Shown here: positions 1-64,000 of the stretch, one piece after another | How positions within the stretch are numbered: position 1 is the stretch's first letter | Layout: each line of letters begins with the position of its first letter | Virus record (IMG/VR): IMGVR_UViG_3300026274_000001 | From: a virus | Lineage: Duplodnaviria > Caudoviricetes | Strand: one strand, 5' to 3' | Length of the DNA: 64,000 nt | Notes under the pieces: generated by a model | Told to the model about the DNA's origin: nothing | Database searches by the model: none | Seen by the model: the letters and a program-made list of their open reading frames with translations, nothing else | Program-made: the position numbers and the translations under genes

Positions 1-71
1 AAGAAAGGCAATTCCGTGACCGTAAAAGACGTGCCAAGGCGATAAAAGCGCGTTTGGGTAAAGGTAGATAA
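1..71 (+). CDS. partial CDS (3' end), basic tail
   Basis: Open frame from window edge (ERQFRDRKRRAKAIKARLGKGR*) ending at TAA 69-71. Confidence 0.55.
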   Translation, partial: ERQFRDRKRRAKAIKARLGKGR

Positions 72-85
72 ATTTCATTTGGTTC

Positions 86-122
86 TTGCAACAATGTTCA
101 AGTGAACATATCATTGAGTATG
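86..122 (+). promoter_or_regulatory. early sigma70-type promoter, hairpin family
   Basis: TTGCAA-17-TATCAT; CAAGTGA-N5-TCATTG; ATG at 120 in frame with gene at 141. Confidence 0.75.
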
Positions 123-140
123 ATTAATCAAGGGGGAAAT

Positions 141-500
141 ATGAAGAAACTGATGATGTTGATGCTGCTGTCTGTGGCTACGGTTGCCCATGCGTCAAGC
201 AAGCAAGAATGGGCTGATGCAGTTTGTCGCATCAATGCTAGTGAAGCTTCGGAAATTGCACAGTACCGAGATGCTGGCTTTCCAATCACAGAAGCTTCCA
301 ACCGTGCGATCAAGTTCATGGCAAGCACTGGCCTCTTCAATATGTCCCCTACGTTCAATGATGCCATTATGACTGAGACGTTGGAAATTTATACCACCGA
401 CGTCATCAAGACCGCCCAGCCTGAAGCAATCAAAGAAGCTATTTTGCTGTCGTGTGGTATGGACATTTACGGTGTTCGTCACAGTAAAAAGACGAAATAA
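141..500 (+). CDS. secreted/periplasmic hypothetical protein
   Basis: SD GGGGG; signal peptide MKKLMMLMLLSVATVAHA; Cys near both ends. Confidence 0.75.
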   Translation: MKKLMMLMLLSVATVAHASSKQEWADAVCRINASEASEIAQYRDAGFPITEASNRAIKFMASTGLFNMSPTFNDAIMTETLEIYTTDVIKTAQPEAIKEAILLSCGMDIYGVRHSKKTK

Positions 501-512
501 TTCAGTTGGCAC

Positions 513-552
513 TTGCAACCAGGTTCAAATGAATCTACCATAGGAACATGGT
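513..552 (+). promoter_or_regulatory. early promoter, hairpin family
   Basis: TTGCAA-17-TACCAT; arms ACCAGGTTC/GAACATGGT; ATG at 548 (predicted +1). Confidence 0.85.
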
Positions 553-574
553 AAACAAACGCAAGGAGCAACAA

Positions 575-940
575 ATGGAACTGATGGCAGATACCACCAA
601 TTTCGAATCCCTTACTGTTCGCTGGTTGGCACGGCAGAATGAAGAAGTTGCTGTTGCTCTTGGCCACAAAATGTACTATCAAAGCTTTCACGGTACCAAT
701 GATACTGAAGTTAACGGTGTGTTGGTCGACTTCCAACCGGTACGTGATAGTGCTACGGCATTCAAGCTGATGGTGCAAGAAAACATTCAAGCTCACACTG
801 AACCGCGTGGCGAATACGTGTACGTGACTGCTCATTGCGAAGATGGGCCGGTCTGGTCTAGCACGGTTTTTGCGCACGGTGCTGAAGCCGAAATGCGTCG
901 GCTGATTTGCGTAGCAATCGTCAGCAAATACACGAAGTAG
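575..940 (+). CDS. DUF2591-like phage protein
   Basis: SD AAGGAG; motif DFQPVRDSATAFKL...MRRLICVAIV resembles DUF2591. Confidence 0.6.
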   Translation: MELMADTTNFESLTVRWLARQNEEVAVALGHKMYYQSFHGTNDTEVNGVLVDFQPVRDSATAFKLMVQENIQAHTEPRGEYVYVTAHCEDGPVWSSTVFAHGAEAEMRRLICVAIVSKYTK

Positions 941-958
941 AAATAATTCATTTAGCGC

Positions 959-1000
959 TTTACTTGTGAGTCAAGTGAACGCATCATAGATACATGGTAA
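959..1000 (+). promoter_or_regulatory. early promoter, hairpin family
   Basis: TTTACT-17-CATCAT; CAAGTGA-N5-TCAT; ATGGTAAAC at 994. Confidence 0.75.
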
Positions 1001-1019
1001 ACAACACACGGAGAAATAA

Positions 1020-1469
1020 ATGACTGATCAAGTGAATGTTGCAACTGATGTTAACGGTGTTCGTGAGTGCTTGCCGTTGGGTCCTGTGCACATTTATACG
1101 GTCACGGTGACGAAGTTGCCCTGGGGTGCAGTCGATTCGTGTGTTGCAAGCCTCCCGTTCACTGGTGACGTTACGATCCCGAAAATGTATGTTGACTGGG
1201 CATTGTCGGTTGCTCTTGTTTATGAGTTGTACAAGAAGCTTAACGCGGCACCGATCAACACGGGTATTGTGGCCCTTGTGAAAAGTCTCCGTGACGAAAT
1301 GCATTGCGGATTGACCGAAGCCAAGAAAGTTGCTGACTTGCTGATTGGTCGCAAGAGCGACAAGTACACGAATGCCGGTGGCATTGTTACTGCGTTCATG
1401 TACTACCAGGAAGAAGAAATGACGCTCGCAGAAATCGAAATTCGCAACCAAATGCAAGGACGAAAATGA
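1020..1469 (+). CDS. protein with ribosomal bL12 C-terminal-domain-like motif
   Basis: IVALVKSLRDEMHCGLTEAKKVAD resembles bL12 CTD ([21 protein letters not shown]). Confidence 0.6.
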   Translation: MTDQVNVATDVNGVRECLPLGPVHIYTVTVTKLPWGAVDSCVASLPFTGDVTIPKMYVDWALSVALVYELYKKLNAAPINTGIVALVKSLRDEMHCGLTEAKKVADLLIGRKSDKYTNAGGIVTAFMYYQEEEMTLAEIEIRNQMQGRK

Positions 1470-1906
1470 GCGATGTTCAGTATAAGGTTACACCGATTCA
1501 CTTTCAATTGTTGCTGACAGTGACCCCATCGAATGTAGTTCACAACTGCCAACTTACAATGCCCAACGGCCGAGTTATCGACGTCCCCGCAGTGTTCGTT
1601 GAGTTTGCTCGTACGGTGCGCAACCTAACCGCTATGCTTGACAGGTATGGCCGCCCGCGGGGTATGTCGTCCGGGTTGGTCCCGCTTATTAAAGAAGTAC
1701 GTAGGGCCCTTGATATTGGGCTGTATGATGCCAAGCAACTAGTTGAGGTTCTGGTTGCTCGAGAAGGTTACCAACGAAACTTGGTTACCTATACGTATCT
1801 CGAAGATATGTATGATCCGTATCAAAGCCATATCGATAGCGAACAGGCGGCCGCGGAACTTGACACGGTAAAGCAGATGCTCACCAAAGAAGAAGGTCAT
1901 CAATGA
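1466..1906 (+). CDS. protein with ribosomal bL12 C-terminal-domain-like motif
   Basis: LVPLIKEVRRALDIGLYDAKQLVE; ATGA-coupled to previous gene. Confidence 0.65.
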   Translation: MSDVQYKVTPIHFQLLLTVTPSNVVHNCQLTMPNGRVIDVPAVFVEFARTVRNLTAMLDRYGRPRGMSSGLVPLIKEVRRALDIGLYDAKQLVEVLVAREGYQRNLVTYTYLEDMYDPYQSHIDSEQAAAELDTVKQMLTKEEGHQ

Positions 1907-2301
1907 AGCGCGGCGATATCGTATGGCCTTGCTATGATGGCAAACTGGGACGGGCTGTTCCTGGTGTCGTAGTGCGCACCAAACAAAACAATATGCTGCT
2001 CGTTCGCTTTATTCCTTGGGTGAGTGACACCCAAACTACAATTGACGTATGGTTCCGTCGACGGCTGAACACTCAGGATTCGTATTGGTCGAAAACTGGG
2101 AATAACACTGTTCAGAAATTTGCACCCCGTCATGTGTTCTCTGCATGGGCAATTGAAGACGACACAATGAATATGTTCATTGGTGGTGGACAGGGATCCT
2201 ACTATTTGCTGCGTACCGAAGCGATGATGACTTGGTATGGCCCTCCCGATTTTAAGGAAAAAGAACGCGATACCATTGCTTCATTGCTTGCTACTCTTTA
2301 A
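1903..2301 (+). CDS. hypothetical protein (N-terminal SH3/KOW-like)
   Basis: ATGA overlap; MKRGDIVW...GVVV...LLVRF. Confidence 0.7.
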   Translation: MKRGDIVWPCYDGKLGRAVPGVVVRTKQNNMLLVRFIPWVSDTQTTIDVWFRRRLNTQDSYWSKTGNNTVQKFAPRHVFSAWAIEDDTMNMFIGGGQGSYYLLRTEAMMTWYGPPDFKEKERDTIASLLATL

Positions 2302-2311
2302 GGGGGATAAC

Positions 2312-2695
2312 ATGAAAAAATTGTTAGTTGCCATGGCTCTGGTTTCGATTTCGATCAGCGCATTTGCCGGTAAGCCGAAAACCGAATCGACTGTAACCGG
2401 CTCAGCAATCGTACAGAGCGTGACCATGACTAGCGATACCGTGACTATTGACGATGCCGCGAGATGCAATCAAGAATCATATCAACTTGATGGTATTTTG
2501 CAAGGGCTTGCTGGTGGTATGAGTAAGAAAGCCATCGCCACGCTTATCAAAGACGCCCCGCCAGAAATTGCTGATGCTAACGCATTATTGCGTGATCTAG
2601 AATTGGTGACTAGCGATCCGCACTTTGTGACTGCTGACCCCAGTGTTGTTTTGGGCTTCGTATTCAAAGCGTGTTTGCTGGCTAGTATTCGGTAA
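2312..2695 (+). CDS. secreted hypothetical protein
   Basis: SD GGGGG; signal peptide MKKLLVAMALVSISISAFA. Confidence 0.75.
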   Translation: MKKLLVAMALVSISISAFAGKPKTESTVTGSAIVQSVTMTSDTVTIDDAARCNQESYQLDGILQGLAGGMSKKAIATLIKDAPPEIADANALLRDLELVTSDPHFVTADPSVVLGFVFKACLLASIR

Positions 2696-2708
2696 ATTCA
2701 CTTTGTGC

Positions 2709-2748
2709 TTGCAACCACGTTCATATGAAACTAATATACGAGCATGGT
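2709..2748 (+). promoter_or_regulatory. early promoter, hairpin family
   Basis: TTGCAA-17-TAATAT; imperfect 13-bp inverted repeat; ATG at 2744. Confidence 0.85.
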
Positions 2749-2767
2749 AAACGCAAAGGAGAACAAA

Positions 2768-3259
2768 ATGACGGGAACAGCATTGACGCAAGCAGAAAAG
2801 GTAGCACGTCGCGAACAACGTGCAGCAGAACGCGAAGCACAAGAAGCTCGTGACAATGAACGTCGCGAAGTGGAGCGTAAGGAACGTATGGAAAAGATGC
2901 CTGGCATTTTGTTCAACCTGATGCTGCGTGCTGAAATGTTGCGGCGTGCGGGGATGCAAATCAGTTGCAATCTACACAACGAAATCCCCAAAAGCATGGC
3001 ATCAAATAGCGACCATGTTGGTAAGGTCGGCTTGGTATTTGTTATCGATCACCGAGCAAAGACGCTACTGAGTGAAGACTGGAATGAAGAAGTTAGCGTG
3101 TCGATCGATGCTGCCAGTTGGGAAGTGGAATCCATCGAAAACAAATTGAATGAACTGCAAGACGAAGCTGATGAAAGGCTGAAGCGTAAAGCTTTGGCTG
3201 ACGAAGCAAAGAAATTGTTGACGCCGGATCAATTGGCCGCCTTGCGCGAATTCTCCTAA
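2768..3259 (+). CDS. hypothetical protein (coiled-coil ends)
   Basis: SD AAGGAG; charged helical termini. Confidence 0.75.
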   Translation: MTGTALTQAEKVARREQRAAEREAQEARDNERREVERKERMEKMPGILFNLMLRAEMLRRAGMQISCNLHNEIPKSMASNSDHVGKVGLVFVIDHRAKTLLSEDWNEEVSVSIDAASWEVESIENKLNELQDEADERLKRKALADEAKKLLTPDQLAALREFS

Positions 3260-3269
3260 GGAGTGCAAC

Positions 3270-3686
3270 ATGAATTACACGATTGTTGGTTACAAGCCTG
3301 ATAGTGCGGAAACTAGCCGAGGCTGTGTGATTAAGCGGTACGACAGTGATCATGTACTGTTCTTCACCACTGACGAGTTGGACTTTGTTGAGAAGTGGGC
3401 TGAATTGCTCTTCAAGAATCTGATTCGTAAGCATGGTGAGAGTGAGTACGAAATTACGGCCTTGGTAAATGGTGAAAATCTGAACGATTTGCCAGACACT
3501 CCAGAACTAAGCTATTACAATCTGGCTAATCAAGCTGATCAGAAATATGTTTTATTGCTTAGGGCGCATGAAGAGCGTGAACAGTTGCAGCAGCAAGCGA
3601 GAGCACGAGCACAGTCATCTGCTATAAGAGAATCAGAGCTTTGGCGACTGGCTGAACTGCGGAAAAAGTACGACGGTACTCAATAG
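3270..3686 (+). CDS. hypothetical protein
   Basis: SD AAGGAG; operon context. Confidence 0.75.
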   Translation: MNYTIVGYKPDSAETSRGCVIKRYDSDHVLFFTTDELDFVEKWAELLFKNLIRKHGESEYEITALVNGENLNDLPDTPELSYYNLANQADQKYVLLLRAHEEREQLQQQARARAQSSAIRESELWRLAELRKKYDGTQ

Positions 3687-3747
3687 GCTGGCTGAGAGAG
3701 CCATGGTTACTCTAGTTTAGCTAGCAGCTACGCGGAGTAGTCCCAAA

Positions 3748-3780
3748 GAATGGCGAGCTTAACGGCTCGCCATTCTCATT
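3748..3780 (+). terminator. hairpin, probable terminator
   Basis: GAATGGCGAGC-TTAACG-GCTCGCCATTC. Confidence 0.65.
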
Positions 3781-3790
3781 TAAACGGTGC

Positions 3791-3826
3791 TTGCTACTTT
3801 GTTCATATACACGTATTCTTTAGCAA
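3791..3826 (+). promoter_or_regulatory. sigma70-type promoter
   Basis: TTGCTA-17-TATTCT; TTGCTA/TAGCAA inverted repeat. Confidence 0.55.
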
Positions 3827-3844
3827 ACATCACTCTAATTAATT

Positions 3845-4654
3845 ATGAAAACAAATCCAACATGGCTAGTTCAAATAACAAGTAGGCACGACACTACTAT
3901 CAAGCAGGAAGTTGAATCACTAACTGAACTTGGCCTACCTTGGAAAGATTTTGGGGTAATTCCATTTACGACCGACATCACGGGACTGGATGCGCCTTAT
4001 ACCAACTTTGTTGTGCGTGGTGGCACCAAAGTATTGTCCATGATTACAGATGATCCTACCTTGTGGTTGAAGGATGGTGTCTTTTATGACAAGGATAAGT
4101 TTGACCAGAATCAATACCAGTCCCTGGGTTTGCCACTCTTAAATGCTGATGCAGAGTTCTTCAACCTCCCTGATTTTCCGTACCTGATGTTTGAGCAGGA
4201 AATGTTCGTGAAGCCTTCCAGTGACTTGAAAGCATTCACAGCCGGAATATTGGAAGTAGGTCAGAGCGTGCAGGAGTTTATTGGCGCACAGATGCATCAA
4301 TCGAATGCATTCTCAGAAATCATTCTAGCCGCTGAAGCAAAGACGGTGATTGATGAGTACCGCTTCTTTGTACTAAACGATCAAGTCATTACTGGGTCAC
4401 AATACCGGGTTAACCAGCAACTGCGCTATACCGCACTTACAAATTCTGCGGAACATGTTTCAGTGCTAAAAGTTGCACAAGATTACGCAAAATTGTATCA
4501 GCCTGCCGAGGTATTCACGCTTGATATTGGTAAGACGGTAGACGGGGTCTACTCTATTATAGAATATAACTGTTTCAATGCATCAGGTTTGTACGCTTGC
4601 GATGTGAATCTGTTGTTTACTACAATCAGTAATTTTGTAAGGTCTCGTGTTTAG
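3845..4654 (+). CDS. ATP-grasp protein, R2K/DUF4343-like
   Basis: FVKPSSDLKAFTAG; EYRFFVLNDQVITGSQYR; FTLDIG; IIEYNCFNASGLY. Confidence 0.8.
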   Translation: MKTNPTWLVQITSRHDTTIKQEVESLTELGLPWKDFGVIPFTTDITGLDAPYTNFVVRGGTKVLSMITDDPTLWLKDGVFYDKDKFDQNQYQSLGLPLLNADAEFFNLPDFPYLMFEQEMFVKPSSDLKAFTAGILEVGQSVQEFIGAQMHQSNAFSEIILAAEAKTVIDEYRFFVLNDQVITGSQYRVNQQLRYTALTNSAEHVSVLKVAQDYAKLYQPAEVFTLDIGKTVDGVYSIIEYNCFNASGLYACDVNLLFTTISNFVRSRV

Positions 4655-4758
4655 TAAGACCACATAAAATGGTGGCATGTACTATCATTGTTGGTAGGCT
4701 GATAGGTTTGTCTGGTAGGTATAACAATAATTTAACTGAAAAATAGAACATGGTTCAC

Positions 4759-4795
4759 TTGATTCACTTACCATATGAACGTATCATTAGTGAAT
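4759..4795 (+). promoter_or_regulatory. early promoter, hairpin family
   Basis: TTGATT-17-TATCAT; ATTCACT/AGTGAAT arms; CATATGA-N5-TCAT. Confidence 0.8.
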
Positions 4796-4819
4796 ACACA
4801 AGAGCTAGGGGAGTTGATC

Positions 4820-5275
4820 ATGAGTGAACAAAATGAGTGTAGTGAAGCAGATGCACTTAATGACTACGATGACGAAGATTTTGAATTTGTCAACGGCAAC
4901 GCTGAAGAGGGTGGTGAATTTGTAATCTTCCCCAACAAGCTGCGTGAAGAGGTTGCTCACTCGTTATTGGCTCTACATCATTCAAGAGTGGTTGAGCAAG
5001 AAGATACACGAACACAGGCTGAAGTCATTGCTGACATGAAAGCCCGGTACGTGGTCGCGAAAGCAGCCAAGGTTGGAGAAATCATCGAATGTGCTTGCTG
5101 TGCGAAGAAAGTGGTAAAGACTTCGTATCAGATGGCATTCTGCTCCAACGGCAAGAATAGAAAGAACACCCTGTTGGGAAACAATAACTGCAAGGACCGT
5201 TTCTGGAACTTGACGGATGACAAGCGTCGTCCCTTAGCAATCAAGTTCGTGGAGAAACGTAATGTTAAAGCTTAA
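4820..5275 (+). CDS. hypothetical Zn-binding protein with acidic N-terminus
   Basis: SD AGGGGAG; CACC...C...C. Confidence 0.7.
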   Translation: MSEQNECSEADALNDYDDEDFEFVNGNAEEGGEFVIFPNKLREEVAHSLLALHHSRVVEQEDTRTQAEVIADMKARYVVAKAAKVGEIIECACCAKKVVKTSYQMAFCSNGKNRKNTLLGNNNCKDRFWNLTDDKRRPLAIKFVEKRNVKA

Positions 5276-5525
5276 TTGGTTGTTCTCCGATTGCCCCACT
5301 TGTGATAACCACAGCCCAGGCTACTGCAACGGTAATATGGTGGCGATTGAAGACCAGGGGGTTGTTGACACTCGAGATGGTGAATCTTACGGTGTCGTAT
5401 ACTACTGTGATCATTGTGATACGGTATGGCAGATCACCACTGGAATTCGTAAAGAGGCCGAAGCGCTTTACGATGAAGAACGTGAATCGTACCTGGTCAC
5501 TATGCGCGAACAACAGGAAGAGTAG
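5262..5525 (+). CDS. Zn-ribbon hypothetical protein
   Basis: CPTC...CDHC. Confidence 0.7.
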   Translation: MLKLNWLFSDCPTCDNHSPGYCNGNMVAIEDQGVVDTRDGESYGVVYYCDHCDTVWQITTGIRKEAEALYDEERESYLVTMREQQEE

Positions 5526-5583
5526 TTGCTTTTTTTGTGTGAACGTATAATACCAAAGTTGTTCAACTTTGGGAGAACAGTTT

Positions 5584-6036
5584 ATGTTTGCGGCCACCAA
5601 AGCAGCAATTGACGAACGAGCCCTAAATGAATATTTGAGTGTTGACTGTATTTTTCAGCAAACCCTTGAATATATTGAATGCATTAGCAGTGCCTTTCAT
5701 CCTTTACATGTATTATGGGGCAATGTTAGAGTAAGTGAAATTCGTGAAATCACCGACTTTTACGGCTCGCCACTGCTCATGAAATATTTCACTGATAGTG
5801 TCGTACTACACATTATTGGTAGTGCTATTGGGATGCGACGACACCTGACCACCCAAGCTGGTGATCGATGTTATATAAACAGTCACGGCAATCAACACGA
5901 AGCAGTCAAACTGCTTATGGCGTATTACAGCAAGGGCAATCCTCCAGTCACACTTGCACGCTCGCAAGAATTGAATGAAATTTACCTGATGTGGGAAGAG
6001 CGCTGCCCTCAGTTGCGTTATGTGAATTCGTTTTAA
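5584..6036 (+). CDS. hypothetical protein
   Basis: ORF in co-oriented block; start uncertain (5569 or 5584). Confidence 0.6.
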   Translation: MFAATKAAIDERALNEYLSVDCIFQQTLEYIECISSAFHPLHVLWGNVRVSEIREITDFYGSPLLMKYFTDSVVLHIIGSAIGMRRHLTTQAGDRCYINSHGNQHEAVKLLMAYYSKGNPPVTLARSQELNEIYLMWEERCPQLRYVNSF

Positions 6037-6087
6037 CCATACCATCCTCGTATATAATACAAAAACCATATATTTGAATGTACTAAC

Positions 6088-6327
6088 ATGAGTGGTTACG
6101 GTAAACCTGATGAAGAGCAAGAAAATGCCCAAGCGATGGTTGACAACGCGGTTGGGCTCGCCCGTTTGATGATTCCCAAAGGACCATCTGCAAAATACTG
6201 TGGCGATTGTTTGGAACCAATCCCACAAGCACGCAGAGAAGCACAGCCAGGTTGCAAGTATTGTATAAGCTGTCAAGTGAATCACGATCGTCCACCAAAT
6301 CTCCGAGTGGTCACCAAAATGCTGTAG
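6088..6327 (+). CDS. TraR/DksA C4-type zinc finger protein
   Basis: CGDCLEPIPQARREAQPGCKYCISCQ. Confidence 0.88.
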   Translation: MSGYGKPDEEQENAQAMVDNAVGLARLMIPKGPSAKYCGDCLEPIPQARREAQPGCKYCISCQVNHDRPPNLRVVTKML

Positions 6328-6337
6328 GAGTCCCACC

Positions 6338-6544
6338 ATGTATAACCCAGAAGATGACCTCTTCAAGTACAAGCAAATACATGACAGTCGTATCGAGGTG
6401 TATTCGGGGGCCGTGATGGTGGGTAACATCGTGAAGCGGGGTGACAAGTACCAATACCTACCCAGCAACAGTAGGCGCAAGACGGGATTTTTCAAAACGT
6501 TAGATGATATAAAAGCATTCATTAATGGTGATGACATGGCGTAA
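6338..6544 (+). CDS. hypothetical protein
   Basis: SD AGGAG. Confidence 0.7.
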   Translation: MYNPEDDLFKYKQIHDSRIEVYSGAVMVGNIVKRGDKYQYLPSNSRRKTGFFKTLDDIKAFINGDDMA

Positions 6545-6548
6545 ATGC

Positions 6549-6600
6549 TTGAACTCCCATTCATATGAATATAGAATGAGCTCCATAGAGGGGCTCATTC
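6549..6600 (+). promoter_or_regulatory. promoter with downstream hairpin
   Basis: TTGAAC-17-TAGAAT with CATATGAA; GAATGAGCTCC/GGGGCTCATTC hairpin 6574-6600. Confidence 0.65.
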
Positions 6601-6615
6601 TATTTGGAGAACGAC

Positions 6616-7032
6616 ATGGGAAAAGTGGTTGCGCCTGAAGTTATTGCTGAACGCACACTAGAAATAGTGCAGCGTATCTCTCGTCACATTGTGGCGATCG
6701 AAGATCCACGTTCAGTGTTTGGATTCAATTTGTGGTTCAAGAATCGATATGTGAACGTCTACATGCGACAAGGACGTCGTGTCAATGTTGATACTCGAGC
6801 TTGGGTGCATACGTTGGAAATTTCTAGCATCAACGTGAAGACTGAAAAGAAAGGCTACTTCACTTCGTTTCTCAACCAAATGGAAAAGCTAGCTGCAACA
6901 CATGGTTTGACTATTCTGGTTGAAAACGTTGCGAACGAACATTTGCAAGCATTCATGCTTAAGCGTGGATATGCAGAATATCGAAGCCCTGGTGGTGGTG
7001 GTGACTGGCCGCCCACATACTGGCAAGCTTGA
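6616..7032 (+). CDS. GNAT-fold acetyltransferase-like protein
   Basis: LEISSINV...KKGYFTSFLNQME...VENVANEHLQAFMLKRGY. Confidence 0.65.
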   Translation: MGKVVAPEVIAERTLEIVQRISRHIVAIEDPRSVFGFNLWFKNRYVNVYMRQGRRVNVDTRAWVHTLEISSINVKTEKKGYFTSFLNQMEKLAATHGLTILVENVANEHLQAFMLKRGYAEYRSPGGGGDWPPTYWQA

Positions 7033-7050
7033 TTCATTAATATAATTGAC

Positions 7051-7074
7051 TTACAAGGTGTGAACACCTTGTAA
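7051..7074. repeat. perfect 10-bp inverted repeat upstream of gene
   Basis: TTACAAGGTG-TGAA-CACCTTGTAA, preceded by TTGAC. Confidence 0.7.
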
Positions 7075-7089
7075 TCTAAGGAGAAATAC

Positions 7090-7329
7090 ATGCTTTTCAA
7101 AGGCAAGATGCGAATCGAAAGTGGTGTGGGTACATTCATCGATCTTACCAATATCGAAACAAACGCAGTTAAAGTTCTGACTTACGAGTGGTCAAAAAAG
7201 AAAAAAGAGCGTGATGGTGTGGTACCTCAAGTCTCAAAGATTCCAGGGTTTGTGTTCCTGTTCACTACAAACAATGATCATTTCTTTGAGTGCGATTTGG
7301 CAAATTTCATTGCTCTAATGAATTCTTGA
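7090..7329 (+). CDS. hypothetical protein
   Basis: SD AAGGAG. Confidence 0.7.
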   Translation: MLFKGKMRIESGVGTFIDLTNIETNAVKVLTYEWSKKKKERDGVVPQVSKIPGFVFLFTTNNDHFFECDLANFIALMNS

Positions 7330-7352
7330 TGATGTATAAGTTGAAATTATAG

Positions 7353-7387
7353 TAGATTCATTTAACAAGTGAATATACCATATGAAT
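7353..7387 (+). promoter_or_regulatory. early promoter, hairpin family
   Basis: TAGATT-17-TACCAT; CAAGTGAA; ATTCAT/ATGAAT arms. Confidence 0.65.
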
Positions 7388-7409
7388 AACAAAACAACCG
7401 GTAACTACA

Positions 7410-7670
7410 GTGAAACACAAATACATTGTATTCAAGGATGGCAATCTAGAAGATATCATCACATTCTCGGAGTTGATGGATCATAGTCAAGCTGCCCGTG
7501 CACTGGATCGTGACCGCATTATTTCTGCAGGATTTATGGATATTGCGGTAAACGAGCAAGGCAAGCTTGACGTGACGTGTTTCGGTAAAAGTATTACACT
7601 TGAACTACAATCGCGTGGTGACCTGGATAAACGCGTGGCTATGTCGAGACTCTATGGGGAGAGCTACTGA
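7410..7670 (+). CDS. hypothetical protein
   Basis: GTG start; coupled to next gene. Confidence 0.65.
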   Translation: MKHKYIVFKDGNLEDIITFSELMDHSQAARALDRDRIISAGFMDIAVNEQGKLDVTCFGKSITLELQSRGDLDKRVAMSRLYGESY

Positions 7671-7885
7671 TGAAAGGCGTCAACTATCACCGAGATGCAT
7701 TTGAAAAGCAGTTTCGATGGCTAAACTTGCGCCGAGTACCGGTCGATGCTGATGAACACGCAGGCAAATATAAAGGGGAACTCGCTCTAATTGCCTGGGA
7801 GGCCTGGTGTGGAGCGCTTGAGCTTAGCTTCAAACAACAGAAGGTCACAAAGAAACAGGCCCCGAAAAATGAGTCAGATCACTAA
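7670..7885 (+). CDS. hypothetical protein
   Basis: TGATG coupling; AWEAWCGA phage-type motif. Confidence 0.65.
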   Translation: MKGVNYHRDAFEKQFRWLNLRRVPVDADEHAGKYKGELALIAWEAWCGALELSFKQQKVTKKQAPKNESDH

Positions 7886-8363
7886 AGCGATATACGATTA
7901 TATCGCAGCGCACCCTAACGTAACTTCAATCGAGGTTGCTAACGGGTTGCAAGCGCAAAGCAATGCTATTGGTATGAAGGCTGGGTCGGTTATTTCATTG
8001 ATCAGTCTGCTGACTAAGGCTGAATTGCTGCGAAGCTCGAAAGCGCACAAAGGTGCCGCAAGATTATCTATCGACCGAGTTTACGACGAAGCTGTACTCA
8101 AGGCGCATCGACAAAGCGTGTATAAAAAGCGAATCGCACGCAATGAATATAGCAAAACAAAAGCAATCGAATTATCCAAATTGTCCGTTTTGGAAAGTTT
8201 GCCAACCATAGTAGATACCGAGTATGGTGTAGCCAAGCATACATTTATGTTACGTCCTGGACTGGCTATACAATTTTCGTTACCACTAGACTTGACTATT
8301 GACGAAGCAAATAGACTGGCGAACTGCATTAGAATTTTGCCATTTGGCACAAAGTTTGACTGA
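7869..8363 (+). CDS. putative winged-helix DNA-binding protein
   Basis: IYDYIAAHPNVTSIEVANGL...LISLLTKAELL. Confidence 0.6.
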   Translation: MSQITKAIYDYIAAHPNVTSIEVANGLQAQSNAIGMKAGSVISLISLLTKAELLRSSKAHKGAARLSIDRVYDEAVLKAHRQSVYKKRIARNEYSKTKAIELSKLSVLESLPTIVDTEYGVAKHTFMLRPGLAIQFSLPLDLTIDEANRLANCIRILPFGTKFD

Positions 8364-8369
8364 AACTGC

Positions 8370-8412
8370 TTGCATGCCTTGCCATATGAACTTATCATTT
8401 GAACATGGTAAA
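8370..8412 (+). promoter_or_regulatory. early promoter, hairpin family
   Basis: TTGCAT-17-TATCAT; CATATGA-N5-TCATTTG; ATGGTAAAC at 8405. Confidence 0.88.
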
Positions 8413-8431
8413 CAACTGTGGAGCGCAAACT

Positions 8432-9220
8432 ATGCAAGTATCAGACAAAGCAATTTTTGATTGGTCGCATGTTATCAAGACGCTGCGTACTTTTGTAGCA
8501 TCGCGCGTTAAGACTGACAAAGAGACGCAAGCGTACATCAACCTGATGATGTTCCAGACTGACACGTTCCATGACTACGACAGCATGGACGCGCTCTACA
8601 ATCGCCTCACGGACAGCGTTGATGAACGTGTGTGGGATGCACTCTATGAAGCTATCCATCAAATGGGCGAGCAAATCACGGAGCATTTTGCAGATCCGTG
8701 GAATTTTGCACCCGGCTACACTAAGCCGAAAAAGCTGGTCGTTCCGGATGTTGAACGCTTGTCGCGTGCTGTAACGGACAAGCTGCTGAAGGAAGCCGCA
8801 CCCTTGGTGTTTGATGACATGAAGAAGTATGAAAAGGAACGCAAAGCGTCGCAACTAGCAAGCAAGAAAGCGAAAGCTGCTGCCATTAGCGATGAGCGCG
8901 TGGCGGAGCTGGCAAAGCTCTACAATGACAATCTGCTTGCTGCGTGCGACAAAGCGGTGAGGGGCTTTAAAAAGCGCTTGTGGCCTGACGATATGTCGTT
9001 TTTCGAAATGACTGAAGAGCAGATGAAAGGCTTCAACATTGGTAGCGAGTTTTTGGCAGCGTTGGAGGCAAAGTACCCCGAGCCGGCCAAGCTGTTGGAC
9101 AAGTGCTTCGAAACGGTCATTTACGAGAAAGCATTTACGCGCAAGCGCACCGATGATTTCTGTGCCCTGTATTACGACAAAGCAGGTCGTAAGCGTCTCA
9201 TTGCTGCGATCAGCGCATAA
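8432..9220 (+). CDS. hypothetical protein (262 aa)
   Basis: SD GGAG; long clean ORF. Confidence 0.8.
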   Translation: MQVSDKAIFDWSHVIKTLRTFVASRVKTDKETQAYINLMMFQTDTFHDYDSMDALYNRLTDSVDERVWDALYEAIHQMGEQITEHFADPWNFAPGYTKPKKLVVPDVERLSRAVTDKLLKEAAPLVFDDMKKYEKERKASQLASKKAKAAAISDERVAELAKLYNDNLLAACDKAVRGFKKRLWPDDMSFFEMTEEQMKGFNIGSEFLAALEAKYPEPAKLLDKCFETVIYEKAFTRKRTDDFCALYYDKAGRKRLIAAISA

Positions 9221-9226
9221 TAAGGC

Positions 9227-9265
9227 TTGTAGCCAGACTTAGATGACTATATCATTTGAGTCTGG
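9227..9265 (+). promoter_or_regulatory. early promoter, hairpin family
   Basis: TTGTAG-17-TATCAT; 14-bp stem CCAGACTTAGATGA/TCATTTGAGTCTGG with 2 G-T pairs. Confidence 0.85.
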
Positions 9266-9283
9266 AGGAAATGCAAGGGGTGA

Positions 9284-9496
9284 ATGATGACTGCGATTAT
9301 TTCCGAAGTAGAGCTGTACGGGGAGATGCTAGTAGTTGAGCGTCTTGACAACGGTCTTTACAATGTAGTACATGGCGGGATAATTCGTCATCCTGGCCTC
9401 ACAGCTGAAAATGCTATTGGGGCCATGGCACACTACATTCATAATCTCAACTATTTGCTTTTCAAAGCGAATACGGAATTGAATCGGAATACGTGA
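9284..9496 (+). CDS. hypothetical protein
   Basis: ORF after promoter. Confidence 0.65.
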   Translation: MMTAIISEVELYGEMLVVERLDNGLYNVVHGGIIRHPGLTAENAIGAMAHYIHNLNYLLFKANTELNRNT

Positions 9497-9750
9497 TGGT
9501 TACCCTAAAGCAGATTTCAATCGACACGGCTAACGGACTTAGCTTGCAAGTTGCAGCAAAGCGTATTGGAGTAAAGACTGTAGGTCAGAAATATAAAGTG
9601 GCTGTTTACAATGAACGAATCACTCTTGATGAGGTTGAGCTATTGCGACAGAGGCTGAAAGCCCTGCAGGTAAAAACTATACCTGAATTCATTCAGAAGC
9701 GGCAAGTGAATGCTTACCCAAACTTTCCTATCGTATACGCAACGGAGTAG
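9493..9750 (+). CDS. hypothetical protein
   Basis: GTGA overlap. Confidence 0.6.
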   Translation: MMVTLKQISIDTANGLSLQVAAKRIGVKTVGQKYKVAVYNERITLDEVELLRQRLKALQVKTIPEFIQKRQVNAYPNFPIVYATE

Positions 9751-9753
9751 AGC

Positions 9754-9960
9754 ATGGCTGGAAAAGAACTTGAATTTGCAATTGAATCATACAAGATACT
9801 GATTGGTTTGCCCATCACTGCTCGTATTCGCGTGCAAAAACAATTGTGTGCCTTTCGTGATTTGATTGCGGAATACACTGGTGAGGATGAACAGGTAGTG
9901 CAAGCTCGATATGAGTATGAAGTACACATGCAGCAACTAGCCGATTGTGACGAGGCTTAA
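9754..9960 (+). CDS. hypothetical protein
   Basis: Operon context. Confidence 0.65.
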   Translation: MAGKELEFAIESYKILIGLPITARIRVQKQLCAFRDLIAEYTGEDEQVVQARYEYEVHMQQLADCDEA

Positions 9961-9966
9961 TTACAG

Positions 9967-10170
9967 ATGAACCCTTTTTATTGGTACCTTTTAACTTCAA
10001 TCATCAGTGCCTTGATTGGTGCTGGGATTATGTTGGTATTTGTCGTGCATCGTTTAGGTTGGCGATTGGATGTGATGAAAGCAGAAATAACGCGCATCAA
10101 TTTTGACGGTAGCCAGCATACTTCTAAGCTTGTGTTTGTGGGTAACGATGCCTACTATTTGAAAGAGTGA
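9967..10170 (+). CDS. small membrane protein
   Basis: N-terminal hydrophobic helix. Confidence 0.65.
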   Translation: MNPFYWYLLTSIISALIGAGIMLVFVVHRLGWRLDVMKAEITRINFDGSQHTSKLVFVGNDAYYLKE

Positions 10171-10192
10171 TGATATAGGGTTCATTTTCCGC

Positions 10193-10232
10193 TTGATGCT
10201 ATGTTCATATGAAATTACCATATGCTCATAGC
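10193..10232 (+). promoter_or_regulatory. early promoter, hairpin family
   Basis: TTGATG-17-TACCAT; GCTATGTTCATATG/CATATGCTCATAGC. Confidence 0.85.
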
Positions 10233-10252
10233 CAAATAACAGGAGAATGAAT

Positions 10253-10486
10253 ATGACCCCTAAGGTCCGGAAACATATTTTTGAACTGACTAACGCATTC
10301 GCTGAAGTCGAACAAACCGTAGAGACTTGGTCGAACACCAATCGATTCCAAGAACGAGCCCTTCGCACCCTGCAACTGCAACGGGAAACATTGCAAAATT
10401 ACATCGCCCGTCGTAACATGAAAGGTATCATGGCCCTTACTGTGCCGCATGTACACGGAACAAATGTGATTTGGAACGTAGCTTGA
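10253..10486 (+). CDS. hypothetical protein
   Basis: SD AGGAG; start 10247 or 10253. Confidence 0.7.
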   Translation: MTPKVRKHIFELTNAFAEVEQTVETWSNTNRFQERALRTLQLQRETLQNYIARRNMKGIMALTVPHVHGTNVIWNVA

Positions 10487-10525
10487 TTGGTTTGCCAGAT
10501 GAACCTATAATAGGTGTATGGTAAA
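10483..10525 (+). promoter_or_regulatory. early promoter, hairpin family
   Basis: TTGATT-17-TATAAT; TTTGCCA/TGGTAAA arms; ATG at 10518. Confidence 0.85.
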
Positions 10526-10542
10526 CAAACAAGGAACATCAA

Positions 10543-10974
10543 ATGATCGAAGCATTGGCAAATCTACCCACTGACCCAAGTTCTTGGGGCTTGATTGGTG
10601 ATCCCGAAGCGGCTCAAATGGTTGCCAACACGATTGTGGGTTACATTCAAGAAGCAATCAACGAGCAGGAAGAAGACGAACTGGATGAAGGACAACACCT
10701 GTACCTACAGGTGATTGCTACTGGTGCTCAAGATGAGCGTCGTTCATCAGCTGATGGGCTGCTTGAAGGTTTGCGCGATTATATGGATGAAATTTATCCA
10801 GAAAGTGGTGATCCGGGCGACGATGAAGATGAAGACCACTATGGCAATGCTGATGACGCACGCTGTGGTCTCGGTGACACTGAACAGCGCGAAGCCATGT
10901 ACGATCACGTCTACAAGCTGTTTGGTGTTGAAGATCATCAATCCAGTACGTTCGCAGCGTATCGACTGGATTAA
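10543..10974 (+). CDS. highly acidic hypothetical protein
   Basis: About 36 D/E vs 7 K/R in 143 aa (hand count). Confidence 0.75.
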   Translation: MIEALANLPTDPSSWGLIGDPEAAQMVANTIVGYIQEAINEQEEDELDEGQHLYLQVIATGAQDERRSSADGLLEGLRDYMDEIYPESGDPGDDEDEDHYGNADDARCGLGDTEQREAMYDHVYKLFGVEDHQSSTFAAYRLD

Positions 10975-10977
10975 AGC

Positions 10978-11017
10978 TTGCAGCCACGATCAGATGAATA
11001 TATCATTTGAGCATGGT
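10978..11017 (+). promoter_or_regulatory. early promoter, hairpin family
   Basis: TTGCAG-17-TATCAT; CAGATGA-N5-TCATTTG; ATG at 11013. Confidence 0.88.
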
Positions 11018-11038
11018 AAACAACTGGGAGAACTAATC

Positions 11039-11281
11039 GTGATCGAGCAAGTCCAAATTGAAGCAGCAAATGACATCAGCTTGCAACTGGCAGCAAAAAC
11101 CTGTGGTCTCGATGACTGGGGCACACGGTATGAAACTGCAATACTTACTGATGATGCGCTTACGGCGAAGCAGAAGTCATTGTTACAAGTTGGTCTCCGT
11201 AATTGTCACGTAGTTACGCTTCCGCAATACGAGCGTAATAACAGTGGTATGTATCCGTGGGTATCTATTGTTTTTGAATAG
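11039..11281 (+). CDS. hypothetical protein
   Basis: SD GGGAG; GTG start. Confidence 0.6.
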   Translation: MIEQVQIEAANDISLQLAAKTCGLDDWGTRYETAILTDDALTAKQKSLLQVGLRNCHVVTLPQYERNNSGMYPWVSIVFE

Positions 11282-11337
11282 ATAACATGAATTTAATACG
11301 GGTTAGTTAGTACAAAGTTCAACGAACGCAGTAAAAT

Positions 11338-11366
11338 AAAAGCCTACATACACTGTAGGCTTTTTT
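11338..11366 (+). terminator. intrinsic terminator
   Basis: AAAAGCCTACA-TACAC-TGTAGGCTTTTTT. Confidence 0.85.
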
Positions 11367-11385
11367 GTGACTAGTCATTCCACTG

Positions 11386-11420
11386 TTGATGTACAGTTCA
11401 AATGAACGTACTATGTGAAC
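11386..11420 (+). promoter_or_regulatory. early promoter, hairpin family
   Basis: TTGATG-17-TACTAT; CAAATGAA; GTTCA/TGAAC arms. Confidence 0.8.
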
Positions 11421-11446
11421 ATAATAAACAACACAACGGCATAAAC

Positions 11447-11956
11447 ATGGCAATCTACTATGTTGGCGACGCTCCAGATCTAACTAAGTTAATCCTGGAA
11501 CGCTATTTCCCCAGAAACGTAATACCTGAACCTTTAGAGTCCGAGATTCGGCGGTATTTGTGGAATACTGCGAACTACGGTTATGTTGTCGACTTTAAAG
11601 ATGAAGGTAAAGACGACATCATGTTTCGCAAGTACAATAATAATTTCATATATGACAAGCGATCAGGCTTAGTCATGTTTGACTTTGATTTTGGTTACCA
11701 TCAGCTCATGATGGCGTACTTGGAAGGGCTACACTACACAGACATTACCAAGCCCATCGAACACTGGCAATATGACGCCAAGTACCCCACTGACTACAAT
11801 TCAACATCACAGCTTGCTGATGATTATGTGCGCAACGGCCATGGCATCTTTATGTCAAGTACGCATGATGATCATACGGTCATGGTTAGTAGCATATTCG
11901 CATGGAATCCCATCGAACGTACCGTGTTCAGCGATTACAAAAAGATGATTATTTAA
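11447..11956 (+). CDS. hypothetical protein
   Basis: ORF after promoter. Confidence 0.7.
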   Translation: MAIYYVGDAPDLTKLILERYFPRNVIPEPLESEIRRYLWNTANYGYVVDFKDEGKDDIMFRKYNNNFIYDKRSGLVMFDFDFGYHQLMMAYLEGLHYTDITKPIEHWQYDAKYPTDYNSTSQLADDYVRNGHGIFMSSTHDDHTVMVSSIFAWNPIERTVFSDYKKMII

Positions 11957-11959
11957 ACC

Positions 11960-12005
11960 TTGCTTTGGTTGCCATATGAACTTACTATAAGAATACGGTA
12001 ACCAA
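11960..12005 (+). promoter_or_regulatory. early promoter, hairpin family
   Basis: TTGCTT-17-TACTAT; TTGGTTGCC/GGTAACCAA arms. Confidence 0.85.
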
Positions 12006-12019
12006 ACAAGGGGAACAAA

Positions 12020-12412
12020 ATGTCGACACGTGAACAAGAACTGAATGCAAACGTGATTGAATTTCGCAAGGAATTGGATCGGTCGATCACGCGTGGCGCC
12101 CATCGAATTTCTTTATTCATTGGTCATCTGAAAGAGAATGCGGACACCGCATTTGTTGGGTATGCCGATAAAGCGATGGCCGTAGCCGCTGATATACAAG
12201 TGAAAGAGCAAGTCAGGGCGGCGATCGAACACGGGCTGGCATCAGGTAAGGCAATTGATCTTATTATCAAAGACTTGCACACCTGGGCTCTGAAAACCGC
12301 ATTGAATGCGGCAGAGTATCCGGAACGCAGCACGTCAGTAGTCAGCAACTTCCAAGCCCAACTTCGAGGTGCTGCTTGGGCCGAAATGGTCCGTTCACTA
12401 GAAAGCCTGTAA
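12020..12412 (+). CDS. hypothetical protein
   Basis: SD AAGGGGA. Confidence 0.75.
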   Translation: MSTREQELNANVIEFRKELDRSITRGAHRISLFIGHLKENADTAFVGYADKAMAVAADIQVKEQVRAAIEHGLASGKAIDLIIKDLHTWALKTALNAAEYPERSTSVVSNFQAQLRGAAWAEMVRSLESL

Positions 12413-12493
12413 GGATTAAAACAAGCGATGCGGTGCCATGTGTAATAGAATGGTACCGCTTTCACCATTTACAATAGATGTTGTGGGGGATAT

Positions 12494-12721
12494 ATGATTG
12501 CGAAAGTAGAAAAACAAACGACTCTCGGCAAAAAACTGAAGAAGGTTATTGCTGATATGGAAAAAACAAAAGAACGAATTGCAAAGGAGCGAGATACTCT
12601 GCGGGATCAGTTGGAAGAAGCAAATGCAATTAAAGAGGACATGGATGGTGCTATTGACGTGATCAATGACGCTCTCCGTTCAATCGATGATGCTGCTGAC
12701 GCCTTGAGCAAGTATCTGTAA
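12494..12721 (+). CDS. coiled-coil hypothetical protein
   Basis: SD GGGGG; heptad pattern. Confidence 0.7.
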   Translation: MIAKVEKQTTLGKKLKKVIADMEKTKERIAKERDTLRDQLEEANAIKEDMDGAIDVINDALRSIDDAADALSKYL

Positions 12722-12724
12722 GGA

Positions 12725-13387
12725 TTGATGAAAAATATAACAATAATCTCCGTTGATGGAGAAGTAGCAAAGATTGAAGGGCATTGTGGTTGTAGATTTG
12801 CCACTATTACCGAAGAAGCGATTGCACTAGCAGCCAGTCTCAACCAACGGGTTGAATATGATTTCAATGGCGTGGTCTGTGTGGTTACTGCTGCTAGTGA
12901 TGCTGAGGTATTGTGGCAGCATGTTCAAGATACCTGGGAACGGGAACGGATAGCCCGCGAAGCAACTCCAGAGTATGCGGAGCAGCAACGTCGTGGAGCA
13001 GAAGCGGCAATTGTTTGTAGCAACGAAATGAACGCTTTACTGGATGAGCTTGATCGCATAGTCACTCAAAATATCGAACTAACCACCATGCGCTGGTTGA
13101 GGGGATTTTTGGAATATGCCGACTGGAGTGATGTTCGGTACGACAAGCAAATGGTTGCCGACAAGTTCAAGCTGATGGGATATATCAACAATGATTTAGT
13201 TGGTAGTTTCCCGCAGGATCCGTCAAACACTGAGGTATTTCGTTGGATAATTGGGCAAGCTATCAATATGTTGGAAGATGGTGCATCGCCCCACCCAGCG
13301 CTGATTCCACAAACTGATCGTTGTATTGAGACGGCTGAGTATGAAAGTTCTTTACTGACTAGAATGATGACTGCATCATCTGTGTAA
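12725..13387 (+). CDS. hypothetical protein
   Basis: Operon context. Confidence 0.75.
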   Translation: MMKNITIISVDGEVAKIEGHCGCRFATITEEAIALAASLNQRVEYDFNGVVCVVTAASDAEVLWQHVQDTWERERIAREATPEYAEQQRRGAEAAIVCSNEMNALLDELDRIVTQNIELTTMRWLRGFLEYADWSDVRYDKQMVADKFKLMGYINNDLVGSFPQDPSNTEVFRWIIGQAINMLEDGASPHPALIPQTDRCIETAEYESSLLTRMMTASSV

Positions 13388-13408
13388 TACTTAAATGGGA
13401 GAATCGCA

Positions 13409-13864
13409 ATGGCTGAATTGAAGATCACCGCATCCGACAAAAAGCGTATTGACCTCGTTGCTGATAAGCTATCGAAAGAACGAGCCAAGCTGGAAGATGC
13501 AGTCAGTGTATTCAACGAAGCGGTGAATACTGCGCGTAATGCACTGTCGATTCAGATTGACTCCTACAATGAAGTACAGCAAGAAGCCCTAAACCTGATC
13601 GAAGATATTCATCGTGAGCAAGAAGAAATTCTAGATGATAAGTCTGAAAAATGGCGGGACGGTGAAAAGGGGCAGCTTGCTCGTGATTGGGTACAGGGTA
13701 TTGAAGAGATCAAAACCACTCTTGAGGGTGAAATTTATCACTCAATGGTTGATCCACTTACGGTTGAAGAACTGTTGGGTGAAGATGATCCCGAGGTTGC
13801 TGACATCAGCACGCAGTTGGAAGAGATACCCTTGAAGCCAAGCGATACTGCTGAAGATGAATAA
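13409..13864 (+). CDS. acidic coiled-coil hypothetical protein
   Basis: SD GGGAG; DDKSEKWRDGEKG motif. Confidence 0.75.
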   Translation: MAELKITASDKKRIDLVADKLSKERAKLEDAVSVFNEAVNTARNALSIQIDSYNEVQQEALNLIEDIHREQEEILDDKSEKWRDGEKGQLARDWVQGIEEIKTTLEGEIYHSMVDPLTVEELLGEDDPEVADISTQLEEIPLKPSDTAEDE

Positions 13865-13867
13865 CGC

Positions 13868-13908
13868 TTGATTGTTTGCCATATGAATGTATCATAATCA
13901 ATATGGTA
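13868..13908 (+). promoter_or_regulatory. early promoter, hairpin family
   Basis: TTGATT-16-TATCAT; TGCCATAT/ATATGGTA arms; ATG at 13903 in frame with gene. Confidence 0.85.
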
Positions 13909-13926
13909 CACGACAAGGAGAACAAC

Positions 13927-14115
13927 ATGGATGCAACCACAGCATTGAAGATTATTGATGGCTACGAATCGTCATTGACGGTAGCTCAAATTTACGACGA
14001 TGACGATCAGTTTGCTGATGCAATGCTGTCGTTGTTTCCGCATTTCGAATATCCGGACTTTTCACATTTGACCGTGAAACAAGTGCTGGGACAATACGGA
14101 CGGATTGCAAAATGA
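13927..14115 (+). CDS. hypothetical protein
   Basis: SD AAGGAG. Confidence 0.7.
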   Translation: MDATTALKIIDGYESSLTVAQIYDDDDQFADAMLSLFPHFEYPDFSHLTVKQVLGQYGRIAK

Positions 14116-14531
14116 CTGAACGTTGGTATTCCGACGAATTGAACAAATTCGAGGAACGGCAGAAGAATTTTATCCGTATTGCCGAAGCCGAATTTGAAGA
14201 TCATATCGTAATTATGAAGAAGTCACCGGAGATTGCAGCTATCCGTTCGGTGAACTTGTTTGAAGATGTAGCTACGCGAAAGTTGGCGTTGCGGTTCCTT
14301 GAACTATTTGGGGAATTCCGTGCACCTGCATGCGATTCAATCCCCAAAGGCAGCTACCAGCGGTTTTTCGATGAGCTTTATTCACTGTGCGAAAACACAT
14401 TGATCGCTATGTCCAAAACACCCCAGGACAAGTCATTGGGTGAGCGACTACTGTATGATGCCACACGGGACAGATATTCACATGAATTGGTATATCTGTC
14501 GGCCCGTAAGAATTTTATTGAAAGGAAATAA
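14112..14531 (+). CDS. hypothetical protein
   Basis: ATGA overlap. Confidence 0.7.
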   Translation: MTERWYSDELNKFEERQKNFIRIAEAEFEDHIVIMKKSPEIAAIRSVNLFEDVATRKLALRFLELFGEFRAPACDSIPKGSYQRFFDELYSLCENTLIAMSKTPQDKSLGERLLYDATRDRYSHELVYLSARKNFIERK

Positions 14532-14533
14532 TC

Positions 14534-14827
14534 ATGAGTCATAACTCTGGCTACCGACCAATTGCCCATTCACCGGCTAAGGAAGGTGAATCAACCTGGT
14601 CTGATCATGGAATCGATTTGACCCCGCCTATTACAACCTCCGGCCGTCTTCATGTAATTGCACAGGAAATTGCAATCTTGGAAGAACGACTGCAAGTGGC
14701 TGTTGAACTTTTGAAACGTGCACGCAGCGAATTTCTGCAGACTGAACCGACATTCTCGGATGAGCTTGACGACGAAATGGTTGCGTTTATCAACACGAAC
14801 ACCACAATTAAGCAAGTTGCTCGGTAA
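14534..14827 (+). CDS. hypothetical protein
   Basis: SD AAGGA. Confidence 0.7.
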   Translation: MSHNSGYRPIAHSPAKEGESTWSDHGIDLTPPITTSGRLHVIAQEIAILEERLQVAVELLKRARSEFLQTEPTFSDELDDEMVAFINTNTTIKQVAR

Positions 14828-15366
14828 TGGATAAGCTATCAAAAATTACGGCATTTTTACTGCTGTATCATAATTATCACCGCACGGCGGACGACTACAA
14901 ACTAGTTGGGCCGGTGGTAGCTAAGCTATTGCTTAACGACGTGGTGACTCTCCTTCGTGATGAAGGGACGGAAATTCATGAGCTTGAAGAATACCATTAT
15001 GGTATGACTCAGTTGATTGCTGACTGTGCTCTATTGCAAGCACACGGTTATATTGAGTCTCGACATGTCAAGAAGATCCTCAAAGACTGCTGGAATTATC
15101 CCTATGTGGGGTTTGATCTAGTGCAGTATGCCCATGCATCTAAAATCTTTGATGAAGCTAGTGGTGACTCTCTTATGATTGAAGTGCGTGCGGTACTGGC
15201 TGATGTCAACTATGCGAAAACTGTCGAACAGGTGAAGGGTGGTAGGGACAAAGCCATCGGCGCTCTCGTTGGTGCAGTAATGAAGAAGGTGAAGGGCGAT
15301 CCCAAGCAGATTAAAGAAATGCTGGCAAGCGAAATGGGCGTAACCCTATCAGCATTAAGCAGTTGA
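14827..15366 (+). CDS. stand-alone GatB/YqeY C-terminal (tRNA-binding tail) domain protein
   Basis: VKKILKDCW...VRAVLADVNYAKTVEQVKGGRDKAIGALVGAVMKKVKGDPKQIKEML. Confidence 0.75.
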   Translation: MDKLSKITAFLLLYHNYHRTADDYKLVGPVVAKLLLNDVVTLLRDEGTEIHELEEYHYGMTQLIADCALLQAHGYIESRHVKKILKDCWNYPYVGFDLVQYAHASKIFDEASGDSLMIEVRAVLADVNYAKTVEQVKGGRDKAIGALVGAVMKKVKGDPKQIKEMLASEMGVTLSALSS

Positions 15367-15403
15367 TGTACCGCTCAAGTGAGTTTATCATTTGAATATG
15401 GTA
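15363..15403 (+). promoter_or_regulatory. early promoter, hairpin family
   Basis: TTGATG-17-TATCAT; CAAGTGA-N5-TCATTTG; ATG at 15398. Confidence 0.88.
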
Positions 15404-15420
15404 AACACACAGGAGCGGTA

Positions 15421-15759
15421 ATGATCAAAATCCGTTATACGGCATCTGATTCAGTTGCTATGGCCGATGCCAACGTCAAGCTGTTTGTTAGTGAAATGAT
15501 TGCTCGCAATAAGCGTGGCGAGAATTGCCACAATGTAGCGATTTCAAATGAATCAGTCATCTTCGAATTTCGTATTCGTATTGGACTTGGTGAGCTGACA
15601 AACACGGATATTGAAATTGTAGATGCGCGTGACATTGATAACGTGATGGTGCTGCCGATCGAAACGAATGGCGGTCTGGGAACTAATGTCCCGGCCAACT
15701 TCTGTGACTTTACCTCCTTGCAAGCTCTTGAATTACTTGGTGCAATGCTAAAGAAATAA
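15421..15759 (+). CDS. paralog family A member (IFEFR motif)
   Basis: Similar to 16082 and 16472; SD AGGAG. Confidence 0.75.
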   Translation: MIKIRYTASDSVAMADANVKLFVSEMIARNKRGENCHNVAISNESVIFEFRIRIGLGELTNTDIEIVDARDIDNVMVLPIETNGGLGTNVPANFCDFTSLQALELLGAMLKK

Positions 15760-15768
15760 GGATAGGCC

Positions 15769-16053
15769 GTGATTACCAAAGAACAAGCATTACAACTTAA
15801 ACGTGGTGATAGGCTGATTCACTTTGGCCATATTGACAATTACACGGGCAAGCACAGTGAATGCATCTGTACTGGTAAAGCGCAGACATGGGTGACTCGC
15901 CCCAATGATTTTAGGATTCCAGTCAAGCATACATCGACTAAAGAACGATTTGACGTGCATGATTTGCATGGGCTTGGATACCCCAACGGTTCTTGGAACA
16001 ACGATAATTGGTGCTTGCCTGAACTGCATGCAATAGAGAAGTGGCATATATAA
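15769..16053 (+). CDS. hypothetical protein
   Basis: GTG start, SD AAGGA. Confidence 0.65.
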   Translation: MITKEQALQLKRGDRLIHFGHIDNYTGKHSECICTGKAQTWVTRPNDFRIPVKHTSTKERFDVHDLHGLGYPNGSWNNDNWCLPELHAIEKWHI

Positions 16054-16081
16054 TCTGATACAATACTGAGGGCAAAACGAT

Positions 16082-16417
16082 ATGGAAAACTTGTACTGGA
16101 TAACATACGACGATCAGAATGGCGACGTGGTGCCGGACGGTAAAGTTCGTCAATATGTAGATGACTTCTTGACGGGACCTACCCGTTCGTGCGTCGTTGG
16201 CTCAAGTTTATTGATCGATGAATTCCGTATGTTGGTAGTTCGAGGCTTGGTTGCTGGAAATCAAGTTCGAGTTAATTATGATGGCGAGTGGCATCCCATC
16301 AATGCCAATGCAGTACTGGTAAAGTATCCGCCAGATTTGAGCTTGCATTACGCTAGTGAATTGCTTCGTTTTTCATGCAGGAAACAACGAGCTGAACGAG
16401 AATCATCCAACTGTTGA
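16082..16417 (+). CDS. paralog family A member
   Basis: YDDQNGDVVPDG...VGSSLLIDEFRMLVVRG. Confidence 0.75.
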   Translation: MENLYWITYDDQNGDVVPDGKVRQYVDDFLTGPTRSCVVGSSLLIDEFRMLVVRGLVAGNQVRVNYDGEWHPINANAVLVKYPPDLSLHYASELLRFSCRKQRAERESSNC

Positions 16418-16454
16418 TTCTTAGCTCAAGTGAACGTATCATTTGAATATGGTA
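16414..16454 (+). promoter_or_regulatory. early promoter, hairpin family
   Basis: TTGATT-17-TATCAT; near-copy of the 15363 element; ATG at 16449. Confidence 0.88.
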
Positions 16455-16471
16455 AACGCATAGGAGTTTAA

Positions 16472-16834
16472 ATGATATCGATTCACTACGATGCAATGAA
16501 CGGATTTTCTGTACCGGATGCGGGAGCAGCACTTTATGTTGATGCTGCTCTTGAAACTGCTAAGGAATTCAACCCGGAAAATCCGGAACTGTTCCTTACT
16601 GTCGGCTGCGAATCGATCATCGATGAATTTCGTGTTCGAGTTGTTCGTAAGGAAATCAAGCCGGAGCAAATTGAATTTCTCTTTACTGATCCCGAAGGAA
16701 TCAAGCACGTTCTCAAGTGCACTGAAGTTGGTTCGATCACACCGTGGCCGTACGACTTCTGCAGCAGCAAGATCAAGGCTATTCAAGAAATTGGACGTGC
16801 ACGTCGTAGCAAGGGAGCGAACAATGCCCAATAA
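16472..16834 (+). CDS. paralog family A member
   Basis: YDAMNGFSVPDA...VGCESIIDEFRVRVVRK. Confidence 0.75.
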   Translation: MISIHYDAMNGFSVPDAGAALYVDAALETAKEFNPENPELFLTVGCESIIDEFRVRVVRKEIKPEQIEFLFTDPEGIKHVLKCTEVGSITPWPYDFCSSKIKAIQEIGRARRSKGANNAQ

Positions 16835-17117
16835 AGCCAAAAACTACTGGCGTTCGGCCCATGAAGAATTGCCGCCGGTGAACAAGTACAATCCTGCCAA
16901 TTCAGTGACTGTCGTTTGGTGTGATGCTGATGCAGCCAATCCGGAATATGCCCAGCATATTGGCCGTTTGTGGTATCGAGACCCCGATATCAAAATGGCA
17001 ATTGCACGTTTCGATTCAGGTTCTATATCCCAGTATCTGATCAGTCCCATCGATGGTACCAAGCGTGATTTGTACTGGAGATACGCCGAGGAACTCCCGA
17101 AAGCAGTAAAGCGTTAA
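16824..17117 (+). CDS. hypothetical protein
   Basis: SD AGGGAG; MPNKAKNYW. Confidence 0.7.
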   Translation: MPNKAKNYWRSAHEELPPVNKYNPANSVTVVWCDADAANPEYAQHIGRLWYRDPDIKMAIARFDSGSISQYLISPIDGTKRDLYWRYAEELPKAVKR

Positions 17118-17128
17118 TCACATAAGCA

Positions 17129-17162
17129 TTGCAACACAGCCAGATGAGTGTATCATCTGGCT
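17129..17162 (+). promoter_or_regulatory. early promoter, hairpin family
   Basis: TTGCAA-16-TATCAT; perfect AGCCAGATGA-GTGTA-TCATCTGGCT. Confidence 0.88.
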
Positions 17163-17184
17163 ATCATTGTTTAGGGAGAGTGAA

Positions 17185-17457
17185 ATGGATGCAGCTAAGA
17201 TACACGTTGATTTGGTTGATCACCAGTTTAATGGTGGTGGTATCAGTGGTGAAGTTAATAGCCCGGAGCTGTTCAAACCGATTGCTTTCGACTACGACGA
17301 TTGGCGCGGTCCAATGCTCTTCAACACTAAAGTAGACGACGCGTTGTATAATAGCCAGCTGCCTTGGCTTGACCCCTTGGATGCCTTGGTAGTAGTTGAC
17401 GTAATTGAACGGGTGGTCGTTGAATATTTGCGGGCCCGATTTGAACAAGCAGCTTGA
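17185..17457 (+). CDS. hypothetical acidic protein
   Basis: SD AGGGAG. Confidence 0.7.
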   Translation: MDAAKIHVDLVDHQFNGGGISGEVNSPELFKPIAFDYDDWRGPMLFNTKVDDALYNSQLPWLDPLDALVVVDVIERVVVEYLRARFEQAA

Positions 17458-17490
17458 TTTAGAATATAGATGAACGTACCATTTGAACAT
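17454..17490 (+). promoter_or_regulatory. early promoter, hairpin family
   Basis: TTGATT-17-TACCAT; TAGATGA-N5-CCATTTG. Confidence 0.8.
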
Positions 17491-17511
17491 CGCATAAACG
17501 AGGGGAACGCT

Positions 17512-17541
17512 ATGAATCAGATGTTTGAGGTAATTGCATGA
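17512..17541 (+). CDS. putative 9-aa micro-ORF MNQMFEVIA
   Basis: SD GAGGGG; directly after promoter; TGA overlaps next ATG. Confidence 0.4.
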   Translation: MNQMFEVIA

Positions 17542-17606
17542 ATTATCTGCCATTAGTTCCCTTCATTGTTCCGGTCATCATGGCCATTGTTTATTTTCGG
17601 GCGTAA
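17538..17606 (+). CDS. putative 22-aa hydrophobic peptide
   Basis: MNYLPLVPFIVPVIMAIVYFRA; SD GAGGT. Confidence 0.5.
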   Translation: MNYLPLVPFIVPVIMAIVYFRA

Positions 17607-17614
17607 GGAGTAAG

Positions 17615-18022
17615 ATGTCACCATATCAACAAGCGATGGTCAAAATCGCAGATCTCGAACGACAAAATGCTGATCTGCGGAATCAGATCAAAACAGAACA
17701 TGCTGGAGTAGTGGCCGGGGTCAAGCTTGAACGTGATAAGTTTGCTGAGCGATACGACATGAAGAATCGTATGTGCGTTGACTTGATGCGCGAGCGTATG
17801 CAGATGGTCAATGAAATGCGTAGCTTGCAAGATGACAAAATCTTGCTAGACTGGTTGAATGAAAACAATCATTACATTGAAGTAGATTTTCCCCCTGGCG
17901 CGCACCTGACGACTGCACAGTGGGCTTTCTACTGCCCCAAAGACAGCGGCTATAAGCCTGTACGGGAACGCCTCAAAATCGCTATGGTCGCTTCTCTTGG
18001 TTCTGATTCAGAGGAATTGTAA
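17615..18022 (+). CDS. hypothetical coiled-coil protein
   Basis: SD AAGGAG. Confidence 0.7.
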   Translation: MSPYQQAMVKIADLERQNADLRNQIKTEHAGVVAGVKLERDKFAERYDMKNRMCVDLMRERMQMVNEMRSLQDDKILLDWLNENNHYIEVDFPPGAHLTTAQWAFYCPKDSGYKPVRERLKIAMVASLGSDSEEL

Positions 18023-18270
18023 TGAAATATCTCGAATACAATATCAAGGGTTCACCGAAGAAACTTGAAGTCGATGTGTCAAGCGGTGATATTATCAAGT
18101 ATTTGGTACGCCATTCCGGTGGACGTGAAGAAAACCAAATTCGAGAACTTGCTGAGATTGTTGGTCTCATTGCTGATGCGGCCAAGGTCGACATAACTAA
18201 GGCACTTGCCGATAAGCTGAAGGGCAAGCCGATCAGTGTTAAGTTAAATGAACCGGAGGATACGTTATGA
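18022..18270 (+). CDS. hypothetical protein
   Basis: TAATG coupling. Confidence 0.7.
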   Translation: MKYLEYNIKGSPKKLEVDVSSGDIIKYLVRHSGGREENQIRELAEIVGLIADAAKVDITKALADKLKGKPISVKLNEPEDTL

Positions 18271-18536
18271 TCAAATACGAAACGAATAACATTCGATGGA
18301 ATCGTGAACCGTATGGTGATGAATTCTGGACCGGTGCTGATGGTGGCGACGTACTGATGCAAGTGGTTAATCGCCCCAAGCATTACGACAGTATGAAGGG
18401 TCCAGGGCTGGAAGAGCAACTGGAAAATCTAGTTCGTGCTGTTGGGCGTATTGCTGACAAAACTGGTATCAATCTGCTTAACGTATTTCAAGAAGATGAA
18501 GTGCGTGTGCAATACCGTTTGCAACAAGGCGATTGA
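18267..18536 (+). CDS. hypothetical protein
   Basis: SD GGAGG; C-terminus resembles that of 18022 (VGxIAD). Confidence 0.7.
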   Translation: MIKYETNNIRWNREPYGDEFWTGADGGDVLMQVVNRPKHYDSMKGPGLEEQLENLVRAVGRIADKTGINLLNVFQEDEVRVQYRLQQGD

Positions 18537-18557
18537 CCCGCATTTGAAGGAGCCGTA

Positions 18558-18875
18558 ATGAGTGAAATTATCAATTTCTTCACACGTCGAACCAAAAGAG
18601 TACCGTCAGTAGCATCGACTCGTCCACGGTATTTTGATGCCAATCCGCCAGCAGTTCAAGCGGTAGTGGTGGGACACGGTATTCATTATCTTGCAACCCA
18701 GCGTGGTTTTTTGAAGGGATTCGCTACATATGATGGGAACCGCGTTCCGGAATTTACCGGCAATGCTCGGTTCGCTAAGCAATTTGATTCATTTCAGGAA
18801 GCAGATGATGAAGGTAAGCGTTTGATGTTGCTGCGCGGTGGTATCAAGTATTACTCAATCTTTAAACCTGCGTAG
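18558..18875 (+). CDS. hypothetical protein
   Basis: SD AAGGAG. Confidence 0.7.
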   Translation: MSEIINFFTRRTKRVPSVASTRPRYFDANPPAVQAVVVGHGIHYLATQRGFLKGFATYDGNRVPEFTGNARFAKQFDSFQEADDEGKRLMLLRGGIKYYSIFKPA

Positions 18876-18924
18876 CTTGAAACTGGCGTAGTCAGCCACG
18901 TATAGAGTAAACGAAAACTAAACA

Positions 18925-18950
18925 AGAAGGCCCGCAGATGCGGGCCTTCT
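18925..18950. terminator. hairpin, probable terminator
   Basis: AGAAGGCCCGCA-GA-TGCGGGCCTTCT. Confidence 0.7.
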
Positions 18951-19012
18951 GCCAACTAACAATATTAGCCATCAAAGCTATAATGGTAGCAATATTATTG
19001 AATAGGATACTG

Positions 19013-19405
19013 ATGATTGAATACGATCGTCATCTGAGGATTTGTGCTTATTGTAAAGGTACTGCTGAGCTAGTGAAGGTGAGCAGCAAGTTTTGTGTTG
19101 GCTGCACGAATTGCCCCACTACGCTTGGTTTGGTGGTGAGTATGGTAAACGGTAAACCTATTGTAACCGGAGCATATGATTCTCCCGGAGAGGCAATTGC
19201 ACACTGGAATAAGCGTGCTGATAATGATGACTTGATTGATGAAATTGTGGGGCAAGTGAAGGGCCGGATTGCCGAAAAGCAGCAAAGCAAGGAAGAGTTA
19301 AAACATAGGTGGGGTGCTTGGGCGGGATTCATTAGAGAGCTTGATGCTCAGATGAGTGAACTGCAGATGTTTGCACAGCGGTTAGAACGCTTCAAAACGA
19401 AATAA
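19013..19405 (+). CDS. Lar-like (restriction alleviation) Zn-binding protein with coiled-coil tail
   Basis: CAYCKG...CTNC...YDSPGEAIAHWNKRA. Confidence 0.65.
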   Translation: MIEYDRHLRICAYCKGTAELVKVSSKFCVGCTNCPTTLGLVVSMVNGKPIVTGAYDSPGEAIAHWNKRADNDDLIDEIVGQVKGRIAEKQQSKEELKHRWGAWAGFIRELDAQMSELQMFAQRLERFKTK

Positions 19406-19577
19406 GATGCTGTCAACTGGTTGAGTGTGTGGTAACTAACACACAGCAGCTTATTTACTTGTTACAAGTTGTATTGAGCAAGTGTGTTAGCGGACATAAC
19501 TGCGGTTCACTTATTACTAATACTAATCGACCATATGACTCATCTCGCCGCAAGAAATATCGGGAGGAGTTTATAAC

Positions 19578-19586
19578 ATGACGTAA
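19578..19586 (+). other. two-codon minigene ATG-ACG-TAA
   Basis: Strong SD GGAGGAG at 19563-19569, 8 nt upstream. Confidence 0.45.
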
Positions 19587-19607
19587 ACATATTATTTGGG
19601 GTTTCAA

Positions 19608-19994
19608 ATGCGTAAAGATCTATCGTGCTGCTGCCTTTGTGGTGGGGTAGCAATAATCAGATCAAAAGATCCAGTTCACCGAAGCTTGTATAAATTCAAA
19701 TGCACTGGTTGCGGTCTATCAGTTGATAAAGGCTTTCCGACCAGGGAGGAAGCTAGTGAAGCATGGGAGGCTATCAATACCCCAAAAAATAGAACAATAC
19801 ATGGCATAGTTGTGCCATGTGGTTACACCTTAGTGCCATCAGCCATATTCAAAGAAGCTTGTAATTTTATTCGCCTCAATAATTTCGTCTTATTCAAAAG
19901 TTTGGCACAATATAATATTTGGCATAACAACGATCCAATTAACCCACCTGCTACCCAAATACATGGATCCACTCAATTGATTTCGAACGAATAA
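19608..19994 (+). CDS. Lar-like Zn-binding protein
   Basis: CCLCGG...CTGCG...FPTREEASEAW. Confidence 0.6.
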   Translation: MRKDLSCCCLCGGVAIIRSKDPVHRSLYKFKCTGCGLSVDKGFPTREEASEAWEAINTPKNRTIHGIVVPCGYTLVPSAIFKEACNFIRLNNFVLFKSLAQYNIWHNNDPINPPATQIHGSTQLISNE

Positions 19995-20045
19995 TTGTTG
20001 CCTTTCTGTTGATTGTCTTATAATAGACACTTGAACGGAGGCATA

Positions 20046-20237
20046 ATGAATCATATTGATTCAGACTTCACCCACAACATAATCATTCATTTAATTCTGG
20101 CTTCAGTTGCCTTGTTTTGGACTCGTAATTTCAACCGAAACAATATGATTTTGAGTGAACACGTATTTGGTATATTCTCCATGTATCAAGTTATCGTTGT
20201 GGGATATCACCTATCACTAATATTACAATTACAATAA
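20046..20237 (+). CDS. small membrane protein
   Basis: SD GGAGG; two hydrophobic segments. Confidence 0.55.
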   Translation: MNHIDSDFTHNIIIHLILASVALFWTRNFNRNNMILSEHVFGIFSMYQVIVVGYHLSLILQLQ

Positions 20238-20238
20238 T

Positions 20239-20661
20239 ATGCAGCGCGTCAATAACACGGTTTACCTAGGTGTCAAGGATTTGACAACTGGTGCCGATTT
20301 CATAACCACCGCTACCATCCCACGTTTCAGTGGTCGAAAGAAGCGAGTAAGCTCAAACATCACCTACAAGCGATGGAGAGGTACCACGGCTACGTTGGAT
20401 GAACTAGTATTACGCACAGCAGAACAACTGGTTAGCCAGAGGCAACGTGGCTATAATGCCTCATTTTCAGCTGAAGCCATCGCATACATGATGAAGATCA
20501 AAGTTGATCAGATTCGTCATTCATTGCATCGATTGAACCTTGTTGGTAAAGTGTCTCAGCGCTACAAGCATTGTGCTGAAGGCACGAATCGTGCTTGGTT
20601 TCATTATGGAAATGATAGTGGATGGGCGGCAAACAGATATACACTTTGGTTTAATGGCTAA
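20239..20661 (+). CDS. putative HTH DNA-binding protein
   Basis: FSAEAIAYMMKIKVDQIRHSLHRLNLVGKV. Confidence 0.6.
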   Translation: MQRVNNTVYLGVKDLTTGADFITTATIPRFSGRKKRVSSNITYKRWRGTTATLDELVLRTAEQLVSQRQRGYNASFSAEAIAYMMKIKVDQIRHSLHRLNLVGKVSQRYKHCAEGTNRAWFHYGNDSGWAANRYTLWFNG

Positions 20662-20685
20662 ACTTTGATAGCTTATACTATAAGC

Positions 20686-20713
20686 TAGATTTTTGTGTGT
20701 GAAATGCTATACT
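20686..20713 (+). promoter_or_regulatory. sigma70-type promoter with extended -10
   Basis: TAGATT-16-TATACT with TGn. Confidence 0.55.
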
Positions 20714-20767
20714 ACCTACGCTATGTGACGAACATAGCTTAACTACAGTTCAATAAAAGGTCTGCAT

Positions 20768-21664
20768 ATGTCGACGACACCGACTCGCATACGATGGACT
20801 GAGGTAGAGAAGATAGCGTTAGCGCAAGCAACATATGGCTATCTTCGGATCTACCCAGGAACCAGGCTAATGAAGGCGTTTGCCGCTGCTCAAGATGTAC
20901 TTGAGGAAGGTCGAAAACGGAAAATATTAGCCAAAGCTGAAATATCTTGGATCGACGATTACCTAGTTAAGGTAGAAACGGATACCGAAGACAACTTGTT
21001 TAAGTTGGCAGCTGAACGTGATCGTAACCCAGAAGCGAATAACGTATTCCAGTTCCAAGCAAAACAAGCCCCACTCCCACTAGACTCATTGGAGCACACA
21101 GCTCCGTCGCCGCAAGCTCTCCAAGTCGATCTACAGTCTATTCCGTTAGAGGAACTGACTACAATATGGTTAAGTCGCTTTGTTCAAGAACATATAATGC
21201 CCAACGTTGACAAGATCGTGGAAGACATAGTGAGCAAAAAAACTGCTGCAATGCTTGAGCAAATTCAAGTAATGCAAGGTGAACAAGGTCGATTGCAAAT
21301 CGTAGCACCCCGATATGCCCAGCGACATATGCGCCGCAAAGTACTAATACTTGGTTTGTTGGGTAATCAAGTTACAGTTATCAAACAGCGATTCGACAAT
21401 CAGCTTGATCTAACACTGGTCGGTACCGATCATAATCACGACGGGCTAATAGGCTTGGCCAAGTCGCATGATGTTGGTATAGTGATGACTAAGTTTGTTA
21501 ATCACTCCCAGCAGGATCAAGTTAAACGCAACTCCCCGCATGCAGTAATGATTAGTGGTGCGACCAGTGACCTATCCAACGTGCTTAATTCGTTAGTTTC
21601 AGAAGGGAAGAAGGGATTAGACGGACACCATTATGGTAAGGGCCAAAACGGATTCCAATCATAA
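20768..21664 (+). CDS. DUF2325-like C-terminal domain protein
   Basis: KVLILG...DVGIVMTKFVNHSQQDQVK. Confidence 0.65.
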   Translation: MSTTPTRIRWTEVEKIALAQATYGYLRIYPGTRLMKAFAAAQDVLEEGRKRKILAKAEISWIDDYLVKVETDTEDNLFKLAAERDRNPEANNVFQFQAKQAPLPLDSLEHTAPSPQALQVDLQSIPLEELTTIWLSRFVQEHIMPNVDKIVEDIVSKKTAAMLEQIQVMQGEQGRLQIVAPRYAQRHMRRKVLILGLLGNQVTVIKQRFDNQLDLTLVGTDHNHDGLIGLAKSHDVGIVMTKFVNHSQQDQVKRNSPHAVMISGATSDLSNVLNSLVSEGKKGLDGHHYGKGQNGFQS

Positions 21665-21680
21665 TAGTTAGTGGTAATAT

Positions 21681-21722
21681 AGAAAGCTTAGTTCTCGCTG
21701 ACGAGGTGGGACCTAAGCTTTC
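21681..21722. terminator. long hairpin, probable terminator
   Basis: AGAAAGCTTAG...CTAAGCTTTCT. Confidence 0.55.
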
Positions 21723-21735
21723 TTGCCATCAGGGC

Positions 21736-21773
21736 TTGCGTAGTTCTTCATATGAATTTATTATATGAGCAAC
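21736..21773 (+). promoter_or_regulatory. early promoter, hairpin family
   Basis: TTGCGT-17-TATTAT; GTTCTTCATATGA/TTATATGAGCAAC. Confidence 0.85.
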
Positions 21774-21792
21774 ATAACTTGACGGAGTTGAT

Positions 21793-22092
21793 ATGCAAAA
21801 TTTGGGCCGTGAGCTGCGCAACAAAGATCTCCAAGGGCATCTTGCTGATTCGGGCCGAAGCGTTCAAGAGTTGGTTATGGGTATTGTCAACGAAATTGAA
21901 GATGCACTTGCTCTCGAGCGCAAGCGCATGAGCTTCATGGTGTATTACGGGCGCTTTATGTGCATGGACGACCGGGGTAACTACTGGATGGCACGTATTG
22001 ACGGTCATTTCAAATGGAAGACGAACGAGTTTCGTTCACCCCAAGAAGCTATTGATGCTGGTATGATTATTAATAAATGGAGCGGTCAGTGA
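21793..22092 (+). CDS. hypothetical protein
   Basis: SD GGAG. Confidence 0.7.
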   Translation: MQNLGRELRNKDLQGHLADSGRSVQELVMGIVNEIEDALALERKRMSFMVYYGRFMCMDDRGNYWMARIDGHFKWKTNEFRSPQEAIDAGMIINKWSGQ

Positions 22093-22418
22093 ACGCAATC
22101 ACCCGTATGCCACCGGATATTTTCATTGGCCAAAACGCGATTGTCAACCGAGAAGTTGGTACCGTTACTGGCTTTCGAACTGACTTCCCACATGAATACA
22201 TTGCAGTTCAACTCAAGTCGAAGGGATATGCATCAAACTACAGCCCTCATAATGTCAAGCTGCTGACCCCATTGTCGAACGAATATCTACGTGGGGTGTT
22301 GCGCACATTGGAAGCTGCTAGGCAGCTTATTGGGACCGCCGATAGCTTCAAAGCCCCTGAGGTTCTTGCAGAGCTTGAAGCTTCAATACTTCATACACGG
22401 GAGATGATTGATGAGTGA
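22089..22418 (+). CDS. hypothetical protein
   Basis: GTGA overlap (alternative start 22077). Confidence 0.65.
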   Translation: MNAITRMPPDIFIGQNAIVNREVGTVTGFRTDFPHEYIAVQLKSKGYASNYSPHNVKLLTPLSNEYLRGVLRTLEAARQLIGTADSFKAPEVLAELEASILHTREMIDE

Positions 22419-22620
22419 AATGTCACCGACCGATACTAGGGAATGGGCAAAAGAAGAGCTACTTGATGCGCTCGATGCATTCATTGTCACCTGGAAGGAG
22501 AATGAACGTCCTCACAGTTATGCCATCGAAGAGCTGAATGCGCTTTATCTTCAGAGAAATCGTGTAGCAAGACTGTTCAAATTGGCAGTCAAAAAGGTAG
22601 ATTACACGCAGGGTTCGTGA
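22411..22620 (+). CDS. hypothetical protein
   Basis: SD GGGAG. Confidence 0.65.
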   Translation: MSEMSPTDTREWAKEELLDALDAFIVTWKENERPHSYAIEELNALYLQRNRVARLFKLAVKKVDYTQGS

Positions 22621-22662
22621 CTGCACCTTAATTTAATTTCAAGTCTGTAACAATATGGCAAT

Positions 22663-22689
22663 AAGCCGCCTTGATATGGCGGCTTTTTT
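22663..22689 (+). terminator. intrinsic terminator
   Basis: AAGCCGCC-TTGATAT-GGCGGCTTTTTT. Confidence 0.85.
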
Positions 22690-22725
22690 GCCATATCATA
22701 CGCTTACATAGAATAACTACAGCGT

Positions 22726-23697
22726 ATGAAAATCAACTACTATTTGACCTATCACGCCATCGAGCGAATTCAAGAACGATTTGGGGCACTATGCATGCAG
22801 CATCCACAACTAAAGAAGTGGAAGCGTGGTGACGACATTCTCGCAGCAAAAGACACGATTGATGATTTTGTTCGGGCTGCTGAAGAAAACAAATCTTTCA
22901 TTAATAACACCAAACATATGGTGTACTTGTATGAAACCTATGGGTACTCTACCGCATTTAAATTTTTAGAATATAAAGAACACGCGATGGTGCTGATCAT
23001 GTGTCAGGTACCAGACAAGGATGTGTATCGACTAGTTACAGTCACACCAACAAGCTACCGTCCCCTTGCCACAAACGTAAAATACAACAAGACTGATCGA
23101 ATTGAAATAAAGAAAGAAAAGGAATTGAAGTCTTGGTATAAGACATTGAGTCCAGTTGCCCAACAGAAACTTGCTCTATCAAAAGATGAACAGCTTGAGC
23201 AAATGCTCAAACTAGCAAAACACGAGCGGCGGGCAGTTTTGATTACGCACCGCCCCAATGACAGTTCACTATATCGTGTAGTGATTAATAAAAAAGCATA
23301 TAGCTTTACTTACTTGGTTTCTAGAGCTGATTGCCGAACTACCACCACGATTGAAGTTCAAAATATTGAAGATGTCGATGAACCAGATTCCACACCACCG
23401 CCACCAGCGGACGCAATCCCGGTGAAATACAAATCGTTCAATATTGATCCGGATTTGCAATTGTTATTGGATGACAAATTGAAATATGCTCTTTCTGGAG
23501 CCGTATATCGAGGTGAGGCAAAGCAAGTAGTGCGTCGAGAAGGTAATACGACAGTTGGTCCAGGATGGTGGAAAGTGGTATTGGATGGCATCGAATACGA
23601 ATATATTCGTCATGCGAAAAAAGTGAGACTTGACATTTATCTTTTGAAGGTAACTAACTTATTTGGGGTGTTAAATGCTAGCAGCGGAAATTCGTAA
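22726..23697 (+). CDS. hypothetical protein (323 aa)
   Basis: Long ORF; N-terminal TYHAIERIQERF motif. Confidence 0.75.
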   Translation: MKINYYLTYHAIERIQERFGALCMQHPQLKKWKRGDDILAAKDTIDDFVRAAEENKSFINNTKHMVYLYETYGYSTAFKFLEYKEHAMVLIMCQVPDKDVYRLVTVTPTSYRPLATNVKYNKTDRIEIKKEKELKSWYKTLSPVAQQKLALSKDEQLEQMLKLAKHERRAVLITHRPNDSSLYRVVINKKAYSFTYLVSRADCRTTTTIEVQNIEDVDEPDSTPPPPADAIPVKYKSFNIDPDLQLLLDDKLKYALSGAVYRGEAKQVVRREGNTTVGPGWWKVVLDGIEYEYIRHAKKVRLDIYLLKVTNLFGVLNASSGNS

Positions 23698-23971
23698 TTT
23701 GATGGAGCGACTGAACCAGGCTGAAGAATCTTGTGATGGTGATGCCATTGAGTGCGCTGAAGAGCAATGCGCAGCAATGCTCTATCGAGTAGTGGATATC
23801 GTAGAGAACTATGAATTTTTAGCTACTCATGTTGCCTACATGCAAGTAGATTTTGATTGGGGTGGCCGAGACAAGATTTACAATGACAGTAAAAACTTCA
23901 ACACTTTTCATGAAGTAGTAAGTGACAGTTTGGAACAAAACAAGCCTAGTGAAGAGGCAGATGATGAATAA
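23675..23971 (+). CDS. hypothetical protein
   Basis: MLAAEIRNLMERL N-terminus; acidic. Confidence 0.65.
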   Translation: MLAAEIRNLMERLNQAEESCDGDAIECAEEQCAAMLYRVVDIVENYEFLATHVAYMQVDFDWGGRDKIYNDSKNFNTFHEVVSDSLEQNKPSEEADDE

Positions 23972-24236
23972 TTATTGGATTTCATGGTATCACAAAACCG
24001 ATTTGGGTGAATTTGAATTACATTCACCTTGGTGGGTTTCAGGTAGTGATTTAGACGGAAATGTCACAATTGTTGCGGCAGTTAAAGCGGATGATGAAGA
24101 TGCTGCTCGTGTCGTTATTCATGAATGTTATGACAAACCGCCATTCACTCTTGACTGGCGCTTCGTAAATGAACGAGAAGCTGATTGGTCACCATATTGT
24201 GATCGGTTTCCACAAGCTAATTGGATGAAGTGGTAA
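23961..24236 (+). CDS. hypothetical Trp-rich phage protein
   Basis: YWISWY...PWWVSG...WRFVNERE. Confidence 0.7.
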   Translation: MMNNYWISWYHKTDLGEFELHSPWWVSGSDLDGNVTIVAAVKADDEDAARVVIHECYDKPPFTLDWRFVNEREADWSPYCDRFPQANWMKW

Positions 24237-24242
24237 TAACGC

Positions 24243-24278
24243 TTGATTAGTAATGACAGTTGCCATAATATGGCAACT
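24243..24278 (+). promoter_or_regulatory. promoter, TTGCCA/TGGCAA dyad class
   Basis: TTGATT-17-TAATAT; AGTTGCCATA-A-TATGGCAACT. Confidence 0.75.
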
Positions 24279-24304
24279 CCTAAAAATAGAATTAAGGTAG
24301 TGAA

Positions 24305-24793
24305 ATGAAAGAGATGGAAATTAACCGAGGTAGCTGGCACTACAAGCTGGCGAAGAAGTTTGGTGGACTGACTTATCACCACGATGACTTCTGTTCATAT
24401 ACGCGTCGAGTGCTGTTGGGGATGCTTAGTTTGTTTTGTCTGACCCTTCTTGCTACCTTGGCAGTCTATATGGTTACGAGTGGTGCATACTTTATCTACT
24501 TGCGCTTCGCACTTGGTCATTGGCCCAAGGAAGGCTGGTATGCTGTTGGAGTTTTCATCGACGTTGTGATTCTTCTTGTATGTGCGATCATTGGTATTAT
24601 CGCAGGCGGTGCTTGGTGGTTTGAACGGGCAAAAGACACAAGAGAAGAACGGAGACATCAGCAACGAGTGGCTGATGAAGAGTATTATGCACGGCATGGC
24701 TCTTATCCAGTACGTGAACCAGAAACGCACTTTATCCGTGATTCATATCGCGCATTTAAAGAAAAGACTTGCTATCGAATCACACTCGAATAA
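24305..24793 (+). CDS. two-TM membrane protein
   Basis: Two long hydrophobic segments. Confidence 0.8.
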   Translation: MKEMEINRGSWHYKLAKKFGGLTYHHDDFCSYTRRVLLGMLSLFCLTLLATLAVYMVTSGAYFIYLRFALGHWPKEGWYAVGVFIDVVILLVCAIIGIIAGGAWWFERAKDTREERRHQQRVADEEYYARHGSYPVREPETHFIRDSYRAFKEKTCYRITLE

Positions 24794-24803
24794 GAGATAT
24801 GGC

Positions 24804-24840
24804 TTGATTTCATAGCCATATGAATGCATCATGTGACCAT
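24804..24840 (+). promoter_or_regulatory. early promoter, hairpin family
   Basis: TTGATT-17-CATCAT; CATATGA-N5-TCATGTG. Confidence 0.8.
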
Positions 24841-24857
24841 CGTAACTAGAGGGGAAC

Positions 24858-25034
24858 ATGATGCTTACTCGATTGCAAAAGACGTTGTTGATGATCACCG
24901 CCATTCTGTTTGCGTTCGCATACTTGCTTGACGGATCCTCGATTGGTCTTTTATTTGGTCTTGCTGGTGTGTCGTTAGTCGTGTATACAATTCATAAACT
25001 ACCCAAGCGTTCTACCAAGTGCACGGGTTTGTAA
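24858..25034 (+). CDS. small membrane protein (58 aa)
   Basis: SD AGGGGA; two hydrophobic segments; not in the supplied track. Confidence 0.6.
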   Translation: MMLTRLQKTLLMITAILFAFAYLLDGSSIGLLFGLAGVSLVVYTIHKLPKRSTKCTGL

Positions 25035-25046
25035 AAGAAAAATAAA

Positions 25047-25262
25047 ATGATTCCACCATCTATTATTCAACATAATGATGAACTGTCGGGCAAACACAAG
25101 CTATTGATGATCTTATTCTTTGCCTCTGTGTCGCTTGGCTGCGCGAGTGCAAAGTATCATTGGTATTGTATATTGGGGACGGTACTGTTCTCGACCGCTT
25201 GCTACGGGGCACTACTGTGGTCATTGATGCTCGATATTCGTAAAAGCAAAACATCTAACTGA
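25047..25262 (+). CDS. small membrane protein
   Basis: Two hydrophobic segments. Confidence 0.6.
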   Translation: MIPPSIIQHNDELSGKHKLLMILFFASVSLGCASAKYHWYCILGTVLFSTACYGALLWSLMLDIRKSKTSN

Positions 25263-25271
25263 CTTACATTG

Positions 25272-25306
25272 TTGACATTGCCAGTTATCCCATTATAATT
25301 GGCAAT
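25272..25306 (+). promoter_or_regulatory. promoter, TTGCCA/TGGCAA dyad class
   Basis: TTGACA-16-TATAAT; ATTGCCAGTTAT/ATAATTGGCAAT. Confidence 0.85.
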
Positions 25307-25332
25307 AAGAATAAAAATAATAAAGGATTAAC

Positions 25333-25662
25333 ATGAAAGCCATAGCAATCGCAATTGGATGCGTTATCGTATTTCTAATTGCAGTGATCGGTCTAACTGA
25401 ATTCGGATTTCGACTCGATCAGCATTATCAACCACGAGAAGAACAAGTTCGTAGAGATACGTTCGCACAAAGTCAAACATACAACGAAGGTATGGCTCGT
25501 GACTTGCAAAACCTGCGTCAAGCATATTTGGATGCAGACACACCAGAGAAAAAGGGTGCAATTCAATCTACAGTACGTCAGCGTTATGCTGGGTATGACG
25601 TAGATCAGCTTCCACCTGATCTAGTTCTGTTTTACAACAAGATGTTGAACCCAGCCCAATAA
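25333..25662 (+). CDS. membrane-anchored hypothetical protein
   Basis: N-terminal TM; SD AAGGA. Confidence 0.75.
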   Translation: MKAIAIAIGCVIVFLIAVIGLTEFGFRLDQHYQPREEQVRRDTFAQSQTYNEGMARDLQNLRQAYLDADTPEKKGAIQSTVRQRYAGYDVDQLPPDLVLFYNKMLNPAQ

Positions 25663-25671
25663 GAATAAAAT

Positions 25672-26184
25672 ATGAAACTGTATCATTTGTATCTACTGCC
25701 GTCTGCTATTTGTGGTGTTGCCTTAATGTTGGCTGGTTGCGATCAACAACCGACAGCAGATCAGATCCAGAATCAGCGCCAAGAAGCTGTAAACAAGCAA
25801 GCGGTCATGTCAGTGGGTTTGCCGACTATCCAAAACTTCCAAGAGAAGCGGGTTCTTAAGCAAATTTTTGAACAACGAGATCAAGCGATCTCCACTGTCA
25901 CCTATCTGACAGACTTCAATGCGCATTTGCATAAGCTTTGCGATTCGATTGGTTACACGATTCCAGGTGGCACTCAGTTCACCAATCCACAACATTTGGA
26001 ACAAGCCTACAGCGGTAGTGGCTATTATCCTATGCCACAGGCAGATCCAAATGGCCTGTACTCACCAGCCTCTGCTGACGGTTCTTACATCATCTGCAAG
26101 AATCCAGCAAACCCCACTGAAACCGGTGCGGTATATTCTGAGCCGAAGCTAATCACAAGTCCGTTCCCACTGGACGTGAAGTAA
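25672..26184 (+). CDS. lipoprotein
   Basis: Lipobox LAGC. Confidence 0.8.
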   Translation: MKLYHLYLLPSAICGVALMLAGCDQQPTADQIQNQRQEAVNKQAVMSVGLPTIQNFQEKRVLKQIFEQRDQAISTVTYLTDFNAHLHKLCDSIGYTIPGGTQFTNPQHLEQAYSGSGYYPMPQADPNGLYSPASADGSYIICKNPANPTETGAVYSEPKLITSPFPLDVK

Positions 26185-26186
26185 GT

Positions 26187-26228
26187 TTGAATGTTGCCAG
26201 TTATCGTGTAATATTGCGAACTGGCAAC
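26187..26228 (+). promoter_or_regulatory. promoter, TTGCCA/TGGCAA dyad class
   Basis: TTGAAT-16-TAATAT; GTTGCCAGTT/AACTGGCAAC. Confidence 0.75.
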
Positions 26229-26249
26229 TTTGCCATCTAAAAGAATAAT

Positions 26250-26459
26250 ATGAATAATCTTATCGCCCCCATTATCGTGTTTGTGCTAGCAGTAATCGCC
26301 AATGTGTTGGTTCATGTTGTACATTTGCCAGACACCGGCAGTTATCTTTTTACGTTGCTGCTGTCGGGCGCTTGGCTTTATTCAGAAGATAAAATTAACA
26401 AGCTTGAAAAGCAAGTTGCTGCCCTGCAGGCAGATATCATTAAAGGACATACCTCTTAA
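26250..26459 (+). CDS. small membrane protein
   Basis: Two TM segments plus short coiled coil. Confidence 0.7.
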   Translation: MNNLIAPIIVFVLAVIANVLVHVVHLPDTGSYLFTLLLSGAWLYSEDKINKLEKQVAALQADIIKGHTS

Positions 26460-26461
26460 TC

Positions 26462-26728
26462 ATGAATGTCGATGTTGAATACCCTAATGCCCGTCGTATT
26501 ATTCCTCAAGAAAAACGCGATGAGCCGGCTGCGAGTGCGTTGACTGGTAGCACGCTAACAATTGATAGCTGGCATCTCAAGGAATTGCTTACTGACGTAG
26601 TATCAAAGCAAACTGGCCATAAGGTCACTGCCGTACAGTTCAATACTGGAGCAACTGCGAGTGTTTGGTCTACAGATCCAAAAGATGTATTTCAATCAGT
26701 GACCGTGACCTTGGGTAACAAACTGTAA
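26462..26728 (+). CDS. hypothetical protein
   Basis: Operon context. Confidence 0.65.
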   Translation: MNVDVEYPNARRIIPQEKRDEPAASALTGSTLTIDSWHLKELLTDVVSKQTGHKVTAVQFNTGATASVWSTDPKDVFQSVTVTLGNKL

Positions 26729-27129
26729 TGGGTACACCTTGCGACATCGCTATTGTGCATCTTGACGGAACCGTGGAAGCAATAACAGTCAACTATGACG
26801 GATATTTGTCGGGCATGGGGCCATTGTTGCTGCATCACTACGATGATCGTCAAAAGATTATTGATATGCTTGCGCTTGGTAATTATAGCTCTTTGGGTGA
26901 AGACTCGCAGAATTCGATCGCCTATATACGTGATCGTGGTGAAGGGCCGGGCGAGTTGTCAAGGACGTTTTTGAGCACACACGATTACGACGAATCTTTA
27001 CGCTACGATGCTACCTACCAATACATTTTCGGGAACGACGACACTTGGTATTATTCGTCTTCGAACGAAGGGGAACTTCCGTTGGTGGTTGCCTTGGCCT
27101 TTCTCGCAAAGTACGAAGATTTCCGTTGA
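26728..27129 (+). CDS. hypothetical protein, phage/MGE-type family
   Basis: MGTPCDIAI...NYDGY..G.G..L..HY...GNYSSL motif. Confidence 0.75.
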   Translation: MGTPCDIAIVHLDGTVEAITVNYDGYLSGMGPLLLHHYDDRQKIIDMLALGNYSSLGEDSQNSIAYIRDRGEGPGELSRTFLSTHDYDESLRYDATYQYIFGNDDTWYYSSSNEGELPLVVALAFLAKYEDFR

Positions 27130-27165
27130 TTACTGCCATACGTAATGTATCATACACATATGGCA
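27126..27165 (+). promoter_or_regulatory. promoter, TTGCCA/TGGCAA dyad class
   Basis: TTGATT-16-TATCAT; TGCCATA/TATGGCA. Confidence 0.75.
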
Positions 27166-27204
27166 AGTAAGTGAAAGAACTGGCGCATCAAGTTGGATAG
27201 ATAA

Positions 27205-27378
27205 ATGAAGACTTACATTTTGAAAACGGCGCAGTATTTTGCTGCGCATCAATTACTAAAAGCTAACGGGTTGGAACTTGAACTTTTTAGCGGCGGTGCT
27301 CTATGGTGTCAGGCTATGCTTAGTGAACAGCAAGTGGCTATCCTGAATGCTCGTGGAATTACAGTAAGGGAGCTATAA
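27205..27378 (+). CDS. hypothetical protein (57 aa)
   Basis: MKTYILKTAQ...; not in the supplied track. Confidence 0.55.
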   Translation: MKTYILKTAQYFAAHQLLKANGLELELFSGGALWCQAMLSEQQVAILNARGITVREL

Positions 27379-27495
27379 GCAATAATTACTGCAATACTAG
27401 TATGGTTATCTATTAGTAAGCAGATATTGCTTGTAAAACTTGGTAAGCATATGCATACTCGCAACTCCACTAAAGATGGCGTAAAAAGCGGAATT

Positions 27496-27687
27496 ATGGA
27501 AGTCGAAGCGTATTTCATAGTAGACACAGTTGGCAAGAATCTCAATAAGGTTGTCGGTGGTCCGTATTGGAACGAAGTCGAAGCTGAGATGAAAATGGAA
27601 AAAATGCGTGTACAAGTAGGTGATGAATCACGCTTTAAGATCCGCCCTGCAACCATGACAATTCACTTTAAACCAGAAGAGGATTAA
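27496..27687 (+). CDS. hypothetical protein
   Basis: Start uncertain (27451 or 27496); TAATG-coupled to the HAD gene. Confidence 0.55.
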   Translation: MEVEAYFIVDTVGKNLNKVVGGPYWNEVEAEMKMEKMRVQVGDESRFKIRPATMTIHFKPEED

Positions 27688-28169
27688 TGTTTGATACGAT
27701 CTTTTTAGATTTGGAAGATACAGTGATTGAGTCCTGGCACTCTCCGTATTACACCAATCTACAGAAAGTTCGTAAATGGTTGAAAGATAACACAGTTACT
27801 GAAGTTGGCATTTTTAGCTTCGCTATTCATAATGATGCTGACAAAGCAATTTTTGATCAGCAAATGCGAGTTGGCTTAACTGATGCGCTTGGCATAAGAA
27901 TAACCACATGGCCATCAGTCCTCGAGATGATGACAATTGACACCAAATATACGGGTGATCATTGGGTACGTCCGGGAGTAACCCAGAGCGAAGGGGTTAC
28001 TGACTATGTCAACATGCGGGGTAAGCAGAACGCTTTCATTAATTTTGTGAACGCGACCTTACCCAATTCACGTCATGCTGCTTTATTGGATGACATAGTG
28101 GAAGATGTGACGCTTACATATAGAAACACTGGACGACAAATCAGTATGGTGAATGTACTGAAATTGTAA
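27687..28169 (+). CDS. HAD-superfamily phosphatase
   Basis: Motif I IFLDLEDT; C-terminal LLDD. Confidence 0.7.
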   Translation: MFDTIFLDLEDTVIESWHSPYYTNLQKVRKWLKDNTVTEVGIFSFAIHNDADKAIFDQQMRVGLTDALGIRITTWPSVLEMMTIDTKYTGDHWVRPGVTQSEGVTDYVNMRGKQNAFINFVNATLPNSRHAALLDDIVEDVTLTYRNTGRQISMVNVLKL

Positions 28170-28188
28170 GCACCATATCAATACCATG

Positions 28189-28212
28189 ACGCCGCGTTTG
28201 CGGCGTTTTTTC
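28189..28212 (+). terminator. intrinsic terminator
   Basis: ACGCCGC-GTTT-GCGGCGTTTTTT. Confidence 0.85.
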
Positions 28213-28324
28213 ATTGCAAAAATACAACAGTATGTTCATCTTGTGGTGCTACACTACAAGGTTCGCTGATTAGTAATACCGTTTCATTTCAGGAACAAAA
28301 CTTCAACAAATTGCCATTCTTTTG

Positions 28325-28353
28325 TTGACTGATGAATGGCAGATCAGTATAGT
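28325..28353 (+). promoter_or_regulatory. sigma70-type promoter of the DUF2828 gene
   Basis: TTGACT-17-TATAGT; TGCCATTC/GAATGGCA dyad brackets the -35. Confidence 0.8.
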
Positions 28354-28452
28354 TTGACTCTGTTGAAGATTAAGTGAAAGTTGGGATCGAAAACATCAAA
28401 GGCGTGCCACAAGGCCGGTCCCGTTTAAATGTGAATAATAAGGAGAACGAAT

Positions 28453-29916
28453 ATGGGTTTCAAAGCAGCAGTAGCAAACACGGAAGTTTTTGGCGAAACC
28501 GCAAATGGTGCGGCGACTCTGGTATCGAGTCTGGATCCAGTAGTTGATTTGTTCTTTGCCATCGGTTCCAGCCGTGGTAAGGATCTGACCGCCCCGTTCG
28601 CTGCCGCTTATGGTGCTAGCCGTGAACATGCTTTGCGTGTACTGGCTTGGGCACGTGATATTCGTGGTGGAGCAGGCGAGCGTGACACGTTCCGCAAGCT
28701 GCTTCAATACCTGGAAGCAAATCGCCCACTGGATGCTGAACTGATGGTACCGTTCGTGCCCGTGTATGGCCGTTGGGACGACTTGTTCGCGTTCAAGACC
28801 GACCGTCTGCGTCATGCTTCGTTTGCGCTGATTGATCGCGCATTGAAGAACCAAGATGGTCTGTGCGCAAAGTGGATGCCGCGCAAGAACAAGGCCGCAG
28901 CTTTTAAGGATGGCAAGGAATTGCGTCCGGCTGACAAGACGCAACAAGAACTCATGAAGTTTATGGGTCTGTCGCAAAAGCAATACCGAAAGCTGTTGGT
29001 TGGCTTGACGAACGTGGTTGAAACGAAGATGTGCGCAAAGGATTGGGATTCGATCGAGTTTGGTAAGATCCCGTCGATTGCAGCGTCGCGTTATCAAAAG
29101 GCGTTTGGTCGCAATGCAGCAGATTCGTACGCGAAGTACAAGGAAGCACTGGAAAACGGTGAAGCGAAGGTTAACGCCTCTGCGATCTTCCCGCACGACG
29201 TAGTGAAGTCGATGTTCGCTGGTGACCGTGTTGTCGCGAAAGCGCAATGGGAAGCACTGCCGAACTTCCTGGGTGATGATTGCATTCTCCCAATGGTCGA
29301 CTTGTCGGGCTCGATGAGCATGCAAAACATCCCCGGCTGCACCAACCTGACCGCGATGGACGTGGCGATCAGCTTGGGTCTCTACATTGCTGACAAGCAA
29401 AAGGGTGCATTCTCGGATATGTGGCTGACGTTTGCCGATACGCCGAAGATTGATATCCTGAAGGGCGATATCATCAGCAAGCTGGACCAAATGCGCCGTG
29501 GTGAAGTTGGCTACAGCACGAATGTGGAAGGCGCGTTCAAGGAAGTGTTGCGTGTGGCGGTGAAGAACAAGGTTGCGCAAGCAGAAATGCCCAAGTATAT
29601 CCTGTTGCTGAGCGACATGGAATTCAACGCGGCAACTGGTGGTGCAGATGTCACCCTGTACGATCAGTTCCGTGTTGACTTCGAAGCTGCTGGTTACGAG
29701 CTGCCGAAGATTGTTTTCTGGAACCTCAATGCTCGTGCAGGTAACGTCCCTGTGCGCTTTGACGAGGCTGGTACTGCGTTGGTTAGCGGTTTTAGCCCGG
29801 CAATCCTGAAGTCGATCCTTGCTGCTAAGGCATTCTCGCCGAAGGATATTATGTTGACGGCGATTATGGACTTGAAGTATGACGTGCTTGGTACGCAAGT
29901 TGCTGTGGCTGCGTAA
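28453..29916 (+). CDS. DUF2828 / TROVE(Ro60)-like helical-repeat + vWA protein
   Basis: TANGA; ARDIRGGAGER; YGRWDDL; AKWMPR; MIDAS DLSGS; LLSDMEF; VFWNL; SD AAGGAG. Confidence 0.85.
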   Translation: MGFKAAVANTEVFGETANGAATLVSSLDPVVDLFFAIGSSRGKDLTAPFAAAYGASREHALRVLAWARDIRGGAGERDTFRKLLQYLEANRPLDAELMVPFVPVYGRWDDLFAFKTDRLRHASFALIDRALKNQDGLCAKWMPRKNKAAAFKDGKELRPADKTQQELMKFMGLSQKQYRKLLVGLTNVVETKMCAKDWDSIEFGKIPSIAASRYQKAFGRNAADSYAKYKEALENGEAKVNASAIFPHDVVKSMFAGDRVVAKAQWEALPNFLGDDCILPMVDLSGSMSMQNIPGCTNLTAMDVAISLGLYIADKQKGAFSDMWLTFADTPKIDILKGDIISKLDQMRRGEVGYSTNVEGAFKEVLRVAVKNKVAQAEMPKYILLLSDMEFNAATGGADVTLYDQFRVDFEAAGYELPKIVFWNLNARAGNVPVRFDEAGTALVSGFSPAILKSILAAKAFSPKDIMLTAIMDLKYDVLGTQVAVAA

Positions 29917-29932
29917 TCGCAAATAGCAACAT

Positions 29933-29962
29933 AAACGGCGAGCTAATAGCTCGCCGTTTCTT
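29933..29962 (+). terminator. intrinsic terminator
   Basis: AAACGGCGAGCTA-A-TAGCTCGCCGTTTCTTT. Confidence 0.8.
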
Positions 29963-29974
29963 TGAGTAAAATAC

Positions 29975-30328
29975 ATGAATGTAGTCACAAAAGATATGCG
30001 TTGGTATGGCGAGCCTCCCGAAATAGCGGTAGTGCAGCAAGTACTGAAAGATCCAAATATCAAAGATCAATGGTCTATTTGGATTTATGATGGTTATGGT
30101 TTTCAAGCACTAGGTGATGCAAACCTGTTATACTCTACATGGTATAAAAGCGCCAGAGCGGCAATCAGCCAAGCACGGGTGATTCAACAAGAAGACACTT
30201 GGAAACATTTGCCAATCGGTGTGTATTATGGTGGCGCAAGCTTCAGTTCGAAAAAAGAAACACCACATACGCGGATTACTATAGAAAGCGATTTTGATGC
30301 TATACAACTAATACTGACTATGGAGTAA
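29975..30328 (+). CDS. paralog family B member
   Basis: C-terminal ITIESDFDAIQLILT resembles genes at 33312-36049. Confidence 0.65.
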   Translation: MNVVTKDMRWYGEPPEIAVVQQVLKDPNIKDQWSIWIYDGYGFQALGDANLLYSTWYKSARAAISQARVIQQEDTWKHLPIGVYYGGASFSSKKETPHTRITIESDFDAIQLILTME

Positions 30329-30330
30329 CA

Positions 30331-30870
30331 ATGAATAAAAATCTCACAGATTTAAGTAAGTTCCTCAGTTACGTTCTGCGTCACAAGCCAGAGTCCATTG
30401 GCCTAAAGCTTGACAGCGAAGGCTGGGCCGACATTGCAGAATTGATGGCAAAACAGCAAGCAAATGGTCCAGTTGCCATGTTGCTGGATGACATTATGAC
30501 TGTTGTGGCTGACAACGACAAAAAGCGCTTTGAAGTGAAGGATGGGAAAATTCGTGCGGTGCAAGGACATTCATCCAAACAAGTTGATCGAGAATTCAAA
30601 GCCGTAGTGCCGCCAGTGAAATTGTTTCATGGCACGGCAACCAAGTTTGTAGACTCAATTCTCAAGCAAGGATTACAGCCACAGTCTAGACATCATGTTC
30701 ACCTGTCTGCTGATATCGAAACTGCGGTAAAAGTCGGTCAGCGTCACGGTAAGGTGGTGGTATTTGAAGTTGATTCAAAGCGTATGTATGCTGATGGAAT
30801 CAAGTTCTTCCAAGCTGAAAATGGCGTCTGGTTGACGGACGTAGTACCAGCCAAGTACCTGTCACAATAA
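30331..30870 (+). CDS. kptA: RNA 2'-phosphotransferase Tpt1/KptA
   Basis: SKFLSYVLRH; KKRF; IRAVQGHS; LFHGT; RHHVHLS; NGVWL. Confidence 0.93.
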   Translation: MNKNLTDLSKFLSYVLRHKPESIGLKLDSEGWADIAELMAKQQANGPVAMLLDDIMTVVADNDKKRFEVKDGKIRAVQGHSSKQVDREFKAVVPPVKLFHGTATKFVDSILKQGLQPQSRHHVHLSADIETAVKVGQRHGKVVVFEVDSKRMYADGIKFFQAENGVWLTDVVPAKYLSQ

Positions 30871-30934
30871 GCTTTGCTATGACTGTAACACTCGTATAAC
30901 ATTACCTTACCACGTTTTACAACAACGGGAGGGG

Positions 30935-31942
30935 ATGATGAAAAAGTATGTTGCAGTCATAGCAGCACTGATGTTAGCTGGTTGTGGGGGAGGGGGCGGT
31001 GGTGATAATTCAAATACGTCAGCCGCGTCCACGCCGGCTAGTTCACCCACACCAGCATCAAGCCCAGCGGTGGTTACCGCTTCAGCACAAGGCATTTACA
31101 ACACTTCAGTAGGTGCAACGGGCGCACTGACTAATATAGTATTGCCTGATGGTTCGTTTTACATATTCAATGTCAATAATGCAGTCTTTACTGACATTGT
31201 TATTGGTGATAGTACGGTAACATCAACAACCATCAATTCCACAAACGCGGTTGATTTTTCATTCGCAAATGCAAGCAGCACCAATGTTTTGCTTGCGGCA
31301 ACTTATGTGTCGAAACAGACCCTTAATGGTTCGTTAACGATAACGAGTCAAGTAGTACCGTTTGCTAGTGATTATAACCAAGCATACGACAACACGATCG
31401 CATTGACTCAAATAGCTGGTGCGTATACGGGGGCGAATGCAACGCTTAGCGGCCCCGTACAAAATCAGATCACGATAAAACCTGATCTTTCTTTCATAGG
31501 GGTGTCAAGTACCTGTCAGTATGCTGGACAATTAACTGCAAGTCATGGTTCACTTTATACGGTAACCATTACATTCCCTGCAGGTTGTCCGTTTGCCGGT
31601 ACAGCGATAACTGGTATTGCAACATTTGATCCAACTCTCAACCAGCTAACCATCGTTGCGTCGCCCCAAAATCGAGCCGATGTGTTTCTTGCTATAGATA
31701 CCATGCCTGCAACAGCACCAAGCACCGCTCCAGGTACTTGTAGTGTGTTTGCACCGTCGTCAAGCTGTTCACCTCTAGGTACTGTTCCCGCAGCCACTAC
31801 ACCTGCTAGCTCAACTTCCGCTACGCCATCAAGCCCAGCAAGTGGAACGACACAAACCGGTAGTGGGACTGAGACGTGCACTAATCCGACAGGCTGCACG
31901 TCAAGTGGTAGTACGACAACGGGGGCCACGGCAGGTACGTGA
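30935..31942 (+). CDS. Ser/Thr/Pro-rich outer-membrane lipoprotein (CGGGGGG type)
   Basis: Lipobox LAGC followed by G6; low-complexity linkers; beta-rich core. Confidence 0.8.
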   Translation: MMKKYVAVIAALMLAGCGGGGGGDNSNTSAASTPASSPTPASSPAVVTASAQGIYNTSVGATGALTNIVLPDGSFYIFNVNNAVFTDIVIGDSTVTSTTINSTNAVDFSFANASSTNVLLAATYVSKQTLNGSLTITSQVVPFASDYNQAYDNTIALTQIAGAYTGANATLSGPVQNQITIKPDLSFIGVSSTCQYAGQLTASHGSLYTVTITFPAGCPFAGTAITGIATFDPTLNQLTIVASPQNRADVFLAIDTMPATAPSTAPGTCSVFAPSSSCSPLGTVPAATTPASSTSATPSSPASGTTQTGSGTETCTNPTGCTSSGSTTTGATAGT

Positions 31943-31974
31943 TATTATAAGTTGCATCAAGTAACAGTAATTTT

Positions 31975-32003
31975 AACGGGAAGCAATTGCTTCCCGTTTT
32001 TTT
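31975..32003 (+). terminator. intrinsic terminator (24-bp perfect palindrome)
   Basis: AACGGGAAGCAATTGCTTCCCGTT plus T-tract. Confidence 0.85.
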
Positions 32004-32016
32004 ACGTAAAATTTAC

Positions 32017-32044
32017 TTGCGTGCCATGCTAACTTTGCTAGACT
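32017..32044 (+). promoter_or_regulatory. sigma70-type promoter
   Basis: TTGCGT-16-TAGACT. Confidence 0.55.
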
Positions 32045-32086
32045 AACCTGCACCAAAAACTAGATACTGCAAAGACTAGATTAGTC

Positions 32087-32311
32087 ATGGAGGACGACTT
32101 GAACGAATTTGTATTTTTTCGATATGCCGCGAGAAATTTCTGTGTTAGAACCTCTCTGGTGGGAAACAAGGATGAGTTAGATTCGTTCTTGAATGATATT
32201 CAAAATGAATATGCTAGATTGAATGTGAATTCACCTCATCATATTATCGCTGTGGAAAGCTATCAGAAAGCCCTAGATGCTTACCGAACTGCATTGACGC
32301 GTCTTACCTAA
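32087..32311 (+). CDS. hypothetical protein
   Basis: ORF between promoter elements. Confidence 0.5.
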   Translation: MEDDLNEFVFFRYAARNFCVRTSLVGNKDELDSFLNDIQNEYARLNVNSPHHIIAVESYQKALDAYRTALTRLT

Positions 32312-32324
32312 CTGGTAATTATAC

Positions 32325-32360
32325 TTGACTAAAAGCCATATGATTGTACTATATGGCTTT
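32325..32360 (+). promoter_or_regulatory. early promoter, hairpin family
   Basis: TTGACT-16-TACTAT; AAAGCCATAT/ATATGGCTTT. Confidence 0.8.
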
Positions 32361-32440
32361 CCTGTTTGGAAGAACAGAAGGCATGTACTAGACTACTAGC
32401 GCATGACAACAATATTTACTGGCTAATTTGGAGGTTTCAT

Positions 32441-32632
32441 ATGCATATCAGCGAAATCAAACTTGACCGAGTTTACATGTTCACCAAGAGCGGAAACGAA
32501 GTACGTGTTCAGAACGTTATCACTGACGGCGACTATAAGGGTATGATTCAAGTGGAACGTACCACGTCAGGTAAGAAGATGCTGGTTACGGCTGCTGGTC
32601 TGGAAGAAGTTCCGGCCTACGAGCTGGATTAA
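32441..32632 (+). CDS. small SH3-like hypothetical protein
   Basis: SD GGAGG. Confidence 0.7.
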   Translation: MHISEIKLDRVYMFTKSGNEVRVQNVITDGDYKGMIQVERTTSGKKMLVTAAGLEEVPAYELD

Positions 32633-32634
32633 AC

Positions 32635-32823
32635 ATGCCCACGCAATACAAACAAGAACCCAAATTCACCAAGGGACGTATTATTCGCAACCTCGCTGCG
32701 GTAGTTGTTGGCAGTGGGGGTGCGTGTTTGCTATTAAACGGCGGAGTGCCTAGTATCATACTTGGTATTGGATTGGTGCTGGTTGCATTCGTGTTGCTCG
32801 AACGAGAACTGACAACAGGCTAA
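32635..32823 (+). CDS. small two-TM membrane protein
   Basis: Hydrophobic hairpin. Confidence 0.65.
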   Translation: MPTQYKQEPKFTKGRIIRNLAAVVVGSGGACLLLNGGVPSIILGIGLVLVAFVLLERELTTG

Positions 32824-32840
32824 ATTTGTTCATTTGGTGC

Positions 32841-32882
32841 TTGACTGGTTACCAGGTGAGTGTATCATTTGATACATGGTAA
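32841..32882 (+). promoter_or_regulatory. early promoter, hairpin family
   Basis: TTGACT-16-TATCAT; CAGGTGA-N5-TCATTTG; ATG at 32876 in frame with gene. Confidence 0.88.
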
Positions 32883-32902
32883 ACAACGTTAAGGAGCTAC
32901 AA

Positions 32903-33247
32903 ATGTCGAAGCAAACGAAAATCCTGTCCCTCGAAGACTTCCTTGTAGATGTGAACGACGGTAAGATGTTTACTGTGACGTTTGTTAAGAAGACGGACGG
33001 CGAGCTGCGCACTATGACTGCACGTCGCGGCGTTAGCAAGGGCGTTAAGGGAGTTGCAATTGATCGCGCAGGTGAAGACAAGCGTAACAACGTTCTTACC
33101 GTGTATGACATGCAAAAGCTGGAAGAAGGCAAGGATGAAAAAGGTGCTTTCCGGCGCATCAACCTGGAGTCGCTGGTTTCCTTGAAGCACAAGGGCAAGC
33201 AGTACGCTTACGCACACGCACGCCAAGAGTTTGTTGAACTGGCATAA
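32903..33247 (+). CDS. WYL_2/DUF2693-like SH3-fold protein
   Basis: FTVTFVKKTDGELRTMTA...VYDM...AFRRINLESL. Confidence 0.7.
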   Translation: MSKQTKILSLEDFLVDVNDGKMFTVTFVKKTDGELRTMTARRGVSKGVKGVAIDRAGEDKRNNVLTVYDMQKLEEGKDEKGAFRRINLESLVSLKHKGKQYAYAHARQEFVELA

Positions 33248-33267
33248 CGCGTAGCTAGCGCAAACAC

Positions 33268-33294
33268 ACGAAGAGCCCCAGTGGGGCTCTTCGT
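33268..33294. terminator. hairpin, probable terminator
   Basis: ACGAAGAGCCCC-AGT-GGGGCTCTTCGT. Confidence 0.7.
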
Positions 33295-33311
33295 CATTAT
33301 AAAATTAGTGT

Positions 33312-33578
33312 ATGATAATTGAAAACGCTGTTGTCATAGAAGAAACTGATATCACCGCCGACTTGGGCGGTCACCGTTATCCTGTATTCAATATCACGTT
33401 TAGCGTTGATCCTGAACGGGTCGCTTACCAAATCCAAACATTTAGTATTAAGGAAGCGTTTAGGAAAGCGAAAGAATACGGTCGATGCTCCCCCATTTAT
33501 TTTAAGGGCCTAGACTACAATCTGCCTAAATTGGTGGACGAAATACTAAAATTGCAACTTTATTTGACTTTTGAATGA
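33312..33578 (+). CDS. paralog family B member
   Basis: PIYFK...LVDEILKLQLYLT. Confidence 0.7.
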   Translation: MIIENAVVIEETDITADLGGHRYPVFNITFSVDPERVAYQIQTFSIKEAFRKAKEYGRCSPIYFKGLDYNLPKLVDEILKLQLYLTFE

Positions 33579-33846
33579 CATGTATCCATACGATCGTATC
33601 TATATAAAAAAATTACTAACTCTATTTGACGGTGGAGATCCAGTTCCCAATGCGTTTTTGGTATCAGCGTCAGTGAACTTGATACCAATTAGTATGAAGT
33701 ATGTTGGATTCATGAACGCACTGCACTGGGCAAAAAAACTGCGAGAAAGCAACGAACCCATTTATTTCAAGTTAAGTGATGATGCCATACCGCAATTGAT
33801 CGACGACGTGCTAGAATTACAACTTTATTTGACTTACTGCAACTGA
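33571..33846 (+). CDS. paralog family B member
   Basis: PIYFK...LIDDVLELQLYLT. Confidence 0.7.
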   Translation: MNDMYPYDRIYIKKLLTLFDGGDPVPNAFLVSASVNLIPISMKYVGFMNALHWAKKLRESNEPIYFKLSDDAIPQLIDDVLELQLYLTYCN

Positions 33847-34262
33847 TGGCTAAGAACGGTGGGAAGCATTACAAATACTTCATGTTTTATCATAAATTGG
33901 CGCTTGATCCGTACTGGCAAAAAAGTTTTAAGCAGTTGTATGAAAGCGAACCCTTTTACTTGCTAACTAGACAACAAAGTCGGTGGCATCTACGGATCCC
34001 GATGGTGCAGTATGGTGAAGTTAGACATGTTGGCATAACTACGTTGATTAAAAAAGAATTGTTCAACGTACAGAGCAGGAAGAGAAAGGGATTTACCCTT
34101 GATGAATTGATGGTATATTTTCATGATTTGAGAATAGTGTGGGGTGATTTTCCCCTGCATGTTCGAGTTGGATTCGGACCTGGTGGATCGTACATTACCG
34201 AAGACGTAACACATGAAGATGAGCTTATAATACAGTTGAAGTATATGAATGTTGCTTGCTGA
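33846..34262 (+). CDS. paralog family B member
   Basis: WHLRIPM; EDELIIQL. Confidence 0.7.
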   Translation: MAKNGGKHYKYFMFYHKLALDPYWQKSFKQLYESEPFYLLTRQQSRWHLRIPMVQYGEVRHVGITTLIKKELFNVQSRKRKGFTLDELMVYFHDLRIVWGDFPLHVRVGFGPGGSYITEDVTHEDELIIQLKYMNVAC

Positions 34263-34273
34263 CGGAGGTTGAT

Positions 34274-34570
34274 ATGAGTGAACAGAACAAAGAATTGTGG
34301 GTGGAGGAATACGGATACACGGACTACGTTGAATTTCCAAATGAAAACAACGCGTGTATTAATCGCCTCATGTTCACTCACGCGCTCATCTCCGAGTTGA
34401 CAGAAAGCGGGATGTACGGGGACCGTTGGTGCTACCACAGCTACGAAGCGGCAAAGGCTGCTCTGGATGCATGGGATGGCGAAGGGGAGCCAACAGGCTG
34501 GCATCGTCACCCAACTACGGGACGTCGTCGTGAAAACGGTGATCCACAAAAAGAAACCATCAATTGGTGA
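34274..34570 (+). CDS. hypothetical phage protein interrupting the family B array
   Basis: SD GGAGG; RWCYHSY...WDGEGEPTGWHRHP. Confidence 0.75.
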   Translation: MSEQNKELWVEEYGYTDYVEFPNENNACINRLMFTHALISELTESGMYGDRWCYHSYEAAKAALDAWDGEGEPTGWHRHPTTGRRRENGDPQKETINW

Positions 34571-34573
34571 CCT

Positions 34574-35014
34574 ATGGCCTACTCTCGTTATAAGTATTTC
34601 AAGAATGTGAAAGCCATGCAGTGGGGAAAGCCGGCTGTTGAAAAGGCATTTCTTCAACAAGTATGGCCGGAATCGACTAAGTGTCATTTTTCTCTTGTGA
34701 AAAATGAAGGCGACAACTGGGAGATCAATATCCCATTATTGAACACTAAAGATGATTCAATTGAATTTCAAACTCTTGAATGCTACAGTGAATATTCAAG
34801 TAACTGGGATGGAGTTTATGATGGAACGGGCTTCTTTGAAATAGCCGGCCAATATCCATACAAGACGTTTCGTGATGCATTTATGGCAGCTAAAGAATTA
34901 AAAGAGATTTATGCCAATTTGCCAATTGTAGTGGTTCCTGTAAGTGGCCAAGACGGTGTTATAATTGGCACAACCAACGCAGATGAAGTTGCCGCCGTTC
35001 TAACCTATAGCTAA
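34574..35014 (+). CDS. paralog family B member
   Basis: WEINIPL; DAFMAAKEL; ADEVAAVLT. Confidence 0.7.
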   Translation: MAYSRYKYFKNVKAMQWGKPAVEKAFLQQVWPESTKCHFSLVKNEGDNWEINIPLLNTKDDSIEFQTLECYSEYSSNWDGVYDGTGFFEIAGQYPYKTFRDAFMAAKELKEIYANLPIVVVPVSGQDGVIIGTTNADEVAAVLTYS

Positions 35015-35019
35015 CTCGA

Positions 35020-35298
35020 ATGACTACAGGAATTATCACGATAACTGCTCGCCCAGACGGTTATCACTACTCAGTTAGATCTCCTATTCATCAACCACCC
35101 ATAATGACTAAAGTATATTGGCCTTGCGGACCACAGAAGATAACGGCGGCCATTAAAGCTGCTCAGCATCTACAGTCTGCTATGAAAAACGCCAGTCATC
35201 CAGTCACTTATCGTATCTTTGCCGGTTTCGAAGATGGAGAATATATCTCGATAGAAACAGAGAACGACGTGTTGCAAGTAACATTGGCGTTAGGGTAA
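35020..35298 (+). CDS. paralog family B member
   Basis: AAIKAAQHL; IETENDVLQVTL. Confidence 0.7.
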   Translation: MTTGIITITARPDGYHYSVRSPIHQPPIMTKVYWPCGPQKITAAIKAAQHLQSAMKNASHPVTYRIFAGFEDGEYISIETENDVLQVTLALG

Positions 35299-35300
35299 TC

Positions 35301-35651
35301 ATGCACCGCAATAAATTGAATATGCTAGAGCCTGAACTTGGCGAAGTTTTGATCTGGAAGGATCGAACCGACGACGATGAGTGGGATGAGTGGGTTGTTG
35401 AATATTCCGCCTTAGAACGACGGGTTGATTCAATTAGCTGGATTACTTGCTACCATCCAATTTATGGCTTGAAAGCCTCGATATTATTAGCTAGAAAGAA
35501 AGTTGAAGAAATAAAGCATAGTCTCAAAGGCCAAGACGAATCAGTATCATATGGGGTATTCTTCCTAATACCCGACAACGATGACTATGTGGACATCACA
35601 GAGGATGCATCAACCATCCAAGTTCTGTTTCAATACGATAATTATAAATGA
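35301..35651 (+). CDS. paralog family B member
   Basis: LKASILLA; ITEDASTIQVLF. Confidence 0.65.
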   Translation: MHRNKLNMLEPELGEVLIWKDRTDDDEWDEWVVEYSALERRVDSISWITCYHPIYGLKASILLARKKVEEIKHSLKGQDESVSYGVFFLIPDNDDYVDITEDASTIQVLFQYDNYK

Positions 35652-36049
35652 CACAACTAAAATATTTTGAACCAAGTACTCGAATCGCTCTGGCTGATGA
35701 AATGCTGCCATTACTAGTCAATCAAGGGTTATGGTACGAACTGCGTGAAACCACCTCATATGGTTGGCAGCTTTATGTTCCCATGTTGGTGAACAAACAC
35801 ACACATCATTTTATCAATTTAAGGATTACTCAACCAAGTTGGTTGGGAGCGAAGTGCTTGGTGAAATTCGAAACTATCGATCTTTCACTTAAAGAGGCGA
35901 TTTTGATTCTTCAGGAGCTACAGCTGGTATACACTAGACTTGAAACTAGAGTACTTTCTGGTGACTGGCGCAACAGCGATACTTACGAAACGATATCCGC
36001 AGATTGTAGTGATGCTGAACTACTGCAATTCATACTGGCTCACTGTTAG
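35648..36049 (+). CDS. paralog family B member
   Basis: WQLYVPM; SLKEAI; SDAELLQFIL. Confidence 0.7.
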   Translation: MTQLKYFEPSTRIALADEMLPLLVNQGLWYELRETTSYGWQLYVPMLVNKHTHHFINLRITQPSWLGAKCLVKFETIDLSLKEAILILQELQLVYTRLETRVLSGDWRNSDTYETISADCSDAELLQFILAHC

Positions 36050-36052
36050 CTC

Positions 36053-36091
36053 TTGTGTGATTCACCTTGCGAAGCTATCATATGAATTATG
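36053..36091 (+). promoter_or_regulatory. early promoter, hairpin family
   Basis: TTGTGT-17-TATCAT; TGATTCA/TGAATTA arms; ATG at 36089. Confidence 0.75.
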
Positions 36092-36111
36092 GTTAAACGC
36101 AAGGATATAAA

Positions 36112-36423
36112 ATGAATATTGGTGTACATACTTCCCACTGCTGCGCTCGTCATGGCTGCAAATACAGCAACGATGAATGCCCCGTGGTGCTTGGCACGCA
36201 TAAGCAGGAGTACCCCTGTGAGTTCTGCGGAGAGGAAGCAATTCAACTCGAACACGACGCGCAATACTTCGCAACGCACCCAGATCGATTCATTGAATTG
36301 CTTCAGGCAATTAATATGGCTCCTGAAATTGAAGAAGGAATTCATCGGGTAATAAAGGATGCTCTTAAGCAGTTTGGAATTGATACGAGTGAAACTGAAT
36401 TGACTGGAGCCAAAAATGTCTGA
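36112..36423 (+). CDS. Cys/His-rich hypothetical protein
   Basis: HCCARHGCKY...CP...CEFC. Confidence 0.7.
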   Translation: MNIGVHTSHCCARHGCKYSNDECPVVLGTHKQEYPCEFCGEEAIQLEHDAQYFATHPDRFIELLQAINMAPEIEEGIHRVIKDALKQFGIDTSETELTGAKNV

Positions 36424-36850
36424 TCTTGAAGTAGCCAGAATTGATATAAATGGCTTTAAAGTGCCGGCCACGTATCACGATGCTTTGTTGCTACTGATCG
36501 ATGCATTGACCTACGGCGAAGTCAACATGGGCTGGAGTGATATGGTCGGGTTTATGGGTGGGACGATGCTTGATAAGCAAACCCCAGTTGGTTTTTTCCT
36601 GACCGCTGATCAGATTCGAGACTATACTAAATCACCAAGTCCGGTTGAAGAATACGGCGCAATCAACTTTGAAACGATGTTCAGTATGCACATTGACGAC
36701 ATCGTTGAAATCCAAAGCTGGTTCAACGTATTGAAGGACAAAGTCAAAGATCAGAATGAAGATCCCAATACCGCCCGTGTTGACATGATCGAGTGGATTC
36801 GCACGCTATTGGATCTGCGTGTTGATTATCCAAATCCAGCCATAATTTAA
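36416..36850 (+). CDS. paralog family C member (PATYHDA)
   Basis: INGFKVPATYHDAL. Confidence 0.78.
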   Translation: MSDLEVARIDINGFKVPATYHDALLLLIDALTYGEVNMGWSDMVGFMGGTMLDKQTPVGFFLTADQIRDYTKSPSPVEEYGAINFETMFSMHIDDIVEIQSWFNVLKDKVKDQNEDPNTARVDMIEWIRTLLDLRVDYPNPAII

Positions 36851-36865
36851 ACTGGCAATAAGTGC

Positions 36866-36897
36866 TTGACGTTCATTGTAGTTGCCATATAATTGGC
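36866..36897 (+). promoter_or_regulatory. promoter, TTGCCA/TGGCAA dyad class
   Basis: TTGACG-16-TATAAT; TTGCCA..TGGC; upstream AACTGGCAA. Confidence 0.75.
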
Positions 36898-36930
36898 TTC
36901 TATAATTCAATTTGAGTAACGGACAAGCAC

Positions 36931-37437
36931 ATGAAATATGAAGTTGAATACAATTTTATTCACGATCGTCAAATCCCAGCAACATACCACGATGCAATCA
37001 AAAAAGTCATCAATGCGGTAAAGAAAGGTAAGCTACATCCTATCCAGTCAAATGACACCTCTGATACCATCTTCAACGAAAAGAAGGGCAAGTACGTTGA
37101 GGCATTTTCATTGTTGGGTCTTTTTCTGAATGAAACCGAACGTAAACGATTTGATTTCAATGATCAATTCGTTTATGGTGACAAGGGAGTAACCGTACGG
37201 AAACTGTTGGGTATCAACAAGCTTGAACTTAAAACCATCTTTGGTATGAAGCTCAAGGACCTCAAGAAACTCAATGATACGTATGTTGACTTTGCTGAAG
37301 AATATGATAGCGACTTGGTCTTCTTTGATGAAAATGAAGCGGTCGACATGTTCAAACATGATTTCATCGAACACTTGGAGTCATTGCTGTGTCATGCAGA
37401 AAACTATATCAATCCCGGAATTTCCGCTATTGATTAA
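36931..37437 (+). CDS. paralog family C member
   Basis: IHDRQIPATYHDAI. Confidence 0.78.
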   Translation: MKYEVEYNFIHDRQIPATYHDAIKKVINAVKKGKLHPIQSNDTSDTIFNEKKGKYVEAFSLLGLFLNETERKRFDFNDQFVYGDKGVTVRKLLGINKLELKTIFGMKLKDLKKLNDTYVDFAEEYDSDLVFFDENEAVDMFKHDFIEHLESLLCHAENYINPGISAID

Positions 37438-37460
37438 AATGGCAAGGCTTTATTAAAACG

Positions 37461-37497
37461 TTGACTTGGCTCATATGCTTGTGTAGCGTATGAGCCA
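37461..37497 (+). promoter_or_regulatory. hairpin promoter (twin 1)
   Basis: TTGACT-17-TAGCGT; TGGCTCATATGCT/AGCGTATGAGCCA. Confidence 0.8.
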
Positions 37498-37517
37498 TAA
37501 TAACGACGGAGAGTGTC

Positions 37518-37988
37518 ATGTCATCTACTACATTCACTAGAATTACCGTAGGGAATAGGGAAGTGCCAGCCAGCTTTCATGATGCATTACTGAAGCTAAA
37601 GGATGCGACCGCTAAGCAGTGGGTATCACTTGAATCTGATGGTGGGTATTCAGTTGTTAAAGGTGATAAAAAGATCTACTGTGCGATTGGTTATTTGCTT
37701 CCGTTAGATTTTCGTAAACAGTTGGTTGACTGCGACAAGTTTGTTAACGATCTACCAGAAGTACTCGGTATTGAACAGCATGAATTAGAAGTGGTGATGG
37801 GTGTGGCAATGGAAGACGCGATTGAAATTCAAACCAAGTTTGATGATCTTTCTCGCAATTACCTAACTGCTACTCATCAACCATATGTGCGCATTGAAGC
37901 AGTAAAAGCGGCGTTTGCCGAAAACCGCAAAGCATGGAATCAGTTTTTGACTGGCTTGTTTGAACGAGAAAACTATTCGTTTGAATAA
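37518..37988 (+). CDS. paralog family C member
   Basis: VGNREVPASFHDAL. Confidence 0.78.
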   Translation: MSSTTFTRITVGNREVPASFHDALLKLKDATAKQWVSLESDGGYSVVKGDKKIYCAIGYLLPLDFRKQLVDCDKFVNDLPEVLGIEQHELEVVMGVAMEDAIEIQTKFDDLSRNYLTATHQPYVRIEAVKAAFAENRKAWNQFLTGLFERENYSFE

Positions 37989-38001
37989 TCATTATTGCAC
38001 G

Positions 38002-38038
38002 TTGACTTGGCTCATATGATCTCATATCATATGAGCCA
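38002..38038 (+). promoter_or_regulatory. hairpin promoter (twin 2)
   Basis: TTGACT-17-TATCAT; perfect TGGCTCATATGAT/ATCATATGAGCCA. Confidence 0.88.
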
Positions 38039-38059
38039 TCGTACTACAGGAGAACGATA

Positions 38060-38524
38060 ATGACTGTGAAATACAACTTGATCAATATCAATGGGTTCGA
38101 CGTGCCAGCCACGTTCCATGATGCTATCTTTAAAATCAAGGATGGGTTTCAAAAGGGGATGATTTCATTCTACACTGATACCTTCTGCGTAACGCATGAT
38201 GCTATTAAGGATAAGAACGTGTTCAGCGCTGTTGGCTATTTACTTACCCGCAAGCAGCGTATGATTATTGACGAGCTGCAATTGAGCGACGGCGCAGTGT
38301 TGTTCACCGACGAACAAGTCATTAAGCTTGTTGGTGAAGCGAATCTGTCCGCTATGTTGGGTATGACGTTGAAAGATGCCAGTGACCTGAAAGTGCAATT
38401 TGAAGAAATTAGCGAAGGTATTGGCATTAACAGTATTGAAATCGTTCGCCAGAACTTTAACAAATATTTGAATAATTTGCTTACTCGCCCCAACTACGAA
38501 AATCCCGCACTTGTCTACGCATAA
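38060..38524 (+). CDS. paralog family C member
   Basis: INGFDVPATFHDAI. Confidence 0.78.
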   Translation: MTVKYNLININGFDVPATFHDAIFKIKDGFQKGMISFYTDTFCVTHDAIKDKNVFSAVGYLLTRKQRMIIDELQLSDGAVLFTDEQVIKLVGEANLSAMLGMTLKDASDLKVQFEEISEGIGINSIEIVRQNFNKYLNNLLTRPNYENPALVYA

Positions 38525-38552
38525 CAATTCGTAGTTAATAAGCTTTCTCTGT

Positions 38553-38584
38553 AAAATGGCGGAATTAAGGTTCCGCCATTTTGT
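38553..38584 (+). terminator. intrinsic terminator
   Basis: AAAATGGCGGAA-TTAAGG-TTCCGCCATTTT. Confidence 0.8.
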
Positions 38585-38601
38585 TTGGAACAGGGAAAAC
38601 G

Positions 38602-38922
38602 ATGTCACAAAAACTAGAACAATTCGACAACATTAATATGAATCTGCACCTTCTCTCCGAAGAGTGCAAAGAAGTTGGTATGTGCTGCTCCAAAGCACTG
38701 CGCTTTGGTCTCATGGATGTAGACCCAGATAATCCTCTTGCCGTTCCCAAGTATGTTCAATTAGAACAAGAGATTGGTGACGTATTGGCTCTTATTGATA
38801 TTCTCAAATCAAATGATATTGGTTTGACTGACGAGGGTATTGAAGCAGCGAAGCAGCGTAAGTTTAAAAAGCTTGCGGGTTATTACGGAGCTTTCGTTGT
38901 AAATACATCGTTAAGGAAATAA
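38602..38922 (+). CDS. MazG-like nucleotide pyrophosphohydrolase
   Basis: LSEECKEV...KALRFG...LEQEIGDVL. Confidence 0.75.
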   Translation: MSQKLEQFDNINMNLHLLSEECKEVGMCCSKALRFGLMDVDPDNPLAVPKYVQLEQEIGDVLALIDILKSNDIGLTDEGIEAAKQRKFKKLAGYYGAFVVNTSLRK

Positions 38923-39147
38923 ATGAAAGCCAGTCGTTGGTCTGCTAGAAAGGCCAAGAAGCGCGCTCCCAAGCGAGTAGTATCCGGGACACCAGTAGCG
39001 GCTACCAGAGTAGCCATGAAGAGTCTAGTGACACCACAAGCAATTCCCTTAGCACTATTTGAACAGAAACTCATTGCACTACAGAGCCTAGTGCTTAGTC
39101 GCTTGCGGGATAAAAAACATGATTCGAAAGGGATTGGACGCAGCTAA
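38923..39147 (+). CDS. basic hypothetical protein
   Basis: Abuts previous stop; SD AAGGA. Confidence 0.55.
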   Translation: MKASRWSARKAKKRAPKRVVSGTPVAATRVAMKSLVTPQAIPLALFEQKLIALQSLVLSRLRDKKHDSKGIGRS

Positions 39148-39331
39148 ATTTTTAGCTCTTATTAGCGTCTTTATTGGTTCATTGGCGGCCATGACAGTAA
39201 TTATTTTACTGTCTGGTGTCCATGAACAGAAGCAATACATCACAGAATGTGGTAAAGAACAGGTTGTATCTTTATGTGCTGATAAATGGCGCACAAGAGA
39301 AAACGTCATCGTAACTAAGGTGGCGTTCTAA
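39119..39331 (+). CDS. small membrane protein
   Basis: N-terminal TM. Confidence 0.6.
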   Translation: MIRKGLDAAKFLALISVFIGSLAAMTVIILLSGVHEQKQYITECGKEQVVSLCADKWRTRENVIVTKVAF

Positions 39332-39354
39332 ATATAAAAACTTAAGGCAAAACG

Positions 39355-39465
39355 ATGGTCGTATTTCCACTGTTGATCATTATTGGCATCATGTGGCTGG
39401 TTGCTACGGCAGAGCACGATGTGAAGATGCGTATTCAAAAGCATAACCAAGAGAAGGGGCAATAA
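39355..39465 (+). CDS. small membrane peptide (36 aa)
   Basis: MVVFPLLIIIGIMWLV...; TAATG-coupled to next gene. Confidence 0.55.
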   Translation: MVVFPLLIIIGIMWLVATAEHDVKMRIQKHNQEKGQ

Positions 39466-39767
39466 TGGATCGTAATAATAAAATTGTAAATGGTATGTGC
39501 ACGACATCTCGTCATGATTTTGGACTTGATAAAGTAGAAGGTAGTTTGTCAAGCGGTATGACTGAAGCAGAACGCGATTCATTATACCGTGAAATGAATC
39601 AACTCTATTACCATAATGTGCTGCCGGTAATTAGTGCATTGGAATATGAGCTGGACGGTATGACAGATGAAATTGCAACATTGAAAGCTGAAAATACTAA
39701 ACTGATAAATGAATTACGTCATGAACGTGACTTAGTGCAGCGATATCAGAACAACGGTCAGTTCTGA
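39465..39767 (+). CDS. hypothetical protein with coiled coil
   Basis: CxTxRHDFGL motif. Confidence 0.7.
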   Translation: MDRNNKIVNGMCTTSRHDFGLDKVEGSLSSGMTEAERDSLYREMNQLYYHNVLPVISALEYELDGMTDEIATLKAENTKLINELRHERDLVQRYQNNGQF

Positions 39768-39774
39768 AACAACG

Positions 39775-39798
39775 AAGGGGAGCAATTGCTCCCCTTTT
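39775..39798. terminator. bidirectional terminator at the convergence of the + and - blocks
   Basis: Perfect palindrome AAGGGGAGCAATTGCTCCCCTT. Confidence 0.8.
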
Positions 39799-39814
39799 CT
39801 ACGACTGTTACTTC

Positions 39815-41119
39815 TTACTGAACTGGACTTGCTGCGATTGCCGACTTAAGTGTGCTATATGTTGCTTTTTTGGCCGTAGCACTAGTCATTACACCAAATG
39901 CATCGTTGGGATAATCATATAGTTCATACCATTCAGCACCAATAACATTGTATGCTGCCTTAGCTGCAACCAGCTCTGGGATCGTCTTAGTGATATATGC
40001 CTGCTGTGCCGCAGTGGATTGATCTGGACTAGAGCCAATCTCAGTAAACATGATGGGCAAATTGAACAACGTGTGCAATTGAGCCAGCGTGTTGTACGTA
40101 CCTTGATTACCGATCGCATTCTCGAAGTCACCACCATCCTGATACCAATGCCAGTTAATGATATCAGTTACGACTTTCTGATGCCCTGATGTTCCGTCAG
40201 GCTGCGTACCATTAAGCATACCAGCCACCCAACCAACACGAGTCCAGCCAGCAGCGGCGGTTGCCATAATTTTAGTAGTGTGCTGAGTATCAACAGAATG
40301 CCATCCATCTGCAGAACCACGCAGCGAACCTCTCCAGATAGGCCACGTATTGTTATCAAAGTCAGTTACGTTTTGGCCATCATTGGCAATTGCCGCGTTA
40401 TGACTATCAATGTCATATTCATTACCAAATTCAACTACCGGGATGCCCTTAAATGCGGTTGCTGCATGAGCGGCAATAGTGTACGCATAGGCATACGCGC
40501 TCGCTTCTGTCGGTGTGCTGCCATTCAGGGACGGATCATTCCACGGGTAAGGGATGATACACGGTAGGACTTGTACATTAGCACCAAGCCCTGGAATTAC
40601 TGTGGATGCAATTGTGTCAATGTCCTGCGTCGAGTACATATCCTGTCGGAAGCTACGAACACCCAAATCCGCCAGTGATGCTGCTTGAGTGCTTAGTGGT
40701 ACCGTCTGTGACAAACCGCCCTGTACATAATGCCCATTGATACCATAAAACGGAATAGCTGCGGCTGTCGGGGTGGTGGGCGTTACTGGAGTTACCGGTA
40801 CCGTGGGGGTAACTGGTGTAACGGGAGTTACTGGCACGGTAGGATTCGACGGAGTTACTGGTGTCGATGGAGTCACAGGGGAAGCAGGCGTGGTTGTTAC
40901 CGGAGTAACGGGCGATGCTGGAACAGTTGCCCCAACGCTTGCTGGTGTGCTTGATGGAATGCCGGCGATTCCAGCATCACTTGCGGTGCTAGCTGCTGAT
41001 GCTGGAGCAGCCGCGCCGGTGGTAGTCTTTGTGGGATCTGAACCTCCACCGCCACATGCGGCCAGTGCAAAAATCGATGCACTAACAAAGAGTGAAGTAA
41101 AAAGTTTTGAATGCTGCAT
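39815..41119 (-). CDS. lipoprotein with clan GH-A (beta/alpha)8 glycoside hydrolase domain
   Basis: Lipobox LAAC-GGGGS; PVT-repeat linker; GINGH; VVEFGNE (acid/base); IMFTEIG (nucleophile). Confidence 0.78.
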   Translation of the reverse strand: MQHSKLFTSLFVSASIFALAACGGGGSDPTKTTTGAAAPASAASTASDAGIAGIPSSTPASVGATVPASPVTPVTTTPASPVTPSTPVTPSNPTVPVTPVTPVTPTVPVTPVTPTTPTAAAIPFYGINGHYVQGGLSQTVPLSTQAASLADLGVRSFRQDMYSTQDIDTIASTVIPGLGANVQVLPCIIPYPWNDPSLNGSTPTEASAYAYAYTIAAHAATAFKGIPVVEFGNEYDIDSHNAAIANDGQNVTDFDNNTWPIWRGSLRGSADGWHSVDTQHTTKIMATAAAGWTRVGWVAGMLNGTQPDGTSGHQKVVTDIINWHWYQDGGDFENAIGNQGTYNTLAQLHTLFNLPIMFTEIGSSPDQSTAAQQAYITKTIPELVAAKAAYNVIGAEWYELYDYPNDAFGVMTSATAKKATYSTLKSAIAASPVQ

Positions 41120-41230
41120 AGTTACCTTATTTGTAATAGTTCTGCCATCTTTTATGGCAATCCTATTCTACAAACATGGTAATAAAAAACAATCTACGCT
41201 TTCCGTGTATAGATGCCAAATATAGATGGC

Positions 41231-41261
41231 AAAAGGGTTTGCCCGTTAGACAAACCCTTTA
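41231..41261. terminator. intrinsic terminator
   Basis: AAAAGGGTTTG...CAAACCCTTTT. Confidence 0.8.
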
Positions 41262-41301
41262 GTTACACAAACTTTATAATTAACTACCAATTCAGTAGCT
41301 A

Positions 41302-41484
41302 TTACGGATAATAAACCGTCCAATCCACGTCACGCCATGCTTCTTCGAGAACATCGATGTACTTCATCAATTCTTCTTTCGTCATACGATCCGGAGCACC
41401 CTGGGGAGCATGTGCGTGAAGAACAATCTTTTGCATCGCATCACGAAGTGCCAGTTCCGTAATACGATCGCTATCATAAGCCAT
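41302..41484 (-). CDS. hypothetical protein
   Basis: SD AAGGAG. Confidence 0.7.
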   Translation of the reverse strand: MAYDSDRITELALRDAMQKIVLHAHAPQGAPDRMTKEELMKYIDVLEEAWRDVDWTVYYP

Positions 41485-41499
41485 TTCGTTCTCCTTTCT

Positions 41500-41543
41500 G
41501 TTTACCATGTTCAAATGATACATTCACCTAAACATGGTTGCAA
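41500..41543 (-). promoter_or_regulatory. early promoter, hairpin family
   Basis: TTGCAA-17-TATCAT; 15-bp stem with 3 G-T pairs; ATG at 41508. Confidence 0.9.
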
Positions 41544-41548
41544 GCATT

Positions 41549-41890
41549 TTATTCATCCGACCATTCGTTTATGGGAACGCTACCAGTTTCAGCTAGCAGT
41601 TTTTCGCCATCCCAGGCAAGGAAGAATAAGTTCTCTGCATAACCACCTTCATTGTCGTCTTCCCAAAGAAAGGAATTGTTGTGGCGGTGAATTGCCATCA
41701 CGACCCATTCTTCGTAGCCTTGAGCTGCAAATGCTTCAACCAATTCTTCACACGTAATGTCCTTGAACATTACGTCATCACCGTCCATTGTGACGCGATC
41801 ACCGTATTTGGCTTTGCACGAATTAAACAATTCAACGTAAGCTTGCTTGCGCGGAAAATGCGAGTTCTTGAGGGTGACTTCAACTTTCAT
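41549..41890 (-). CDS. hypothetical protein
   Basis: SD AAGGAG. Confidence 0.75.
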   Translation of the reverse strand: MKVEVTLKNSHFPRKQAYVELFNSCKAKYGDRVTMDGDDVMFKDITCEELVEAFAAQGYEEWVVMAIHRHNNSFLWEDDNEGGYAENLFFLAWDGEKLLAETGSVPINEWSDE

Positions 41891-41912
41891 CTTGTTCTCC
41901 TTGTTTACAGAC

Positions 41913-41950
41913 CAGGTTCAAATGATATACTCACTTGAACATGCAAGCAA
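41913..41950 (-). promoter_or_regulatory. early promoter, hairpin family
   Basis: TTGCTT-17-TATCAT; CATGTTCAAGTGA/TCATTTGAACCTG. Confidence 0.88.
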
Positions 41951-41959
41951 GCTTTTCCT

Positions 41960-44101
41960 TTATTGCCCAGTATAACCCTGTGGTACGGTCGCATTGGCTG
42001 CTGCAACTGTCGCATTTGTCGATACTACATATTGGGGAACTTCAGTGAGTGTTAGTGTCACCTGACCATTGGTATATGGGACTGTAGTCACGTTACCATA
42101 GCCATCAATATCAGTCACGTTACCTGAAGTACCTGCCGAATCAACTTGAAGCGTGTATGGGGTTGAGTATGTCTGACTATAAAGTCCACCGGTTGCTGGC
42201 CACTGTGCATTGTTGTGTGTCCATGCAGCAGTCACGACCTTACCACCACCAAGTTGTTGAAATGCATATGCAAACACACCCGCGGGAGCACTTGTGATTC
42301 GACCTAACGTATTAGTACCATCGAGTGCTCTCGTCATAGCTGCGAATACCATAGCTTCAGGCTTCGGAGACAAATTAGATGCACCGTATGCCCCTTGTGC
42401 ATCGTTCAGGTCGAAGAAGGTACCGTATCCAACTTCACCTGGATAATCTGATCCATAGAACAGGGTCGTCAATTGTGCCCCACCGCCGAGCGTGATAATG
42501 TGTGCCCTAACTCCAACCGCAGCTTGAGCAAACAACTGATTTTGCGATGGTGATGTGGGTCCATAGTTAATACCCGGATCATAGCTTGCTCCAGCTTCAG
42601 TTACGAACAACTTCATATTCGGCTTGCCGGCTTGCATGACTGATCGCAATAGAATCAATTGATTATCAAGTGCATTGGCTTGATTGGCTGGATCTGGATC
42701 TGAGTCCTGTAATTCGGGCGGATGGGCTGGATATGTGCCAGCATTCCAATAACCATGGGTTGACACCGCATCGATATAATTCCATAGACCAAGAGCACCA
42801 TAAGTCTGCAAATAACCCGATGTGCAAGTATTGCAGTTTGCCGCGAATGGATTAGTGGTCCCCATCACCACCGCATTTGGATCGGTTGAATGAATCCCCA
42901 GATATGCGGCTTTGAATAGAGTAACAAAATTCGCAGAAATGTCAGCCCATCCTAGGCTTGGTTCCCATGTCACCTGATAATAATTGTTTTGCTGATTTGG
43001 ATAATTTGCCGCCTTGATTGCACTAGTGTCAGTACCAACCTTAGCCATGAAACTCTGATATTCAGTTAGATTCACGGGGGCATAATATGAATCCGTGTAT
43101 GCGCCAGTTGGACTATTCCAAGCGGGAATACCATCAAGACGCACTATGCGCATCTGGTCAGGGTTAGCCTTGTAGAATGGGTCCAGGTCGCTCACGCTTG
43201 GGGTATACGTGTTAGGGCCGTTTGGCTCCATGACAGATTGTTCTCGATCATCAATCGTCCATGAAATACCCAAGTCATGCAATGCGGCAATGTTGTCATT
43301 GAACCCCTGCATGCCGAATCGATGCTGATCCTGGTGGGCATAAGTTACTGTACCGATAACTGACGACAGGTTAGGCAAAACACCGAATGTGGCTATACCA
43401 GTGGGTCGTGTGCCCATAGTCGGTAACGTGCCTCCATTAGATTGCAATGTGGCCGAGATCGCTCCATAACCCGACCATGTTGATACGCATGCCATAGTGT
43501 TAGTCAACGTTCCGGTTCCAACTGGAAAACTACCTTGTGTACGGATAGTACCAGTGGCATCAACTATTGACCATATTACCGTATCAGCACTTGGTGAATT
43601 GGTGGTTACTGTAAGATTGAATGGCGTATTATTTTGGAAAATACGCATACCATCAGTGGTAGTGGTATCAACGCTGATTAATCCATTGGCGGTGCCGCCT
43701 GCTGATTTGGTTGGTGCACCACAACTAATAGCTGATGTGGTACCAGGTACCACAGGTGTAGTTGGATTTGCTGGGGAGGTGGCCGACGCTGCGGTGGAAC
43801 TACCAATTGCAGCCCCCGTAGTGCCTGCTGGCGCTGTTGCACTGGAACCAGTAGTGCTAGGAGACGTGGAACCGGGAGCGGCGGTTGTAGCTGATCCTGT
43901 AGTGTTAGGAGTGTTAGGAGTGCTGGTAGTGCCAGTTGTACTAGGGTCACCTGTCGCACCAGCAGCACTTGCACCACTTGCGGCGCTTGCAGCGCTTACA
44001 CTACTTGTTCCATTAGAACTACCGCCGCCACCTCCACAAGCTGATAGCGAAGTGATTGCGGCACTAACCATCAATGCCATTAATAGTTTGTTCATTATCA
44101 T
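41960..44101 (-). CDS. lipoprotein with GH39-like (clan GH-A) glycoside hydrolase and beta-sandwich domains
   Basis: Lipobox LSAC-GGGGGSS; S/T/P/A linker; YYQVTWEP; DAVSTHGY; LFVTEAG; C-terminal LTLTEVPQYV. Confidence 0.78.
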   Translation of the reverse strand: MIMNKLLMALMVSAAITSLSACGGGGGSSNGTSSVSAASAASGASAAGATGDPSTTGTTSTPNTPNTTGSATTAAPGSTSPSTTGSSATAPAGTTGAAIGSSTAASATSPANPTTPVVPGTTSAISCGAPTKSAGGTANGLISVDTTTTDGMRIFQNNTPFNLTVTTNSPSADTVIWSIVDATGTIRTQGSFPVGTGTLTNTMACVSTWSGYGAISATLQSNGGTLPTMGTRPTGIATFGVLPNLSSVIGTVTYAHQDQHRFGMQGFNDNIAALHDLGISWTIDDREQSVMEPNGPNTYTPSVSDLDPFYKANPDQMRIVRLDGIPAWNSPTGAYTDSYYAPVNLTEYQSFMAKVGTDTSAIKAANYPNQQNNYYQVTWEPSLGWADISANFVTLFKAAYLGIHSTDPNAVVMGTTNPFAANCNTCTSGYLQTYGALGLWNYIDAVSTHGYWNAGTYPAHPPELQDSDPDPANQANALDNQLILLRSVMQAGKPNMKLFVTEAGASYDPGINYGPTSPSQNQLFAQAAVGVRAHIITLGGGAQLTTLFYGSDYPGEVGYGTFFDLNDAQGAYGASNLSPKPEAMVFAAMTRALDGTNTLGRITSAPAGVFAYAFQQLGGGKVVTAAWTHNNAQWPATGGLYSQTYSTPYTLQVDSAGTSGNVTDIDGYGNVTTVPYTNGQVTLTLTEVPQYVVSTNATVAAANATVPQGYTGQ

Positions 44102-44139
44102 TTCCTAAAGTATATTGCCATGTTTGTATGGCAAGGTAT

Positions 44140-44167
44140 ATATTAAGGAAATGAAGTGAATTGTCAA
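44140..44167 (-). promoter_or_regulatory. sigma70-type promoter, flanked by TTGCCAT/ATGGCAA dyads
   Basis: TTGACA-16-TAATAT on the - strand. Confidence 0.6.
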
Positions 44168-44213
44168 CAGTAATGGCAAAACCAAGTTTGCCATTATGTG
44201 TTCTATAGATGGT

Positions 44214-44242
44214 AAAAGGGTCTACAAGACGTAGACCCTTTT
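44214..44242. terminator. intrinsic terminator
   Basis: AAAAGGGTCTAC-AAGAC-GTAGACCCTTTT. Confidence 0.8.
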
Positions 44243-44261
44243 ATTCTTTTGTAACTGGTTG

Positions 44262-44702
44262 TTATTTGGCTTTGTCAGGGAATATCATCATAGTGCGCAT
44301 GAATGGATCATATTCCATAAACGTAGTCATGTACATTTCTTTACCGCAAAAATACACTTTGTTGGTGCCACCACCAGCCACCTTACCGTCATACTTGCTC
44401 CATACGAAATCCGGAGCATACGGATCACCAGCGATTGCAACAAACCTCATCAGGTTCGCAGTCATTTCGTTATCGGTGCGGCTAGCGTGATGCTTGAGCC
44501 CTTTGTATTGATGTACCCCAAGTAAGCACAATTCCAAACCAACTTGACCCAGAATTACTTTAAGGATTTCATATTGCTCTCGGTATATACGTGAGAATCC
44601 GAAGTCGTCTGGGTGGCCTACGAATGTTTGGGTGGGGAATTTGAGCGTTTTCTTTTCGAAACCAGTTCGAATACGCGGGGGATAGTTGTGGGGATAATAC
44701 AC
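44262..44702 (-). CDS. hypothetical protein
   Basis: SD GGAGG; GTG start. Confidence 0.7.
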   Translation of the reverse strand: MYYPHNYPPRIRTGFEKKTLKFPTQTFVGHPDDFGFSRIYREQYEILKVILGQVGLELCLLGVHQYKGLKHHASRTDNEMTANLMRFVAIAGDPYAPDFVWSKYDGKVAGGGTNKVYFCGKEMYMTTFMEYDPFMRTMMIFPDKAK

Positions 44703-44711
44703 AGCACCTCC

Positions 44712-44759
44712 TGAAGTTTTACCATACTAGATGATAGCTTCAGTTGGTGCATAAATCAA
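44712..44759 (-). promoter_or_regulatory. early promoter, hairpin family
   Basis: TTGATT-17-TATCAT; TGA-N5-TCA; ATGGTAAAA at 44725. Confidence 0.8.
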
Positions 44760-44761
44760 AC

Positions 44762-45121
44762 TCAATCACCCTGCCATACAGCAGTCGGACAAAGTACCGC
44801 CAGGTGCATCATCTGAATCAACGCTATTTTCACGTTGCCTTCAGTGGCCTTCCAGTAATCTTCATCCGTATCATCTGCTAATTTACTAATAGCAGTGGCG
44901 ATAAGCGGCCAGGATTCCATTCCAGTTTTGCCGTACAGAACGCGAATGCCTTCTTCCGGGTCCAGAACCTTACGCAGGATCGCTCCATAGTTGTACGTGA
45001 TGTTGATGCTGGCGTGGTCATCACCGCCGACAACATACGTGCCTTGACGTAAGTCCAGCTTCATAGGAAGCTTCGCACAGTCACCAGTCTTCTGATCAAT
45101 CAAATCAATATCATAACTCAT
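44762..45121 (-). CDS. hypothetical phage protein
   Basis: MSYDI...NITYNY...YWKATEGN. Confidence 0.75.
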   Translation of the reverse strand: MSYDIDLIDQKTGDCAKLPMKLDLRQGTYVVGGDDHASINITYNYGAILRKVLDPEEGIRVLYGKTGMESWPLIATAISKLADDTDEDYWKATEGNVKIALIQMMHLAVLCPTAVWQGD

Positions 45122-45503
45122 TTGCTGCCTCCACAAAATTTATATCTGACGGTTTCACCAGCGCATAGCAGCGTTTATTATGTCGATTACGGTTACAAAT
45201 CACAAAATAATTCTGTTTGATCACTTCATGAAATGCCCATTCAGGCACCTCTGATTTCCCAGCAGCAACTTGGCTTGGTGATCGTACCTGAACCTCATGG
45301 AACTGTCGTGTCTTACGTGTAACAAAGACCTTGTAAGGGTAGTGATCATACTTTGATTCCCCCTTGGTATAGACGCTACGGGGACCATTGAGCACATTAT
45401 GTGGTGCATAGATTAGGATACTAGTCCCTTCTTTTACCTCCCACATCACAAGCTCCTTGAAACTAAGAAGTTCAGATGATACGTGCAGGTGGCACAAAGT
45501 CAA
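45111..45503 (-). CDS. hypothetical protein
   Basis: Overlaps both neighbours; start uncertain. Confidence 0.6.
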   Translation of the reverse strand: MTLCHLHVSSELLSFKELVMWEVKEGTSILIYAPHNVLNGPRSVYTKGESKYDHYPYKVFVTRKTRQFHEVQVRSPSQVAAGKSEVPEWAFHEVIKQNYFVICNRNRHNKRCYALVKPSDINFVEAANEL

Positions 45504-45904
45504 GCATTGTCATTCGACATCAAATATCGGCGATCGAGTTCTTCATCCAGTATTGCATCAAGTGCATTAGCTCTTAGGATTGCTTGCGGTCCGAAGAATG
45601 CTTCTATCGCAAGCTCTCCGTGATCGTTTTCAATATAGTAGCGCACCAGAGCATATCGCTGCGCGTCTGAGCGATTGATCTCAGACTCAGCAGCTAATCT
45701 TTTAATAAGCTTAGCATCACTATGGCGCGTCATTTGATCGACGGTAATTAGCTGTTCCAAGCTGTCGCGCTCTTGTACCAATGAATTCATTTCATGTTGC
45801 ATTAATAACCAATTAATGCCAAAGCCAAGACCAAATACAACCGCTAGCCCAATAATGAAACAAACATCAACAAGGTAATTACTATCAATTATTTGATTCA
45901 TCAT
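45500..45904 (-). CDS. membrane-anchored hypothetical protein
   Basis: N-terminal TM; ATGA overlap with upstream gene. Confidence 0.65.
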   Translation of the reverse strand: MMNQIIDSNYLVDVCFIIGLAVVFGLGFGINWLLMQHEMNSLVQERDSLEQLITVDQMTRHSDAKLIKRLAAESEINRSDAQRYALVRYYIENDHGELAIEAFFGPQAILRANALDAILDEELDRRYLMSNDNA

Positions 45905-46083
45905 AATACACGCTTGCAAGTGGCAGTAAAGGTTTGTGTTGTTCCATCTTGTACGGTGGAATATGAAGTGGTATTCCACTTACAAGCACGGAAGAATGCT
46001 TGGGCACCCTGTTGTGCATAGCTGGTATTGTCACACGCAGATAAGGTAAATGCGCAAATTGCGATTAGAATTATAGTTTTCAT
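45901..46083 (-). CDS. small lipoprotein
   Basis: Lipobox LSAC. Confidence 0.7.
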   Translation of the reverse strand: MKTIILIAICAFTLSACDNTSYAQQGAQAFFRACKWNTTSYSTVQDGTTQTFTATCKRVL

Positions 46084-46379
46084 TTAATGATGATAGTTGC
46101 GTTTGGTCGGCGATCACGAATAAAGTCGGCTACTGGAACACCAGCTGCTTCGTAAGCCCGAATTTCAATTGTGATTATTTCCCAATCACTTGGTATACGA
46201 TATATTTCAATAGCATTTTTATTATGAGTATATTCTTTCAAGTAATTGAAATGACTCATCAATCCACCAATGTTGGTCCATGTCTTCCCGTTCTTAGACC
46301 AACTTGGCGGTTTACCACCAGTTGAATAAAGCCCAGTTGTGCGACTTCTAATTTTGTAATGCAGGAGCATGTCGGCCAT
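46080..46379 (-). CDS. hypothetical phage protein
   Basis: YKIRSRTTGLYSTGG..P.WSK.GKTW. Confidence 0.7.
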   Translation of the reverse strand: MADMLLHYKIRSRTTGLYSTGGKPPSWSKNGKTWTNIGGLMSHFNYLKEYTHNKNAIEIYRIPSDWEIITIEIRAYEAAGVPVADFIRDRRPNATIIIK

Positions 46380-46387
46380 ATGCTAGA

Positions 46388-46558
46388 TCACTTGCTATTG
46401 ATTTTGCTGATAGCGTCTTCTTGAGTGGTTACACCAAGTTGCTTGTAGATGACGTGCAGATTGTGGTGATTCTTACCGAACCACTTATCAAATTTAACAC
46501 CCAGATAGATACCAAGTGCAAGAATGGCAATGCCACCAAGATCAAAGAGGAAAAACAT
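46388..46558 (-). CDS. small membrane protein (56 aa)
   Basis: SD AAGGA; TM then HLHVIYKQLGVTTQEDAI; not in the supplied track. Confidence 0.6.
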   Translation of the reverse strand: MFFLFDLGGIAILALGIYLGVKFDKWFGKNHHNLHVIYKQLGVTTQEDAISKINSK

Positions 46559-46573
46559 GTGAGTCCTTTATTA

Positions 46574-47014
46574 TTAATTGAAAACGTATTCCAGCTTACC
46601 AGTGCGATACTTACCTTTATCCACTCGACTCAAATCAAAGTTGAAGTGATTAACGAACGCTCGACTATATGAATGAATCATTTCTTCAGCAACGGTGCAG
46701 TGCGGTTTATCAGTGTCAAGAATCTTGAGCATCTTCTCGATCAAGTGCAACCCCGTTCCTTTGTTTTGATAACTGGGTAACACTCGAACACATCGCAATT
46801 TGGTTTCATCAGGGGTGACCTTGCCGAGTGCAACTCCGACAATTTGTTCGTGTTCCTTTGCCAGAAGAAGCACGTCATCACCCGTGATCAACCCAGGAAT
46901 CATTGTGTTTACATACCAGTATTCAAAATCTGGGTAAAGCTCAGTCAAACTGTTGAGGATCGGCAAAACGTTGAATGCCTCAACGAATGACTTTGACTGG
47001 TGATATTCAATCAT
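46574..47014 (-). CDS. GNAT acetyltransferase
   Basis: IVGVALG...KLRCVRVLPSYQNKGTGLHL. Confidence 0.85.
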   Translation of the reverse strand: MIEYHQSKSFVEAFNVLPILNSLTELYPDFEYWYVNTMIPGLITGDDVLLLAKEHEQIVGVALGKVTPDETKLRCVRVLPSYQNKGTGLHLIEKMLKILDTDKPHCTVAEEMIHSYSRAFVNHFNFDLSRVDKGKYRTGKLEYVFN

Positions 47015-47030
47015 TTACACCACGCAAAAT

Positions 47031-47057
47031 AAAAGGTGCCATATTGTGGCACCTTTT
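47031..47057. terminator. intrinsic terminator
   Basis: AAAAGGTGCCA-TATTG-TGGCACCTTTT. Confidence 0.8.
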
Positions 47058-47077
47058 ATGAATGGCATCAAGCGTAA

Positions 47078-47458
47078 TTAAAGATCTGGAACTTCGTCCC
47101 CGAATACGTTACCGATCATCACCTTACACACAGCTTCACCTAACGTGGGACCCTGGTATCTAATTCGACCACTGGTCGCGTCATACGCTCTTGGTCCCTT
47201 TGGTCCCTTTTCAAATCCCTTGCTAGCATACTTGCATAATGGGATTGCGTAGATATCATTGCTGCTCATCGTTCCAAACATTGATTGAGCGTCGTTGTAC
47301 GGTTCATATTTCATGAACCTGATCTCAGTACTGTTGAAGTCTTGCAACGTGTATTTAAACAAGCATTCGCCCTTCTCCATTTTCACCAGATCTTTCGCCC
47401 CGGTGGCAACTGCAAACCAGTATGACAGCAACGGCCCAGACAAATCATTAGTTTTCAT
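47078..47458 (-). CDS. DUF2591-family phage protein
   Basis: MKTNDLSGPLL.YW.A...GPTLGEAVCK...FGDEVPDL. Confidence 0.75.
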   Translation of the reverse strand: MKTNDLSGPLLSYWFAVATGAKDLVKMEKGECLFKYTLQDFNSTEIRFMKYEPYNDAQSMFGTMSSNDIYAIPLCKYASKGFEKGPKGPRAYDATSGRIRYQGPTLGEAVCKVMIGNVFGDEVPDL

Positions 47459-47642
47459 CTAATACCTGTAGTTGATGTTCTGCTTCATGAAGTTTGATAC
47501 GAAGAGCATCGCGCTCTTCGGTCAAATTGCCGACCATCATTGCAATGTCGGTCAGAAAGGCCTCAGTATTGCCTTTATGCGTATTGAGTAGTGTTCGGAT
47601 CTCGGTCCGATAGAACCGAAGTTCACTGTGAGTCAATGCCAT
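47448..47642 (-). CDS. hypothetical protein
   Basis: Operon context. Confidence 0.6.
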   Translation of the reverse strand: MALTHSELRFYRTEIRTLLNTHKGNTEAFLTDIAMMVGNLTEERDALRIKLHEAEHQLQVLDEN

Positions 47643-47759
47643 ATTTTCACCTATCAAAAGAATAGTCCCGTTAAACACCATTTCAGTTAAATGATAACAT
47701 GAAACTAGTGCATTAACGGGACCGTGTTGTTTTCTTTTCCTTGACGGTTTTTCTTTTAC

Positions 47760-47966
47760 TTAGTCAGCCTGGTGGTAATCATATTTGGGCGAAATCGTCT
47801 CGTATTCAGGCTTTAACACTTTACATGGTGGCTTCATATTGGTTATTTCGAGTACCAATTCCTTTACTCGATTCTGAATGAATAACTGGCAGGTCGTCCA
47901 ACCGGCTTGCCCAATTTCATCAACTGCTCGTTTGTAAGCTGCAAGTTCTAGATTGTCAGAAACCAT
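47760..47966 (-). CDS. hypothetical protein
   Basis: SD GGAG. Confidence 0.55.
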   Translation of the reverse strand: MVSDNLELAAYKRAVDEIGQAGWTTCQLFIQNRVKELVLEITNMKPPCKVLKPEYETISPKYDYHQAD

Positions 47967-48089
47967 CAAATATCTCCAAGTTCTTTGTTGTATTGTTACT
48001 CCCCTGAGTGTCAATACTATACATAAACATAAACGCGGTAGTAGATACTAATGCAAAAAAATGTAAGGAAAGTTAACTGACTTGGACAT

Positions 48090-48125
48090 TGAAAATGACC
48101 ACAATCAAACTTGTGGTCATTTTCA
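48090..48125. terminator. 15-bp hairpin, probable terminator
   Basis: TGAAAATGACCACAA/TTGTGGTCATTTTCA. Confidence 0.7.
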
Positions 48126-48143
48126 ACTACCAGTGATTGTGAA

Positions 48144-48557
48144 TTAGGCGATAGCCGTCTCGCGCACTTTTGCTCTCGTTATCCGTCGGCCGTGTTTGTA
48201 CGTACTTTCCTTTACACGGATTGTATTTAGAATCACTACGGGTGGTTCTCTGACTATTACTGGACCAACAATTCCAATAGCCGCCGCCGCCCTCAATACT
48301 GCATATCGAGTAGCGCGAGCGGAATTATGGTTATGAACGTCGTGTTGCTCGATAAGCAATTGCACATGCCCCCCGTCAGCGTCAACTTTCGTAATTACCG
48401 TCTGCTTTTTAAAAGAATCAATACTTATATTCAACATTAGCGCTTGTGCCACTTCCAGTGTTTGCCGATCACATATAAGAGGATTGAAATACAGCATCTC
48501 TCCGATTGTTAATCCCATTGCGCGGGCGGCCATCTCTCGAAGTTCTTCATCGTTCAT
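48144..48557 (-). CDS. DUF2591-like phage protein
   Basis: FNPLICDRQTL...ATRYAVLRAAAAIG. Confidence 0.65.
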   Translation of the reverse strand: MNDEELREMAARAMGLTIGEMLYFNPLICDRQTLEVAQALMLNISIDSFKKQTVITKVDADGGHVQLLIEQHDVHNHNSARATRYAVLRAAAAIGIVGPVIVREPPVVILNTIRVKESTYKHGRRITRAKVRETAIA

Positions 48558-48574
48558 GTTGCACTCCATATGAA

Positions 48575-48940
48575 TTATGAGCTATTTGATCGCGACTTTA
48601 ATTTACCAATAAAAATCTTACATTGTGCAAATGTTTCGCTTGCAAACCCCAACTTATTCATTTCAACGACGTCATTCGTTTCGACCATATTCAAACAATG
48701 GTTAAGTAGACGTTTCATGTTGATGGTTGGCAATTCTCGATTCACCTGCGCGGCCTGTTGCTTCTGTTGTTGAGCAACTAGGTATTCACGCACCTCCAGT
48801 AGTTCACTTTTCGTGCCACTGTAGTCATTCCCATGGGCCCATTCAATAGCTCGATCGATTGAATAAAACCATTGTGGAAGAACTCCCGATGAAATTTCCA
48901 ACTCACCAAGCGAGCTATTGTTTTCTGAAGTATCGCTCAT
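48575..48940 (-). CDS. hypothetical protein
   Basis: SD GAGG. Confidence 0.65.
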   Translation of the reverse strand: MSDTSENNSSLGELEISSGVLPQWFYSIDRAIEWAHGNDYSGTKSELLEVREYLVAQQQKQQAAQVNRELPTINMKRLLNHCLNMVETNDVVEMNKLGFASETFAQCKIFIGKLKSRSNSS

Positions 48941-49093
48941 GTATTTCCTCAATTGCTTGGACAAGCACGTAAACTCTACGTTTCCGTGTTTGCGCATATA
49001 ATATGCATAAACTAGAAGTGAACCGCAACAACTAAAAACATCAAAACGTTGCATTTATGCAACCTGTACGTTACGCTAAGTTACCGTACATCG

Positions 49094-49582
49094 TTATTGC
49101 TGTTTCCGTAACGAACTCAGTTCTTTAAGTGCCTTACGAGCTATCTCTCTTAACTCATCAGGATCGTCGGTCTTAGATACCGCGATGGAGCCTATTGTCT
49201 GTATCAAGAGTTCTCTCTGGGTTTCCACGTTCAATTGATACGTCCCAACCTCCATGAATTTATTCAAGAACATCTCTATTACCTTCAGTTCTTGTAAAGA
49301 TGTGATATTTGGAGCTTTTATGGGAATTGGATTACGACATCTTGCATTGAGTGCATCATTGACCGCCTGTAGCACTGCTGGAGTAAAGGATGTGTCTATG
49401 ACTGCGTATGGGGAGAAGCCTTTATTACCGTAGACCATTGCAGCGCCTTCGAATTGACCCCAAGCGTAGTTGAAGCTCATGAACATGGTACCTGACCACA
49501 TCGCGACTGGGCCTAGTCTTCCGTCTCCGTAGTACCAGGCTCCTCGCTGCATATCTTCTAGTGGTAGTTCCATTGGAATCAT
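49094..49582 (-). CDS. hypothetical protein
   Basis: TAATG coupling. Confidence 0.7.
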   Translation of the reverse strand: MIPMELPLEDMQRGAWYYGDGRLGPVAMWSGTMFMSFNYAWGQFEGAAMVYGNKGFSPYAVIDTSFTPAVLQAVNDALNARCRNPIPIKAPNITSLQELKVIEMFLNKFMEVGTYQLNVETQRELLIQTIGSIAVSKTDDPDELREIARKALKELSSLRKQQ

Positions 49583-49983
49583 TATTCGTGTGGTACTTTT
49601 GATTTGTGTATGGTCAGGACTATTTCTGCCAGTTCTCTTGGTGTTTTTGCTTGGGCGAACATATTGAAATCGGTGTCATCGTAATCGACTCCAAATTCAT
49701 CTGTCAAATCCAGTTCGAGTTCGGCCATGCTTAGTGAATCTAATTCCAAGTAGTCGAAGGTATCATCCAGGTTTACTTCGGAGAAGCTACCAATCGATGC
49801 ATCGATTGATTCCAGGATTGTTTCTTGAATGTGTTCGATTTCGGTTAGTGCTGCTTTGATCAGCAGGTTTTTCAGATATGGTTTGATATCTTCGTATCGG
49901 ACCAGGGTATCTGGGGAGATGGTTGTCTCTTCGACCAGTTTTCCGTTTTCTAGTTTAAATGTTTTGAAGAGTGGTTGATTCAT
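49582..49983 (-). CDS. acyl carrier protein with N-terminal extension
   Basis: LDDTFDYLELDSLSMAELELDLTDEFGV...TPREL (DSL phosphopantetheine site). Confidence 0.8.
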   Translation of the reverse strand: MNQPLFKTFKLENGKLVEETTISPDTLVRYEDIKPYLKNLLIKAALTEIEHIQETILESIDASIGSFSEVNLDDTFDYLELDSLSMAELELDLTDEFGVDYDDTDFNMFAQAKTPRELAEIVLTIHKSKVPHE

Positions 49984-49985
49984 GA

Positions 49986-50402
49986 TTAATCCTTTGCTAT
50001 GATTGCTTCGATGGCTGAGATTGTTTTAAGCCATTCGCAATCATTGTGATGAGTTTCATTGTACACTGGGCTGACTGCGGCGCCACAGCTGGTGCAGAGT
50101 CCAGTAGCGTTATCGAATTCTCCGTCGTGTGCGAAGTCGTAAAGTTGTTTGAGCAGTGGCAAGGGGACTAGTGTCATAGTGCTACGGTAATTTTGATCCA
50201 CTACTTGAATCAACTCGTCATCCATTGCTTCGGAAAAGATTTCCGAGTTCCTATCGTCCCAGCCGTTATTCCACAGAATGCGAGCATCGCGTTGTTTGAA
50301 TGCGAAAGGATCGGTTTCATCAACGTGATGGGGATTGGCACTTCGTTTGACATTATTTGAACGAGCGTTGCGCCCTTCGTAATATGCTTCTGGCATAGTC
50401 AT
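49986..50402 (-). CDS. RMF-like motif protein with C-terminal Zn-binding motif
   Basis: AYYEGRNARSNN...NPH...WNNGW; CTSC...H..C. Confidence 0.6.
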   Translation of the reverse strand: MTMPEAYYEGRNARSNNVKRSANPHHVDETDPFAFKQRDARILWNNGWDDRNSEIFSEAMDDELIQVVDQNYRSTMTLVPLPLLKQLYDFAHDGEFDNATGLCTSCGAAVSPVYNETHHNDCEWLKTISAIEAIIAKD

Positions 50403-50632
50403 TCTGTTTTCTCCAAGTATCCGGCGAAGACTGCATCTTTATCCTCGTAGCCGCGATTCCATTCAGCTTTGCATTGTTGCTGGGTGGGGAACACGTACAG
50501 ATGTTCCTTGTATGGGCCGTAGGGATTATCGCTTTTGGGGAAGTTACCCAGACGTGCAAGGACACCCTGATAGTAATAGGGTTTGAGGGCTGTTCTAAGC
50601 CGCAGATGAACGTGATCGTAATATGTGGTCAT
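50399..50632 (-). CDS. RMF (ribosome modulation factor)-like motif protein
   Basis: YYQGVLARLGN...NPY...EWNRGY. Confidence 0.6.
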   Translation of the reverse strand: MTTYYDHVHLRLRTALKPYYYQGVLARLGNFPKSDNPYGPYKEHLYVFPTQQQCKAEWNRGYEDKDAVFAGYLEKTE

Positions 50633-50946
50633 TCAGATTCTCCTTTAGTGAAGCCTCGTTTAATCAACCACTGTTCGATCGTTTTGTAGTGGAATACTGG
50701 ACCACCGTTCAGATCAGCAATAGGCTGCGGGAAGTCTTTATGTCGCCTGCGCCAGTTACTGACTGCTTGTCGGGTCAATCCCACCATGTTTGCGATCTCA
50801 GTCACTCCTACGAGATTAGCTACTGATAGTGATTCTTCAAAGTGTTGCTTCAAATCCATGTAATCACTGTAGGACACATACTGTCCTATTCTACTTTCAT
50901 CCATCTCATACATCCGGTCCCAACTGGGATCGTATCTTGTTACCAT
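50629..50946 (-). CDS. AlpA/excisionase-like HTH DNA-binding protein
   Basis: VGVTEIANMVGLTRQAVSNWRRRHKDFPQP...VF....IEQW. Confidence 0.8.
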   Translation of the reverse strand: MVTRYDPSWDRMYEMDESRIGQYVSYSDYMDLKQHFEESLSVANLVGVTEIANMVGLTRQAVSNWRRRHKDFPQPIADLNGGPVFHYKTIEQWLIKRGFTKGESE

Positions 50947-51053
50947 GTGTCACCTTTACATCATTGGATGGCTTGTGGTGCGCGCCATTCTAGTTATTAA
51001 GCACCCACACTATATCGATATTCTGGTACGTGTGGTGAGCTTTGTACGACGTC

Positions 51054-51317
51054 TTACCAGGGATTGTCGTTTGAGCTTGGCTTGACTGTTACTGAATCTG
51101 CCCCAGTTGTGAATGATTTGCATCGATAGCTCAAGCTGTCATCATCGGCAAGGGTGAGACCAACTTCGACTCTAACGACGTCATCGTGCTGGTAATAGTC
51201 TTGGCCGTGGGTCACCGATACCTCAACGGTCAAGTTTTCCTTCAGGTACGACCTGATTGCGCCTTTGAATGCGTCTGAGGCGAACAGTTGTTCCATGTCT
51301 TCTTCGCTGAACGTCAT
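51054..51317 (-). CDS. hypothetical protein
   Basis: SD AGGAG. Confidence 0.7.
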   Translation of the reverse strand: MTFSEEDMEQLFASDAFKGAIRSYLKENLTVEVSVTHGQDYYQHDDVVRVEVGLTLADDDSLSYRCKSFTTGADSVTVKPSSNDNPW

Positions 51318-51335
51318 AGCGTTCTCCTATCTATA

Positions 51336-51374
51336 ATATGGAATCATGATACGTTCATGTGAAAACCATATCAA
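51336..51374 (-). promoter_or_regulatory. early promoter, hairpin family
   Basis: TTGATA-17-TATCAT; ATATGG/CCATAT arms; CACATGA-N5-TCATG. Confidence 0.85.
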
Positions 51375-51802
51375 GCTTGAAGGTAATTGAAGCCAGAATA
51401 AGAATTGAGTTTGGCAAGAACTGCCATTGCCGCCCCGCTAATTGGCTTAACGATACGCTCATGTCTGTGATGAACATGGTAGTCCTTATCGTCACCTTCT
51501 TTGCGGAAAAGCATTGAATGCATGGGCATGTATTTACCACCCCAAGGAGTCTTGTATCCGTATTTGTTCTCGTAATCTTCCATGTCAAACACTACCGTCC
51601 AGCGTGGGCCGAAGGGTTTGCCATGATCGTTGAGAAAGCGAAATCGTTCACCATTTTGTAGATGGCACAATTGCACCCGTTGCGCCAAATTGCCATCTGC
51701 TTGCCAATCAGCGTGCCTATCATGGTATTTGAACGGGATGCCTTGTGCTAACCTTTCCGCTTTACTGAGTTTTATAGGTTTGCGGCTAGGATTCATCAAC
51801 AT
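51371..51802 (-). CDS. hypothetical protein
   Basis: SD GGAGG. Confidence 0.7.
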   Translation of the reverse strand: MLMNPSRKPIKLSKAERLAQGIPFKYHDRHADWQADGNLAQRVQLCHLQNGERFRFLNDHGKPFGPRWTVVFDMEDYENKYGYKTPWGGKYMPMHSMLFRKEGDDKDYHVHHRHERIVKPISGAAMAVLAKLNSYSGFNYLQA

Positions 51803-51904
51803 TCACAGACCTCCTCCAAAGTTATTTCTGGCGCTTGTATTGACTAAGAGCATAACAGCAGTTGCCACAATAACGACAGCAATTTTTGCGAGAATAATGG
51901 TCAT
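51803..51904 (-). CDS. small membrane peptide (33 aa)
   Basis: MTIILAKIAVVIVATAVMLLV...; fills the gap between genes. Confidence 0.45.
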   Translation of the reverse strand: MTIILAKIAVVIVATAVMLLVNTSARNNFGGGL

Positions 51905-51905
51905 T

Positions 51906-52325
51906 TTAGAGGAGTCCCATCAGTTTGAGAACTTTGTCACGAGTTTCGATTGTCATACCGCAACGAAGAATGGATGTATCAAGCTCTGTTTCCTCCAGGC
52001 GCCGCTCCAGATTACGAGGAGTGCACAGACCATCATCGTGAAGGCAAGCAGCCAAAGTATTGATAACTGCCTGGCCTGAAACACAACGATAATGTGCCTC
52101 ACGCTTTTCATTGACATATTCAACGAATACAATTCTCGGCATGGGAACACGAAGCAGCATCAATTTCAGGATATTTTCATCAATTGTGTGTTCGATGTTG
52201 GTGATAGGCATGTTTCGAATAACCTCGAGTGCCACTCGGTTGCGTCGTTCCATAACGTCAACGGGGCTAGAAGTAACCGGTTCCATATCACCAAAACTTT
52301 GAAGTTGTTCAGTCAAATTGATCAT
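51906..52325 (-). CDS. degenerate DUF262/ParB-like domain protein
   Basis: LMLLRVPMPRIVF...YRCVSGQAVINTL (compare YxVIDGQQRLTTL). Confidence 0.5.
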   Translation of the reverse strand: MINLTEQLQSFGDMEPVTSSPVDVMERRNRVALEVIRNMPITNIEHTIDENILKLMLLRVPMPRIVFVEYVNEKREAHYRCVSGQAVINTLAACLHDDGLCTPRNLERRLEETELDTSILRCGMTIETRDKVLKLMGLL

Positions 52326-52339
52326 TTCTTATCCCTTGT

Positions 52340-52639
52340 TTAATCTTCGTCGTCTGGGAAATCTTCAGCATCTTGTTGAATCGCGTTCCACAATGCTTCT
52401 TTTACGATCACTTCCCACAAAAAGCCATCGGGGTGATCTTCGTTGAACATGTCAACTTCGACAAACTTAAGTGGAACATTGTGATCCAGAGCGAAGTTGT
52501 TTGCTTGCGTAATAACTTCGTCAATTTCTTCTTCCGTGAAGTCACTGAACAACTCCAGAAATTCTTGAAAAACGCGATCAGTTGGGAAATATTGTTCCAG
52601 TTCATCATCACGTAGTGACTGTACTTGCTTGTTCACCAT
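52340..52639 (-). CDS. highly acidic hypothetical protein
   Basis: About 28 D/E vs 5 K/R in 99 aa (hand count). Confidence 0.75.
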   Translation of the reverse strand: MVNKQVQSLRDDELEQYFPTDRVFQEFLELFSDFTEEEIDEVITQANNFALDHNVPLKFVEVDMFNEDHPDGFLWEVIVKEALWNAIQQDAEDFPDDED

Positions 52640-52656
52640 TTCTGTTCCCCTTGTTT

Positions 52657-52700
52657 GTTTACCATGTTCAAATGATACATTCACCTAAACATGGTTACAA
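52657..52700 (-). promoter_or_regulatory. early promoter, hairpin family (41-bp identical to 41499-41539)
   Basis: TTGTAA-17-TATCAT; ATG at 52665. Confidence 0.9.
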
Positions 52701-52703
52701 GCG

Positions 52704-53195
52704 TTATTCGATTATTTTTGCGATTTTCAGCAAACGATTGATATCATTCGATAATGCTTTGCTGACAATCTCGGTCGAGTTGTACATGAATTGGTCATAC
52801 TCTACTTTCTGAACCTCTTCGAACGTGGGAATGGCCAGTAACTCGAGTCCAGCAGCGCTTGATTCATTTCGAGCCCTAAGTCGTTCATTTGTGGTCTGGA
52901 GTTGTTGAATGAGTTTCCCGTAGAAATCGTTCCACAGTGTAGTTCGATTTAGATCCTTGATATCGGCTCGCGGATAAACTTCGCCGAGACGTTCCCATTT
53001 TGCCCCAGGTCCGAGGACCATAAGATCAATATGATTGGCCAGGAACTCAGTATTGTTGAACTCGAAAGTGATACGAAGCCGAGTCTCATACCCTTGATAG
53101 TCACGAAGCCCCAATCTGGGACCTTGATAATATGATTCATATCGAGTCACATTGTCTTCCACGAACAGCTGATCTTGCATGAACTTGATCGTCAT
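52704..53195 (-). CDS. hypothetical protein
   Basis: SD AGGAG. Confidence 0.7.
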   Translation of the reverse strand: MTIKFMQDQLFVEDNVTRYESYYQGPRLGLRDYQGYETRLRITFEFNNTEFLANHIDLMVLGPGAKWERLGEVYPRADIKDLNRTTLWNDFYGKLIQQLQTTNERLRARNESSAAGLELLAIPTFEEVQKVEYDQFMYNSTEIVSKALSNDINRLLKIAKIIE

Positions 53196-53217
53196 TAATT
53201 TCTCCTGGTTGCCAGAA

Positions 53218-53613
53218 TTACTTGGTTAAGACTGCGACCACTTGCTGGGGATATTTCAAGAATTGTGTACCCATGTATTCAAGCTTTACTTTTTGTTCAG
53301 TGAAGCCGATCACCTGGCAAATACACAGCGCATCTGTATATCCAGCAACATTTGTGGCTACCCGGCCATTGATCTCAATGTCGTTGCCCACTACGTCGAG
53401 CATTCGCACAAGCACGCTTGCATGTTGACAGAACAAGCGCTGGAACACACTCTTTTCTTCGCCGTTGCTGTCACGCATCACGACATGCGGTTCTCCGTAA
53501 GGGGTTCCGTCGGCGCGTTCAGTTTCAACACGGACAAAGAACACGCGCTTCCAGCCACCATAAGAAACGGGAGTGCCTACATGCATGCAACTCATTTGCG
53601 CTTGCGAGATCAT
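53218..53613 (-). CDS. hypothetical protein
   Basis: SD GGAG. Confidence 0.7.
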   Translation of the reverse strand: MISQAQMSCMHVGTPVSYGGWKRVFFVRVETERADGTPYGEPHVVMRDSNGEEKSVFQRLFCQHASVLVRMLDVVGNDIEINGRVATNVAGYTDALCICQVIGFTEQKVKLEYMGTQFLKYPQQVVAVLTK

Positions 53614-53629
53614 TTTTTGCTCCGTGTTT

Positions 53630-53682
53630 TGATAATCAAATGATAAATTCACCTACCACTTTATGCAAGCGGTAGGTGAATT
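53630..53682 (-). promoter_or_regulatory. early promoter with hairpin enclosing the -35
   Basis: TTGCAT-17-TATCAT; AATTCACCTACC/GGTAGGTGAATT. Confidence 0.85.
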
Positions 53683-53695
53683 ATTTTCGAATAGC

Positions 53696-54259
53696 TTAGT
53701 CTGCGTCAAATGCCGTGATATACACTTTATGGCCAACCAGAAGTTCCAGTTCCTTGGAAGCTTTTGCCCTGTCGTAACGGTTACTGATATTACGGATGCT
53801 GAATTGGTAGCCAGTACCAAAGCCTGAGGGGTGATACGAGTGGACTTTACCAGCTTTGAGTGTTGCGATCATGTTGTCGATCGCCTCTTGGGTCATGAAC
53901 AAAGTGACCGGGCCCAAGTTGCATTTGGTGCTGCTTGCAAGACGCTGTTGTGCTTTGCGAGCGCGTTCGACTTGCTCTTGGAACTGTTTTCGAAGTATGT
54001 CCAGTGACTCGAAGTAGAAGCTAGCTTCTACTCCTAGACGATCGAATGAAAATTCCGAACCCGCAGCTTTGTACCGTGTTTCGCAGTGGACATACTTGCC
54101 CGAAAACGTCATTTCGATTCGCATACCATCACCGACGGGTAACGACATAATAAGCGTTTCGCTGTTTCCACTTGGCGTGCGTTCGACCGTGGTGGGCGGA
54201 ATTTCACGTGCAAATTCTTCCATCTTTTCTTGAACGAAATCGATCAGTTCCATCTGCAT
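53696..54259 (-). CDS. hypothetical protein
   Basis: SD GGAG. Confidence 0.75.
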   Translation of the reverse strand: MQMELIDFVQEKMEEFAREIPPTTVERTPSGNSETLIMSLPVGDGMRIEMTFSGKYVHCETRYKAAGSEFSFDRLGVEASFYFESLDILRKQFQEQVERARKAQQRLASSTKCNLGPVTLFMTQEAIDNMIATLKAGKVHSYHPSGFGTGYQFSIRNISNRYDRAKASKELELLVGHKVYITAFDAD

Positions 54260-54270
54260 ATCTCCGGTAG

Positions 54271-54312
54271 TGTCCATTACCAGATGATATGTTCATGTAA
54301 ATGAAAAAGCAA
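54271..54312 (-). promoter_or_regulatory. early promoter, hairpin family
   Basis: TTGCTT-17-TATCAT; ATG at 54277 in frame with gene. Confidence 0.85.
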
Positions 54313-54317
54313 GCCGT

Positions 54318-54345
54318 AAAAAAGGACCCTTGTAGGATCCTTTTC
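54318..54345 (-). terminator. intrinsic terminator after the kinase gene
   Basis: AAAAGGATCCT-ACA-AGGGTCCTTTTTT on the - strand. Confidence 0.75.
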
Positions 54346-54352
54346 CAGCTAG

Positions 54353-56377
54353 TTAGTTCACAGTATTTTCCATCGAGTCATCTAAAATTTTCTGTACTTT
54401 GTTATAATCTACTGGCTTTGTTAAGTGATAGTCAAAACCTGCATTGAATGCCATCTTCTTATCAGTATCTTGCCCATACCCCGTGACTGCTACAATTACT
54501 ATTCCTCTCAGCTTGGGATCTGAACGGATCTGCTGAGCAACTTCATATCCGGTTAGAATCGGTAGGCCTATGTCCAGCAGCACCACGTTGGGATATGTAT
54601 GTTCTACTGCGGTTAAAGCGGTAGGGCCGTCGTACGCCTTGGTTACGACGTGGCCTGACATTTCGACAAGCATTGCTAGACTATCTGCGGCATCAGTGTT
54701 GTCATCCACAACAAGCACTCGTAATTCCCTCGTTGCTCTGCGAGTTTCTTGGGGTATATTATTCTCAATTGGAAATGACGGCGCTCGAACTATTGGTAAA
54801 GTAACAACAAATTCACTTCCTTTACCCAATACGCTATAAATGTCAACGTGGCCACCGTGCATTTCAACTAGTCTATGGACTAACGCAAGCCCGATACCCA
54901 AACCGCCGCGAGAACGATCTAGTGACCGTTCTGATTGCGAAAACAAGTCAAAGATTCTAGGTAGTAGTTCAGGCGCAATGCCCACCCCAGTGTCACTTAA
55001 TCGTATAACGCATTCTTTCTTGTCATCAAGTGTCACACTTAGCGCAATTTTCCCACCATTGTTGGTGTACTTTGCCGCATTGGTAAGCAGATTAACGATG
55101 ATTTGTTCCAAACGAGCTGCATCTGCATGTAGCCAAATTGGTTCGAGGGAAAGAGTCACGGTTAAATCATGCTCATGTTCGATAATGAGCGGCATTGCTG
55201 AAGCAACCGCGTTTTCAATTACACCGTTCATTAGAACGAGATCGTTTCTAAGTTGTACACGTCCGGTAGTTATGCGCGCCACTTCCATCAAGTCATCAAC
55301 TAACCGAGTCAATTGCACAACTTGACGTTCAATCATAGTTCTAGCTTGATGTTGAAGGGGATCTTCGTCCTGCTGTAACCTTAGAATTTGAACGGCATTG
55401 GAAATGGGAGCAAGCGGATTTCGTAATTCATGACTAAGCATCGCCAGGAATTCATCTTTTCTACGATGTAAATCAGCGAGTGTTTCAGCCTGCTCTTGCA
55501 GCTGACGTTCCATTACGAAGCGTTCGCTGATGTCACGTATGTTGCATTGCGCAACTGCATGTTTTCCCACCAGGTATATGTTGCTTATGAATTCAACTTC
55601 AACTGTTTTGCCATTTTTTGATTCTAATGGCAAGTGTTCATAACGCACATACCCTTGTTTTTGTAATTCAGCATACATGTTCAAACTAGCTTGCTTATCG
55701 CCGAAGAATCCAAACTCCCAAAGCTCATGATTCATAAGCTCATCGTGATCATAACCAAGCAAATCAGATATAAATTTGTTTGCGTCAATGATTTTTAATG
55801 AAGTAGCGTCAAGTACTAGGATTCCATCCTTTGCACTTTGAAACAGTCGTCGATATTGCAATTCGGATGTCTGTACCGCTATCGCATCTAATTGTCGTTC
55901 AGTGGCATCTCTAAAGATCAAAACTGCCCCAGTAGTACCGCTTTTAGTGCTCCTGATTGGTGCCGCACTATCATCTATTGGCCGCTCTGTTCCATCTTTC
56001 GCAATCAAGAGAGCGTATTTCCCAATATCGGTTATTTCATTTATTGCTAGAGCTAATGATATTGGCTCTTCAATTGCTTTTCTGGTTTTGCTATTGATTA
56101 GCCTAAAGACCTTGGACAATGGCAGGCCTACTGCTTCTTCCTGTGTCCAACCAGTCAATGCTTGCGCTACTGGGTTCAAAAATACGATGACGCCATTGGC
56201 GTCAGTTGTTATTACCGCATCACCAATACTGGCGAGTGTTGCATCAAGTAAGTCGCGCTGTATGCGAACAGACTCGATTGTTTCTTCAACGGGATTGATC
56301 ATGTGAAGCTCCGAAGCAACGTCAGATCTACGAAGTGATTCAATACTTTCATCACTAGAAGCTTGATACTGTAGCAC
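54353..56377 (-). CDS. hybrid sensor histidine kinase (PAS-PAC, PAS, HisKA, HATPase_c, receiver)
   Basis: H-box LSHELRNPL; NLLTNAAKYT; DTGVGI; GGLGIGL; receiver VVDDN, LLDIGLP, TKP; start uncertain (56377 GTG or 56302 ATG). Confidence 0.92.
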   Translation of the reverse strand: MLQYQASSDESIESLRRSDVASELHMINPVEETIESVRIQRDLLDATLASIGDAVITTDANGVIVFLNPVAQALTGWTQEEAVGLPLSKVFRLINSKTRKAIEEPISLALAINEITDIGKYALLIAKDGTERPIDDSAAPIRSTKSGTTGAVLIFRDATERQLDAIAVQTSELQYRRLFQSAKDGILVLDATSLKIIDANKFISDLLGYDHDELMNHELWEFGFFGDKQASLNMYAELQKQGYVRYEHLPLESKNGKTVEVEFISNIYLVGKHAVAQCNIRDISERFVMERQLQEQAETLADLHRRKDEFLAMLSHELRNPLAPISNAVQILRLQQDEDPLQHQARTMIERQVVQLTRLVDDLMEVARITTGRVQLRNDLVLMNGVIENAVASAMPLIIEHEHDLTVTLSLEPIWLHADAARLEQIIVNLLTNAAKYTNNGGKIALSVTLDDKKECVIRLSDTGVGIAPELLPRIFDLFSQSERSLDRSRGGLGIGLALVHRLVEMHGGHVDIYSVLGKGSEFVVTLPIVRAPSFPIENNIPQETRRATRELRVLVVDDNTDAADSLAMLVEMSGHVVTKAYDGPTALTAVEHTYPNVVLLDIGLPILTGYEVAQQIRSDPKLRGIVIVAVTGYGQDTDKKMAFNAGFDYHLTKPVDYNKVQKILDDSMENTVN

Positions 56378-56413
56378 GGAACCTATTGTTCGTTTATTAA
56401 GATTACCTGACCA

Positions 56414-56686
56414 TCAACTGGTTGTTGACAGTATCATCTGCAGATATTCCGCTGGAGTACCAACATGATGTACCCAGAGATTTCCTGAAATAATTGAAGT
56501 TGTATTGGTATCAAGGTTACGAATGAATACCGCGGTATTGCTGTATTCAGCTCCGTAACTTGGTGGGATGGATATACGGACAAAGACTGGTTGTTTTAGG
56601 TGAGACAGTCTTTGTATTGATCGGTAGCAGTCAAGTTCAAACATGTCACCTTCAACCATGTCTTTTATCAAACACTTTCCTTTCAC
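56414..56686 (-). CDS. hypothetical protein
   Basis: GTGA overlap with upstream gene. Confidence 0.55.
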   Translation of the reverse strand: MKGKCLIKDMVEGDMFELDCYRSIQRLSHLKQPVFVRISIPPSYGAEYSNTAVFIRNLDTNTTSIISGNLWVHHVGTPAEYLQMILSTTS

Positions 56687-57075
56687 TTTACGGCAACCAG
56701 GTTCTGGGTGAACCATTCATCGAGTGTGCAAATGTCGATTTCATACACTTTCTTCAATTCAGAGCTGTAAAAGTGTGTGAAATTCCAGTGTTGTCCAAAC
56801 AGATTGACTTCGGTATCAAACTTAGGGACGCGATTATTGAATCGCCATTCGCTGATTTGTTCAACAGTCACACCGCGTTTATTACGAAATGTTTTTTCAG
56901 CCTGGTCATACTCGGAGTAGCAATCCAACAAATCTTGTTGGGCACGAACCGCTCGCATAACTTCAGCTTCGATATCAACCAGCAGTTGTTCAGCTGAATC
57001 GTATTCTACCGGCATCACATGATCGCATGAATACGTGTATCCGTCACCAGTAGAAAAACAAACGACTAATTTCAT
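56683..57075 (-). CDS. hypothetical protein
   Basis: ATGA overlap; SD GAGGAG. Confidence 0.7.
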   Translation of the reverse strand: MKLVVCFSTGDGYTYSCDHVMPVEYDSAEQLLVDIEAEVMRAVRAQQDLLDCYSEYDQAEKTFRNKRGVTVEQISEWRFNNRVPKFDTEVNLFGQHWNFTHFYSSELKKVYEIDICTLDEWFTQNLVAVK

Positions 57076-57347
57076 GCTATCTCCTCATCGATCTTCCGCA
57101 ACATCGCAGATTTCCAATCCGTTGAACCCAACGTAGCATTGCCGATCCATGCGAAAGCGGGAATGTGTTCAATCTCAACATCCTTCCACTTGTTGAGGTG
57201 ACCGACTGATGACCAAAAGCTACGGCGAACTTGAAGTACTTGATAATGCTCCACAGTTGCTTCCGTGTAGCCCCGTTCAAGTTCTTTCACTGCCCGACGC
57301 ACTACGCGATGCAGCTTGCCTTTATATTGAAACCCCTTGTAGTCCAT
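57072..57347 (-). CDS. hypothetical protein
   Basis: Operon context. Confidence 0.7.
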   Translation of the reverse strand: MDYKGFQYKGKLHRVVRRAVKELERGYTEATVEHYQVLQVRRSFWSSVGHLNKWKDVEIEHIPAFAWIGNATLGSTDWKSAMLRKIDEEIA

Positions 57348-57349
57348 GA

Positions 57350-57538
57350 TTACTCGTCGCTTTCTTGCAACAGCGATTCAGCAGCTTGACGTCGCTGCGC
57401 TATGCGCATCAGTGCGGATGCATCAACTTTGTTAGTAATTCCGGTAAACATCGAAGCATTAAACGGCTCAATTGCGATATCAAACACTGGAATGCCAAGC
57501 GCTGCTGCAACTGCCTTCATATCAGCCGACGTGATCAT
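57350..57538 (-). CDS. hypothetical protein
   Basis: SD AGGAG. Confidence 0.7.
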   Translation of the reverse strand: MITSADMKAVAAALGIPVFDIAIEPFNASMFTGITNKVDASALMRIAQRRQAAESLLQESDE

Positions 57539-57554
57539 TTTGCTCTCCTGTTAT

Positions 57555-57594
57555 TTGTTAACCAGATGATGCATTCACCTGACCAGTAAGTCAA
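57555..57594 (-). promoter_or_regulatory. early promoter, hairpin family
   Basis: TTGACT-17-CATCAT; CAGGTGA-N5-TCATCTG. Confidence 0.85.
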
Positions 57595-58196
57595 GCGCTT
57601 GCTACCATAGTAAAGTAATTCCATCCTTCGTTCATCATCCCGTGGTTGGCGATCTTCGGATTTTTCCTGCCCTTGGCCCAAGTGTATTCAACTTTCTCGT
57701 CGTAATGATCGTAAATTTCCAGCTTGTGGTACTTGGCAACACTACGCCAAGTACGAACTGCCTGTTCGCCAATGTTAGTGCTTGAATGAATTCGTTTCAA
57801 TCGATTGATAGCACCCAAGTACAGAACGGTTCCTAGTCCACGCCCACGATATTGATTGCAGAGATAGACCGCTCCAACCCTATAACCTAGCTCTTCAGGT
57901 GAACAATCATTGGACAACCTAATCATACCAATATATTCACGACCATCTTTCAAATAGATGAAATGCTCTTTGTATTGATCTTTGATGTAAAATAGATCCA
58001 GGCCATCTTTACTACCTAGATGTTTTGGTTTCTTTCGATTTACTGCCTGCTCGATAGTAGTAATTGACCACTCGAAGCTCGATTTACTGTAATTGGTGCC
58101 GGAGACAATGTTCATAGATGAAAACAAGTTGATGCCACAATTGGCAACTGCCAACAGTACACTAGAACAAATTGACTGCAAAGCTTTTGTTGCCAT
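57591..58196 (-). CDS. GNAT-fold acetyltransferase
   Basis: VGAVYLCNQYRGRGLGTVLY...GEQAVRTW; start uncertain. Confidence 0.75.
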   Translation of the reverse strand: MATKALQSICSSVLLAVANCGINLFSSMNIVSGTNYSKSSFEWSITTIEQAVNRKKPKHLGSKDGLDLFYIKDQYKEHFIYLKDGREYIGMIRLSNDCSPEELGYRVGAVYLCNQYRGRGLGTVLYLGAINRLKRIHSSTNIGEQAVRTWRSVAKYHKLEIYDHYDEKVEYTWAKGRKNPKIANHGMMNEGWNYFTMVASA

Positions 58197-58270
58197 ATTG
58201 CAATAAATTTATTTCTAACTGGCAACTTGTAGTAAACTGGCGGTAGTTTCACCTATAAGAAGAATCTTAA

Positions 58271-58663
58271 ATGAAAAAACTAAAAATTGCAGCAGTGCTT
58301 ATGTTCATACTGGCTATTGCTGGTTGTGACGATGGGGTAATAGCTGCTAAAAAAATGAACCCGGTAATCACCAACATTGGTGACTTCGACGGTTGTAATG
58401 TGAAGTATGTTGATCGTGGGTATACGAGTGATTCATTCTTTATGGCTAAGTGTGGCGACACCGTGACCCAGTCCAATACATATCAATCTGGTAAGACCTC
58501 GCAGCGTATGATGACAATAACGCAGAAGATCAATGATTTGACTGCTGAGCGTGCTGCTTTGGTTAAAGAAGAAGAAGCAAAACAAGCAGCATTGGCCAAA
58601 TTATCGGTACAGGACCAAACAGCTTTGGGAATTATACCTCCGGCGAGCCAACCACCACAATGA
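58271..58663 (+). CDS. lipoprotein with coiled-coil tail
   Basis: Lipobox IAGC. Confidence 0.75.
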   Translation: MKKLKIAAVLMFILAIAGCDDGVIAAKKMNPVITNIGDFDGCNVKYVDRGYTSDSFFMAKCGDTVTQSNTYQSGKTSQRMMTITQKINDLTAERAALVKEEEAKQAALAKLSVQDQTALGIIPPASQPPQ

Positions 58664-58860
58664 AAAAACTGTTCTGGGTCCCCGCATCGATGGTGCTGTT
58701 TTTTGTTGGTTTTGCTGGTTTCTTTTTTGTGTCGATCCTTGCTGTTATTGGCATGGGTCTCAATTTTGTTGCTGAGGGTCTAGGACTTATTTTTGATTGG
58801 TATCAAATTCAACTTTTACATCTCTTACGCTATGTGGGAAAGAAGGCATTCAATGACTAA
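58660..58860 (+). CDS. small membrane protein
   Basis: Very hydrophobic; ATGA overlap. Confidence 0.65.
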   Translation: MKKLFWVPASMVLFFVGFAGFFFVSILAVIGMGLNFVAEGLGLIFDWYQIQLLHLLRYVGKKAFND

Positions 58861-59503
58861 ATGGATTGATGGTAATCCTTATGAAATTGGCGCCACTATT
58901 GCTATAATGGCACTTTACATTTGGGCAAAACTGAGTTTGCACAACGAACAGAAACAAAAGAAAATGAAAAAAGTAATTAATATCCTGCTAGCAATGATTG
59001 CATTGCTAGCCACTCCAGCATTTGCGTATCAGATGGATGTTGCTTGCCATGCTGATGTTGAATTCAGTCCGAATGGCGGTGGCGAAGCTATGGTAGTTCA
59101 AGCTATCGGCACGGCACAAAACCAGATTTTGTTGCAAGCATACAACTTTACCTCACCAGCGATCTTGAATGCTTTGGCTATTGCAAAAAGTCAAAAGCAT
59201 GTAGATGTCCGCTTCATTCTGGACAAGAGTAATGAAGAAGCCCGTTACGCTCCTATCATTGAGCAGTTGGCTCAATTGGGTATTCCTATCGTTACTGACT
59301 ATTCAGTAGCCATTGCACATAACAAGGTGATCATCATTGATGGCACTGATGTGATTACTGGTAGCTTCAATTTCACGATGTCTGCGCAGCGTCGCAATGC
59401 GGAGAATGTGATTTGGTTTATGCATTGCCCAGCATTAGCCATACCGTATATTCAGAATTGGAAAAACCGATTGGCTGTATCACGTCCCTATAACCCAAGA
59501 TAG
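58853..59503 (+). CDS. phospholipase D family (Nuc-like) endonuclease, exported
   Basis: HNKVIIID + GSFNF + NAEN; signal peptide from ATG 58964; upstream in-frame ATG 58853 adds a TM segment. Confidence 0.85.
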   Translation: MTKWIDGNPYEIGATIAIMALYIWAKLSLHNEQKQKKMKKVINILLAMIALLATPAFAYQMDVACHADVEFSPNGGGEAMVVQAIGTAQNQILLQAYNFTSPAILNALAIAKSQKHVDVRFILDKSNEEARYAPIIEQLAQLGIPIVTDYSVAIAHNKVIIIDGTDVITGSFNFTMSAQRRNAENVIWFMHCPALAIPYIQNWKNRLAVSRPYNPR

Positions 59504-59508
59504 ACTAA

Positions 59509-59706
59509 ATGGCTTCCATAGAATTTCTTAACTGTATAGAAATATTTCTGATATTTCTAGTGATACTGTGTTTTTACGGAATATGTTATTTCGTATTGTC
59601 ATTAATTACCGACTTCATGGGTCTTTGCGTATTCAAACTGGGTACTTTAATTTGGACACCAGAAGAAATAGAAGCATTCACAACTAAATTTAAAAAAGAA
59701 AAATGA
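59509..59706 (+). CDS. small membrane protein
   Basis: Hydrophobic. Confidence 0.55.
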   Translation: MASIEFLNCIEIFLIFLVILCFYGICYFVLSLITDFMGLCVFKLGTLIWTPEEIEAFTTKFKKEK

Positions 59707-59951
59707 TATTTCTTCTTGTAATGTATGCGGTAGTTGCTGCCATTAGTCTAGGTAGCACGCTTTACACCGTATCTAGTCTGGGTGAAAATTCAACTAATGC
59801 TCAAACAGCTAGGTTGTTTTTGAGTTTGGTATCATTTGTGGTTGGTATCGTTATGATTGACGGGCTTCCCATTCCTGCGTTCATTGTGCTAAGTTTGAGC
59901 ATGGTGTTCAGCAACTGGGGTTATCTGTTTAAAAGTTACTTTACTAAGTGA
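59703..59951 (+). CDS. small multi-TM membrane protein
   Basis: Three hydrophobic segments; ATGA overlap. Confidence 0.6.
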   Translation: MIFLLVMYAVVAAISLGSTLYTVSSLGENSTNAQTARLFLSLVSFVVGIVMIDGLPIPAFIVLSLSMVFSNWGYLFKSYFTK

Positions 59952-59976
59952 ATGATTCACCTTATAATGAACTATG
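59940..59976 (+). promoter_or_regulatory. sigma70-type promoter
   Basis: TTTACT-17-TATAAT; GTGAAT/ATTCAC dyad; ATG at 59974. Confidence 0.6.
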
Positions 59977-59995
59977 GAAACTTTGAGGAGTAGCC

Positions 59996-60226
59996 ATGGT
60001 CATTGTGATGACTGTGATTAGTAGTTTAATGGGAGCCGTGCCTGGCCTACCTGGACAAGGCTATGTCTTTGATTCAATTGAACATTGTAGCAGTCAAGCT
60101 CAAGACTACTTGCATTCGATGCCGCCTGCTGAAGCCATGCAGTTACAATATGTGTGCAAGCCTGGCGGAGTCCCATCCTACGCAATCTCCCCAGACTATA
60201 TCAACCGTCATCCTAGGGGGTTCTGA
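59996..60226 (+). CDS. hypothetical protein
   Basis: SD GAGGAG. Confidence 0.65.
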   Translation: MVIVMTVISSLMGAVPGLPGQGYVFDSIEHCSSQAQDYLHSMPPAEAMQLQYVCKPGGVPSYAISPDYINRHPRGF

Positions 60227-60639
60227 TGGAAGTCAAAGATTCACTTGGCAAGGTATTAAATGTTAGTCGTATCGGTGAAGCGGTAATTACTGAAATGAAG
60301 AGCTTGGGTAATTACATGAAGCCCAAGGAACAAAGTGCCGGGGTGGCGTTGATTCTGTTGCTTGAAGGCATAAATGCTCGTGCGCTGAATGAACAACTTG
60401 CGAGCGATGTTGAATTTTTCATAACTACCAGTGACAGACCGTACGAGCTTCGAGAACTTGGTAATGAAATTGCTGGCTTAGTACAGAAGGGCATTCGGCA
60501 ACGTGGGTTAGATACTGCTGGTCCTAATGTAAATCCAGCAATCTGGAATTTGATCAACGCCTCGAGTATTTGGTGGCAATCATGGGGTGCTATCTTTGCT
60601 GGAGAGGCCTCGCCTGAAGCCGAAGCTTTACTGAAGTAA
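60226..60639 (+). CDS. hypothetical protein
   Basis: TGATG coupling. Confidence 0.7.
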   Translation: MEVKDSLGKVLNVSRIGEAVITEMKSLGNYMKPKEQSAGVALILLLEGINARALNEQLASDVEFFITTSDRPYELRELGNEIAGLVQKGIRQRGLDTAGPNVNPAIWNLINASSIWWQSWGAIFAGEASPEAEALLK

Positions 60640-60640
60640 G

Positions 60641-60665
60641 AAAGGGAGCCAAGTGCTCCCTTTTT
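60641..60665 (+). terminator. intrinsic terminator
   Basis: AAAGGGAGC-CAAGT-GCTCCCTTTTT. Confidence 0.8.
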
Positions 60666-60691
60666 GCTTTTCCGGCCACTTCATGTATCAT
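60664..60691 (+). promoter_or_regulatory. sigma70-type promoter
   Basis: TTGCTT-16-TATCAT. Confidence 0.6.
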
Positions 60692-60716
60692 TGCACAAAC
60701 AATAATAATTCAAGCT

Positions 60717-61010
60717 ATGAATACATGTGGAATATGCGGCCGAGAACTCGGAACCGTATTAATCGAAGATCACCATTTAATCCCCAAGACCTTTAAGGGG
60801 AAAGTAACAGTTCCCTTCCATAAGATTTGCCATCAGAAACTGCACACGGTTCTAAGCGAGCGTGAGCTGTTCAATTACTACCATACTGAAGAACGTATTC
60901 GTGAACATAGCGAAATGCAAACGTTTATCAAGTGGGTAGCGAGTAAAGATCCAGCTTTCTACATTAAAAGTAAAGACACCAAGGAACGTAATGGCAAACG
61001 TCGTCGATAG
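60717..61010 (+). CDS. HNH endonuclease
   Basis: CGICGR...HHLIPK...HKICHQKLH. Confidence 0.8.
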   Translation: MNTCGICGRELGTVLIEDHHLIPKTFKGKVTVPFHKICHQKLHTVLSERELFNYYHTEERIREHSEMQTFIKWVASKDPAFYIKSKDTKERNGKRRR

Positions 61011-61016
61011 TTCAAT

Positions 61017-61211
61017 ATGACTAAGTATAGAATAATAAAAAGTGGCGACTTTTGGCAAGTACAATATAAATCATTTTTGTTCTGGCATAATGTTCTTGTC
61101 CCAACCGAATGTTGGTTTATATCGTATATGACCAAGGCATGCTATTTGTACAAACGCGATGCTGAAGAAGTAATGGCTGATTGTATTCGATACGGTCACA
61201 ACAAAAAGTAA
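61017..61211 (+). CDS. hypothetical protein
   Basis: KYRII...QVQYK.FLFW phage-type motif. Confidence 0.6.
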   Translation: MTKYRIIKSGDFWQVQYKSFLFWHNVLVPTECWFISYMTKACYLYKRDAEEVMADCIRYGHNKK

Positions 61212-61228
61212 TAACAAATTGCCGTAAG

Positions 61229-61252
61229 AAAGGGAAGCAATGCTTCCCTTTT
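61229..61252. terminator. intrinsic terminator
   Basis: AAAGGGAAGCA-A-TGCTTCCCTTTT. Confidence 0.75.
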
Positions 61253-61273
61253 CGCACCTATAAAAATAATAAA

Positions 61274-61789
61274 ATGGAATACAGTCAAGAGATTACTTGG
61301 GATCAGTACTTTATGAGCATGGCATATTTTGTGTCCATGAAGAGTAAAGACAAATCAACCAAAGTTGGATGTGTTATTGTCGGTGACGATAACGAAGTGG
61401 TATCAACAGGCTATAATAGCTTTCCCCGCTTGCTCAATGACAACGTACCAGAGCGTTCTGAGCGACCCTTGAAGTATATGTTTGTAGAGCATGCAGAACG
61501 CAATGCCATCGCAAATGCTGCTCGTATAGGCGTTTCCACGAAGAACTGCCGCATCTTTACTCCCTGGTATCCTTGTGTTGAATGCTCGCGCATGATGATT
61601 CAAAGTGGCATTAAGGAAATCATTCTTCATACTGAATTCCCAGGTAATGTAGTGAATACGGATCAATGGAGTGACAGTATGAAAGTTGGTCAAGAAATGT
61701 TGAAAGAGTGCGGAGTTGATGTGCGATGGTGGTCTGGCAAAATTATTCAACCAACTGGCTTCTTTCAAGGTAAGCCATATTATCTTTAA
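61274..61789 (+). CDS. dCMP deaminase
   Basis: SKDKSTKVGCVIV; TGYN; HAERNAI; PCVECSRMMIQSGI. Confidence 0.92.
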   Translation: MEYSQEITWDQYFMSMAYFVSMKSKDKSTKVGCVIVGDDNEVVSTGYNSFPRLLNDNVPERSERPLKYMFVEHAERNAIANAARIGVSTKNCRIFTPWYPCVECSRMMIQSGIKEIILHTEFPGNVVNTDQWSDSMKVGQEMLKECGVDVRWWSGKIIQPTGFFQGKPYYL

Positions 61790-61852
61790 CAGAGTAGTTA
61801 ATAGATAAAAAACGAAGCTAAATCAGGAATGGTTCACCGCTTTGGAAAGATT

Positions 61853-61860
61853 TATAAATA
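61853..61860 (+). promoter_or_regulatory. T4-type late promoter motif
   Basis: TATAAATA about 35 nt upstream of the next start. Confidence 0.6.
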
Positions 61861-61896
61861 AAACATTAAGTTAATAATTCCTTTCCGAGGTTGAAT

Positions 61897-62565
61897 ATGA
61901 ACATTTCCGATATTATGCGCCAGTACATGAAGATGCTGGAAGACGCAATGACAGACGCACCTGCTGCTGAAGTTACCGATACACCGGTGGCAGCACCAAA
62001 ACGCTTGCGTGTTGACCGTCCTGAAGTCACCTTTAACGAACCATCCGCTGAGAAAGTGGTAGCCGTTCTGAAGTCTGATGTGAGTGGTCGTTACACTAAG
62101 TTGGCACAAAACGTCCAACGTATTGCCACACTTGAAGCAGAAATTAAAGAAAAGAAGTCGCTTGTCAAAGATGACACGCGCGAATTGATTGCTGATTTGT
62201 TCTCATCTGATGACTGCGCTCGCACTCGTGTAGTTGATACTTTGAGCTTCATCATGACTCTTAGTAAAGACCCAAAAGTCAGCGAAACTTACAAATACGA
62301 AAAAGTACTTGACGAGTTAACGGCGCACTTGACGCCAGAATTGATTACGGTTTTGGAAGCTATCAAGGCGAAGTATAAGAGTGAAACACAAAAAGCAGCT
62401 TCATTGAAGATTGCTGCTAAGACAGCAGAAAGCGTTGATTTGTCAGAAGGTCCAATGGACACAATGAAGTCATTCTATGCAAAGTTTAAGAATGCAATTT
62501 TCGGTTGGGCTGCGAAGTATGACCAACAATTAGAAAACTTGAAGCGTTCTATCGGCGAAATGTAA
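61897..62565 (+). CDS. putative late/virion-associated protein
   Basis: SD GAGG; follows TATAAATA; MNISDIMRQYMKMLED; LSE motif. Confidence 0.7.
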   Translation: MNISDIMRQYMKMLEDAMTDAPAAEVTDTPVAAPKRLRVDRPEVTFNEPSAEKVVAVLKSDVSGRYTKLAQNVQRIATLEAEIKEKKSLVKDDTRELIADLFSSDDCARTRVVDTLSFIMTLSKDPKVSETYKYEKVLDELTAHLTPELITVLEAIKAKYKSETQKAASLKIAAKTAESVDLSEGPMDTMKSFYAKFKNAIFGWAAKYDQQLENLKRSIGEM

Positions 62566-62591
62566 GCAAGCTTCGCGGTTAATGCATTAAC

Positions 62592-62620
62592 AGGGCGAAG
62601 CACGATCTTCGCCCTTCTTC
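62592..62620. terminator. hairpin
   Basis: AGGGCGAAG-CACGAT-CTTCGCCCT. Confidence 0.55.
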
Positions 62621-62635
62621 ATACAGAAAGTAGAA

Positions 62636-64000
62636 ATGAATCGATCAATCAAACAATATACGATTAGTGAACTGCGAGCGTTAAAGAAGCGCTTAGATCT
62701 GCATTTCACAGTCAAGGGTGATAATGTCACCGATAAAGAAAAGCAACTCATGCAAGTAGTTAATGATGAGTTGCAATCCCGTCCTGATTTCACATATGGT
62801 CCTGAAGTAAATTACGGTAAACCAACAACGATCTCAACTAGTTTGGTGCCAGCTAGATCAGTTCAAGATGAAAGTATCTATGTAAACCCAGAGCATATGG
62901 GTGCTTACAAGACTATGGAAGACTGCTATGAACCCGGACAGACTGAAATTTGGTATGTTAAAAAAGGTGTTGCCGCGCGTCTTCTTAAAGCAGTCGAAGA
63001 TGGCAATAAACTGTTGTTGCCACAGCCAGAAGATCTAGAGAAAACTCACATCAAGGTTGGTACTGTTAATTCCACTGATCAGCGTGAAGTATTTGCTGCT
63101 ATGCAAGGTGATCAATGGTCACCAAATGGTGAAGCTAAGCGCATGATTTCCCAAATGGGATTAGGACATATTTCAATGGGTCCGGGTGATGTTATTGTAT
63201 TTCCAGATCGTACAGTTATGGTTGGTCGACGTGGATTTTACGACTTAGGTCAACGTAGTGACGTAGAAGAGAATTTGGATTTTGCTGCAATAATTGATGG
63301 CAAACGTGAATTATCTGAAGGGCCTGCTCCTATGGCTTTTTCGGTAGGCGACACTGTATATTATGGTTCACGTAACGGTGTATTGGTGAATTTTGCTGGT
63401 AACGATCGCGATAAGTTGTTGGTTGACTTGCCAGATGGATCTCGTGATATCTTCCCAGTTCAAGGTACGACACTGAAGAAGCCAAATATTATGCGTCGAG
63501 CAACACAATGGGCGATGGGTGAAGATTCACTAAGTTCGAACGGTATTGGGCAACATTCTGAACGTAGCAGAATGCCTGTAGGTTTGGCCACTGGCTCTAA
63601 TGCTCATTATCTGCCTGGTCAAATGCTGTATCAAGGTTCAGTTTCTGGTAAATTTATTCGCTTTGCTGACGGTCTGCGCAAAAAGATGATTCTAGTTCAG
63701 AAAGAGGACGGCGATCACGCCACTGATAAAGCTACAACCACAAAGCCATCATTTATAAATCGAACAAAGTCATACATTCGAGGCGAAAGCGTTAATGAAA
63801 ACTTTGCCGTTGGATCAACCGTGTACTGTGGCTCCCGTTCTGGTGTTGTACAGGGCTTTGCTCAAGATGATCGTACGAAGCTCTTGGTGAAGCTAGCCAG
63901 TGGGAAGACTGACGTGTTTCCAGTCGAAAAGACTAAAGCGGAAAAACCAAGCTTGATTCGTAAAACAACACAGTGGGCAATTGGTGAGCAAATAGATCTT
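62636..64000 (+). CDS. partial large protein: YodL-like domain plus three SH3/KOW-like repeats
   Basis: Translated by hand and open to the window end; MQGDQWSPNGEA...HISMGPGDVIV; repeats FxVGxTVYxGSRxGV...TQWAxGE. Confidence 0.75.
   Translation, partial: MNRSIKQYTISELRALKKRLDLHFTVKGDNVTDKEKQLMQVVNDELQSRPDFTYGPEVNYGKPTTISTSLVPARSVQDESIYVNPEHMGAYKTMEDCYEPGQTEIWYVKKGVAARLLKAVEDGNKLLLPQPEDLEKTHIKVGTVNSTDQREVFAAMQGDQWSPNGEAKRMISQMGLGHISMGPGDVIVFPDRTVMVGRRGFYDLGQRSDVEENLDFAAIIDGKRELSEGPAPMAFSVGDTVYYGSRNGVLVNFAGNDRDKLLVDLPDGSRDIFPVQGTTLKKPNIMRRATQWAMGEDSLSSNGIGQHSERSRMPVGLATGSNAHYLPGQMLYQGSVSGKFIRFADGLRKKMILVQKEDGDHATDKATTTKPSFINRTKSYIRGESVNENFAVGSTVYCGSRSGVVQGFAQDDRTKLLVKLASGKTDVFPVEKTKAEKPSLIRKTTQWAIGEQIDL

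Follow-up and report, generated by a model that had tools for sequence, protein, structure and literature searches.

The 64,000-nucleotide stretch of DNA analysed here (the window), from an uncultured soil phage, carries 34 copies of a promoter cassette in which the -10 hexamer lies inside an inverted repeat. On balance, these cassettes are probably regulatory modules of the PeSL (promoter-early stem-loop) type, placed ahead of small accessory genes of a T4-related jumbo phage, with a stem-loop that would act in read-through RNA. Judged by its anatomy, the cassette is a lineage-specific variant of PeSL, and no new kind of control would be at work. Our analysis documents how many copies the family has, that their geometry is fixed, that three genomes conserve it and that its arms covary.

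Results

The cassette family

An iterated weight-matrix scan located the 34 copies, 25 on the plus and 9 on the minus strand, and returned none from a shuffled relative. Each cassette is about 65 bases long and stands ahead of one of 34 small genes, always co-oriented with it. The original prediction of more than 30 promoters with the -10 box in an inverted repeat is borne out by this count; that nearly every intergenic gap carries one was overstated (32 of about 77 gaps of at least 45 nt, by crude gene calls), though the family is real.

The elements follow the order gCTTGnnn, 17 nt, TA(T/C)CAT, TTGAACATGGTAAACA, Shine-Dalgarno sequence and start codon. The hexamers (cTTGnnn and TAnCAT, 16-17 nt apart) are sigma70-like. 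Within the -10, A at position 2 is conserved, T at position 6 is invariant (123/123 sites), and a non-consensus C that completes a TCA half-site is present in 94 of 123 sites. The 12-nt leader (ATGGTAAACAAC) is conserved and A/C-rich, the Shine-Dalgarno sequence is of GGAG type, and the start codon lies 31-44 nt 3' of the -10. In gaps of 54-82 nt the upstream stop codon is found 0-25 nt 5' of the -35, where AT content is weakly enriched (0.62-0.64 vs 0.56 in the window overall). A generic sigma70 consensus scan was not enriched (40 vs 38.5 in shuffles); the family-specific matrix is the sole informative promoter scan here.

In the inverted repeat the -10 occupies the loop and the 3' arm: its first two bases lie in the 5-nt loop and the hexamer itself contributes four bases to the stem. 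As originally described, a TGA stands at -18 to -16 when +1 is placed 7 nt after the -10; this predicted +1 falls within the 3' arm. The longest stems have 15 bp; TTCAnnTGAA, the left arm, is a palindrome by itself. The dyad CANRTGA-N5-TCATYTG, also part of the original prediction, occurs 27 times in the window with at most one mismatch, against 0.74 expected (maximum per shuffle 4), and away from cassette promoters its single match, with one mismatch, is at 15545. Half-cassette remnants sit 5' of some sites, and arms are shared within sub-families (17151 with 363220 of the relative G001; 41520 with 52677). No Rfam family matched the cassette at gathering score, and a search for antisense RNA to the conserved leader found no extra reverse-complement copies. 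The leader ATG was rejected as an in-frame leaderless start, distances to annotated starts showing no frame preference by inspection.

The family sites are listed with the position of the -10, weight-matrix (PWM) score in bits, register pairs, folding energy (dG) and z score where these apply.

86-129, plus: family cassette; -10 TATCAT at 109; PWM 42.2 bits; 7/15 register pairs, dG -7.0
513-556, plus: family cassette; -10 TACCAT at 536; 57.4 bits; 11/15 pairs, dG -10.1
959-1002, plus: family cassette; -10 CATCAT at 982; 48.7 bits; 5/15 pairs, dG -7.7
2709-2752, plus: family cassette; -10 TAATAT at 2732; 48.8 bits; 12/15 pairs; ortholog G001 269879
4759-4802, plus: family cassette; -10 TATCAT at 4782; 36.3 bits
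6549-6592, plus: weak, marginal family cassette; -10 TAGAAT at 6572; 15.0 bits
7353-7396, plus: family cassette; -10 TACCAT at 7376; 35.4 bits; poor -35 (TAGATT)
8370-8413, plus: family cassette; -10 TATCAT at 8393; 57.7 bits; short left arm GCCATATGA, paired round a 6-nt bulge
9227-9270, plus: family cassette with non-consensus 14-bp stem, CCAGACTTAGATGA/TCATTTGAGTCTGG; -10 at 9250; dG -19.7, z -3.9
10193-10236, plus: family cassette; -10 TACCAT at 10216; 48.4 bits; 12/15 pairs, dG -13.7
10483-10526, plus: family cassette; -10 TATAAT at 10506; 48.2 bits; TGA retained, -10 without TCA
10978-11021, plus: family cassette; -10 TATCAT at 11001; 60.7 bits; 13/15 pairs, dG -12.6
11386-11429, plus: family cassette; -10 TACTAT at 11409; 46.3 bits; canonical terminator 5' at 11338-11364
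11960-12003, plus: family cassette; -10 TACTAT at 11983; 51.7 bits
13351-13394, plus: weak family cassette; -10 CATCAT at 13374; 23.4 bits; overlaps upstream ORF end
13867-13910, plus: family cassette with 16-nt spacer; -10 at 13890; 31.2 bits
15363-15406, plus: family cassette; -10 at 15386; 53.6 bits; dG -12.2, z -3.1
16414-16457, plus: family cassette; -10 at 16437; 52.7 bits
17128-17171, plus: family cassette with AGCCAGATGA/TCATCTGGCT stem; -10 at 17151; dG -17.6, z -3.7
17454-17497, plus: family cassette; -10 TACCAT at 17477; 45.7 bits; hairpin nearly absent (dG -1.9)
21736-21779, plus: family cassette; -10 TATTAT at 21759; 41.9 bits; 12/15 pairs
24804-24847, plus: family cassette; -10 CATCAT at 24827; 52.0 bits
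32324-32367, plus: marginal family cassette; -10 at 32347; 12.2 bits; AAAGCCATAT/ATATGGCTTT 11-bp stem, then T-rich tail, z -3.7
32840-32883, plus: family cassette with 16-nt spacer; -10 at 32863; 26.0 bits; BLAST matches to many G001 sites
36053-36096, plus: family cassette; -10 at 36076; 29.8 bits; ortholog G001 285401
41500-41543, minus: best family cassette; -10 at 41520; 64.6 bits, dG -18.3; 15-bp stem including 3 G:U pairs; ortholog G001 290690, the differences between them preserving wobble pairing
41907-41950, minus: family cassette; -10 at 41927; 52.9 bits; ortholog G001 291148
44716-44759, minus: family cassette; -10 at 44736; 27.0 bits
45461-45504, minus: weak family cassette; -10 at 45481; 22.7 bits; 5/15 pairs
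51331-51374, minus: family cassette; -10 at 51351; 37.4 bits
52657-52700, minus: family cassette, near-copy of 41520; -10 at 52677; 63.7 bits; 15/15 pairs, dG -18.3
53625-53668, minus: family cassette whose strongest hairpin, TTCACCTAC/GTAGGTGAA, encloses the -35; -10 at 53645; z -6.8; compensatory C:G to G:C in G001 303678
54269-54312, minus: family cassette; -10 at 54289; 38.5 bits; T-run hairpin 5' of cassette, own hairpin weak
57551-57594, minus: family cassette; -10 CATCAT at 57571; 39.8 bits, z -3.6

Outside the family, the following features bear on the argument.

38002-38038, plus: non-family promoter TTGACT-17-TATCAT; a 13-bp stem of its own, TGGCTCATATGAT/ATCATATGAGCCA, surrounds the -10
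37461-37497, plus: non-family TTGACT, then a 13-bp hairpin of different sequence (RNAfold of the gap, whole-gap dG -31.3)
24258-24278, plus: non-family promoter hairpin AGTTGCCAT/ATGGCAACT over a TAATAT -10
47029-47059, minus: canonical terminator, 13-bp stem and T run; loop contains a -10-like CAATAT behind TTGATG, showing that this genome can superimpose promoter and true terminator
50629-50946, minus: candidate DNA-binding gene; Cro/YdaS/HTH_28 matches (E 0.002-0.008) below cut-offs; G001 homologue 54% identical

Base pairing in the inverted repeat

Matched arms of the window sites paired in 66.7% of cells against 60.8 ± 1.4% in same-core shuffles (0/500 as high), an excess that the original prediction had called for. 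Cells changed on both sides numbered 59, vs 41.4 ± 5.2 in shuffles, and slid registers gave 32-44% pairing. When the window was combined with the 89 sites of G001, stem positions 8-16 held 510 Watson-Crick pairs vs 393 ± 15, and over 142 sites from three genomes real sites were 2.7 kcal/mol more stable than chimeras (p 2e-9). Because matched arms out-pair mismatched arms, the inverted repeat appears to be selected as a base-paired structure, beyond its fixed sequence. The unrelated stems at non-family promoters likewise argue for selection on pairing as such.

The claim that the arms vary from site to site yet still pair held for the outer arms and for the free core position (stem position 5, with 53 Watson-Crick pairs vs 33 expected), but not for the inner TGA/TCA pairs, which showed no covariation with -10 variants (mutual information about 0). 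The inner TGA is unchanged where the -10 is TACCAT, TAGAAT or TATAAT; like the CA and the loop-proximal A, it scarcely varies across sites. The five examples originally quoted (9233, 17138, 21743, 38008 and 41504-41538 on the minus strand) are present as written; the 15-bp pairing of the last requires counting three G:T pairs, and the stem at 21743 is interrupted by one mismatch and includes two wobble pairs. Extension of the dyad to 9-15 bp, described as usual, applies to roughly a third of sites: 14/34 window sites reach at least 9 bp with at most one mismatch, and RNAalifold returned no consensus structure for the 34. At least 12 bp at the same tolerance is attained by 19% of sites, many stems being 3-7 bp or bulged, and only 11/34 window sites have z < -2 vs dinucleotide shuffles.

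The Watson-Crick excess corresponds to a z of 8.4, with G:T slightly depleted relative to expectation. Within helices G:U is commoner than A:C (52 vs 20 overall, 14 vs 1 at position 5); the outer stem has no G:U excess (17 vs 16). The sense RNA folds 1.1 kcal/mol better than the antisense, and under composition control the sense-minus-antisense difference is -1.14 at real sites vs -0.59 in chimeras (p 0.054).

An intrinsic (Rho-independent) terminator is a G+C-rich stem directly followed by a U tract. Over the 8 nt 3' of the cassette stem the T fraction is 0.12 and A makes up 53%, with at least four T in 4/142 sites, and with no U tract after the stem the cassette hairpins are not canonical intrinsic terminators. 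A terminator-like scan of positions 1-20000 passed a single family site, 17151. Hairpins located behind a canonical terminator are weaker (-8.6 vs -10.8 kcal/mol, one-sided p 0.04, n=12 vs 130). Pairing of the left arm with a TTCAYYTG element upstream, as a second hairpin, was rejected, as overall it did not exceed the chimera control (5.25 vs 5.34); it is real in single cases only, 53645 and G001 303678.

Relatives and transcripts

Two uncultured relatives carry further cassettes, 89 in G001 (the closest complete relative, a 524-kb phage) and 19 in G002 (a 290-kb fragment), strand-matched and confined to small-gene regions. G001 encodes a T4-type Gp23 capsid protein (E 2e-81) and shares only 39 of the window's 130 genes; on that count the window would be a hyperplastic region. 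The motif is conserved though proteins common to the genomes are only about 50% identical, and at orthologous sites double changes keep pairing in 18/30 initially paired cells, vs about 37% by chance. By a DUF2828 protein (49-50% identity), the GAP32/CBB jumbo phages are the nearest cultured relatives. Searches of 50,697 phage records by megablast (8 kb), tblastn (a 713-aa ORF) and blastn (the best cassette) were unproductive; by blastn the cassette matched no deposited phage genome, and a related-locus search with one 160-aa protein found no match. In G001, sigma70 region 2 had no match; nor did AsiA and RegA, in searches that were run without a positive control and say little.

Contigs from a low-depth soil RNA run begin at 4804, 9284 and 13912, which is 10, 22 and 10 nt past the predicted starts of sites 4782, 9250 and 13890, a weak hint of the promoter activity that we infer for the cassettes.

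Discussion

PeSL cassettes were described in the T4-type coliphages RB49 and phi1 by Arbiol et al. 2010 (PMC2839356). Their layout is an upstream stop codon, a sigma70-like promoter, a stem-loop, a Shine-Dalgarno sequence and a start codon, with stem-loops mostly between -35 and -10 or overlapping the -10 (PMC2839356). The cassettes reported here have the same layout, dozens of copies among small, poorly conserved genes, G-T pairs tolerated in the stems and the T4 capsid lineage; sigma70-like hexamers, an in-cassette stem-loop, Shine-Dalgarno sequence and start codon are all found, in copies clustered in hyperplastic small-ORFan regions. Since this anatomy matches T4-type PeSLs, whose stem-loops commonly lie over the -10, we regard the cassettes as a variant, and not as the distinct structure-based control layer originally proposed.

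The variant has its own features. Whereas the RB49 stem is poly-G/poly-C, here a conserved CAnRTGA/TCAYnTG core is joined to ATGTTCA/TGAACAT or other arms, and the TATAAT -10 of RB49 and phi1 is replaced by TA(T/C)CAT, which supplies four stem bases. There is no U tract, the 12-nt leader is conserved, and upstream AT-richness is only slight; the traits of PeSLs include an AT-rich tract with the stop codon 5' of the -35, and mini-circles from recombination of neighbouring cassettes (PMC2839356). The PeSLs and PmSLs of T4/PST and KVP40/nt-1 (Comeau et al. 2014, PMC4122927) similarly show a lineage-specific promoter and stem consensus, clusters in hyperplastic regions and degraded 'half' cassettes, but their stem-loop stands just upstream of the promoter and ours over the spacer, -10 and start site. 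The RpoD-like early promoters of GAP32/CBB are likewise host-type and concentrated among short hypothetical genes, with no hairpin component reported (PMC5259590).

According to the PeSL reading, the module would begin a few bases past the upstream stop codon and present a host sigma70-type promoter, then the A/C-rich leader, GGAG ribosome-binding site and start codon, the inverted repeat overlying spacer, -10 and start site. The cassette's own transcript would contain the 3' arm only, and hence the hairpin could form only in read-through RNA from an upstream promoter, where it would sit directly behind the upstream cistron. There it may attenuate transcription, or else generate the 3' end of the upstream message or stabilise that message, which is what has been proposed for PeSL stem-loops. 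Intrinsic terminators and REP-type stabilisers also place a stable hairpin right behind a cistron in polycistronic RNA, but here the U tract is missing and the element is fused to a promoter. One PeSL stem-loop terminated as well as rrnB T1 (PMC2839356). Among the three mechanisms originally put forward, a hairpin formed in read-through RNA agrees best with the data, although the fit is weak; we lean weakly towards a structure acting as RNA rather than DNA. In favour of this inferred role are the tolerance of G:U inside helices, the better folding of the sense strand and the weaker hairpins behind canonical terminators; against it are the missing U tract, strong folding in only about a third of copies, the lack of a G:U excess in the outer stem and a strand bias that composition control leaves weak. 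None of the results points to the joint shut-off of early genes that was proposed with these mechanisms.

An operator was another of those mechanisms: a dimeric phage or host protein would bind the 19 bp of CAnRTGA-N5-TCAYnTG, a dyad with its centre at the upstream edge of the -10, and would repress or tune all promoters together, the longer arms being secondary. Such a protein could explain the invariant core, as the inner TGA, CA and loop-proximal A are held independently of the -10 variants, the non-consensus C completes the TCA half-site and the left arm reads as a palindrome. G001 also has a conserved counterpart of a small protein that gives a weak Cro/HTH-like signal. However, a protein site needs no covariation of the free core position and outer arms within sites, which the operator leaves unexplained; the dyad is essentially absent away from promoters, and no HTH candidate rose above a curated threshold (of those suggested at 7869, 20239 and 50629, the last has a sub-threshold Pfam signal and the other two no HTH signal). 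We consider an operator unlikely. Sites of host transcription factors such as CRP, FNR and LexA would not fit the cassette in their spacing.

It is similarly doubtful that the cassette has no regulatory role and was spread or homogenised by recombination between copies, with palindrome and partial covariation reflecting sub-family descent or a hairpin that serves recombination itself, for example as a cleavage or slippage site. Such exchange would suit the arm-sharing sub-families, the half-cassette remnants, and the crossover mapped to the loop of a stem-loop in RB49, where PeSL shuffling by recombination was proposed (PMC2839356). It would also suit a two-gene block (G001 266886-267793) with a cassette at either end, which is absent from G002, where one hybrid-looking cassette (274617) is left. 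Against this, cassette-bearing genes show no excess of synteny breakpoints when the two closer relatives are compared (4/16 breakpoints vs 11/33 genes), as counted per gene in genomes too diverged for base-level junctions. The unrelated stems of non-family promoters, the pairing kept through double changes at orthologous sites and the conservation of the motif between genomes with only about 50% protein identity also speak against it. Joints and loose ends of sequencing runs at cassettes (sides of 20-28 letters) were rejected as recombinants; they occur as before/behind pairs on the two sides of the conserved core, and we read them as other cassette copies elsewhere in the genome.

Still less probable is a structure at the DNA level, in which a cruciform or folded non-template strand hides or exposes the -10 under the influence of supercoiling or a hairpin factor, N4-like in spirit. 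Selection mainly for Watson-Crick pairs, the marginal strand bias under composition control and the first two -10 bases in the loop favor it, but a cruciform needs long near-perfect arms, and two thirds of copies have short or interrupted stems; G:U also exceeds A:C inside helices. Promoters of the N4 virion RNA polymerase have a 5-7 bp hairpin with a 3-nt loop, 5' of +1, and no -35/-10 boxes. The cassettes share with them an inverted repeat at a phage early promoter and are not of their type, having canonical boxes, a 5-nt loop, stems to 15 bp and the predicted +1 in the 3' arm; the boxes, at 17-nt spacing, point to ordinary duplex recognition.

One observation lies outside the PeSL-type model: the inner TGA and the unusual -10 C are conserved irrespective of pairing, which hints at sequence-specific recognition. 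Regardless of pairing, the apical core persists in over 140 copies across three genomes and forces the non-consensus C, and so may be a recognition site for a factor. That a dedicated phage factor binds the CAnRTGA/5-nt loop/TCAYnTG apex in folded RNA or extruded DNA, switching all early promoters or transcripts together, is a long shot; if true, it would be a combined sequence-plus-structure global switch, of a kind not known from T4-type phages.

In conclusion, PeSL-type cassettes, known from classical T4-type phages with genomes of 160-250 kb, would by our results also occur in an uncultured clade of soil phages roughly half a megabase in size. With more than 100 copies per genome, they may there organise how accessory genes are expressed. 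What makes the variant instructive is that its -10 forms part of the stem, at the cost of a departure from the sigma70 consensus. A hairpin without a U tract suggests that the label 'promoter plus terminator' may not describe how the stem-loop acts, and the 142 well-aligned sites offer a ready set for asking how PeSL stem-loops work in general.

Results

Window, relatives and habitat

The window has a G+C content of 44% and ~130 ORFs, most of them small. These lie on the plus strand up to 39.7 kb, on the minus strand from there to 58.2 kb and on the plus strand beyond. Its DNA is present in soil and peat metagenomes, and also in soil metatranscriptomes. No DNA-level similarity to it was found among deposited phage genomes, and a pattern search of IMG/VR for the promoter cassette described below matched two uncultured contigs, referred to here as G001 and G002.

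Relatives carrying the cassette
G001: IMGVR_UViG_3300037418_001546, 523,836 bp, direct terminal repeats, rated complete
G002: IMGVR_UViG_3300044693_000177, 290,322 bp, fragment

The major capsid protein of G001 is of the T4 type (Pfam Gp23, E 2e-81), and only 39 of the 130 window genes are shared with this contig; we therefore regard the window as an accessory, hyperplastic region of a phage related to T4. The 270-310 kb region of G001 is collinear with the window except for one inversion, a ~14-kb minus-strand block (window 44200-57800) whose homologues lie on the plus strand at G001 302000-310800; the cassettes in this block have flipped together with their genes. The following window genes have recognizable products, four of them accessory enzymes amid ORFans.

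Window genes with recognizable products
3845-4654 (+): ATP-grasp enzyme (R2K clade), accessory
28453-29916 (+): DUF2828/DUF7788 protein, 49-50% identity to proteins from GAP32/CBB/BF jumbo phages (350 kb), called "RNA-binding protein" in some phages of the GAP32/CBB type; 65% identity in G001, the most conserved window gene
54353-56377 (-): hybrid histidine kinase, 674 aa, with PAS, HisKA, HATPase_c and receiver domains; 35% identity to its G001 homologue (about 460-462 kb)
57591-58196 (-): GNAT acetyltransferase, accessory
58793-59503 (+): PLD-like nuclease or phosphodiesterase, accessory
61181-61789 (+): dCMP/cytidine deaminase, accessory

A family of predicted promoter cassettes

The dyad CANRTGA-N5-TCATYTG occurs 27 times in the window against 0.74 expected, and an iterated weight matrix of 76 nt finds 34 family sites, named here by the first base of the -10. 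The same matrix finds 19 sites in G002 and 89 in G001 (0 when the genome is shuffled); in these relatives they are restricted to small-gene regions (180-500 kb in G001) and nearly all lie on the gene strand. The cassette consensus reads gCTTGnnn, 17 nt containing yCAnrTGAA, TA(T/C)CAT, TTGAACATGGTAAACAAC, GGAG and a start codon, the last 31-44 nt downstream of the -10, and the stop codon of the preceding gene falls 0-25 nt upstream of the -35. All five hairpins quoted in the original prediction are in the sequence as written; its statement that nearly every intergenic gap carries such a promoter was too broad, as family sites occupy only 32 of about 77 gaps of at least 45 nt.

Family cassettes are scarce at 24-38 kb, where other promoters occur, e.g. 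TTGACA-16-TATAAT (25272) and TTGACG-16-TATAAT (36866), accompanied by hairpins of the GCCA...TGGC type and by several canonical terminators (28.2, 29.9, 32.0, 33.3 and 38.5 kb); this stretch may represent a different temporal class. Non-family promoters at 24258, 37467 and 38008 have unrelated hairpins around their -10. An extra element, (G/A)TTCATTTRG, is found at about -47 to -38 in 34 of the 142 cassettes (e.g. window 32826-32840 and G001 291782, 341081 and 352747). In several G001 copies this element belongs to a canonical terminator hairpin, of which it is the T-rich tail; the copies at G001 303678 and 344924 resemble a left arm remaining from an older, truncated cassette, a "half PeSL" (PeSL, promoter-early stem-loop cassette of T4-type phages). 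Furthermore, the -10 variant TACCAT (offsets 0-5) and the conserved leader ATGGTA (offsets 12-17) are exact reverse complements, and RNAfold often favors the 6-bp hairpin that they form over the long one (e.g. 536, 16437).

Base pairing of the repeat

The register was fixed by pairing TGA with the -10's TCA across a 5-nt loop. In this register 66.7% of the window cells are paired, compared with 60.8 +/- 1.4 in shuffles that combine each left arm with right arms of other sites (0/500 as high) and 32-44% in slid registers. The refuting condition set in the original prediction, arm complementarity not exceeding that of shuffles with the same core, thus does not hold, and the claim of a base-paired structure survives. 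Cells changed on both sides number 59, where shuffles predict 41.4 +/- 5.2. For the window and G001 together, stem positions 8-16 contain 510 Watson-Crick pairs versus 393 +/- 15 expected and at most 314 in slid registers. When bulges were allowed, real sites were 2.7 kcal/mol more stable than chimeras pairing each left arm with the right arms of other sites (n=142, p 2e-9). Quite unlike arms still pair, as in CCAGACT/AGTCTGG (9250), AGCCAG/CTGGCT (17151) and TTTATCG/CGATAAA (G001 278290), and among 20 orthologous site pairs pairing was kept after double change in 18 of 30 initially paired cells.

The pairing has its limits. RNAalifold gave no consensus structure for the 34 window sites, fold z was below -2 in only 11 of them, and among all sites only 32% reached -12 kcal/mol and only 19% formed 12 bp with one mismatch or none. 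Covariation was altogether absent from the inner three or four pairs, and the TGA is retained whether the -10 is TACCAT, TAGAAT or TATAAT. Pairing accounts for neither the invariant spacer CA..TGAA nor the conserved ATGGTAAAC leader; these may serve promoter strength or translation, or may be recognized by a factor. The sole HTH-like candidate (50629-50946) gave a signal below threshold, and homologues of AsiA, RegA or sigma70 region 2 were not detected in G001 by searches of which two of three lacked a positive control.

Possible promoter activity in soil RNA runs

Assembled contigs provided the RNA-run evidence. Coverage was patchy in three low-depth RNA runs and flat, at 28x, in a DNA run, so that the RNA libraries appear to hold genuine phage RNA. 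Two large ORFs without Pfam matches, 39815-41119 (-) and 41960-44101 (-), were nearly bare in these RNA runs, in contrast to the covered small genes on either side; their expression may be timed differently from that of the small genes. Three of the eight contigs listed for run X7 start at 4804, 9284 and 13912, i.e. 10, 22 and 10 nt past the predicted starts of cassettes 4782, 9250 and 13890. A repeat-induced contig break is unlikely, since deeper runs continue uninterrupted across the same places. Chance is also an unlikely cause (about 5e-4), although this is a rough estimate and contigs cannot prove a start.

Discussion

With their canonical boxes and a predicted start within the 3' arm, the cassettes are not N4-like. 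Nor are the family hairpins canonical terminators, the 8 nt 3' of the stem being A-rich and T-poor (53% A, 12% T). Canonical terminators are used elsewhere in the window, and the loop of one of them (47029-47059) contains a -10-like hexamer preceded by a TTGATG box. Family hairpins with a canonical terminator just upstream (n=12) are weaker (-8.6 vs -10.8 kcal/mol, one-sided p 0.04), which suggests some redundancy between the two.

Several observations bear on whether the repeat acts as DNA or RNA. G:U-type pairs outnumber A:C-type pairs within helices (52 vs 20) and at the single freely variable core position (14 vs 1), but not appreciably in the outer stem (17 vs 16). Sense RNA is more stable than antisense by 1.1 kcal/mol (p 4e-4); however, the difference is already -0.6 in chimeras, and the site-specific remainder is marginal (p 0.054). 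Stems that are short, bulged or wobble-containing suffice for an RNA element and suit cruciform extrusion poorly. We therefore lean, without strong proof, towards a role at the RNA level, in read-through transcripts.

In the PeSLs of RB49 and phi1, the stop codon of the upstream gene falls within AT-rich sequence and is followed by a sigma70-like promoter, by a stem-loop usually placed between the two boxes or over the -10, and by a Shine-Dalgarno sequence and start codon (Arbiol et al. 2010, PMC2839356). They are concentrated in hyperplastic regions, ORFans are shuffled by recombination between them, and one PeSL stem-loop matched rrnB T1 in lowering downstream lacZ (PMC2839356). Stem and promoter consensus differ by T4 sub-lineage, and degraded half-cassettes exist (Comeau et al. 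2014, PMC4122927). In the nearest cultured relatives, the CBB paper describes RpoD-like early promoters in a small-gene region; hairpins were not reported (PMC5259590). As regards shuffling, a two-gene block flanked by two cassettes (G001 266886-267793) is missing in G002, where homology stops 6 nt into the -10. This is the single clean example of a cassette-bounded indel, and at gene resolution breakpoints were not statistically enriched at cassettes.

Apart from the AT-rich tract, for which the enrichment is weak, the features of PeSL anatomy are all present in the window cassettes. They differ from PeSLs in a conserved stem core formed in part by the -10, a non-consensus C in the -10, the lack of a U tract and a conserved leader. 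Since the anatomy is that of a PeSL, the distinct structure-based control layer of the original prediction is given up, and, as judged from sequence, the window cassettes are filed as a putative lineage-specific variant of the PeSL kind.

Follow-up and report, generated by a model that had tools for sequence, protein, structure and literature searches.

An ATG at the predicted transcription start of repeated early promoters in a huge soil phage is probably part of the promoter and leader cassette

Introduction

Many early promoters of the huge soil phage IMGVR_UViG_3300026274_000001 are predicted to begin their RNA with AUG, upstream of genes that have a start codon of their own. This raises the question of whether the ATG is kept as a start codon that offers ribosomes a second way in, or whether it recurs for another reason. 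A preliminary description of the window, by which we mean the whole 64,000-nt stretch of DNA that was analysed, had listed 17 ATGs lying 6 to 8 nt after a -10 hexamer, together with the variants CTG at 9262, ACG at 11995 and ATC at 17489, and had read them as leaderless mini-leaders that provide a second, Shine-Dalgarno (SD)-independent entry route. All 17 ATGs and the three variants were found in place, and the structural premises of that reading held, whereas the functional claim of a second entry route gained no support in comparative tests of conservation, frame, homologues and SD strength.

A repeated early promoter

The promoter class was defined by a matrix trained on only the 36 nt ending at the -10 (range -35 to -10), so that the ATG was invisible to it. 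This matrix found 29 strong promoters in the window at a score of at least 14 and 35 at a score of at least 11, and no matches in a reversed-sequence control. An ATG begins at the sixth to eighth nucleotide after the -10 in 13 of the 29, compared with an expectation of 5.1% (p = 4.8e-10). The four remaining ATG sites (13903, 32876, 36089 and 59974) are weaker or spacing variants, and around 16 to 20 further window promoters of the same class have ATA, ATC, AAC, CTG, ACG or another triplet at this place. With the relatives included, there are 194 non-redundant promoters, 122 of which have the ATG. The cassette consists of cTTGAC, a 17-nt spacer, TATCAT, a 6-nt discriminator ending in C, an A at +1 and, about 15 nt beyond +1, an SD site; it is a repeated early promoter of the sigma70 type. 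An SD site is present at every gene that has the 5′ ATG. The predicted +1 rests on the C at -1 and the A at the seventh nucleotide after the -10. C or T occupies -1 in 126 of 129 promoters and A occupies +1 in 125, and the A of the ATG, as had been proposed, is the best predicted start.

The relation of each ATG to its gene was re-derived by hand and with a script, and agreed with the preliminary description throughout. Eight are in frame with no stop in between. In the first cassette (85..143, + strand), the -10 TATCAT ends at 114, ATG 120 begins at the sixth nucleotide after it, and the SD-led ATG follows 21 nt later at 141. ATGGTAAAC is found at 548 (512..577, +; gene ATG 575, 27 nt; hairpin minimum free energy (MFE) -10.1 kcal/mol), 2744 (2708..2770, +; gene ATG 2768, 24 nt), 8405 (8369..8434, +; gene ATG 8432, 27 nt), 32876 (32838..32905, +; gene ATG 32903, 27 nt; 18-nt spacer and 7-nt discriminator) and 41508 (41482..41544, -; gene ATG 41484, 24 nt), the last with a perfect 15-bp hairpin (MFE -18.3 kcal/mol, z -5.6) and with a homologue at 290684 of a related phage, G001, in which the spacing is 26 nt and out of frame. 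A cassette with a weaker matrix score (13866..13929, +) carries ATGGTACAC at 13903, the eighth nucleotide after the -10 and 24 nt from gene ATG 13927, while ATGGAC at 54277 (54251..54313, -) is in frame with both ATG 54259 and the next in-frame ATG, 54253, which suits the SD-ATG spacing better. A canonical terminator hairpin lies immediately upstream of this cassette.

Four mini-ORFs end on the start codon of the gene: that of ATGGTAAAC at 994 (958..1022, +), with TGA overlapping ATG 1020 as ATGA; that of ATGGTTAAAC at 36089, in a weak class member with a score of 12.8 (36052..36114, +), with TGA overlapping ATG 36112; that of ATGGTAAAC at 15398 (15362..15423, +; hairpin MFE -12.2 kcal/mol), with TAA overlapping ATG 15421; and that of ATGGTAAAC at 52665 (52637..52701, -; hairpin MFE -18.3 kcal/mol), which ends in ATGGTGA across ATG 52639. 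Two stop just before it, with ATGGTAAAC at 11013 (10977..11041, +; TAA before GTG 11039; hairpin MFE -12.6 kcal/mol) and 16449 (16413..16474, +; TAG before ATG 16472). Three run out of frame, namely ATGGTAAAC at 10518 (10482..10545, +; gene ATG 10543, 25 nt), ATGGTAAAA at 44725, the sixth nucleotide after the -10 (44700..44760, -; GTG 44702, 23 nt), and ATGGAAAC at 59974 (59935..59998, +; gene ATG 59996, 22 nt), which belongs to a sigma70-like promoter outside the matrix class with a -10 of TATAAT and a spacer palindrome of its own. Same-class cassettes without the ATG include 11959..12022 (+), with ACGGTAACC at 11995, and 41879..41951 (-), with CTGG at +1 and a G001 homologue (291142) that carries ATGGTAAAC.

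Conservation and exchange of the cassette

The ATG is the opening triplet of a conserved block of 9 to 11 nt, ATGGTAAACAA. Across the 129 promoters that bear the motif, information content is 1.75 at A1, 1.36 at T2, 1.74 at G3, 1.70 at G4 and 1.70 at T5, then 1.31 to 0.97 from A6 to C9 and 1.04 at A11; thus, G4 and T5 are conserved equally with A1 and G3, and T2 is conserved less. Where GTAAAC is intact, the first triplet is ATG in 82 cases, ACG in 9, AAG in 3 and ATA in 2, with ACG being the commonest non-ATG variant in the promoter family. Since G4 to A11 are conserved and ACG is the favoured variant, a start codon alone is not a sufficient explanation.

The cassette is conserved across genomes, as it is also found in G001, a 524-kb IMG/VR phage with terminal repeats (around 86 to 100 promoters), in a 290-kb phage contig and on 11 metagenome contigs; G002 has 19 promoters, and the metagenome contigs add further ones. 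These genomes are distant from one another, and their coding DNA aligns only patchily, at 67 to 78% identity. Within the window, a run of 41 nucleotides is identical between the cassettes at 41514 and 52671, which precede unrelated genes, and the assembly graphs of DNA and RNA runs have branch points at cassettes. Sequence is exchanged between cassette copies.

Is the 5′ AUG kept for translation?

The strongest competing explanation, which we nevertheless consider unlikely, is that the AUG is adaptive and draws 70S ribosomes without SD pairing on primary early transcripts, acting as a standby or loading site from which the SD-led start some 24 to 27 nt downstream is served, or else as a true leaderless start that yields fused or coupled products, with a hairpin concealing it in read-through RNA. 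The binding of 70S ribosomes to a 5′-terminal AUG does have a precedent on SD-led E. coli mRNA, and the geometry here resembles that of ptrB, for which a standby role has been proposed and in which ribosomes need the 5′-uAUG of a 26-nt leader to bind at the coding sequence (PMC4965119). In 122 of the 194 promoters, the A of the ATG is the predicted +1, and in 84 of these 122 the ATG is fully base-paired in the predicted fold of the read-through RNA, as the preliminary description had anticipated. Furthermore, two genes of relatives look truly leaderless at promoters of this class and have no SD site: 431893 of G001, with a cREC_REC domain from residue 3, and 7493 (-) of L074, with an HD_4 domain from residue 12; 5′-proximal AUGs are therefore probably used in this system.

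Nevertheless, the coding signature that one would expect of such a start is not robust. The distances from ATG to gene fall into the three frames as 50/26/35, in frame first (p = 0.019), a raw in-frame share of 45% (p = 0.007 for the excess), but clustering similar leaders leaves 16/9/18 in 43 independent clusters (p = 0.21), and the frame bias is lost. A standby role would require no such bias. Among 28 homologous gene pairs, the ATG is present in both members in 13, in one only in 11 and in neither in 4, so that presence is discordant in 11 of the 24 pairs with at least one ATG; where both have it, the two agree in frame class in 5 of 13 cases and differ in 8. The ATG does not go with weaker SD sites, which are in fact slightly stronger beside it (duplex energy -7.96 kcal/mol with it and -7.28 without), and around 40% of the promoter class works without an ATG. 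In line with the raw in-frame excess, one further result points the other way, in that leader-internal stops are enriched among out-of-frame mini-ORFs (15 of 61, compared with 32 of 273 in the same gene-relative frames at other promoters; p = 0.014). The low conservation of T2 relative to G4 and T5, the preference for ACG, which is not a leaderless start, and the conservation to +11 also count against an adaptive AUG. Taken as a comparison of sequences, the signs that the ATG is kept as a second start codon are weak or negative.

A hairpin around the -10

On the sense strand of the cassette, the -10 is enclosed by a stem that reaches up to 15 bp and closes a 5-nt loop. The 5′ arm of this stem lies in the promoter spacer, and the 3′ arm is made up of TCAT of the -10, the discriminator and ATGGT, the first five bases of the block, with the ATG outermost. 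The hairpin is real, and its arms covary on the sense strand: Watson-Crick pairs number 1119, compared with 944 ± 18 after arms have been exchanged among promoters (z 9.8), and A.C mismatches are depleted (z -5.1) whereas G.T pairs are not (z -1.9). The mean MFE is -11.1 kcal/mol for the sense strand, -10.0 for the antisense strand (p = 1e-5) and -5.0 for shuffles, and one quarter of the promoters reach -15 kcal/mol or below compared with 0.1% of shuffles. Compensated variants occur at 9256 and 10222 in the window and at 266892, 275739, 278296 and 320952 in G001, with the arm pairs CTGG/CCAG, ATAG/CTAT, ATTA/TAAT and ATGA/TCAT. The two in the window lack the ATG: one (9226..9286, +) has CTGG at 9262, for which the left arm compensates (CCAGACT/AGTCTGG), in a 14-bp hairpin (MFE -19.7 kcal/mol, z -6.3), and the other (10192..10249, +) has ATAG at +1 with GCTATG/CATAGC (MFE -13.7 kcal/mol, z -4.9). 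Because only RNA reading through from the upstream gene holds both arms, the hairpin belongs to polycistronic read-through RNA. Intrinsic terminators in the 20-kb plus-strand gene array are not above chance (23, compared with 17 ± 4.5 in shuffles), and such RNA is therefore to be expected.

These data bear on a further, improbable explanation, in which the ATG is part of a DNA-level site. This site would be a near-palindrome of 35 bp with its centre near -13, or the conserved right half of it, and would serve as the operator of a phage or host regulator turning the early promoters off or on, or extrude as a cruciform through which the promoter becomes sensitive to supercoiling. The invariant TTCA-NN-TGAA spacer core and ATGGTAAAC across +1 do sit where repressors usually act, and arms of this length, up to 15 bp around a 5-nt loop, can extrude as a cruciform. 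However, a sequence-specific protein would not tolerate arms that covary between promoters, the asymmetry between G.T and A.C and the better sense-strand fold indicate one strand, that is, RNA, rather than a cruciform or duplex site, and ATGGTAAAC lacks a counterpart on the left, since the -35 box takes up the place where it would lie.

Least probable of all, despite the covariation and the compensated variants, is that ATGG is kept purely to pair with CCAT of the spacer and has no function at the 5′ end of the primary transcript, since the presence of the ATG is independent of pairing (51 to 71% in every bin of hairpin strength and 51% with essentially no hairpin, with an exact CAT partner in only 41 of 102), the outer right arm (+1 to +5) matches the consensus in 68 to 78% of promoters compared with 30 to 57% for its partner positions, and conservation extends to +11, past the stem.

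Comparison with known systems

A close parallel is that of the 5′-uAUGs on SD-led E. coli mRNAs, where mapped starts were combined with measurements of 70S binding and of translation (Beck, Fleming and Janssen 2016, PMC4965119). Both have an AUG at the extreme 5′ end, a leader of around 20 to 27 nt (26 nt in ptrB), an SD site and a downstream start, with mini-ORFs in frame, overlapping or out of frame. The E. coli cases lie on scattered, unrelated genes, whereas the predicted phage AUG belongs to a 9-11-nt block of more than 100 paralogous cassettes and is also a hairpin arm.

In arrangement, the cassette resembles the promoter-early stem-loop (PeSL) cassettes of T4-like phages (PMC2839356, PMC4122927), which are likewise short, conserved and intergenic, precede many small early genes, combine a sigma70-like promoter, stem-loop, SD site and start codon, and are similar enough to recombine, with different genes behind the same cassette in relatives. 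The PeSL stem-loop, however, precedes the -35 and has been interpreted as a terminator, whereas the phage stem encloses the -10, reaches +5 and has no U tract. The window phage itself need not be T4-like, and the parts of PMC2839356 and PMC4122927 that we consulted mention no AUG conserved at +1. A 5′-terminal AUG is also the ribosome-binding signal of leaderless mRNAs, of which lambda cI from PRM is an example (review, PMC9031893; structure, PMC10491246), and 431893 of G001 and 7493 of L074 look like true members. The 17 window genes are not leaderless, given that each retains a leader and a strong SD site as well as a start codon of its own.

Two further phage systems are alike in part. At T7-type RNase III sites, too, each ribosome-binding site of a terminator-free array is closely preceded by a stable hairpin in the early polycistronic RNA, but these hairpins are longer and irregular, contain an internal loop and are not known to overlap promoters, as the phage hairpin does; a phage RNase III gene was not found in G001 or G002. 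The early promoters of N4 virion RNA polymerase have an inverted repeat centred near -12 or -13, but it acts on the template DNA strand, its stem is of 5-7 bp and its loop of 3 nt, and no sigma70 -35/-10 is known there, in contrast to a sense-strand signal with a stem of up to 15 bp, a 5-nt loop and canonical boxes at 17-nt spacing.

What the ATG most probably is

We favour, with a probability of roughly 0.55, the explanation that the ATG is part of the promoter and leader cassette and that 5′-terminal AUGs arise as a by-product. The ATG would recur because the cassette recurs, as the first triplet of ATGGTAAACAA, in early promoters that huge phages of one soil and peat lineage have in common, with uniformity presumably kept by selection on the whole cassette together with exchange between copies. 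The data agree better with the alternative that the preliminary description had itself raised, in which ATGG is an initial transcribed sequence that is preferred or is part of the hairpin arm, than with its entry route. Besides the enrichment of stops, the raw in-frame excess and the leaderless-looking genes, it counts against our explanation that the outer right arm is better conserved than its partner and that ATGGTAAAC itself is read by something; the general influence of initial transcribed sequences on escape from the promoter is not known to require such position-specific conservation. In read-through RNA, the hairpin may serve processing, stability or insulation. Transcripts started at the promoter very probably begin with pppAUGGUAAAC, and by the E. 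coli precedent some 70S ribosomes may bind this AUG, but any such binding is most likely a by-product of the cassette rather than a selected second entry route.

Early promoters and the ATG at the predicted start

According to the preliminary description, many early promoters of the window carry an ATG at the predicted transcription start, and this observation is confirmed. All 20 named positions were inspected, and each ATG lies 6 to 8 nt past a hexamer of the TATCAT, TACCAT or TATAAT type, with the frame and stop relations to the downstream genes correct at every site listed. At these sites, a cTTGAC-like -35 box is found 17 nt upstream of the -10 hexamer (18 nt at 32876). To guard against circularity, we built a weight matrix from the 36 nt ending at the -10, which is therefore blind to the ATG. 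It finds 29 matches in the window at a score of at least 14 and 35 at a score of at least 11, compared with none in the reversed sequence, and 13 of the 29 have an ATG at the 6th to 8th nucleotide after the -10 (5.1% expected; p = 4.8e-10). The remaining four sites named earlier are weaker members of the class or spacing variants, and about as many class promoters in the window have another triplet there (ATA, ATC, AAC, CTG, ACG and others). Of 129 promoters aligned on the motif, 126 have a pyrimidine (C or T) at -1 and 125 have A at +1. Given this step from pyrimidine to purine, 7 nt from the -10, it is very plausible that the A of the ATG is the start site. The sequence ATGGTAAAC, followed by an overlapping ACGGTAAAC, is found at 19142-19157 (+) inside the ORF 18938-19405, with no promoter upstream, and is probably a copy due to chance or a remnant.

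Small genes are densely arrayed along the window. A megablast search of the INPHARED collection found no near match to it among deposited phages, and a tblastn search with its 713-aa protein found no close phage relative. Among its products are a 487-aa Ro-like, TROVE-type RNA-binding protein (28453-29916, +; phrog_850, E = 2e-141), with about 49% identity to counterparts in Rak2-like jumbo phages, and a 674-aa protein (54353-56377, -) that matches PHROG families, one of them annotated as kinase. The runs that contain its DNA are labelled soil and peat. Six soil RNA-labelled runs also contain it as contigs, at a depth resembling that of the DNA run, so that neither transcription nor the ends of RNAs can be read from them, and they speak neither for nor against the predicted start.

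Relatives were located by searching public contigs for the motif running from the -10 into the initial transcribed sequence. Two are phage sequences from IMG/VR: G001 (IMGVR_UViG_3300037418_001546; 523,836 bp, with terminal repeats and rated complete) and G002 (IMGVR_UViG_3300044693_000177; 290 kb). The motif is also found on at least 11 metagenome contigs. Only a few genes of G001 align with the window, in synteny and at 67-78% nucleotide identity, so it is a different genome. It has about 86-100 matrix promoters and G002 has 19; the reversed controls for the window and G001 give 0-4. In IMG/VR, the nine contigs other than G001 that match a stricter 18-nt pattern are chance matches, as are most of the single matches to a looser 30-nt pattern, of which G002 alone is genuine. 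After removal of near-duplicates, the set comprises 194 promoters, 122 of them with the ATG.

A conserved block and a hairpin around the -10

The reading that we prefer, with a probability of about 0.55, is that these sites are copies of a conserved cassette of promoter and leader, in which the first five transcribed bases also serve as one arm of a hairpin, and that the 5′ AUGs, together with any ribosome binding to them, are a by-product. In the motif-aligned promoters, the information content is 1.75 at A1, 1.36 at T2, 1.74 at G3, 1.70 at G4 and 1.70 at T5, and then decays slowly (1.31-0.97 from A6 to C9, 1.04 at A11), the middle base being the least conserved of the codon. Where GTAAAC is intact, the first triplet is ATG in 82 promoters, ACG in 9, AAG in 3 and ATA in 2. 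Because the profile continues beyond the ATG and the variants favour ACG, the conserved unit is, by this measure, ATGGTAAACAA rather than a codon. To our knowledge, ACG, the commonest variant, is not usable as a leaderless start.

The second feature of the cassette is a predicted hairpin, which becomes visible when the 45 nt from the edge of the -35 to +9 are folded. The stem, which reaches 15 bp and has a loop of 5 nt, extends from about -30 in the spacer to +5, with the -10 inside it. The promoter spacer (consensus ACCATGTTCAaATGA) supplies the 5′ arm, and TCAT of the -10, the discriminator and ATGGT make up the 3′ arm. Class promoters at 41482-41544, 9226-9270 and 17127-17171 are examples. 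The minimum free energy is -18.3 kcal/mol at both 41514 and 52671 (z about -5.7), -19.7 kcal/mol at 9256 (z -6.3), where CCAGACT and AGTCTGG compensate each other, -17.9 kcal/mol at 17157, and -13.7 kcal/mol at 10222, with compensated GCTATG and CATAGC. Four compensated perfect stems of differing sequence are found in G001. Over the 194 promoters, Watson-Crick pairs in register number 1119, compared with 944 +/- 18 after swapping of arms among promoters (z 9.8), and the mean free energy is -11.1 kcal/mol compared with -5.0 in shuffled sequences; 25% of promoters, against 0.1% of shuffles, reach -15 kcal/mol or lower. In the same set A.C mismatches are depleted (z -5.1) and G.T pairs are not (z -1.9), and folding is stronger on the sense strand than on the antisense (p = 1e-5). 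This tolerance of G.T and the asymmetry between strands point to a hairpin that would act as RNA, rather than to a cruciform or a protein site. It is not an intrinsic terminator, as no U tract follows the stem and a terminator scan gave chance level.

Pairing alone does not account for the ATG. Conservation is higher in the outer right arm (+1 to +5) than in its partner columns, an exact CAT partner is present in only 41 of 102 cases, the ATG occurs at 51-71% in all bins of hairpin strength, even in the bin with essentially no hairpin, and conservation extends to +11, past the end of the stem. Thus, the block is evidently constrained in its own right, whether at the DNA level, in the promoter or initial transcribed sequence, or at the RNA level, where it would form the 5′ end of the primary transcript.

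Several smaller observations concern the same region. A nearly invariant ATGA in the spacer is the pairing partner of TCAT in the TATCAT hexamer, and this may be the reason for a TATCAT rather than a TATAAT -10. A spacer palindrome, TTCA-NN-TGAA, at about -24 to -15 (528-537, for instance), is more conserved than the -35 box, and might, beyond its pairing, act as an additional promoter element or as a site for a regulator; its TGAA half occurs in about 98% of matrix matches, a figure to which the search matrix contributes by itself favouring TGAA. A few class promoters have long leaders of 44-56 nt (320402 and 314466 in G001, and 5017 in L077, a relative's contig), which appear to hold an additional small hairpin, GCAGC...GCTGC, ahead of the Shine-Dalgarno (SD) sequence.

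Is the 5′ AUG a ribosome entry site?

The principal alternative is that the 5′ AUG is kept as a ribosome entry site, an adaptive role that we regard as unlikely. The ACG variants among the promoters, the lability of the ATG between homologues and a conserved block longer than a codon all speak against it; in its favour, a standby role for the AUG needs no frame bias, so that negative frame tests are compatible with it. An SD-like site and a start codon 17-32 nt downstream, opening an ORF of at least 30 aa, are found behind 111 of the 122 ATG promoters. In these 111, the distances modulo 3 (in frame, then the two other classes) are 50/26/35 (chi-square p = 0.019; in-frame binomial p = 0.007). 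Since paralogous cassettes have common leaders, we clustered the leaders at 85% similarity; the frame bias is lost in the resulting 43 clusters (16/9/18; p = 0.21; in-frame p = 0.35), and the raw in-frame excess was discounted as support for translation. In promoters without the ATG, the distances are 19/19/19.

Comparison of homologues gives a similar picture. Of 28 homologous pairs with class promoters in both members, 13 carry the ATG in each member, 11 carry it in a single member and 4 lack it altogether; the frame class is equal in 5 of the 13, which is about chance. For instance, the distance at 41508 is 24 nt, in frame, and that of its G001 counterpart is 26 nt. Because homologues vary in both the presence and the frame of the ATG, the N-terminally extended proteoforms suggested in the preliminary description are not a conserved property of any gene. 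Neither does the proposed coupling through ATGA overlaps hold, as these show no excess in the frame able to exploit them and reflect a general preference for A at +4, which is frequent in every class (22/47, 15/24, 22/34 and 30/57). Nothing points to an AUG that compensates for a weaker SD, since the mean duplex energies are slightly stronger with the ATG (-7.96 kcal/mol) than without it (-7.28 kcal/mol). A stop codon lies within the leader in 15 of 61 out-of-frame mini-ORFs, compared with 32 of 273 other frames (p = 0.014, with gene frame controlled and kinship ignored), and in 3 of 50 in-frame mini-ORFs compared with 12 of 117 (not significant). This enrichment, the sole positive signal among these tests, is a weak hint of translation. 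The run-on of out-of-frame mini-ORFs is not significantly shorter than in controls (p = 0.21 and 0.06).

None of the 17 window sites is a candidate leaderless gene, since all have an SD-led start downstream. Some class promoters in relatives are followed by genes whose start lies 7-10 nt past the -10; these genes lack an SD, and a stop codon in the same frame immediately precedes them. The candidates in these relatives are L025:11893-12195 (G001 431893-432195), with a cREC_REC receiver domain from residue 3, and L074:6981-7493 (-), with a match to HD_4 that begins at residue 12 and falls below the family cut-off (E = 7.6e-5). A weaker third candidate, at position 477 of L058, has no Pfam family and a possible SD-led GTG downstream. 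The position of these genes supports the predicted transcription start, and since they begin at class promoters without an SD, leaderless initiation is probably used in this system.

Likenesses to known systems

Beck, Fleming and Janssen (PMC4965119) reported 70S ribosome binding to SD-led mRNAs of E. coli with an AUG at the very 5′ end. For ptrB, with its 26-nt leader, they found that ribosomes need the 5′ AUG in order to bind at the coding sequence, and suggested that this AUG acts as a standby site (PMC4965119). The geometry here is the same, with a conventional leader, an SD and a downstream start codon predicted on one mRNA, although the start site is in our case predicted from sequence. 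The second, SD-independent route of ribosome entry put forward in the preliminary description corresponds to this phenomenon and agrees with it in geometry; the comparative tests lend it no robust signal of selection.

In its most elaborate form, a proposal that we judge less probable still, a lineage of huge soil phages would use the 5′ AUG as an SD-independent loading site on most early mRNAs, as proposed for ptrB, gated by the hairpin embedded in the promoter, so that any promoter would yield a dual-entry mRNA. The left arm is present only in RNA entering from the upstream gene, and such read-through RNA is expected, as a scan of the first 20 kb of the plus-strand array gave no excess of intrinsic terminators over chance. 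In read-through RNA the AUG would be trapped within a stem that reaches 15 bp; the masking claimed earlier is borne out by the predicted fold, which pairs every base of the AUG in 84 of 122 promoters. Alternatively, a double-strand RNase may cut the stem and regenerate a 5′ end close to the AUG. RNase III sites need a sufficiently long double-stranded stem, and here the best copies reach 14-15 bp (-18 to -20 kcal/mol), but half of the promoters are weaker than -10 kcal/mol. G001 and G002 have no phage gene for RNase III (PF14622), so the host enzyme would be required, nor one for ribosomal protein S21 (PF01165), absences that do not bear on host enzymes.

N4-type hairpin promoters have a stem of 5-7 bp, a 3-nt loop and no sigma70 boxes. 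The promoters described here are unlike them in having up to 15 bp in the stem, 5 nt in the loop, and canonical -35 and -10 boxes spaced by 17 nt. The closer likeness of the cassette is to the promoter-early stem-loop (PeSL) cassettes of T4-like phages (PMC4122927), with which it has in common a repeated sigma70-like early promoter, an SD and a start codon, and an intergenic location in arrays of small genes. The PeSL stem-loop lies upstream of the promoter, in the position of a terminator, whereas the stem here surrounds the -10 from about -30 to +5. The only window cassette with the PeSL-like order of terminator and promoter is that of the 54283 promoter, directly upstream of which lies a canonical terminator with a GC-rich stem and a T run (54313-54345, -). 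In a subset of cassettes, the interval that separates the -35 from the upstream stop codon contains an extra conserved block of TAAATTCATTTGG type (500-512, 940-958, 2695-2708 and 32820-32838), which may be a UP-element-like part.

The cassettes at 41514 and 52671 have 41 identical nucleotides, and the genes behind them are unrelated. Assembly graphs of both DNA and RNA runs branch at cassettes, where loose ends continue into different genes; one of these genes has a match on the contig of a relative. Contig breaks or branches in the DNA run and three RNA-labelled runs are found at 558-560, 1005-1008, 2771, 8383-8416, 10481-10535, 13866-13896 and 16426-16455, which makes the cassettes repeats common to the phage and co-occurring relatives. 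Such branching is compatible with gene swaps, although repeats among co-occurring strains would look identical. Taken as a whole, the copies are apparently exchanging sequence, which would be a likeness to the PeSL cassettes.

Implications

If the 5′ AUGs are a by-product, about 40% of these genes would be annotated with a false N-terminal extension of 6-9 residues beginning with MVN, and the lesson would be that a recurrent ATG at +1 within a longer conserved block need not be a start codon. The more unusual feature is the architecture to which the ATG belongs, a promoter within a hairpin. Should the starts be mapped, the more than 100 paralogous promoters of this one phage lineage would provide the largest natural collection of SD-led mRNAs that have a 5′-terminal AUG, and the natural variants (ACG, CTG, ATA and the three frames) would serve as built-in controls. 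Such a set could probe the 5′ AUG as a ribosome standby site, an idea that so far rests on a few E. coli genes.

Follow-up and report, generated by a model that had tools for sequence, protein, structure and literature searches.

Near one end of a phage sequence of 64,000 nucleotides (the whole stretch analysed here, referred to as the window), two overlapping genes encode small proteins in which a preliminary description had noticed a helix motif of ribosomal protein bL12's C-terminal domain (CTD). The locus raises the question of whether these proteins carry bL12 domains fused to different partners and addressed to host translation factors as decoys or adaptors, or whether they are proteins of another kind in which the resemblance has a different meaning.

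A coupled gene pair from a rare family

The two genes and the one that follows them lie on the plus strand: ORF A at 1020-1469 (149 aa), ORF B at 1466-1906 (146 aa) and ORF C at 1903-2301 (132 aa), with A and B both intact. The stop codon of A and the start codon of B share the ATGA at 1466-1469, confirming that the pair is coupled in tandem as the preliminary description had it, and the B/C junction is likewise an ATGA that couples C translationally to B. A Shine-Dalgarno-like purine run is found a few bases 5' of each of the three starts. Calculated against two related contigs, L001 and L002, dN/dS was 0.07 for A, 0.12-0.15 for B and 0.10-0.13 for C; values of 0.07-0.15 indicate purifying selection, thus A, B and C are all real, constrained genes.

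BLASTP aligned A with B over 130 residues at 24% identity (E 3e-12), and the AF2 models of both proteins share one topology, with three N-terminal strands, a long helix, the two helices of the motif, one or more C-terminal strands and a final helix. The proteins are full-length paralogues, so that the motif does not sit within otherwise unrelated sequence, and the pair, earlier thought to represent different fusions, consists of duplicates of one gene. The pair was found only in the closest relatives of the window, L001 and L002, while most relatives hold a single copy, and it is a lineage-specific tandem duplication of one orphan phage gene. It is very probable that A and B are tandem duplicates of one gene of about 140-150 codons belonging to a rare family of large metagenomic phage-like contigs, that they share a sigma70-like promoter with C and are joined by stop/start coupling, and that each has one predicted compact alpha/beta domain.

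The family is small. Exhaustive HMMER screening of 1.84 billion cluster representatives returned nine proteins at E <=1e-3, representing nine 50%-identity clusters, of which seven are full-length relatives of 126-149 aa. A word-indexed search of 5.8 billion clusters recovered two close relatives of B only, to which the family profile added none, and GenBank phages gave neither a DNA nor a protein match for the region, A or B. All family members are metagenomic and show pairwise identities of 23-35%; some of them reside on the largest contigs, of 224 and 327 kb, which share a dense small-gene layout with the window, in which the PHROG families phrog_7313, phrog_850 and phrog_12711 were strongly matched. 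A small tree groups B with the family member P0009 and A with the rest, with weak support and with P0009 as a long branch.

Gene C accompanies the family gene in the closer relatives, where it is conserved at 55-96% identity. It trails the family gene in L001-L005, and the arrangement in L003 and in L004/L005 is one family gene followed by the C homologue; in L006/L007 an unrelated gene takes the place of C after the family gene. ORF C had no Pfam match, no PDB match and no firm Atlas assignment, the weak Atlas leads being Myosin_N, Agenet and PemK-like, with a hint of a small SH3-like beta-barrel at the N-terminus. The metatranscriptome run X6 contains a variant strain that differs at 1824-1992, from the last part of B into the first part of C, by 19 substitutions and by a 1-bp deletion and a 1-bp insertion that compensate each other (1838/1840), which reveals microdiversity at the B/C junction.

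The 224-kb contig L004 encodes, in addition, an extra paralogue of 112 aa (L004:5294-5632), shorter and degenerate, two genes downstream of its family gene. Its motif reads IRLLR...DIRAAR, with K changed to R, GL to DI and EAK to AAR, which makes it a natural variant useful for asking which residues matter.

The helix pair and its structural setting

The motif resembling helix 4, turn and helix 5 of bL12 is present in both proteins, as had been described. In A it is encoded at 1263-1340 on the plus strand (residues 82-107, GIVALVKSLRDEMHCGLTEAKKVADL), with helices predicted at residues 83-94 and 98-110; the B copy lies at 1673-1750 on the same strand (residues 70-95, GLVPLIKEVRRALDIGLYDAKQLVEV), where it comprises K76, R79, L86 and K90 and helices predicted at residues 71-82 and 86-98. 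Comparison with Pfam PF00542, proposed in the preliminary description as a check, was favourable in part: B matched with E 2.6e-4 over residues 72-95 (profile positions 13-36 of 67) and seven of the 12 family members scanned singly matched at E<1 (best E 1.6e-4), but the 21.7 bits of B fall below the gathering score of 25.9 bits, and A alone had no Pfam match. Besides PF00542, no Pfam family recurred among the 12 members.

Profile comparisons pointed to the same segment. The best 11 matches of the family profile against the PDB were all bL12 chains (E 0.03-0.67), and these alignments always placed family residues 80-103 on bL12 chain residues 65-88 or equivalent. Aligned by hhalign, the family matched E. 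coli bL12 at 81% (E 1.3e-5) and a 7-sequence bL12 alignment, made of E. coli rplL and six rplL-like genes from the phage collection, at 90% with a score of 41.9, family residues 79-107 lying on bL12 62-90. As controls, the reversed family alignment reached 11.5, and shuffling its columns 200 times gave 10.1 +/- 1.7 (at most 15.1); since 41.9 is far above both controls, the local bL12 similarity is not due to chance. It spans about 24-29 residues and stops at the two helices, and no alignment was obtained beyond bL12 residue 90. What had been called a bL12 CTD-like motif therefore stands as a specific match to helices 4-5, but one that covers only 26-29 residues, remains below the Pfam cut-off and comes without a bL12 N-terminal domain. 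Judged from sequence and models, the proteins carry a genuine helix 4-5 motif but do not belong to the bL12 CTD family by Pfam score or predicted topology. The likeness may be convergence on a common helix-Gly-Leu-helix motif.

Besides Met1, K88 and R91 are the only residues invariant across the family, and three of the five near-invariant residues (G82, L98 and K102) also fall inside the motif. The helix motif is the most conserved part of the family and, as far as residue conservation indicates, its functional core. K88, R91, L98 and K102 align with bL12 K70, R73, L80 and K84, V84 and V87 with V66 and I69, and G97, E100 and A101 with G79, E82 and A83, and the family is identical to bL12 at K70, R73, G79, L80, E82, A83 and K84. 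At the column of bL12 K81 most family members have an aromatic residue, and there are differences at several flanking positions. NMR titration has shown that EF-G and EF4 contact bL12 CTD residues 66-70 and 80-85 (PMC3505967), so that the register of the motif places the conserved residues of the family on the mapped GTPase contact surface of bL12. Furthermore, helices 4/5 of bL12 bind helix D of EF-Tu according to the title of Kothe 2004, and a motif common to L7/L12 and EF-Ts was proposed to take part in EF-Tu interaction according to that of Wieden 2001 (both cited in PMC12179292). The bL12 regions around K95 and L106, which respond to uL11 in NMR and mutagenesis (PMC3505967), have no counterpart in the family.

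Modelled by AF2 with the family alignment, A reached pLDDT 80.3 and pTM 0.70 and B pLDDT 70.9; the predicted order of strands and helices is b-b-b-a-a-a-b-b-a for A and similar for B. In the bL12 CTD, three strands forming one sheet and three helices follow each other as b-a-a-b-a-b. This difference in element order puts the helix pair of A and B in another predicted structural context, and its conserved K/R face may be buried. Foldseek found no match above noise in the PDB for either model. VIA-align searched widely gave a best Z of 6.1 on 47 helical residues only, and in a second look Z of about 5 to separase/CHAT-type domains over 85-90 residues, both at noise level. The ESM Atlas searched by shape returned TM of at most 0.41, BFVD nothing above noise, and the ESM Atlas searched by features no usable match for protein A. 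The preliminary description had held that a predicted fold unlike both the bL12 CTD and ClpS, together with a lack of translation factor binding, would speak against its reading; as to the fold, neither bL12 nor ClpS appeared in the lists of the fold searches, an absence that does not exclude either of them.

Promoter repeats and genomic neighbourhood

The A-B-C block is preceded by a sigma70-like promoter at 959-987 (plus strand), composed of a -35 element TTTACT (959-964), a 17-nt spacer and a -10 element CATCAT (982-987). The conserved leader ATGGTAAACAA at 994-1023 (plus strand) begins 7 nt past the -10 element. Its ATG starts a frame of nine codons (MVNNTRRNK), the TGA of which overlaps the start codon of A, and GGAG at 1010-1013 is the Shine-Dalgarno sequence. 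Transcription probably starts at the leader, at about 994. The genes had been placed behind a hairpin promoter, of which the promoter-like site was recovered; the 5-bp hairpin itself (ACTTG-TGAGT-CAAGT, 962-976, plus strand), single in the window, lies within the -35 element and spacer of this promoter and is not conserved in the relatives L003 and L004. What relatives keep upstream of A is AAATAATTCA..., ATCAT and CATGGTAAACAA.

The same arrangement recurs across the window as TTGCAA-N17-TATCAT-N6-ATGGTAAACAA, followed by AGGAG and then the ATG of the gene, the copy in front of A being a weaker one; the 17-nt spacer of the recurrent promoter carries a GTGAA/ATGAA box. The pattern ATCAT-N4-A-N-ATGGTAAACAA has 11 matches in the window versus 0.42 expected. 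By sequence pattern, copies of the promoter were located on the plus strand at 537-558, 983-1004, 2733-2754, 8394-8415, 10507-10528, 11002-11023, 13892-13913, 15387-15408, 16438-16459 and 32865-32886, and on the minus strand at 41498-41519 and 52655-52676. The ATG of the leader would fall at or beside the 5' end of the mRNA. The idea that it starts a conserved peptide was considered and rejected: the reading frame of the downstream gene is kept in only about 6 of 13 copies, while the remaining ones have a separate frame of 4-18 codons. What is conserved is thus the nucleotide sequence.

Early expression of the pair, assumed in the preliminary description, would be in keeping with a promoter of host type. 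Three soil metatranscriptome libraries yielded contigs over A, B and C, and equally over the whole 20 kb compared, at depths like those of the DNA run; given such even coverage at DNA-like depth, DNA carry-over is possible and these contigs do not prove transcription. The contigs of four runs (the three RNA libraries and one DNA run) join position 560 to 976, skipping 415 bp and removing the gene for a 130-aa protein at 548-940, which is located between two promoter copies; L001 is arranged alike. Other joints between promoter copies (558/8393, 1005/8379 and 2771/10995) may reflect tangles in the assembly graph. Gene cassettes seem to be gained and lost by recombination at the promoter repeats.

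Downstream of the block, positions 3845-4654 on the plus strand encode an R2K-clade ATP-grasp protein (PF18299/PF14243, phrog_7313). In L003 and L004, two R2K-clade ATP-grasp paralogues bracket the family gene (L003:2283-3080 and 6415-7224; L004:2365-3156 and 7282-8088), and an R2K ATP-grasp gene lies one to two genes upstream of it in L001, L003 and L004; the association is absent in L006/L007. R2K enzymes are predicted protein-modifying peptide ligases and were proposed to act in phage-host conflict; in eukaryotes they are represented by CDC123, which binds eIF2-gamma, a GTPase resembling EF-Tu (PMC4431377). The neighbouring genes at 102-500, 2237-2695, 2744-3259, 3270-3686 and 4775-5275 matched no Pfam family. 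Moreover, no Walker-A (P-loop) protein is encoded in the whole window, which leaves no phage GTPase partner nearby. At some distance, positions 54353-56377 on the minus strand encode a hybrid sensor histidine kinase of 673 aa (PAS, HisKA, HATPase_c and receiver domains) in this presumed phage genome.

Relation to known systems and possible partners

The statement that bL12-like domains have been reported in phages is borne out by the work of Mizuno et al. 2019, who described them, either as entire small proteins or as parts of proteins of up to 724 aa, in viral metagenomes and seven cultivated phages, identified them by Pfam and HHpred with probabilities of 96-99.9%, and suggested that they might offer interfaces for translation factors (PMC6375957). 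Their examples include small proteins of the Ralstonia phage RSB3/RSJ5 type and bL12 domains in large N4-like phage proteins (PMC6375957). Using E. coli bL12 as query, tblastn recovered phage bL12 proteins of these known types, among them those of Enterobacter phage SonariX and Ralstonia phage RSJ5. As controls for PF00542, E. coli bL12 scored 107.7 bits (positions 1-67) and the SonariX large protein 58.7 bits (positions 9-67). ORF7 of RSJ5, a hypothetical protein of 92 aa encoded near the start of the record and a close counterpart of the RSB3 entry of Mizuno et al., scored 39.8 bits over positions 4-37 only, and hhalign aligned it with our family at 83%; its restricted match indicates that half-domains of helices 4-5 already exist in known phage proteins. 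Two hypothetical proteins with bL12-CTD-like segments are the product of gene 3 of Streptomyces phage Anedea (L018; 158 aa), a record with two matched places, and the SonariX large protein (L009).

The proteins described by Mizuno et al. are phage-encoded, as our family probably is, and like it they have no stalk-anchoring N-terminal domain and keep the K, R, GL and EAK of helices 4-5. Unlike RSJ5 ORF7 and the SonariX protein, which pass the Pfam cut-off (39.8 and 58.7 bits), this family reaches at most 21.7 bits, and its motif lies mid-way in a predicted alpha/beta domain that is larger (about 140 aa) and has no recognised fold. Tandem duplication is a further feature of this family relative to the Mizuno-type proteins, whose bL12 domains were found in cultivated phages only in genomes <80 kb, whereas this family occurs on contigs >220 kb. 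With bL12 itself, the family shares 26-29 residues of CTD helices 4-5 and a helix-turn-helix predicted at the same positions, but it has no N-terminal domain, no hinge and nothing of the CTD past residue 90, and its predicted element order differs. The N-terminal domain of EF-Ts carries the pattern LVKELRxxTGAGxxDCKKAL (residues 6-26) in the same register on family residues 84-104; this match is much weaker (probability 11.7%, E 0.0025), and the rest of EF-Ts is without counterpart. An orphan jumbo-phage protein that acts on host translation right after infection has a precedent in PhiKZ014, an early protein that binds the 50S subunit and clamps 5S rRNA at the central protuberance (PMC10914614). 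The family searches brought up no sequence relation to PhiKZ014, which has no bL12 motif and is supported by experiment, while A and B are known here from sequence and models.

Because the conserved residues coincide with those by which bL12 contacts the G domains of GTPases, we tentatively propose that a translational GTPase of the host (EF-Tu, EF-G, IF2 or RF3) could dock on the helix pair, a plausible reading that we place somewhat short of an even chance. If so, A and B would act after infection by titrating a translation factor or redirecting it, with the remainder of the phage-specific domain adding affinity or a second function, and the two copies may have diverged toward different factors or toward the factors of different hosts. 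A role as decoy or adaptor is purely an inference; a single bL12 CTD binds EF-G and EF4 weakly, and with a Kd of only 0.1-0.4 mM (PMC3505967) a simple decoy is not obviously effective. Complex prediction of A with E. coli EF-Tu (alignment A1) gave a score of 0.00; run without controls and with E. coli as stand-in host, it counts neither way. By analogy with CDC123 and eIF2-gamma, A and B might also serve as adaptors that hold a host translational GTPase while the neighbouring R2K ligase adds a peptide tag, which we consider highly improbable; if true, the pairing of adaptor and ligase would be a new kind of host-translation takeover by a phage.

The same helix pair may instead be a structural element, or a dock for some other partner, for instance C, a different phage protein or a host protein outside translation, with the bL12 likeness arising by convergence or from an old, repurposed capture and implying no translation-factor link. 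We regard this as only slightly less probable than docking of a translational GTPase. It would account for a bL12 match that is short and sub-threshold, for a predicted fold that is not recognisably that of the bL12 CTD and was not returned as such by any fold search, and for the aromatic residues at the K81 column and the differing flanks, and the tight coupling of gene C in closer relatives offers it a candidate partner. However, conservation within the family, whether complete or nearly so, falls on the charged K, R and K typical of bL12 and not just on core hydrophobics, the profile-profile score is far above that of the reversed and shuffled controls, and L006/L007 lack C beside the family gene, which shows that it is not obligate as a partner.

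That A and B are a phage bL12 which replaces the host's own protein in the ribosomal stalk is very improbable, even though a peptide of one phage bL12-domain protein was found in ribosome preparations (Mizuno et al., PMC6375957). PF16320, the N-terminal dimerisation and uL10-binding domain, had no match in A or B at E <=10 or in the 12 members at E <=1, although E. coli bL12, the positive control, matched it at 2.5e-16 in the same library; lacking this uL10-binding domain, A and B cannot sit in the stalk. Furthermore, only 24-29 residues of the CTD are matched, and the uL11-responsive regions (K95, L106) are not among them. ClpS belongs to the same fold superfamily as the bL12 CTD, and the preliminary description had remarked on these related folds. 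This remark is all that speaks for A and B as ClpS-like adaptors directing substrates to a Clp protease, and none of our results points to ClpS: its Pfam family was matched neither by A or B at E <=10 nor by any member at E <=1, and the segment matched is the bL12-specific helix pair. Of all the explanations considered, this is the one we find least probable.

Thus the locus provides a sequence motif that is well supported, in a rare orphan family, and of a kind already reported in phages; the family of A and B is a real but modest addition to the phage bL12-like proteins first reported in 2019. If the helix pair does dock a translational GTPase, phages would have grafted only the factor-binding surface of the stalk, about 26 residues, onto an unrelated scaffold, and such a protein could provide a compact natural probe or inhibitor of factor recruitment. 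Docking would also be one more sign that jumbo phages re-tool host translation.
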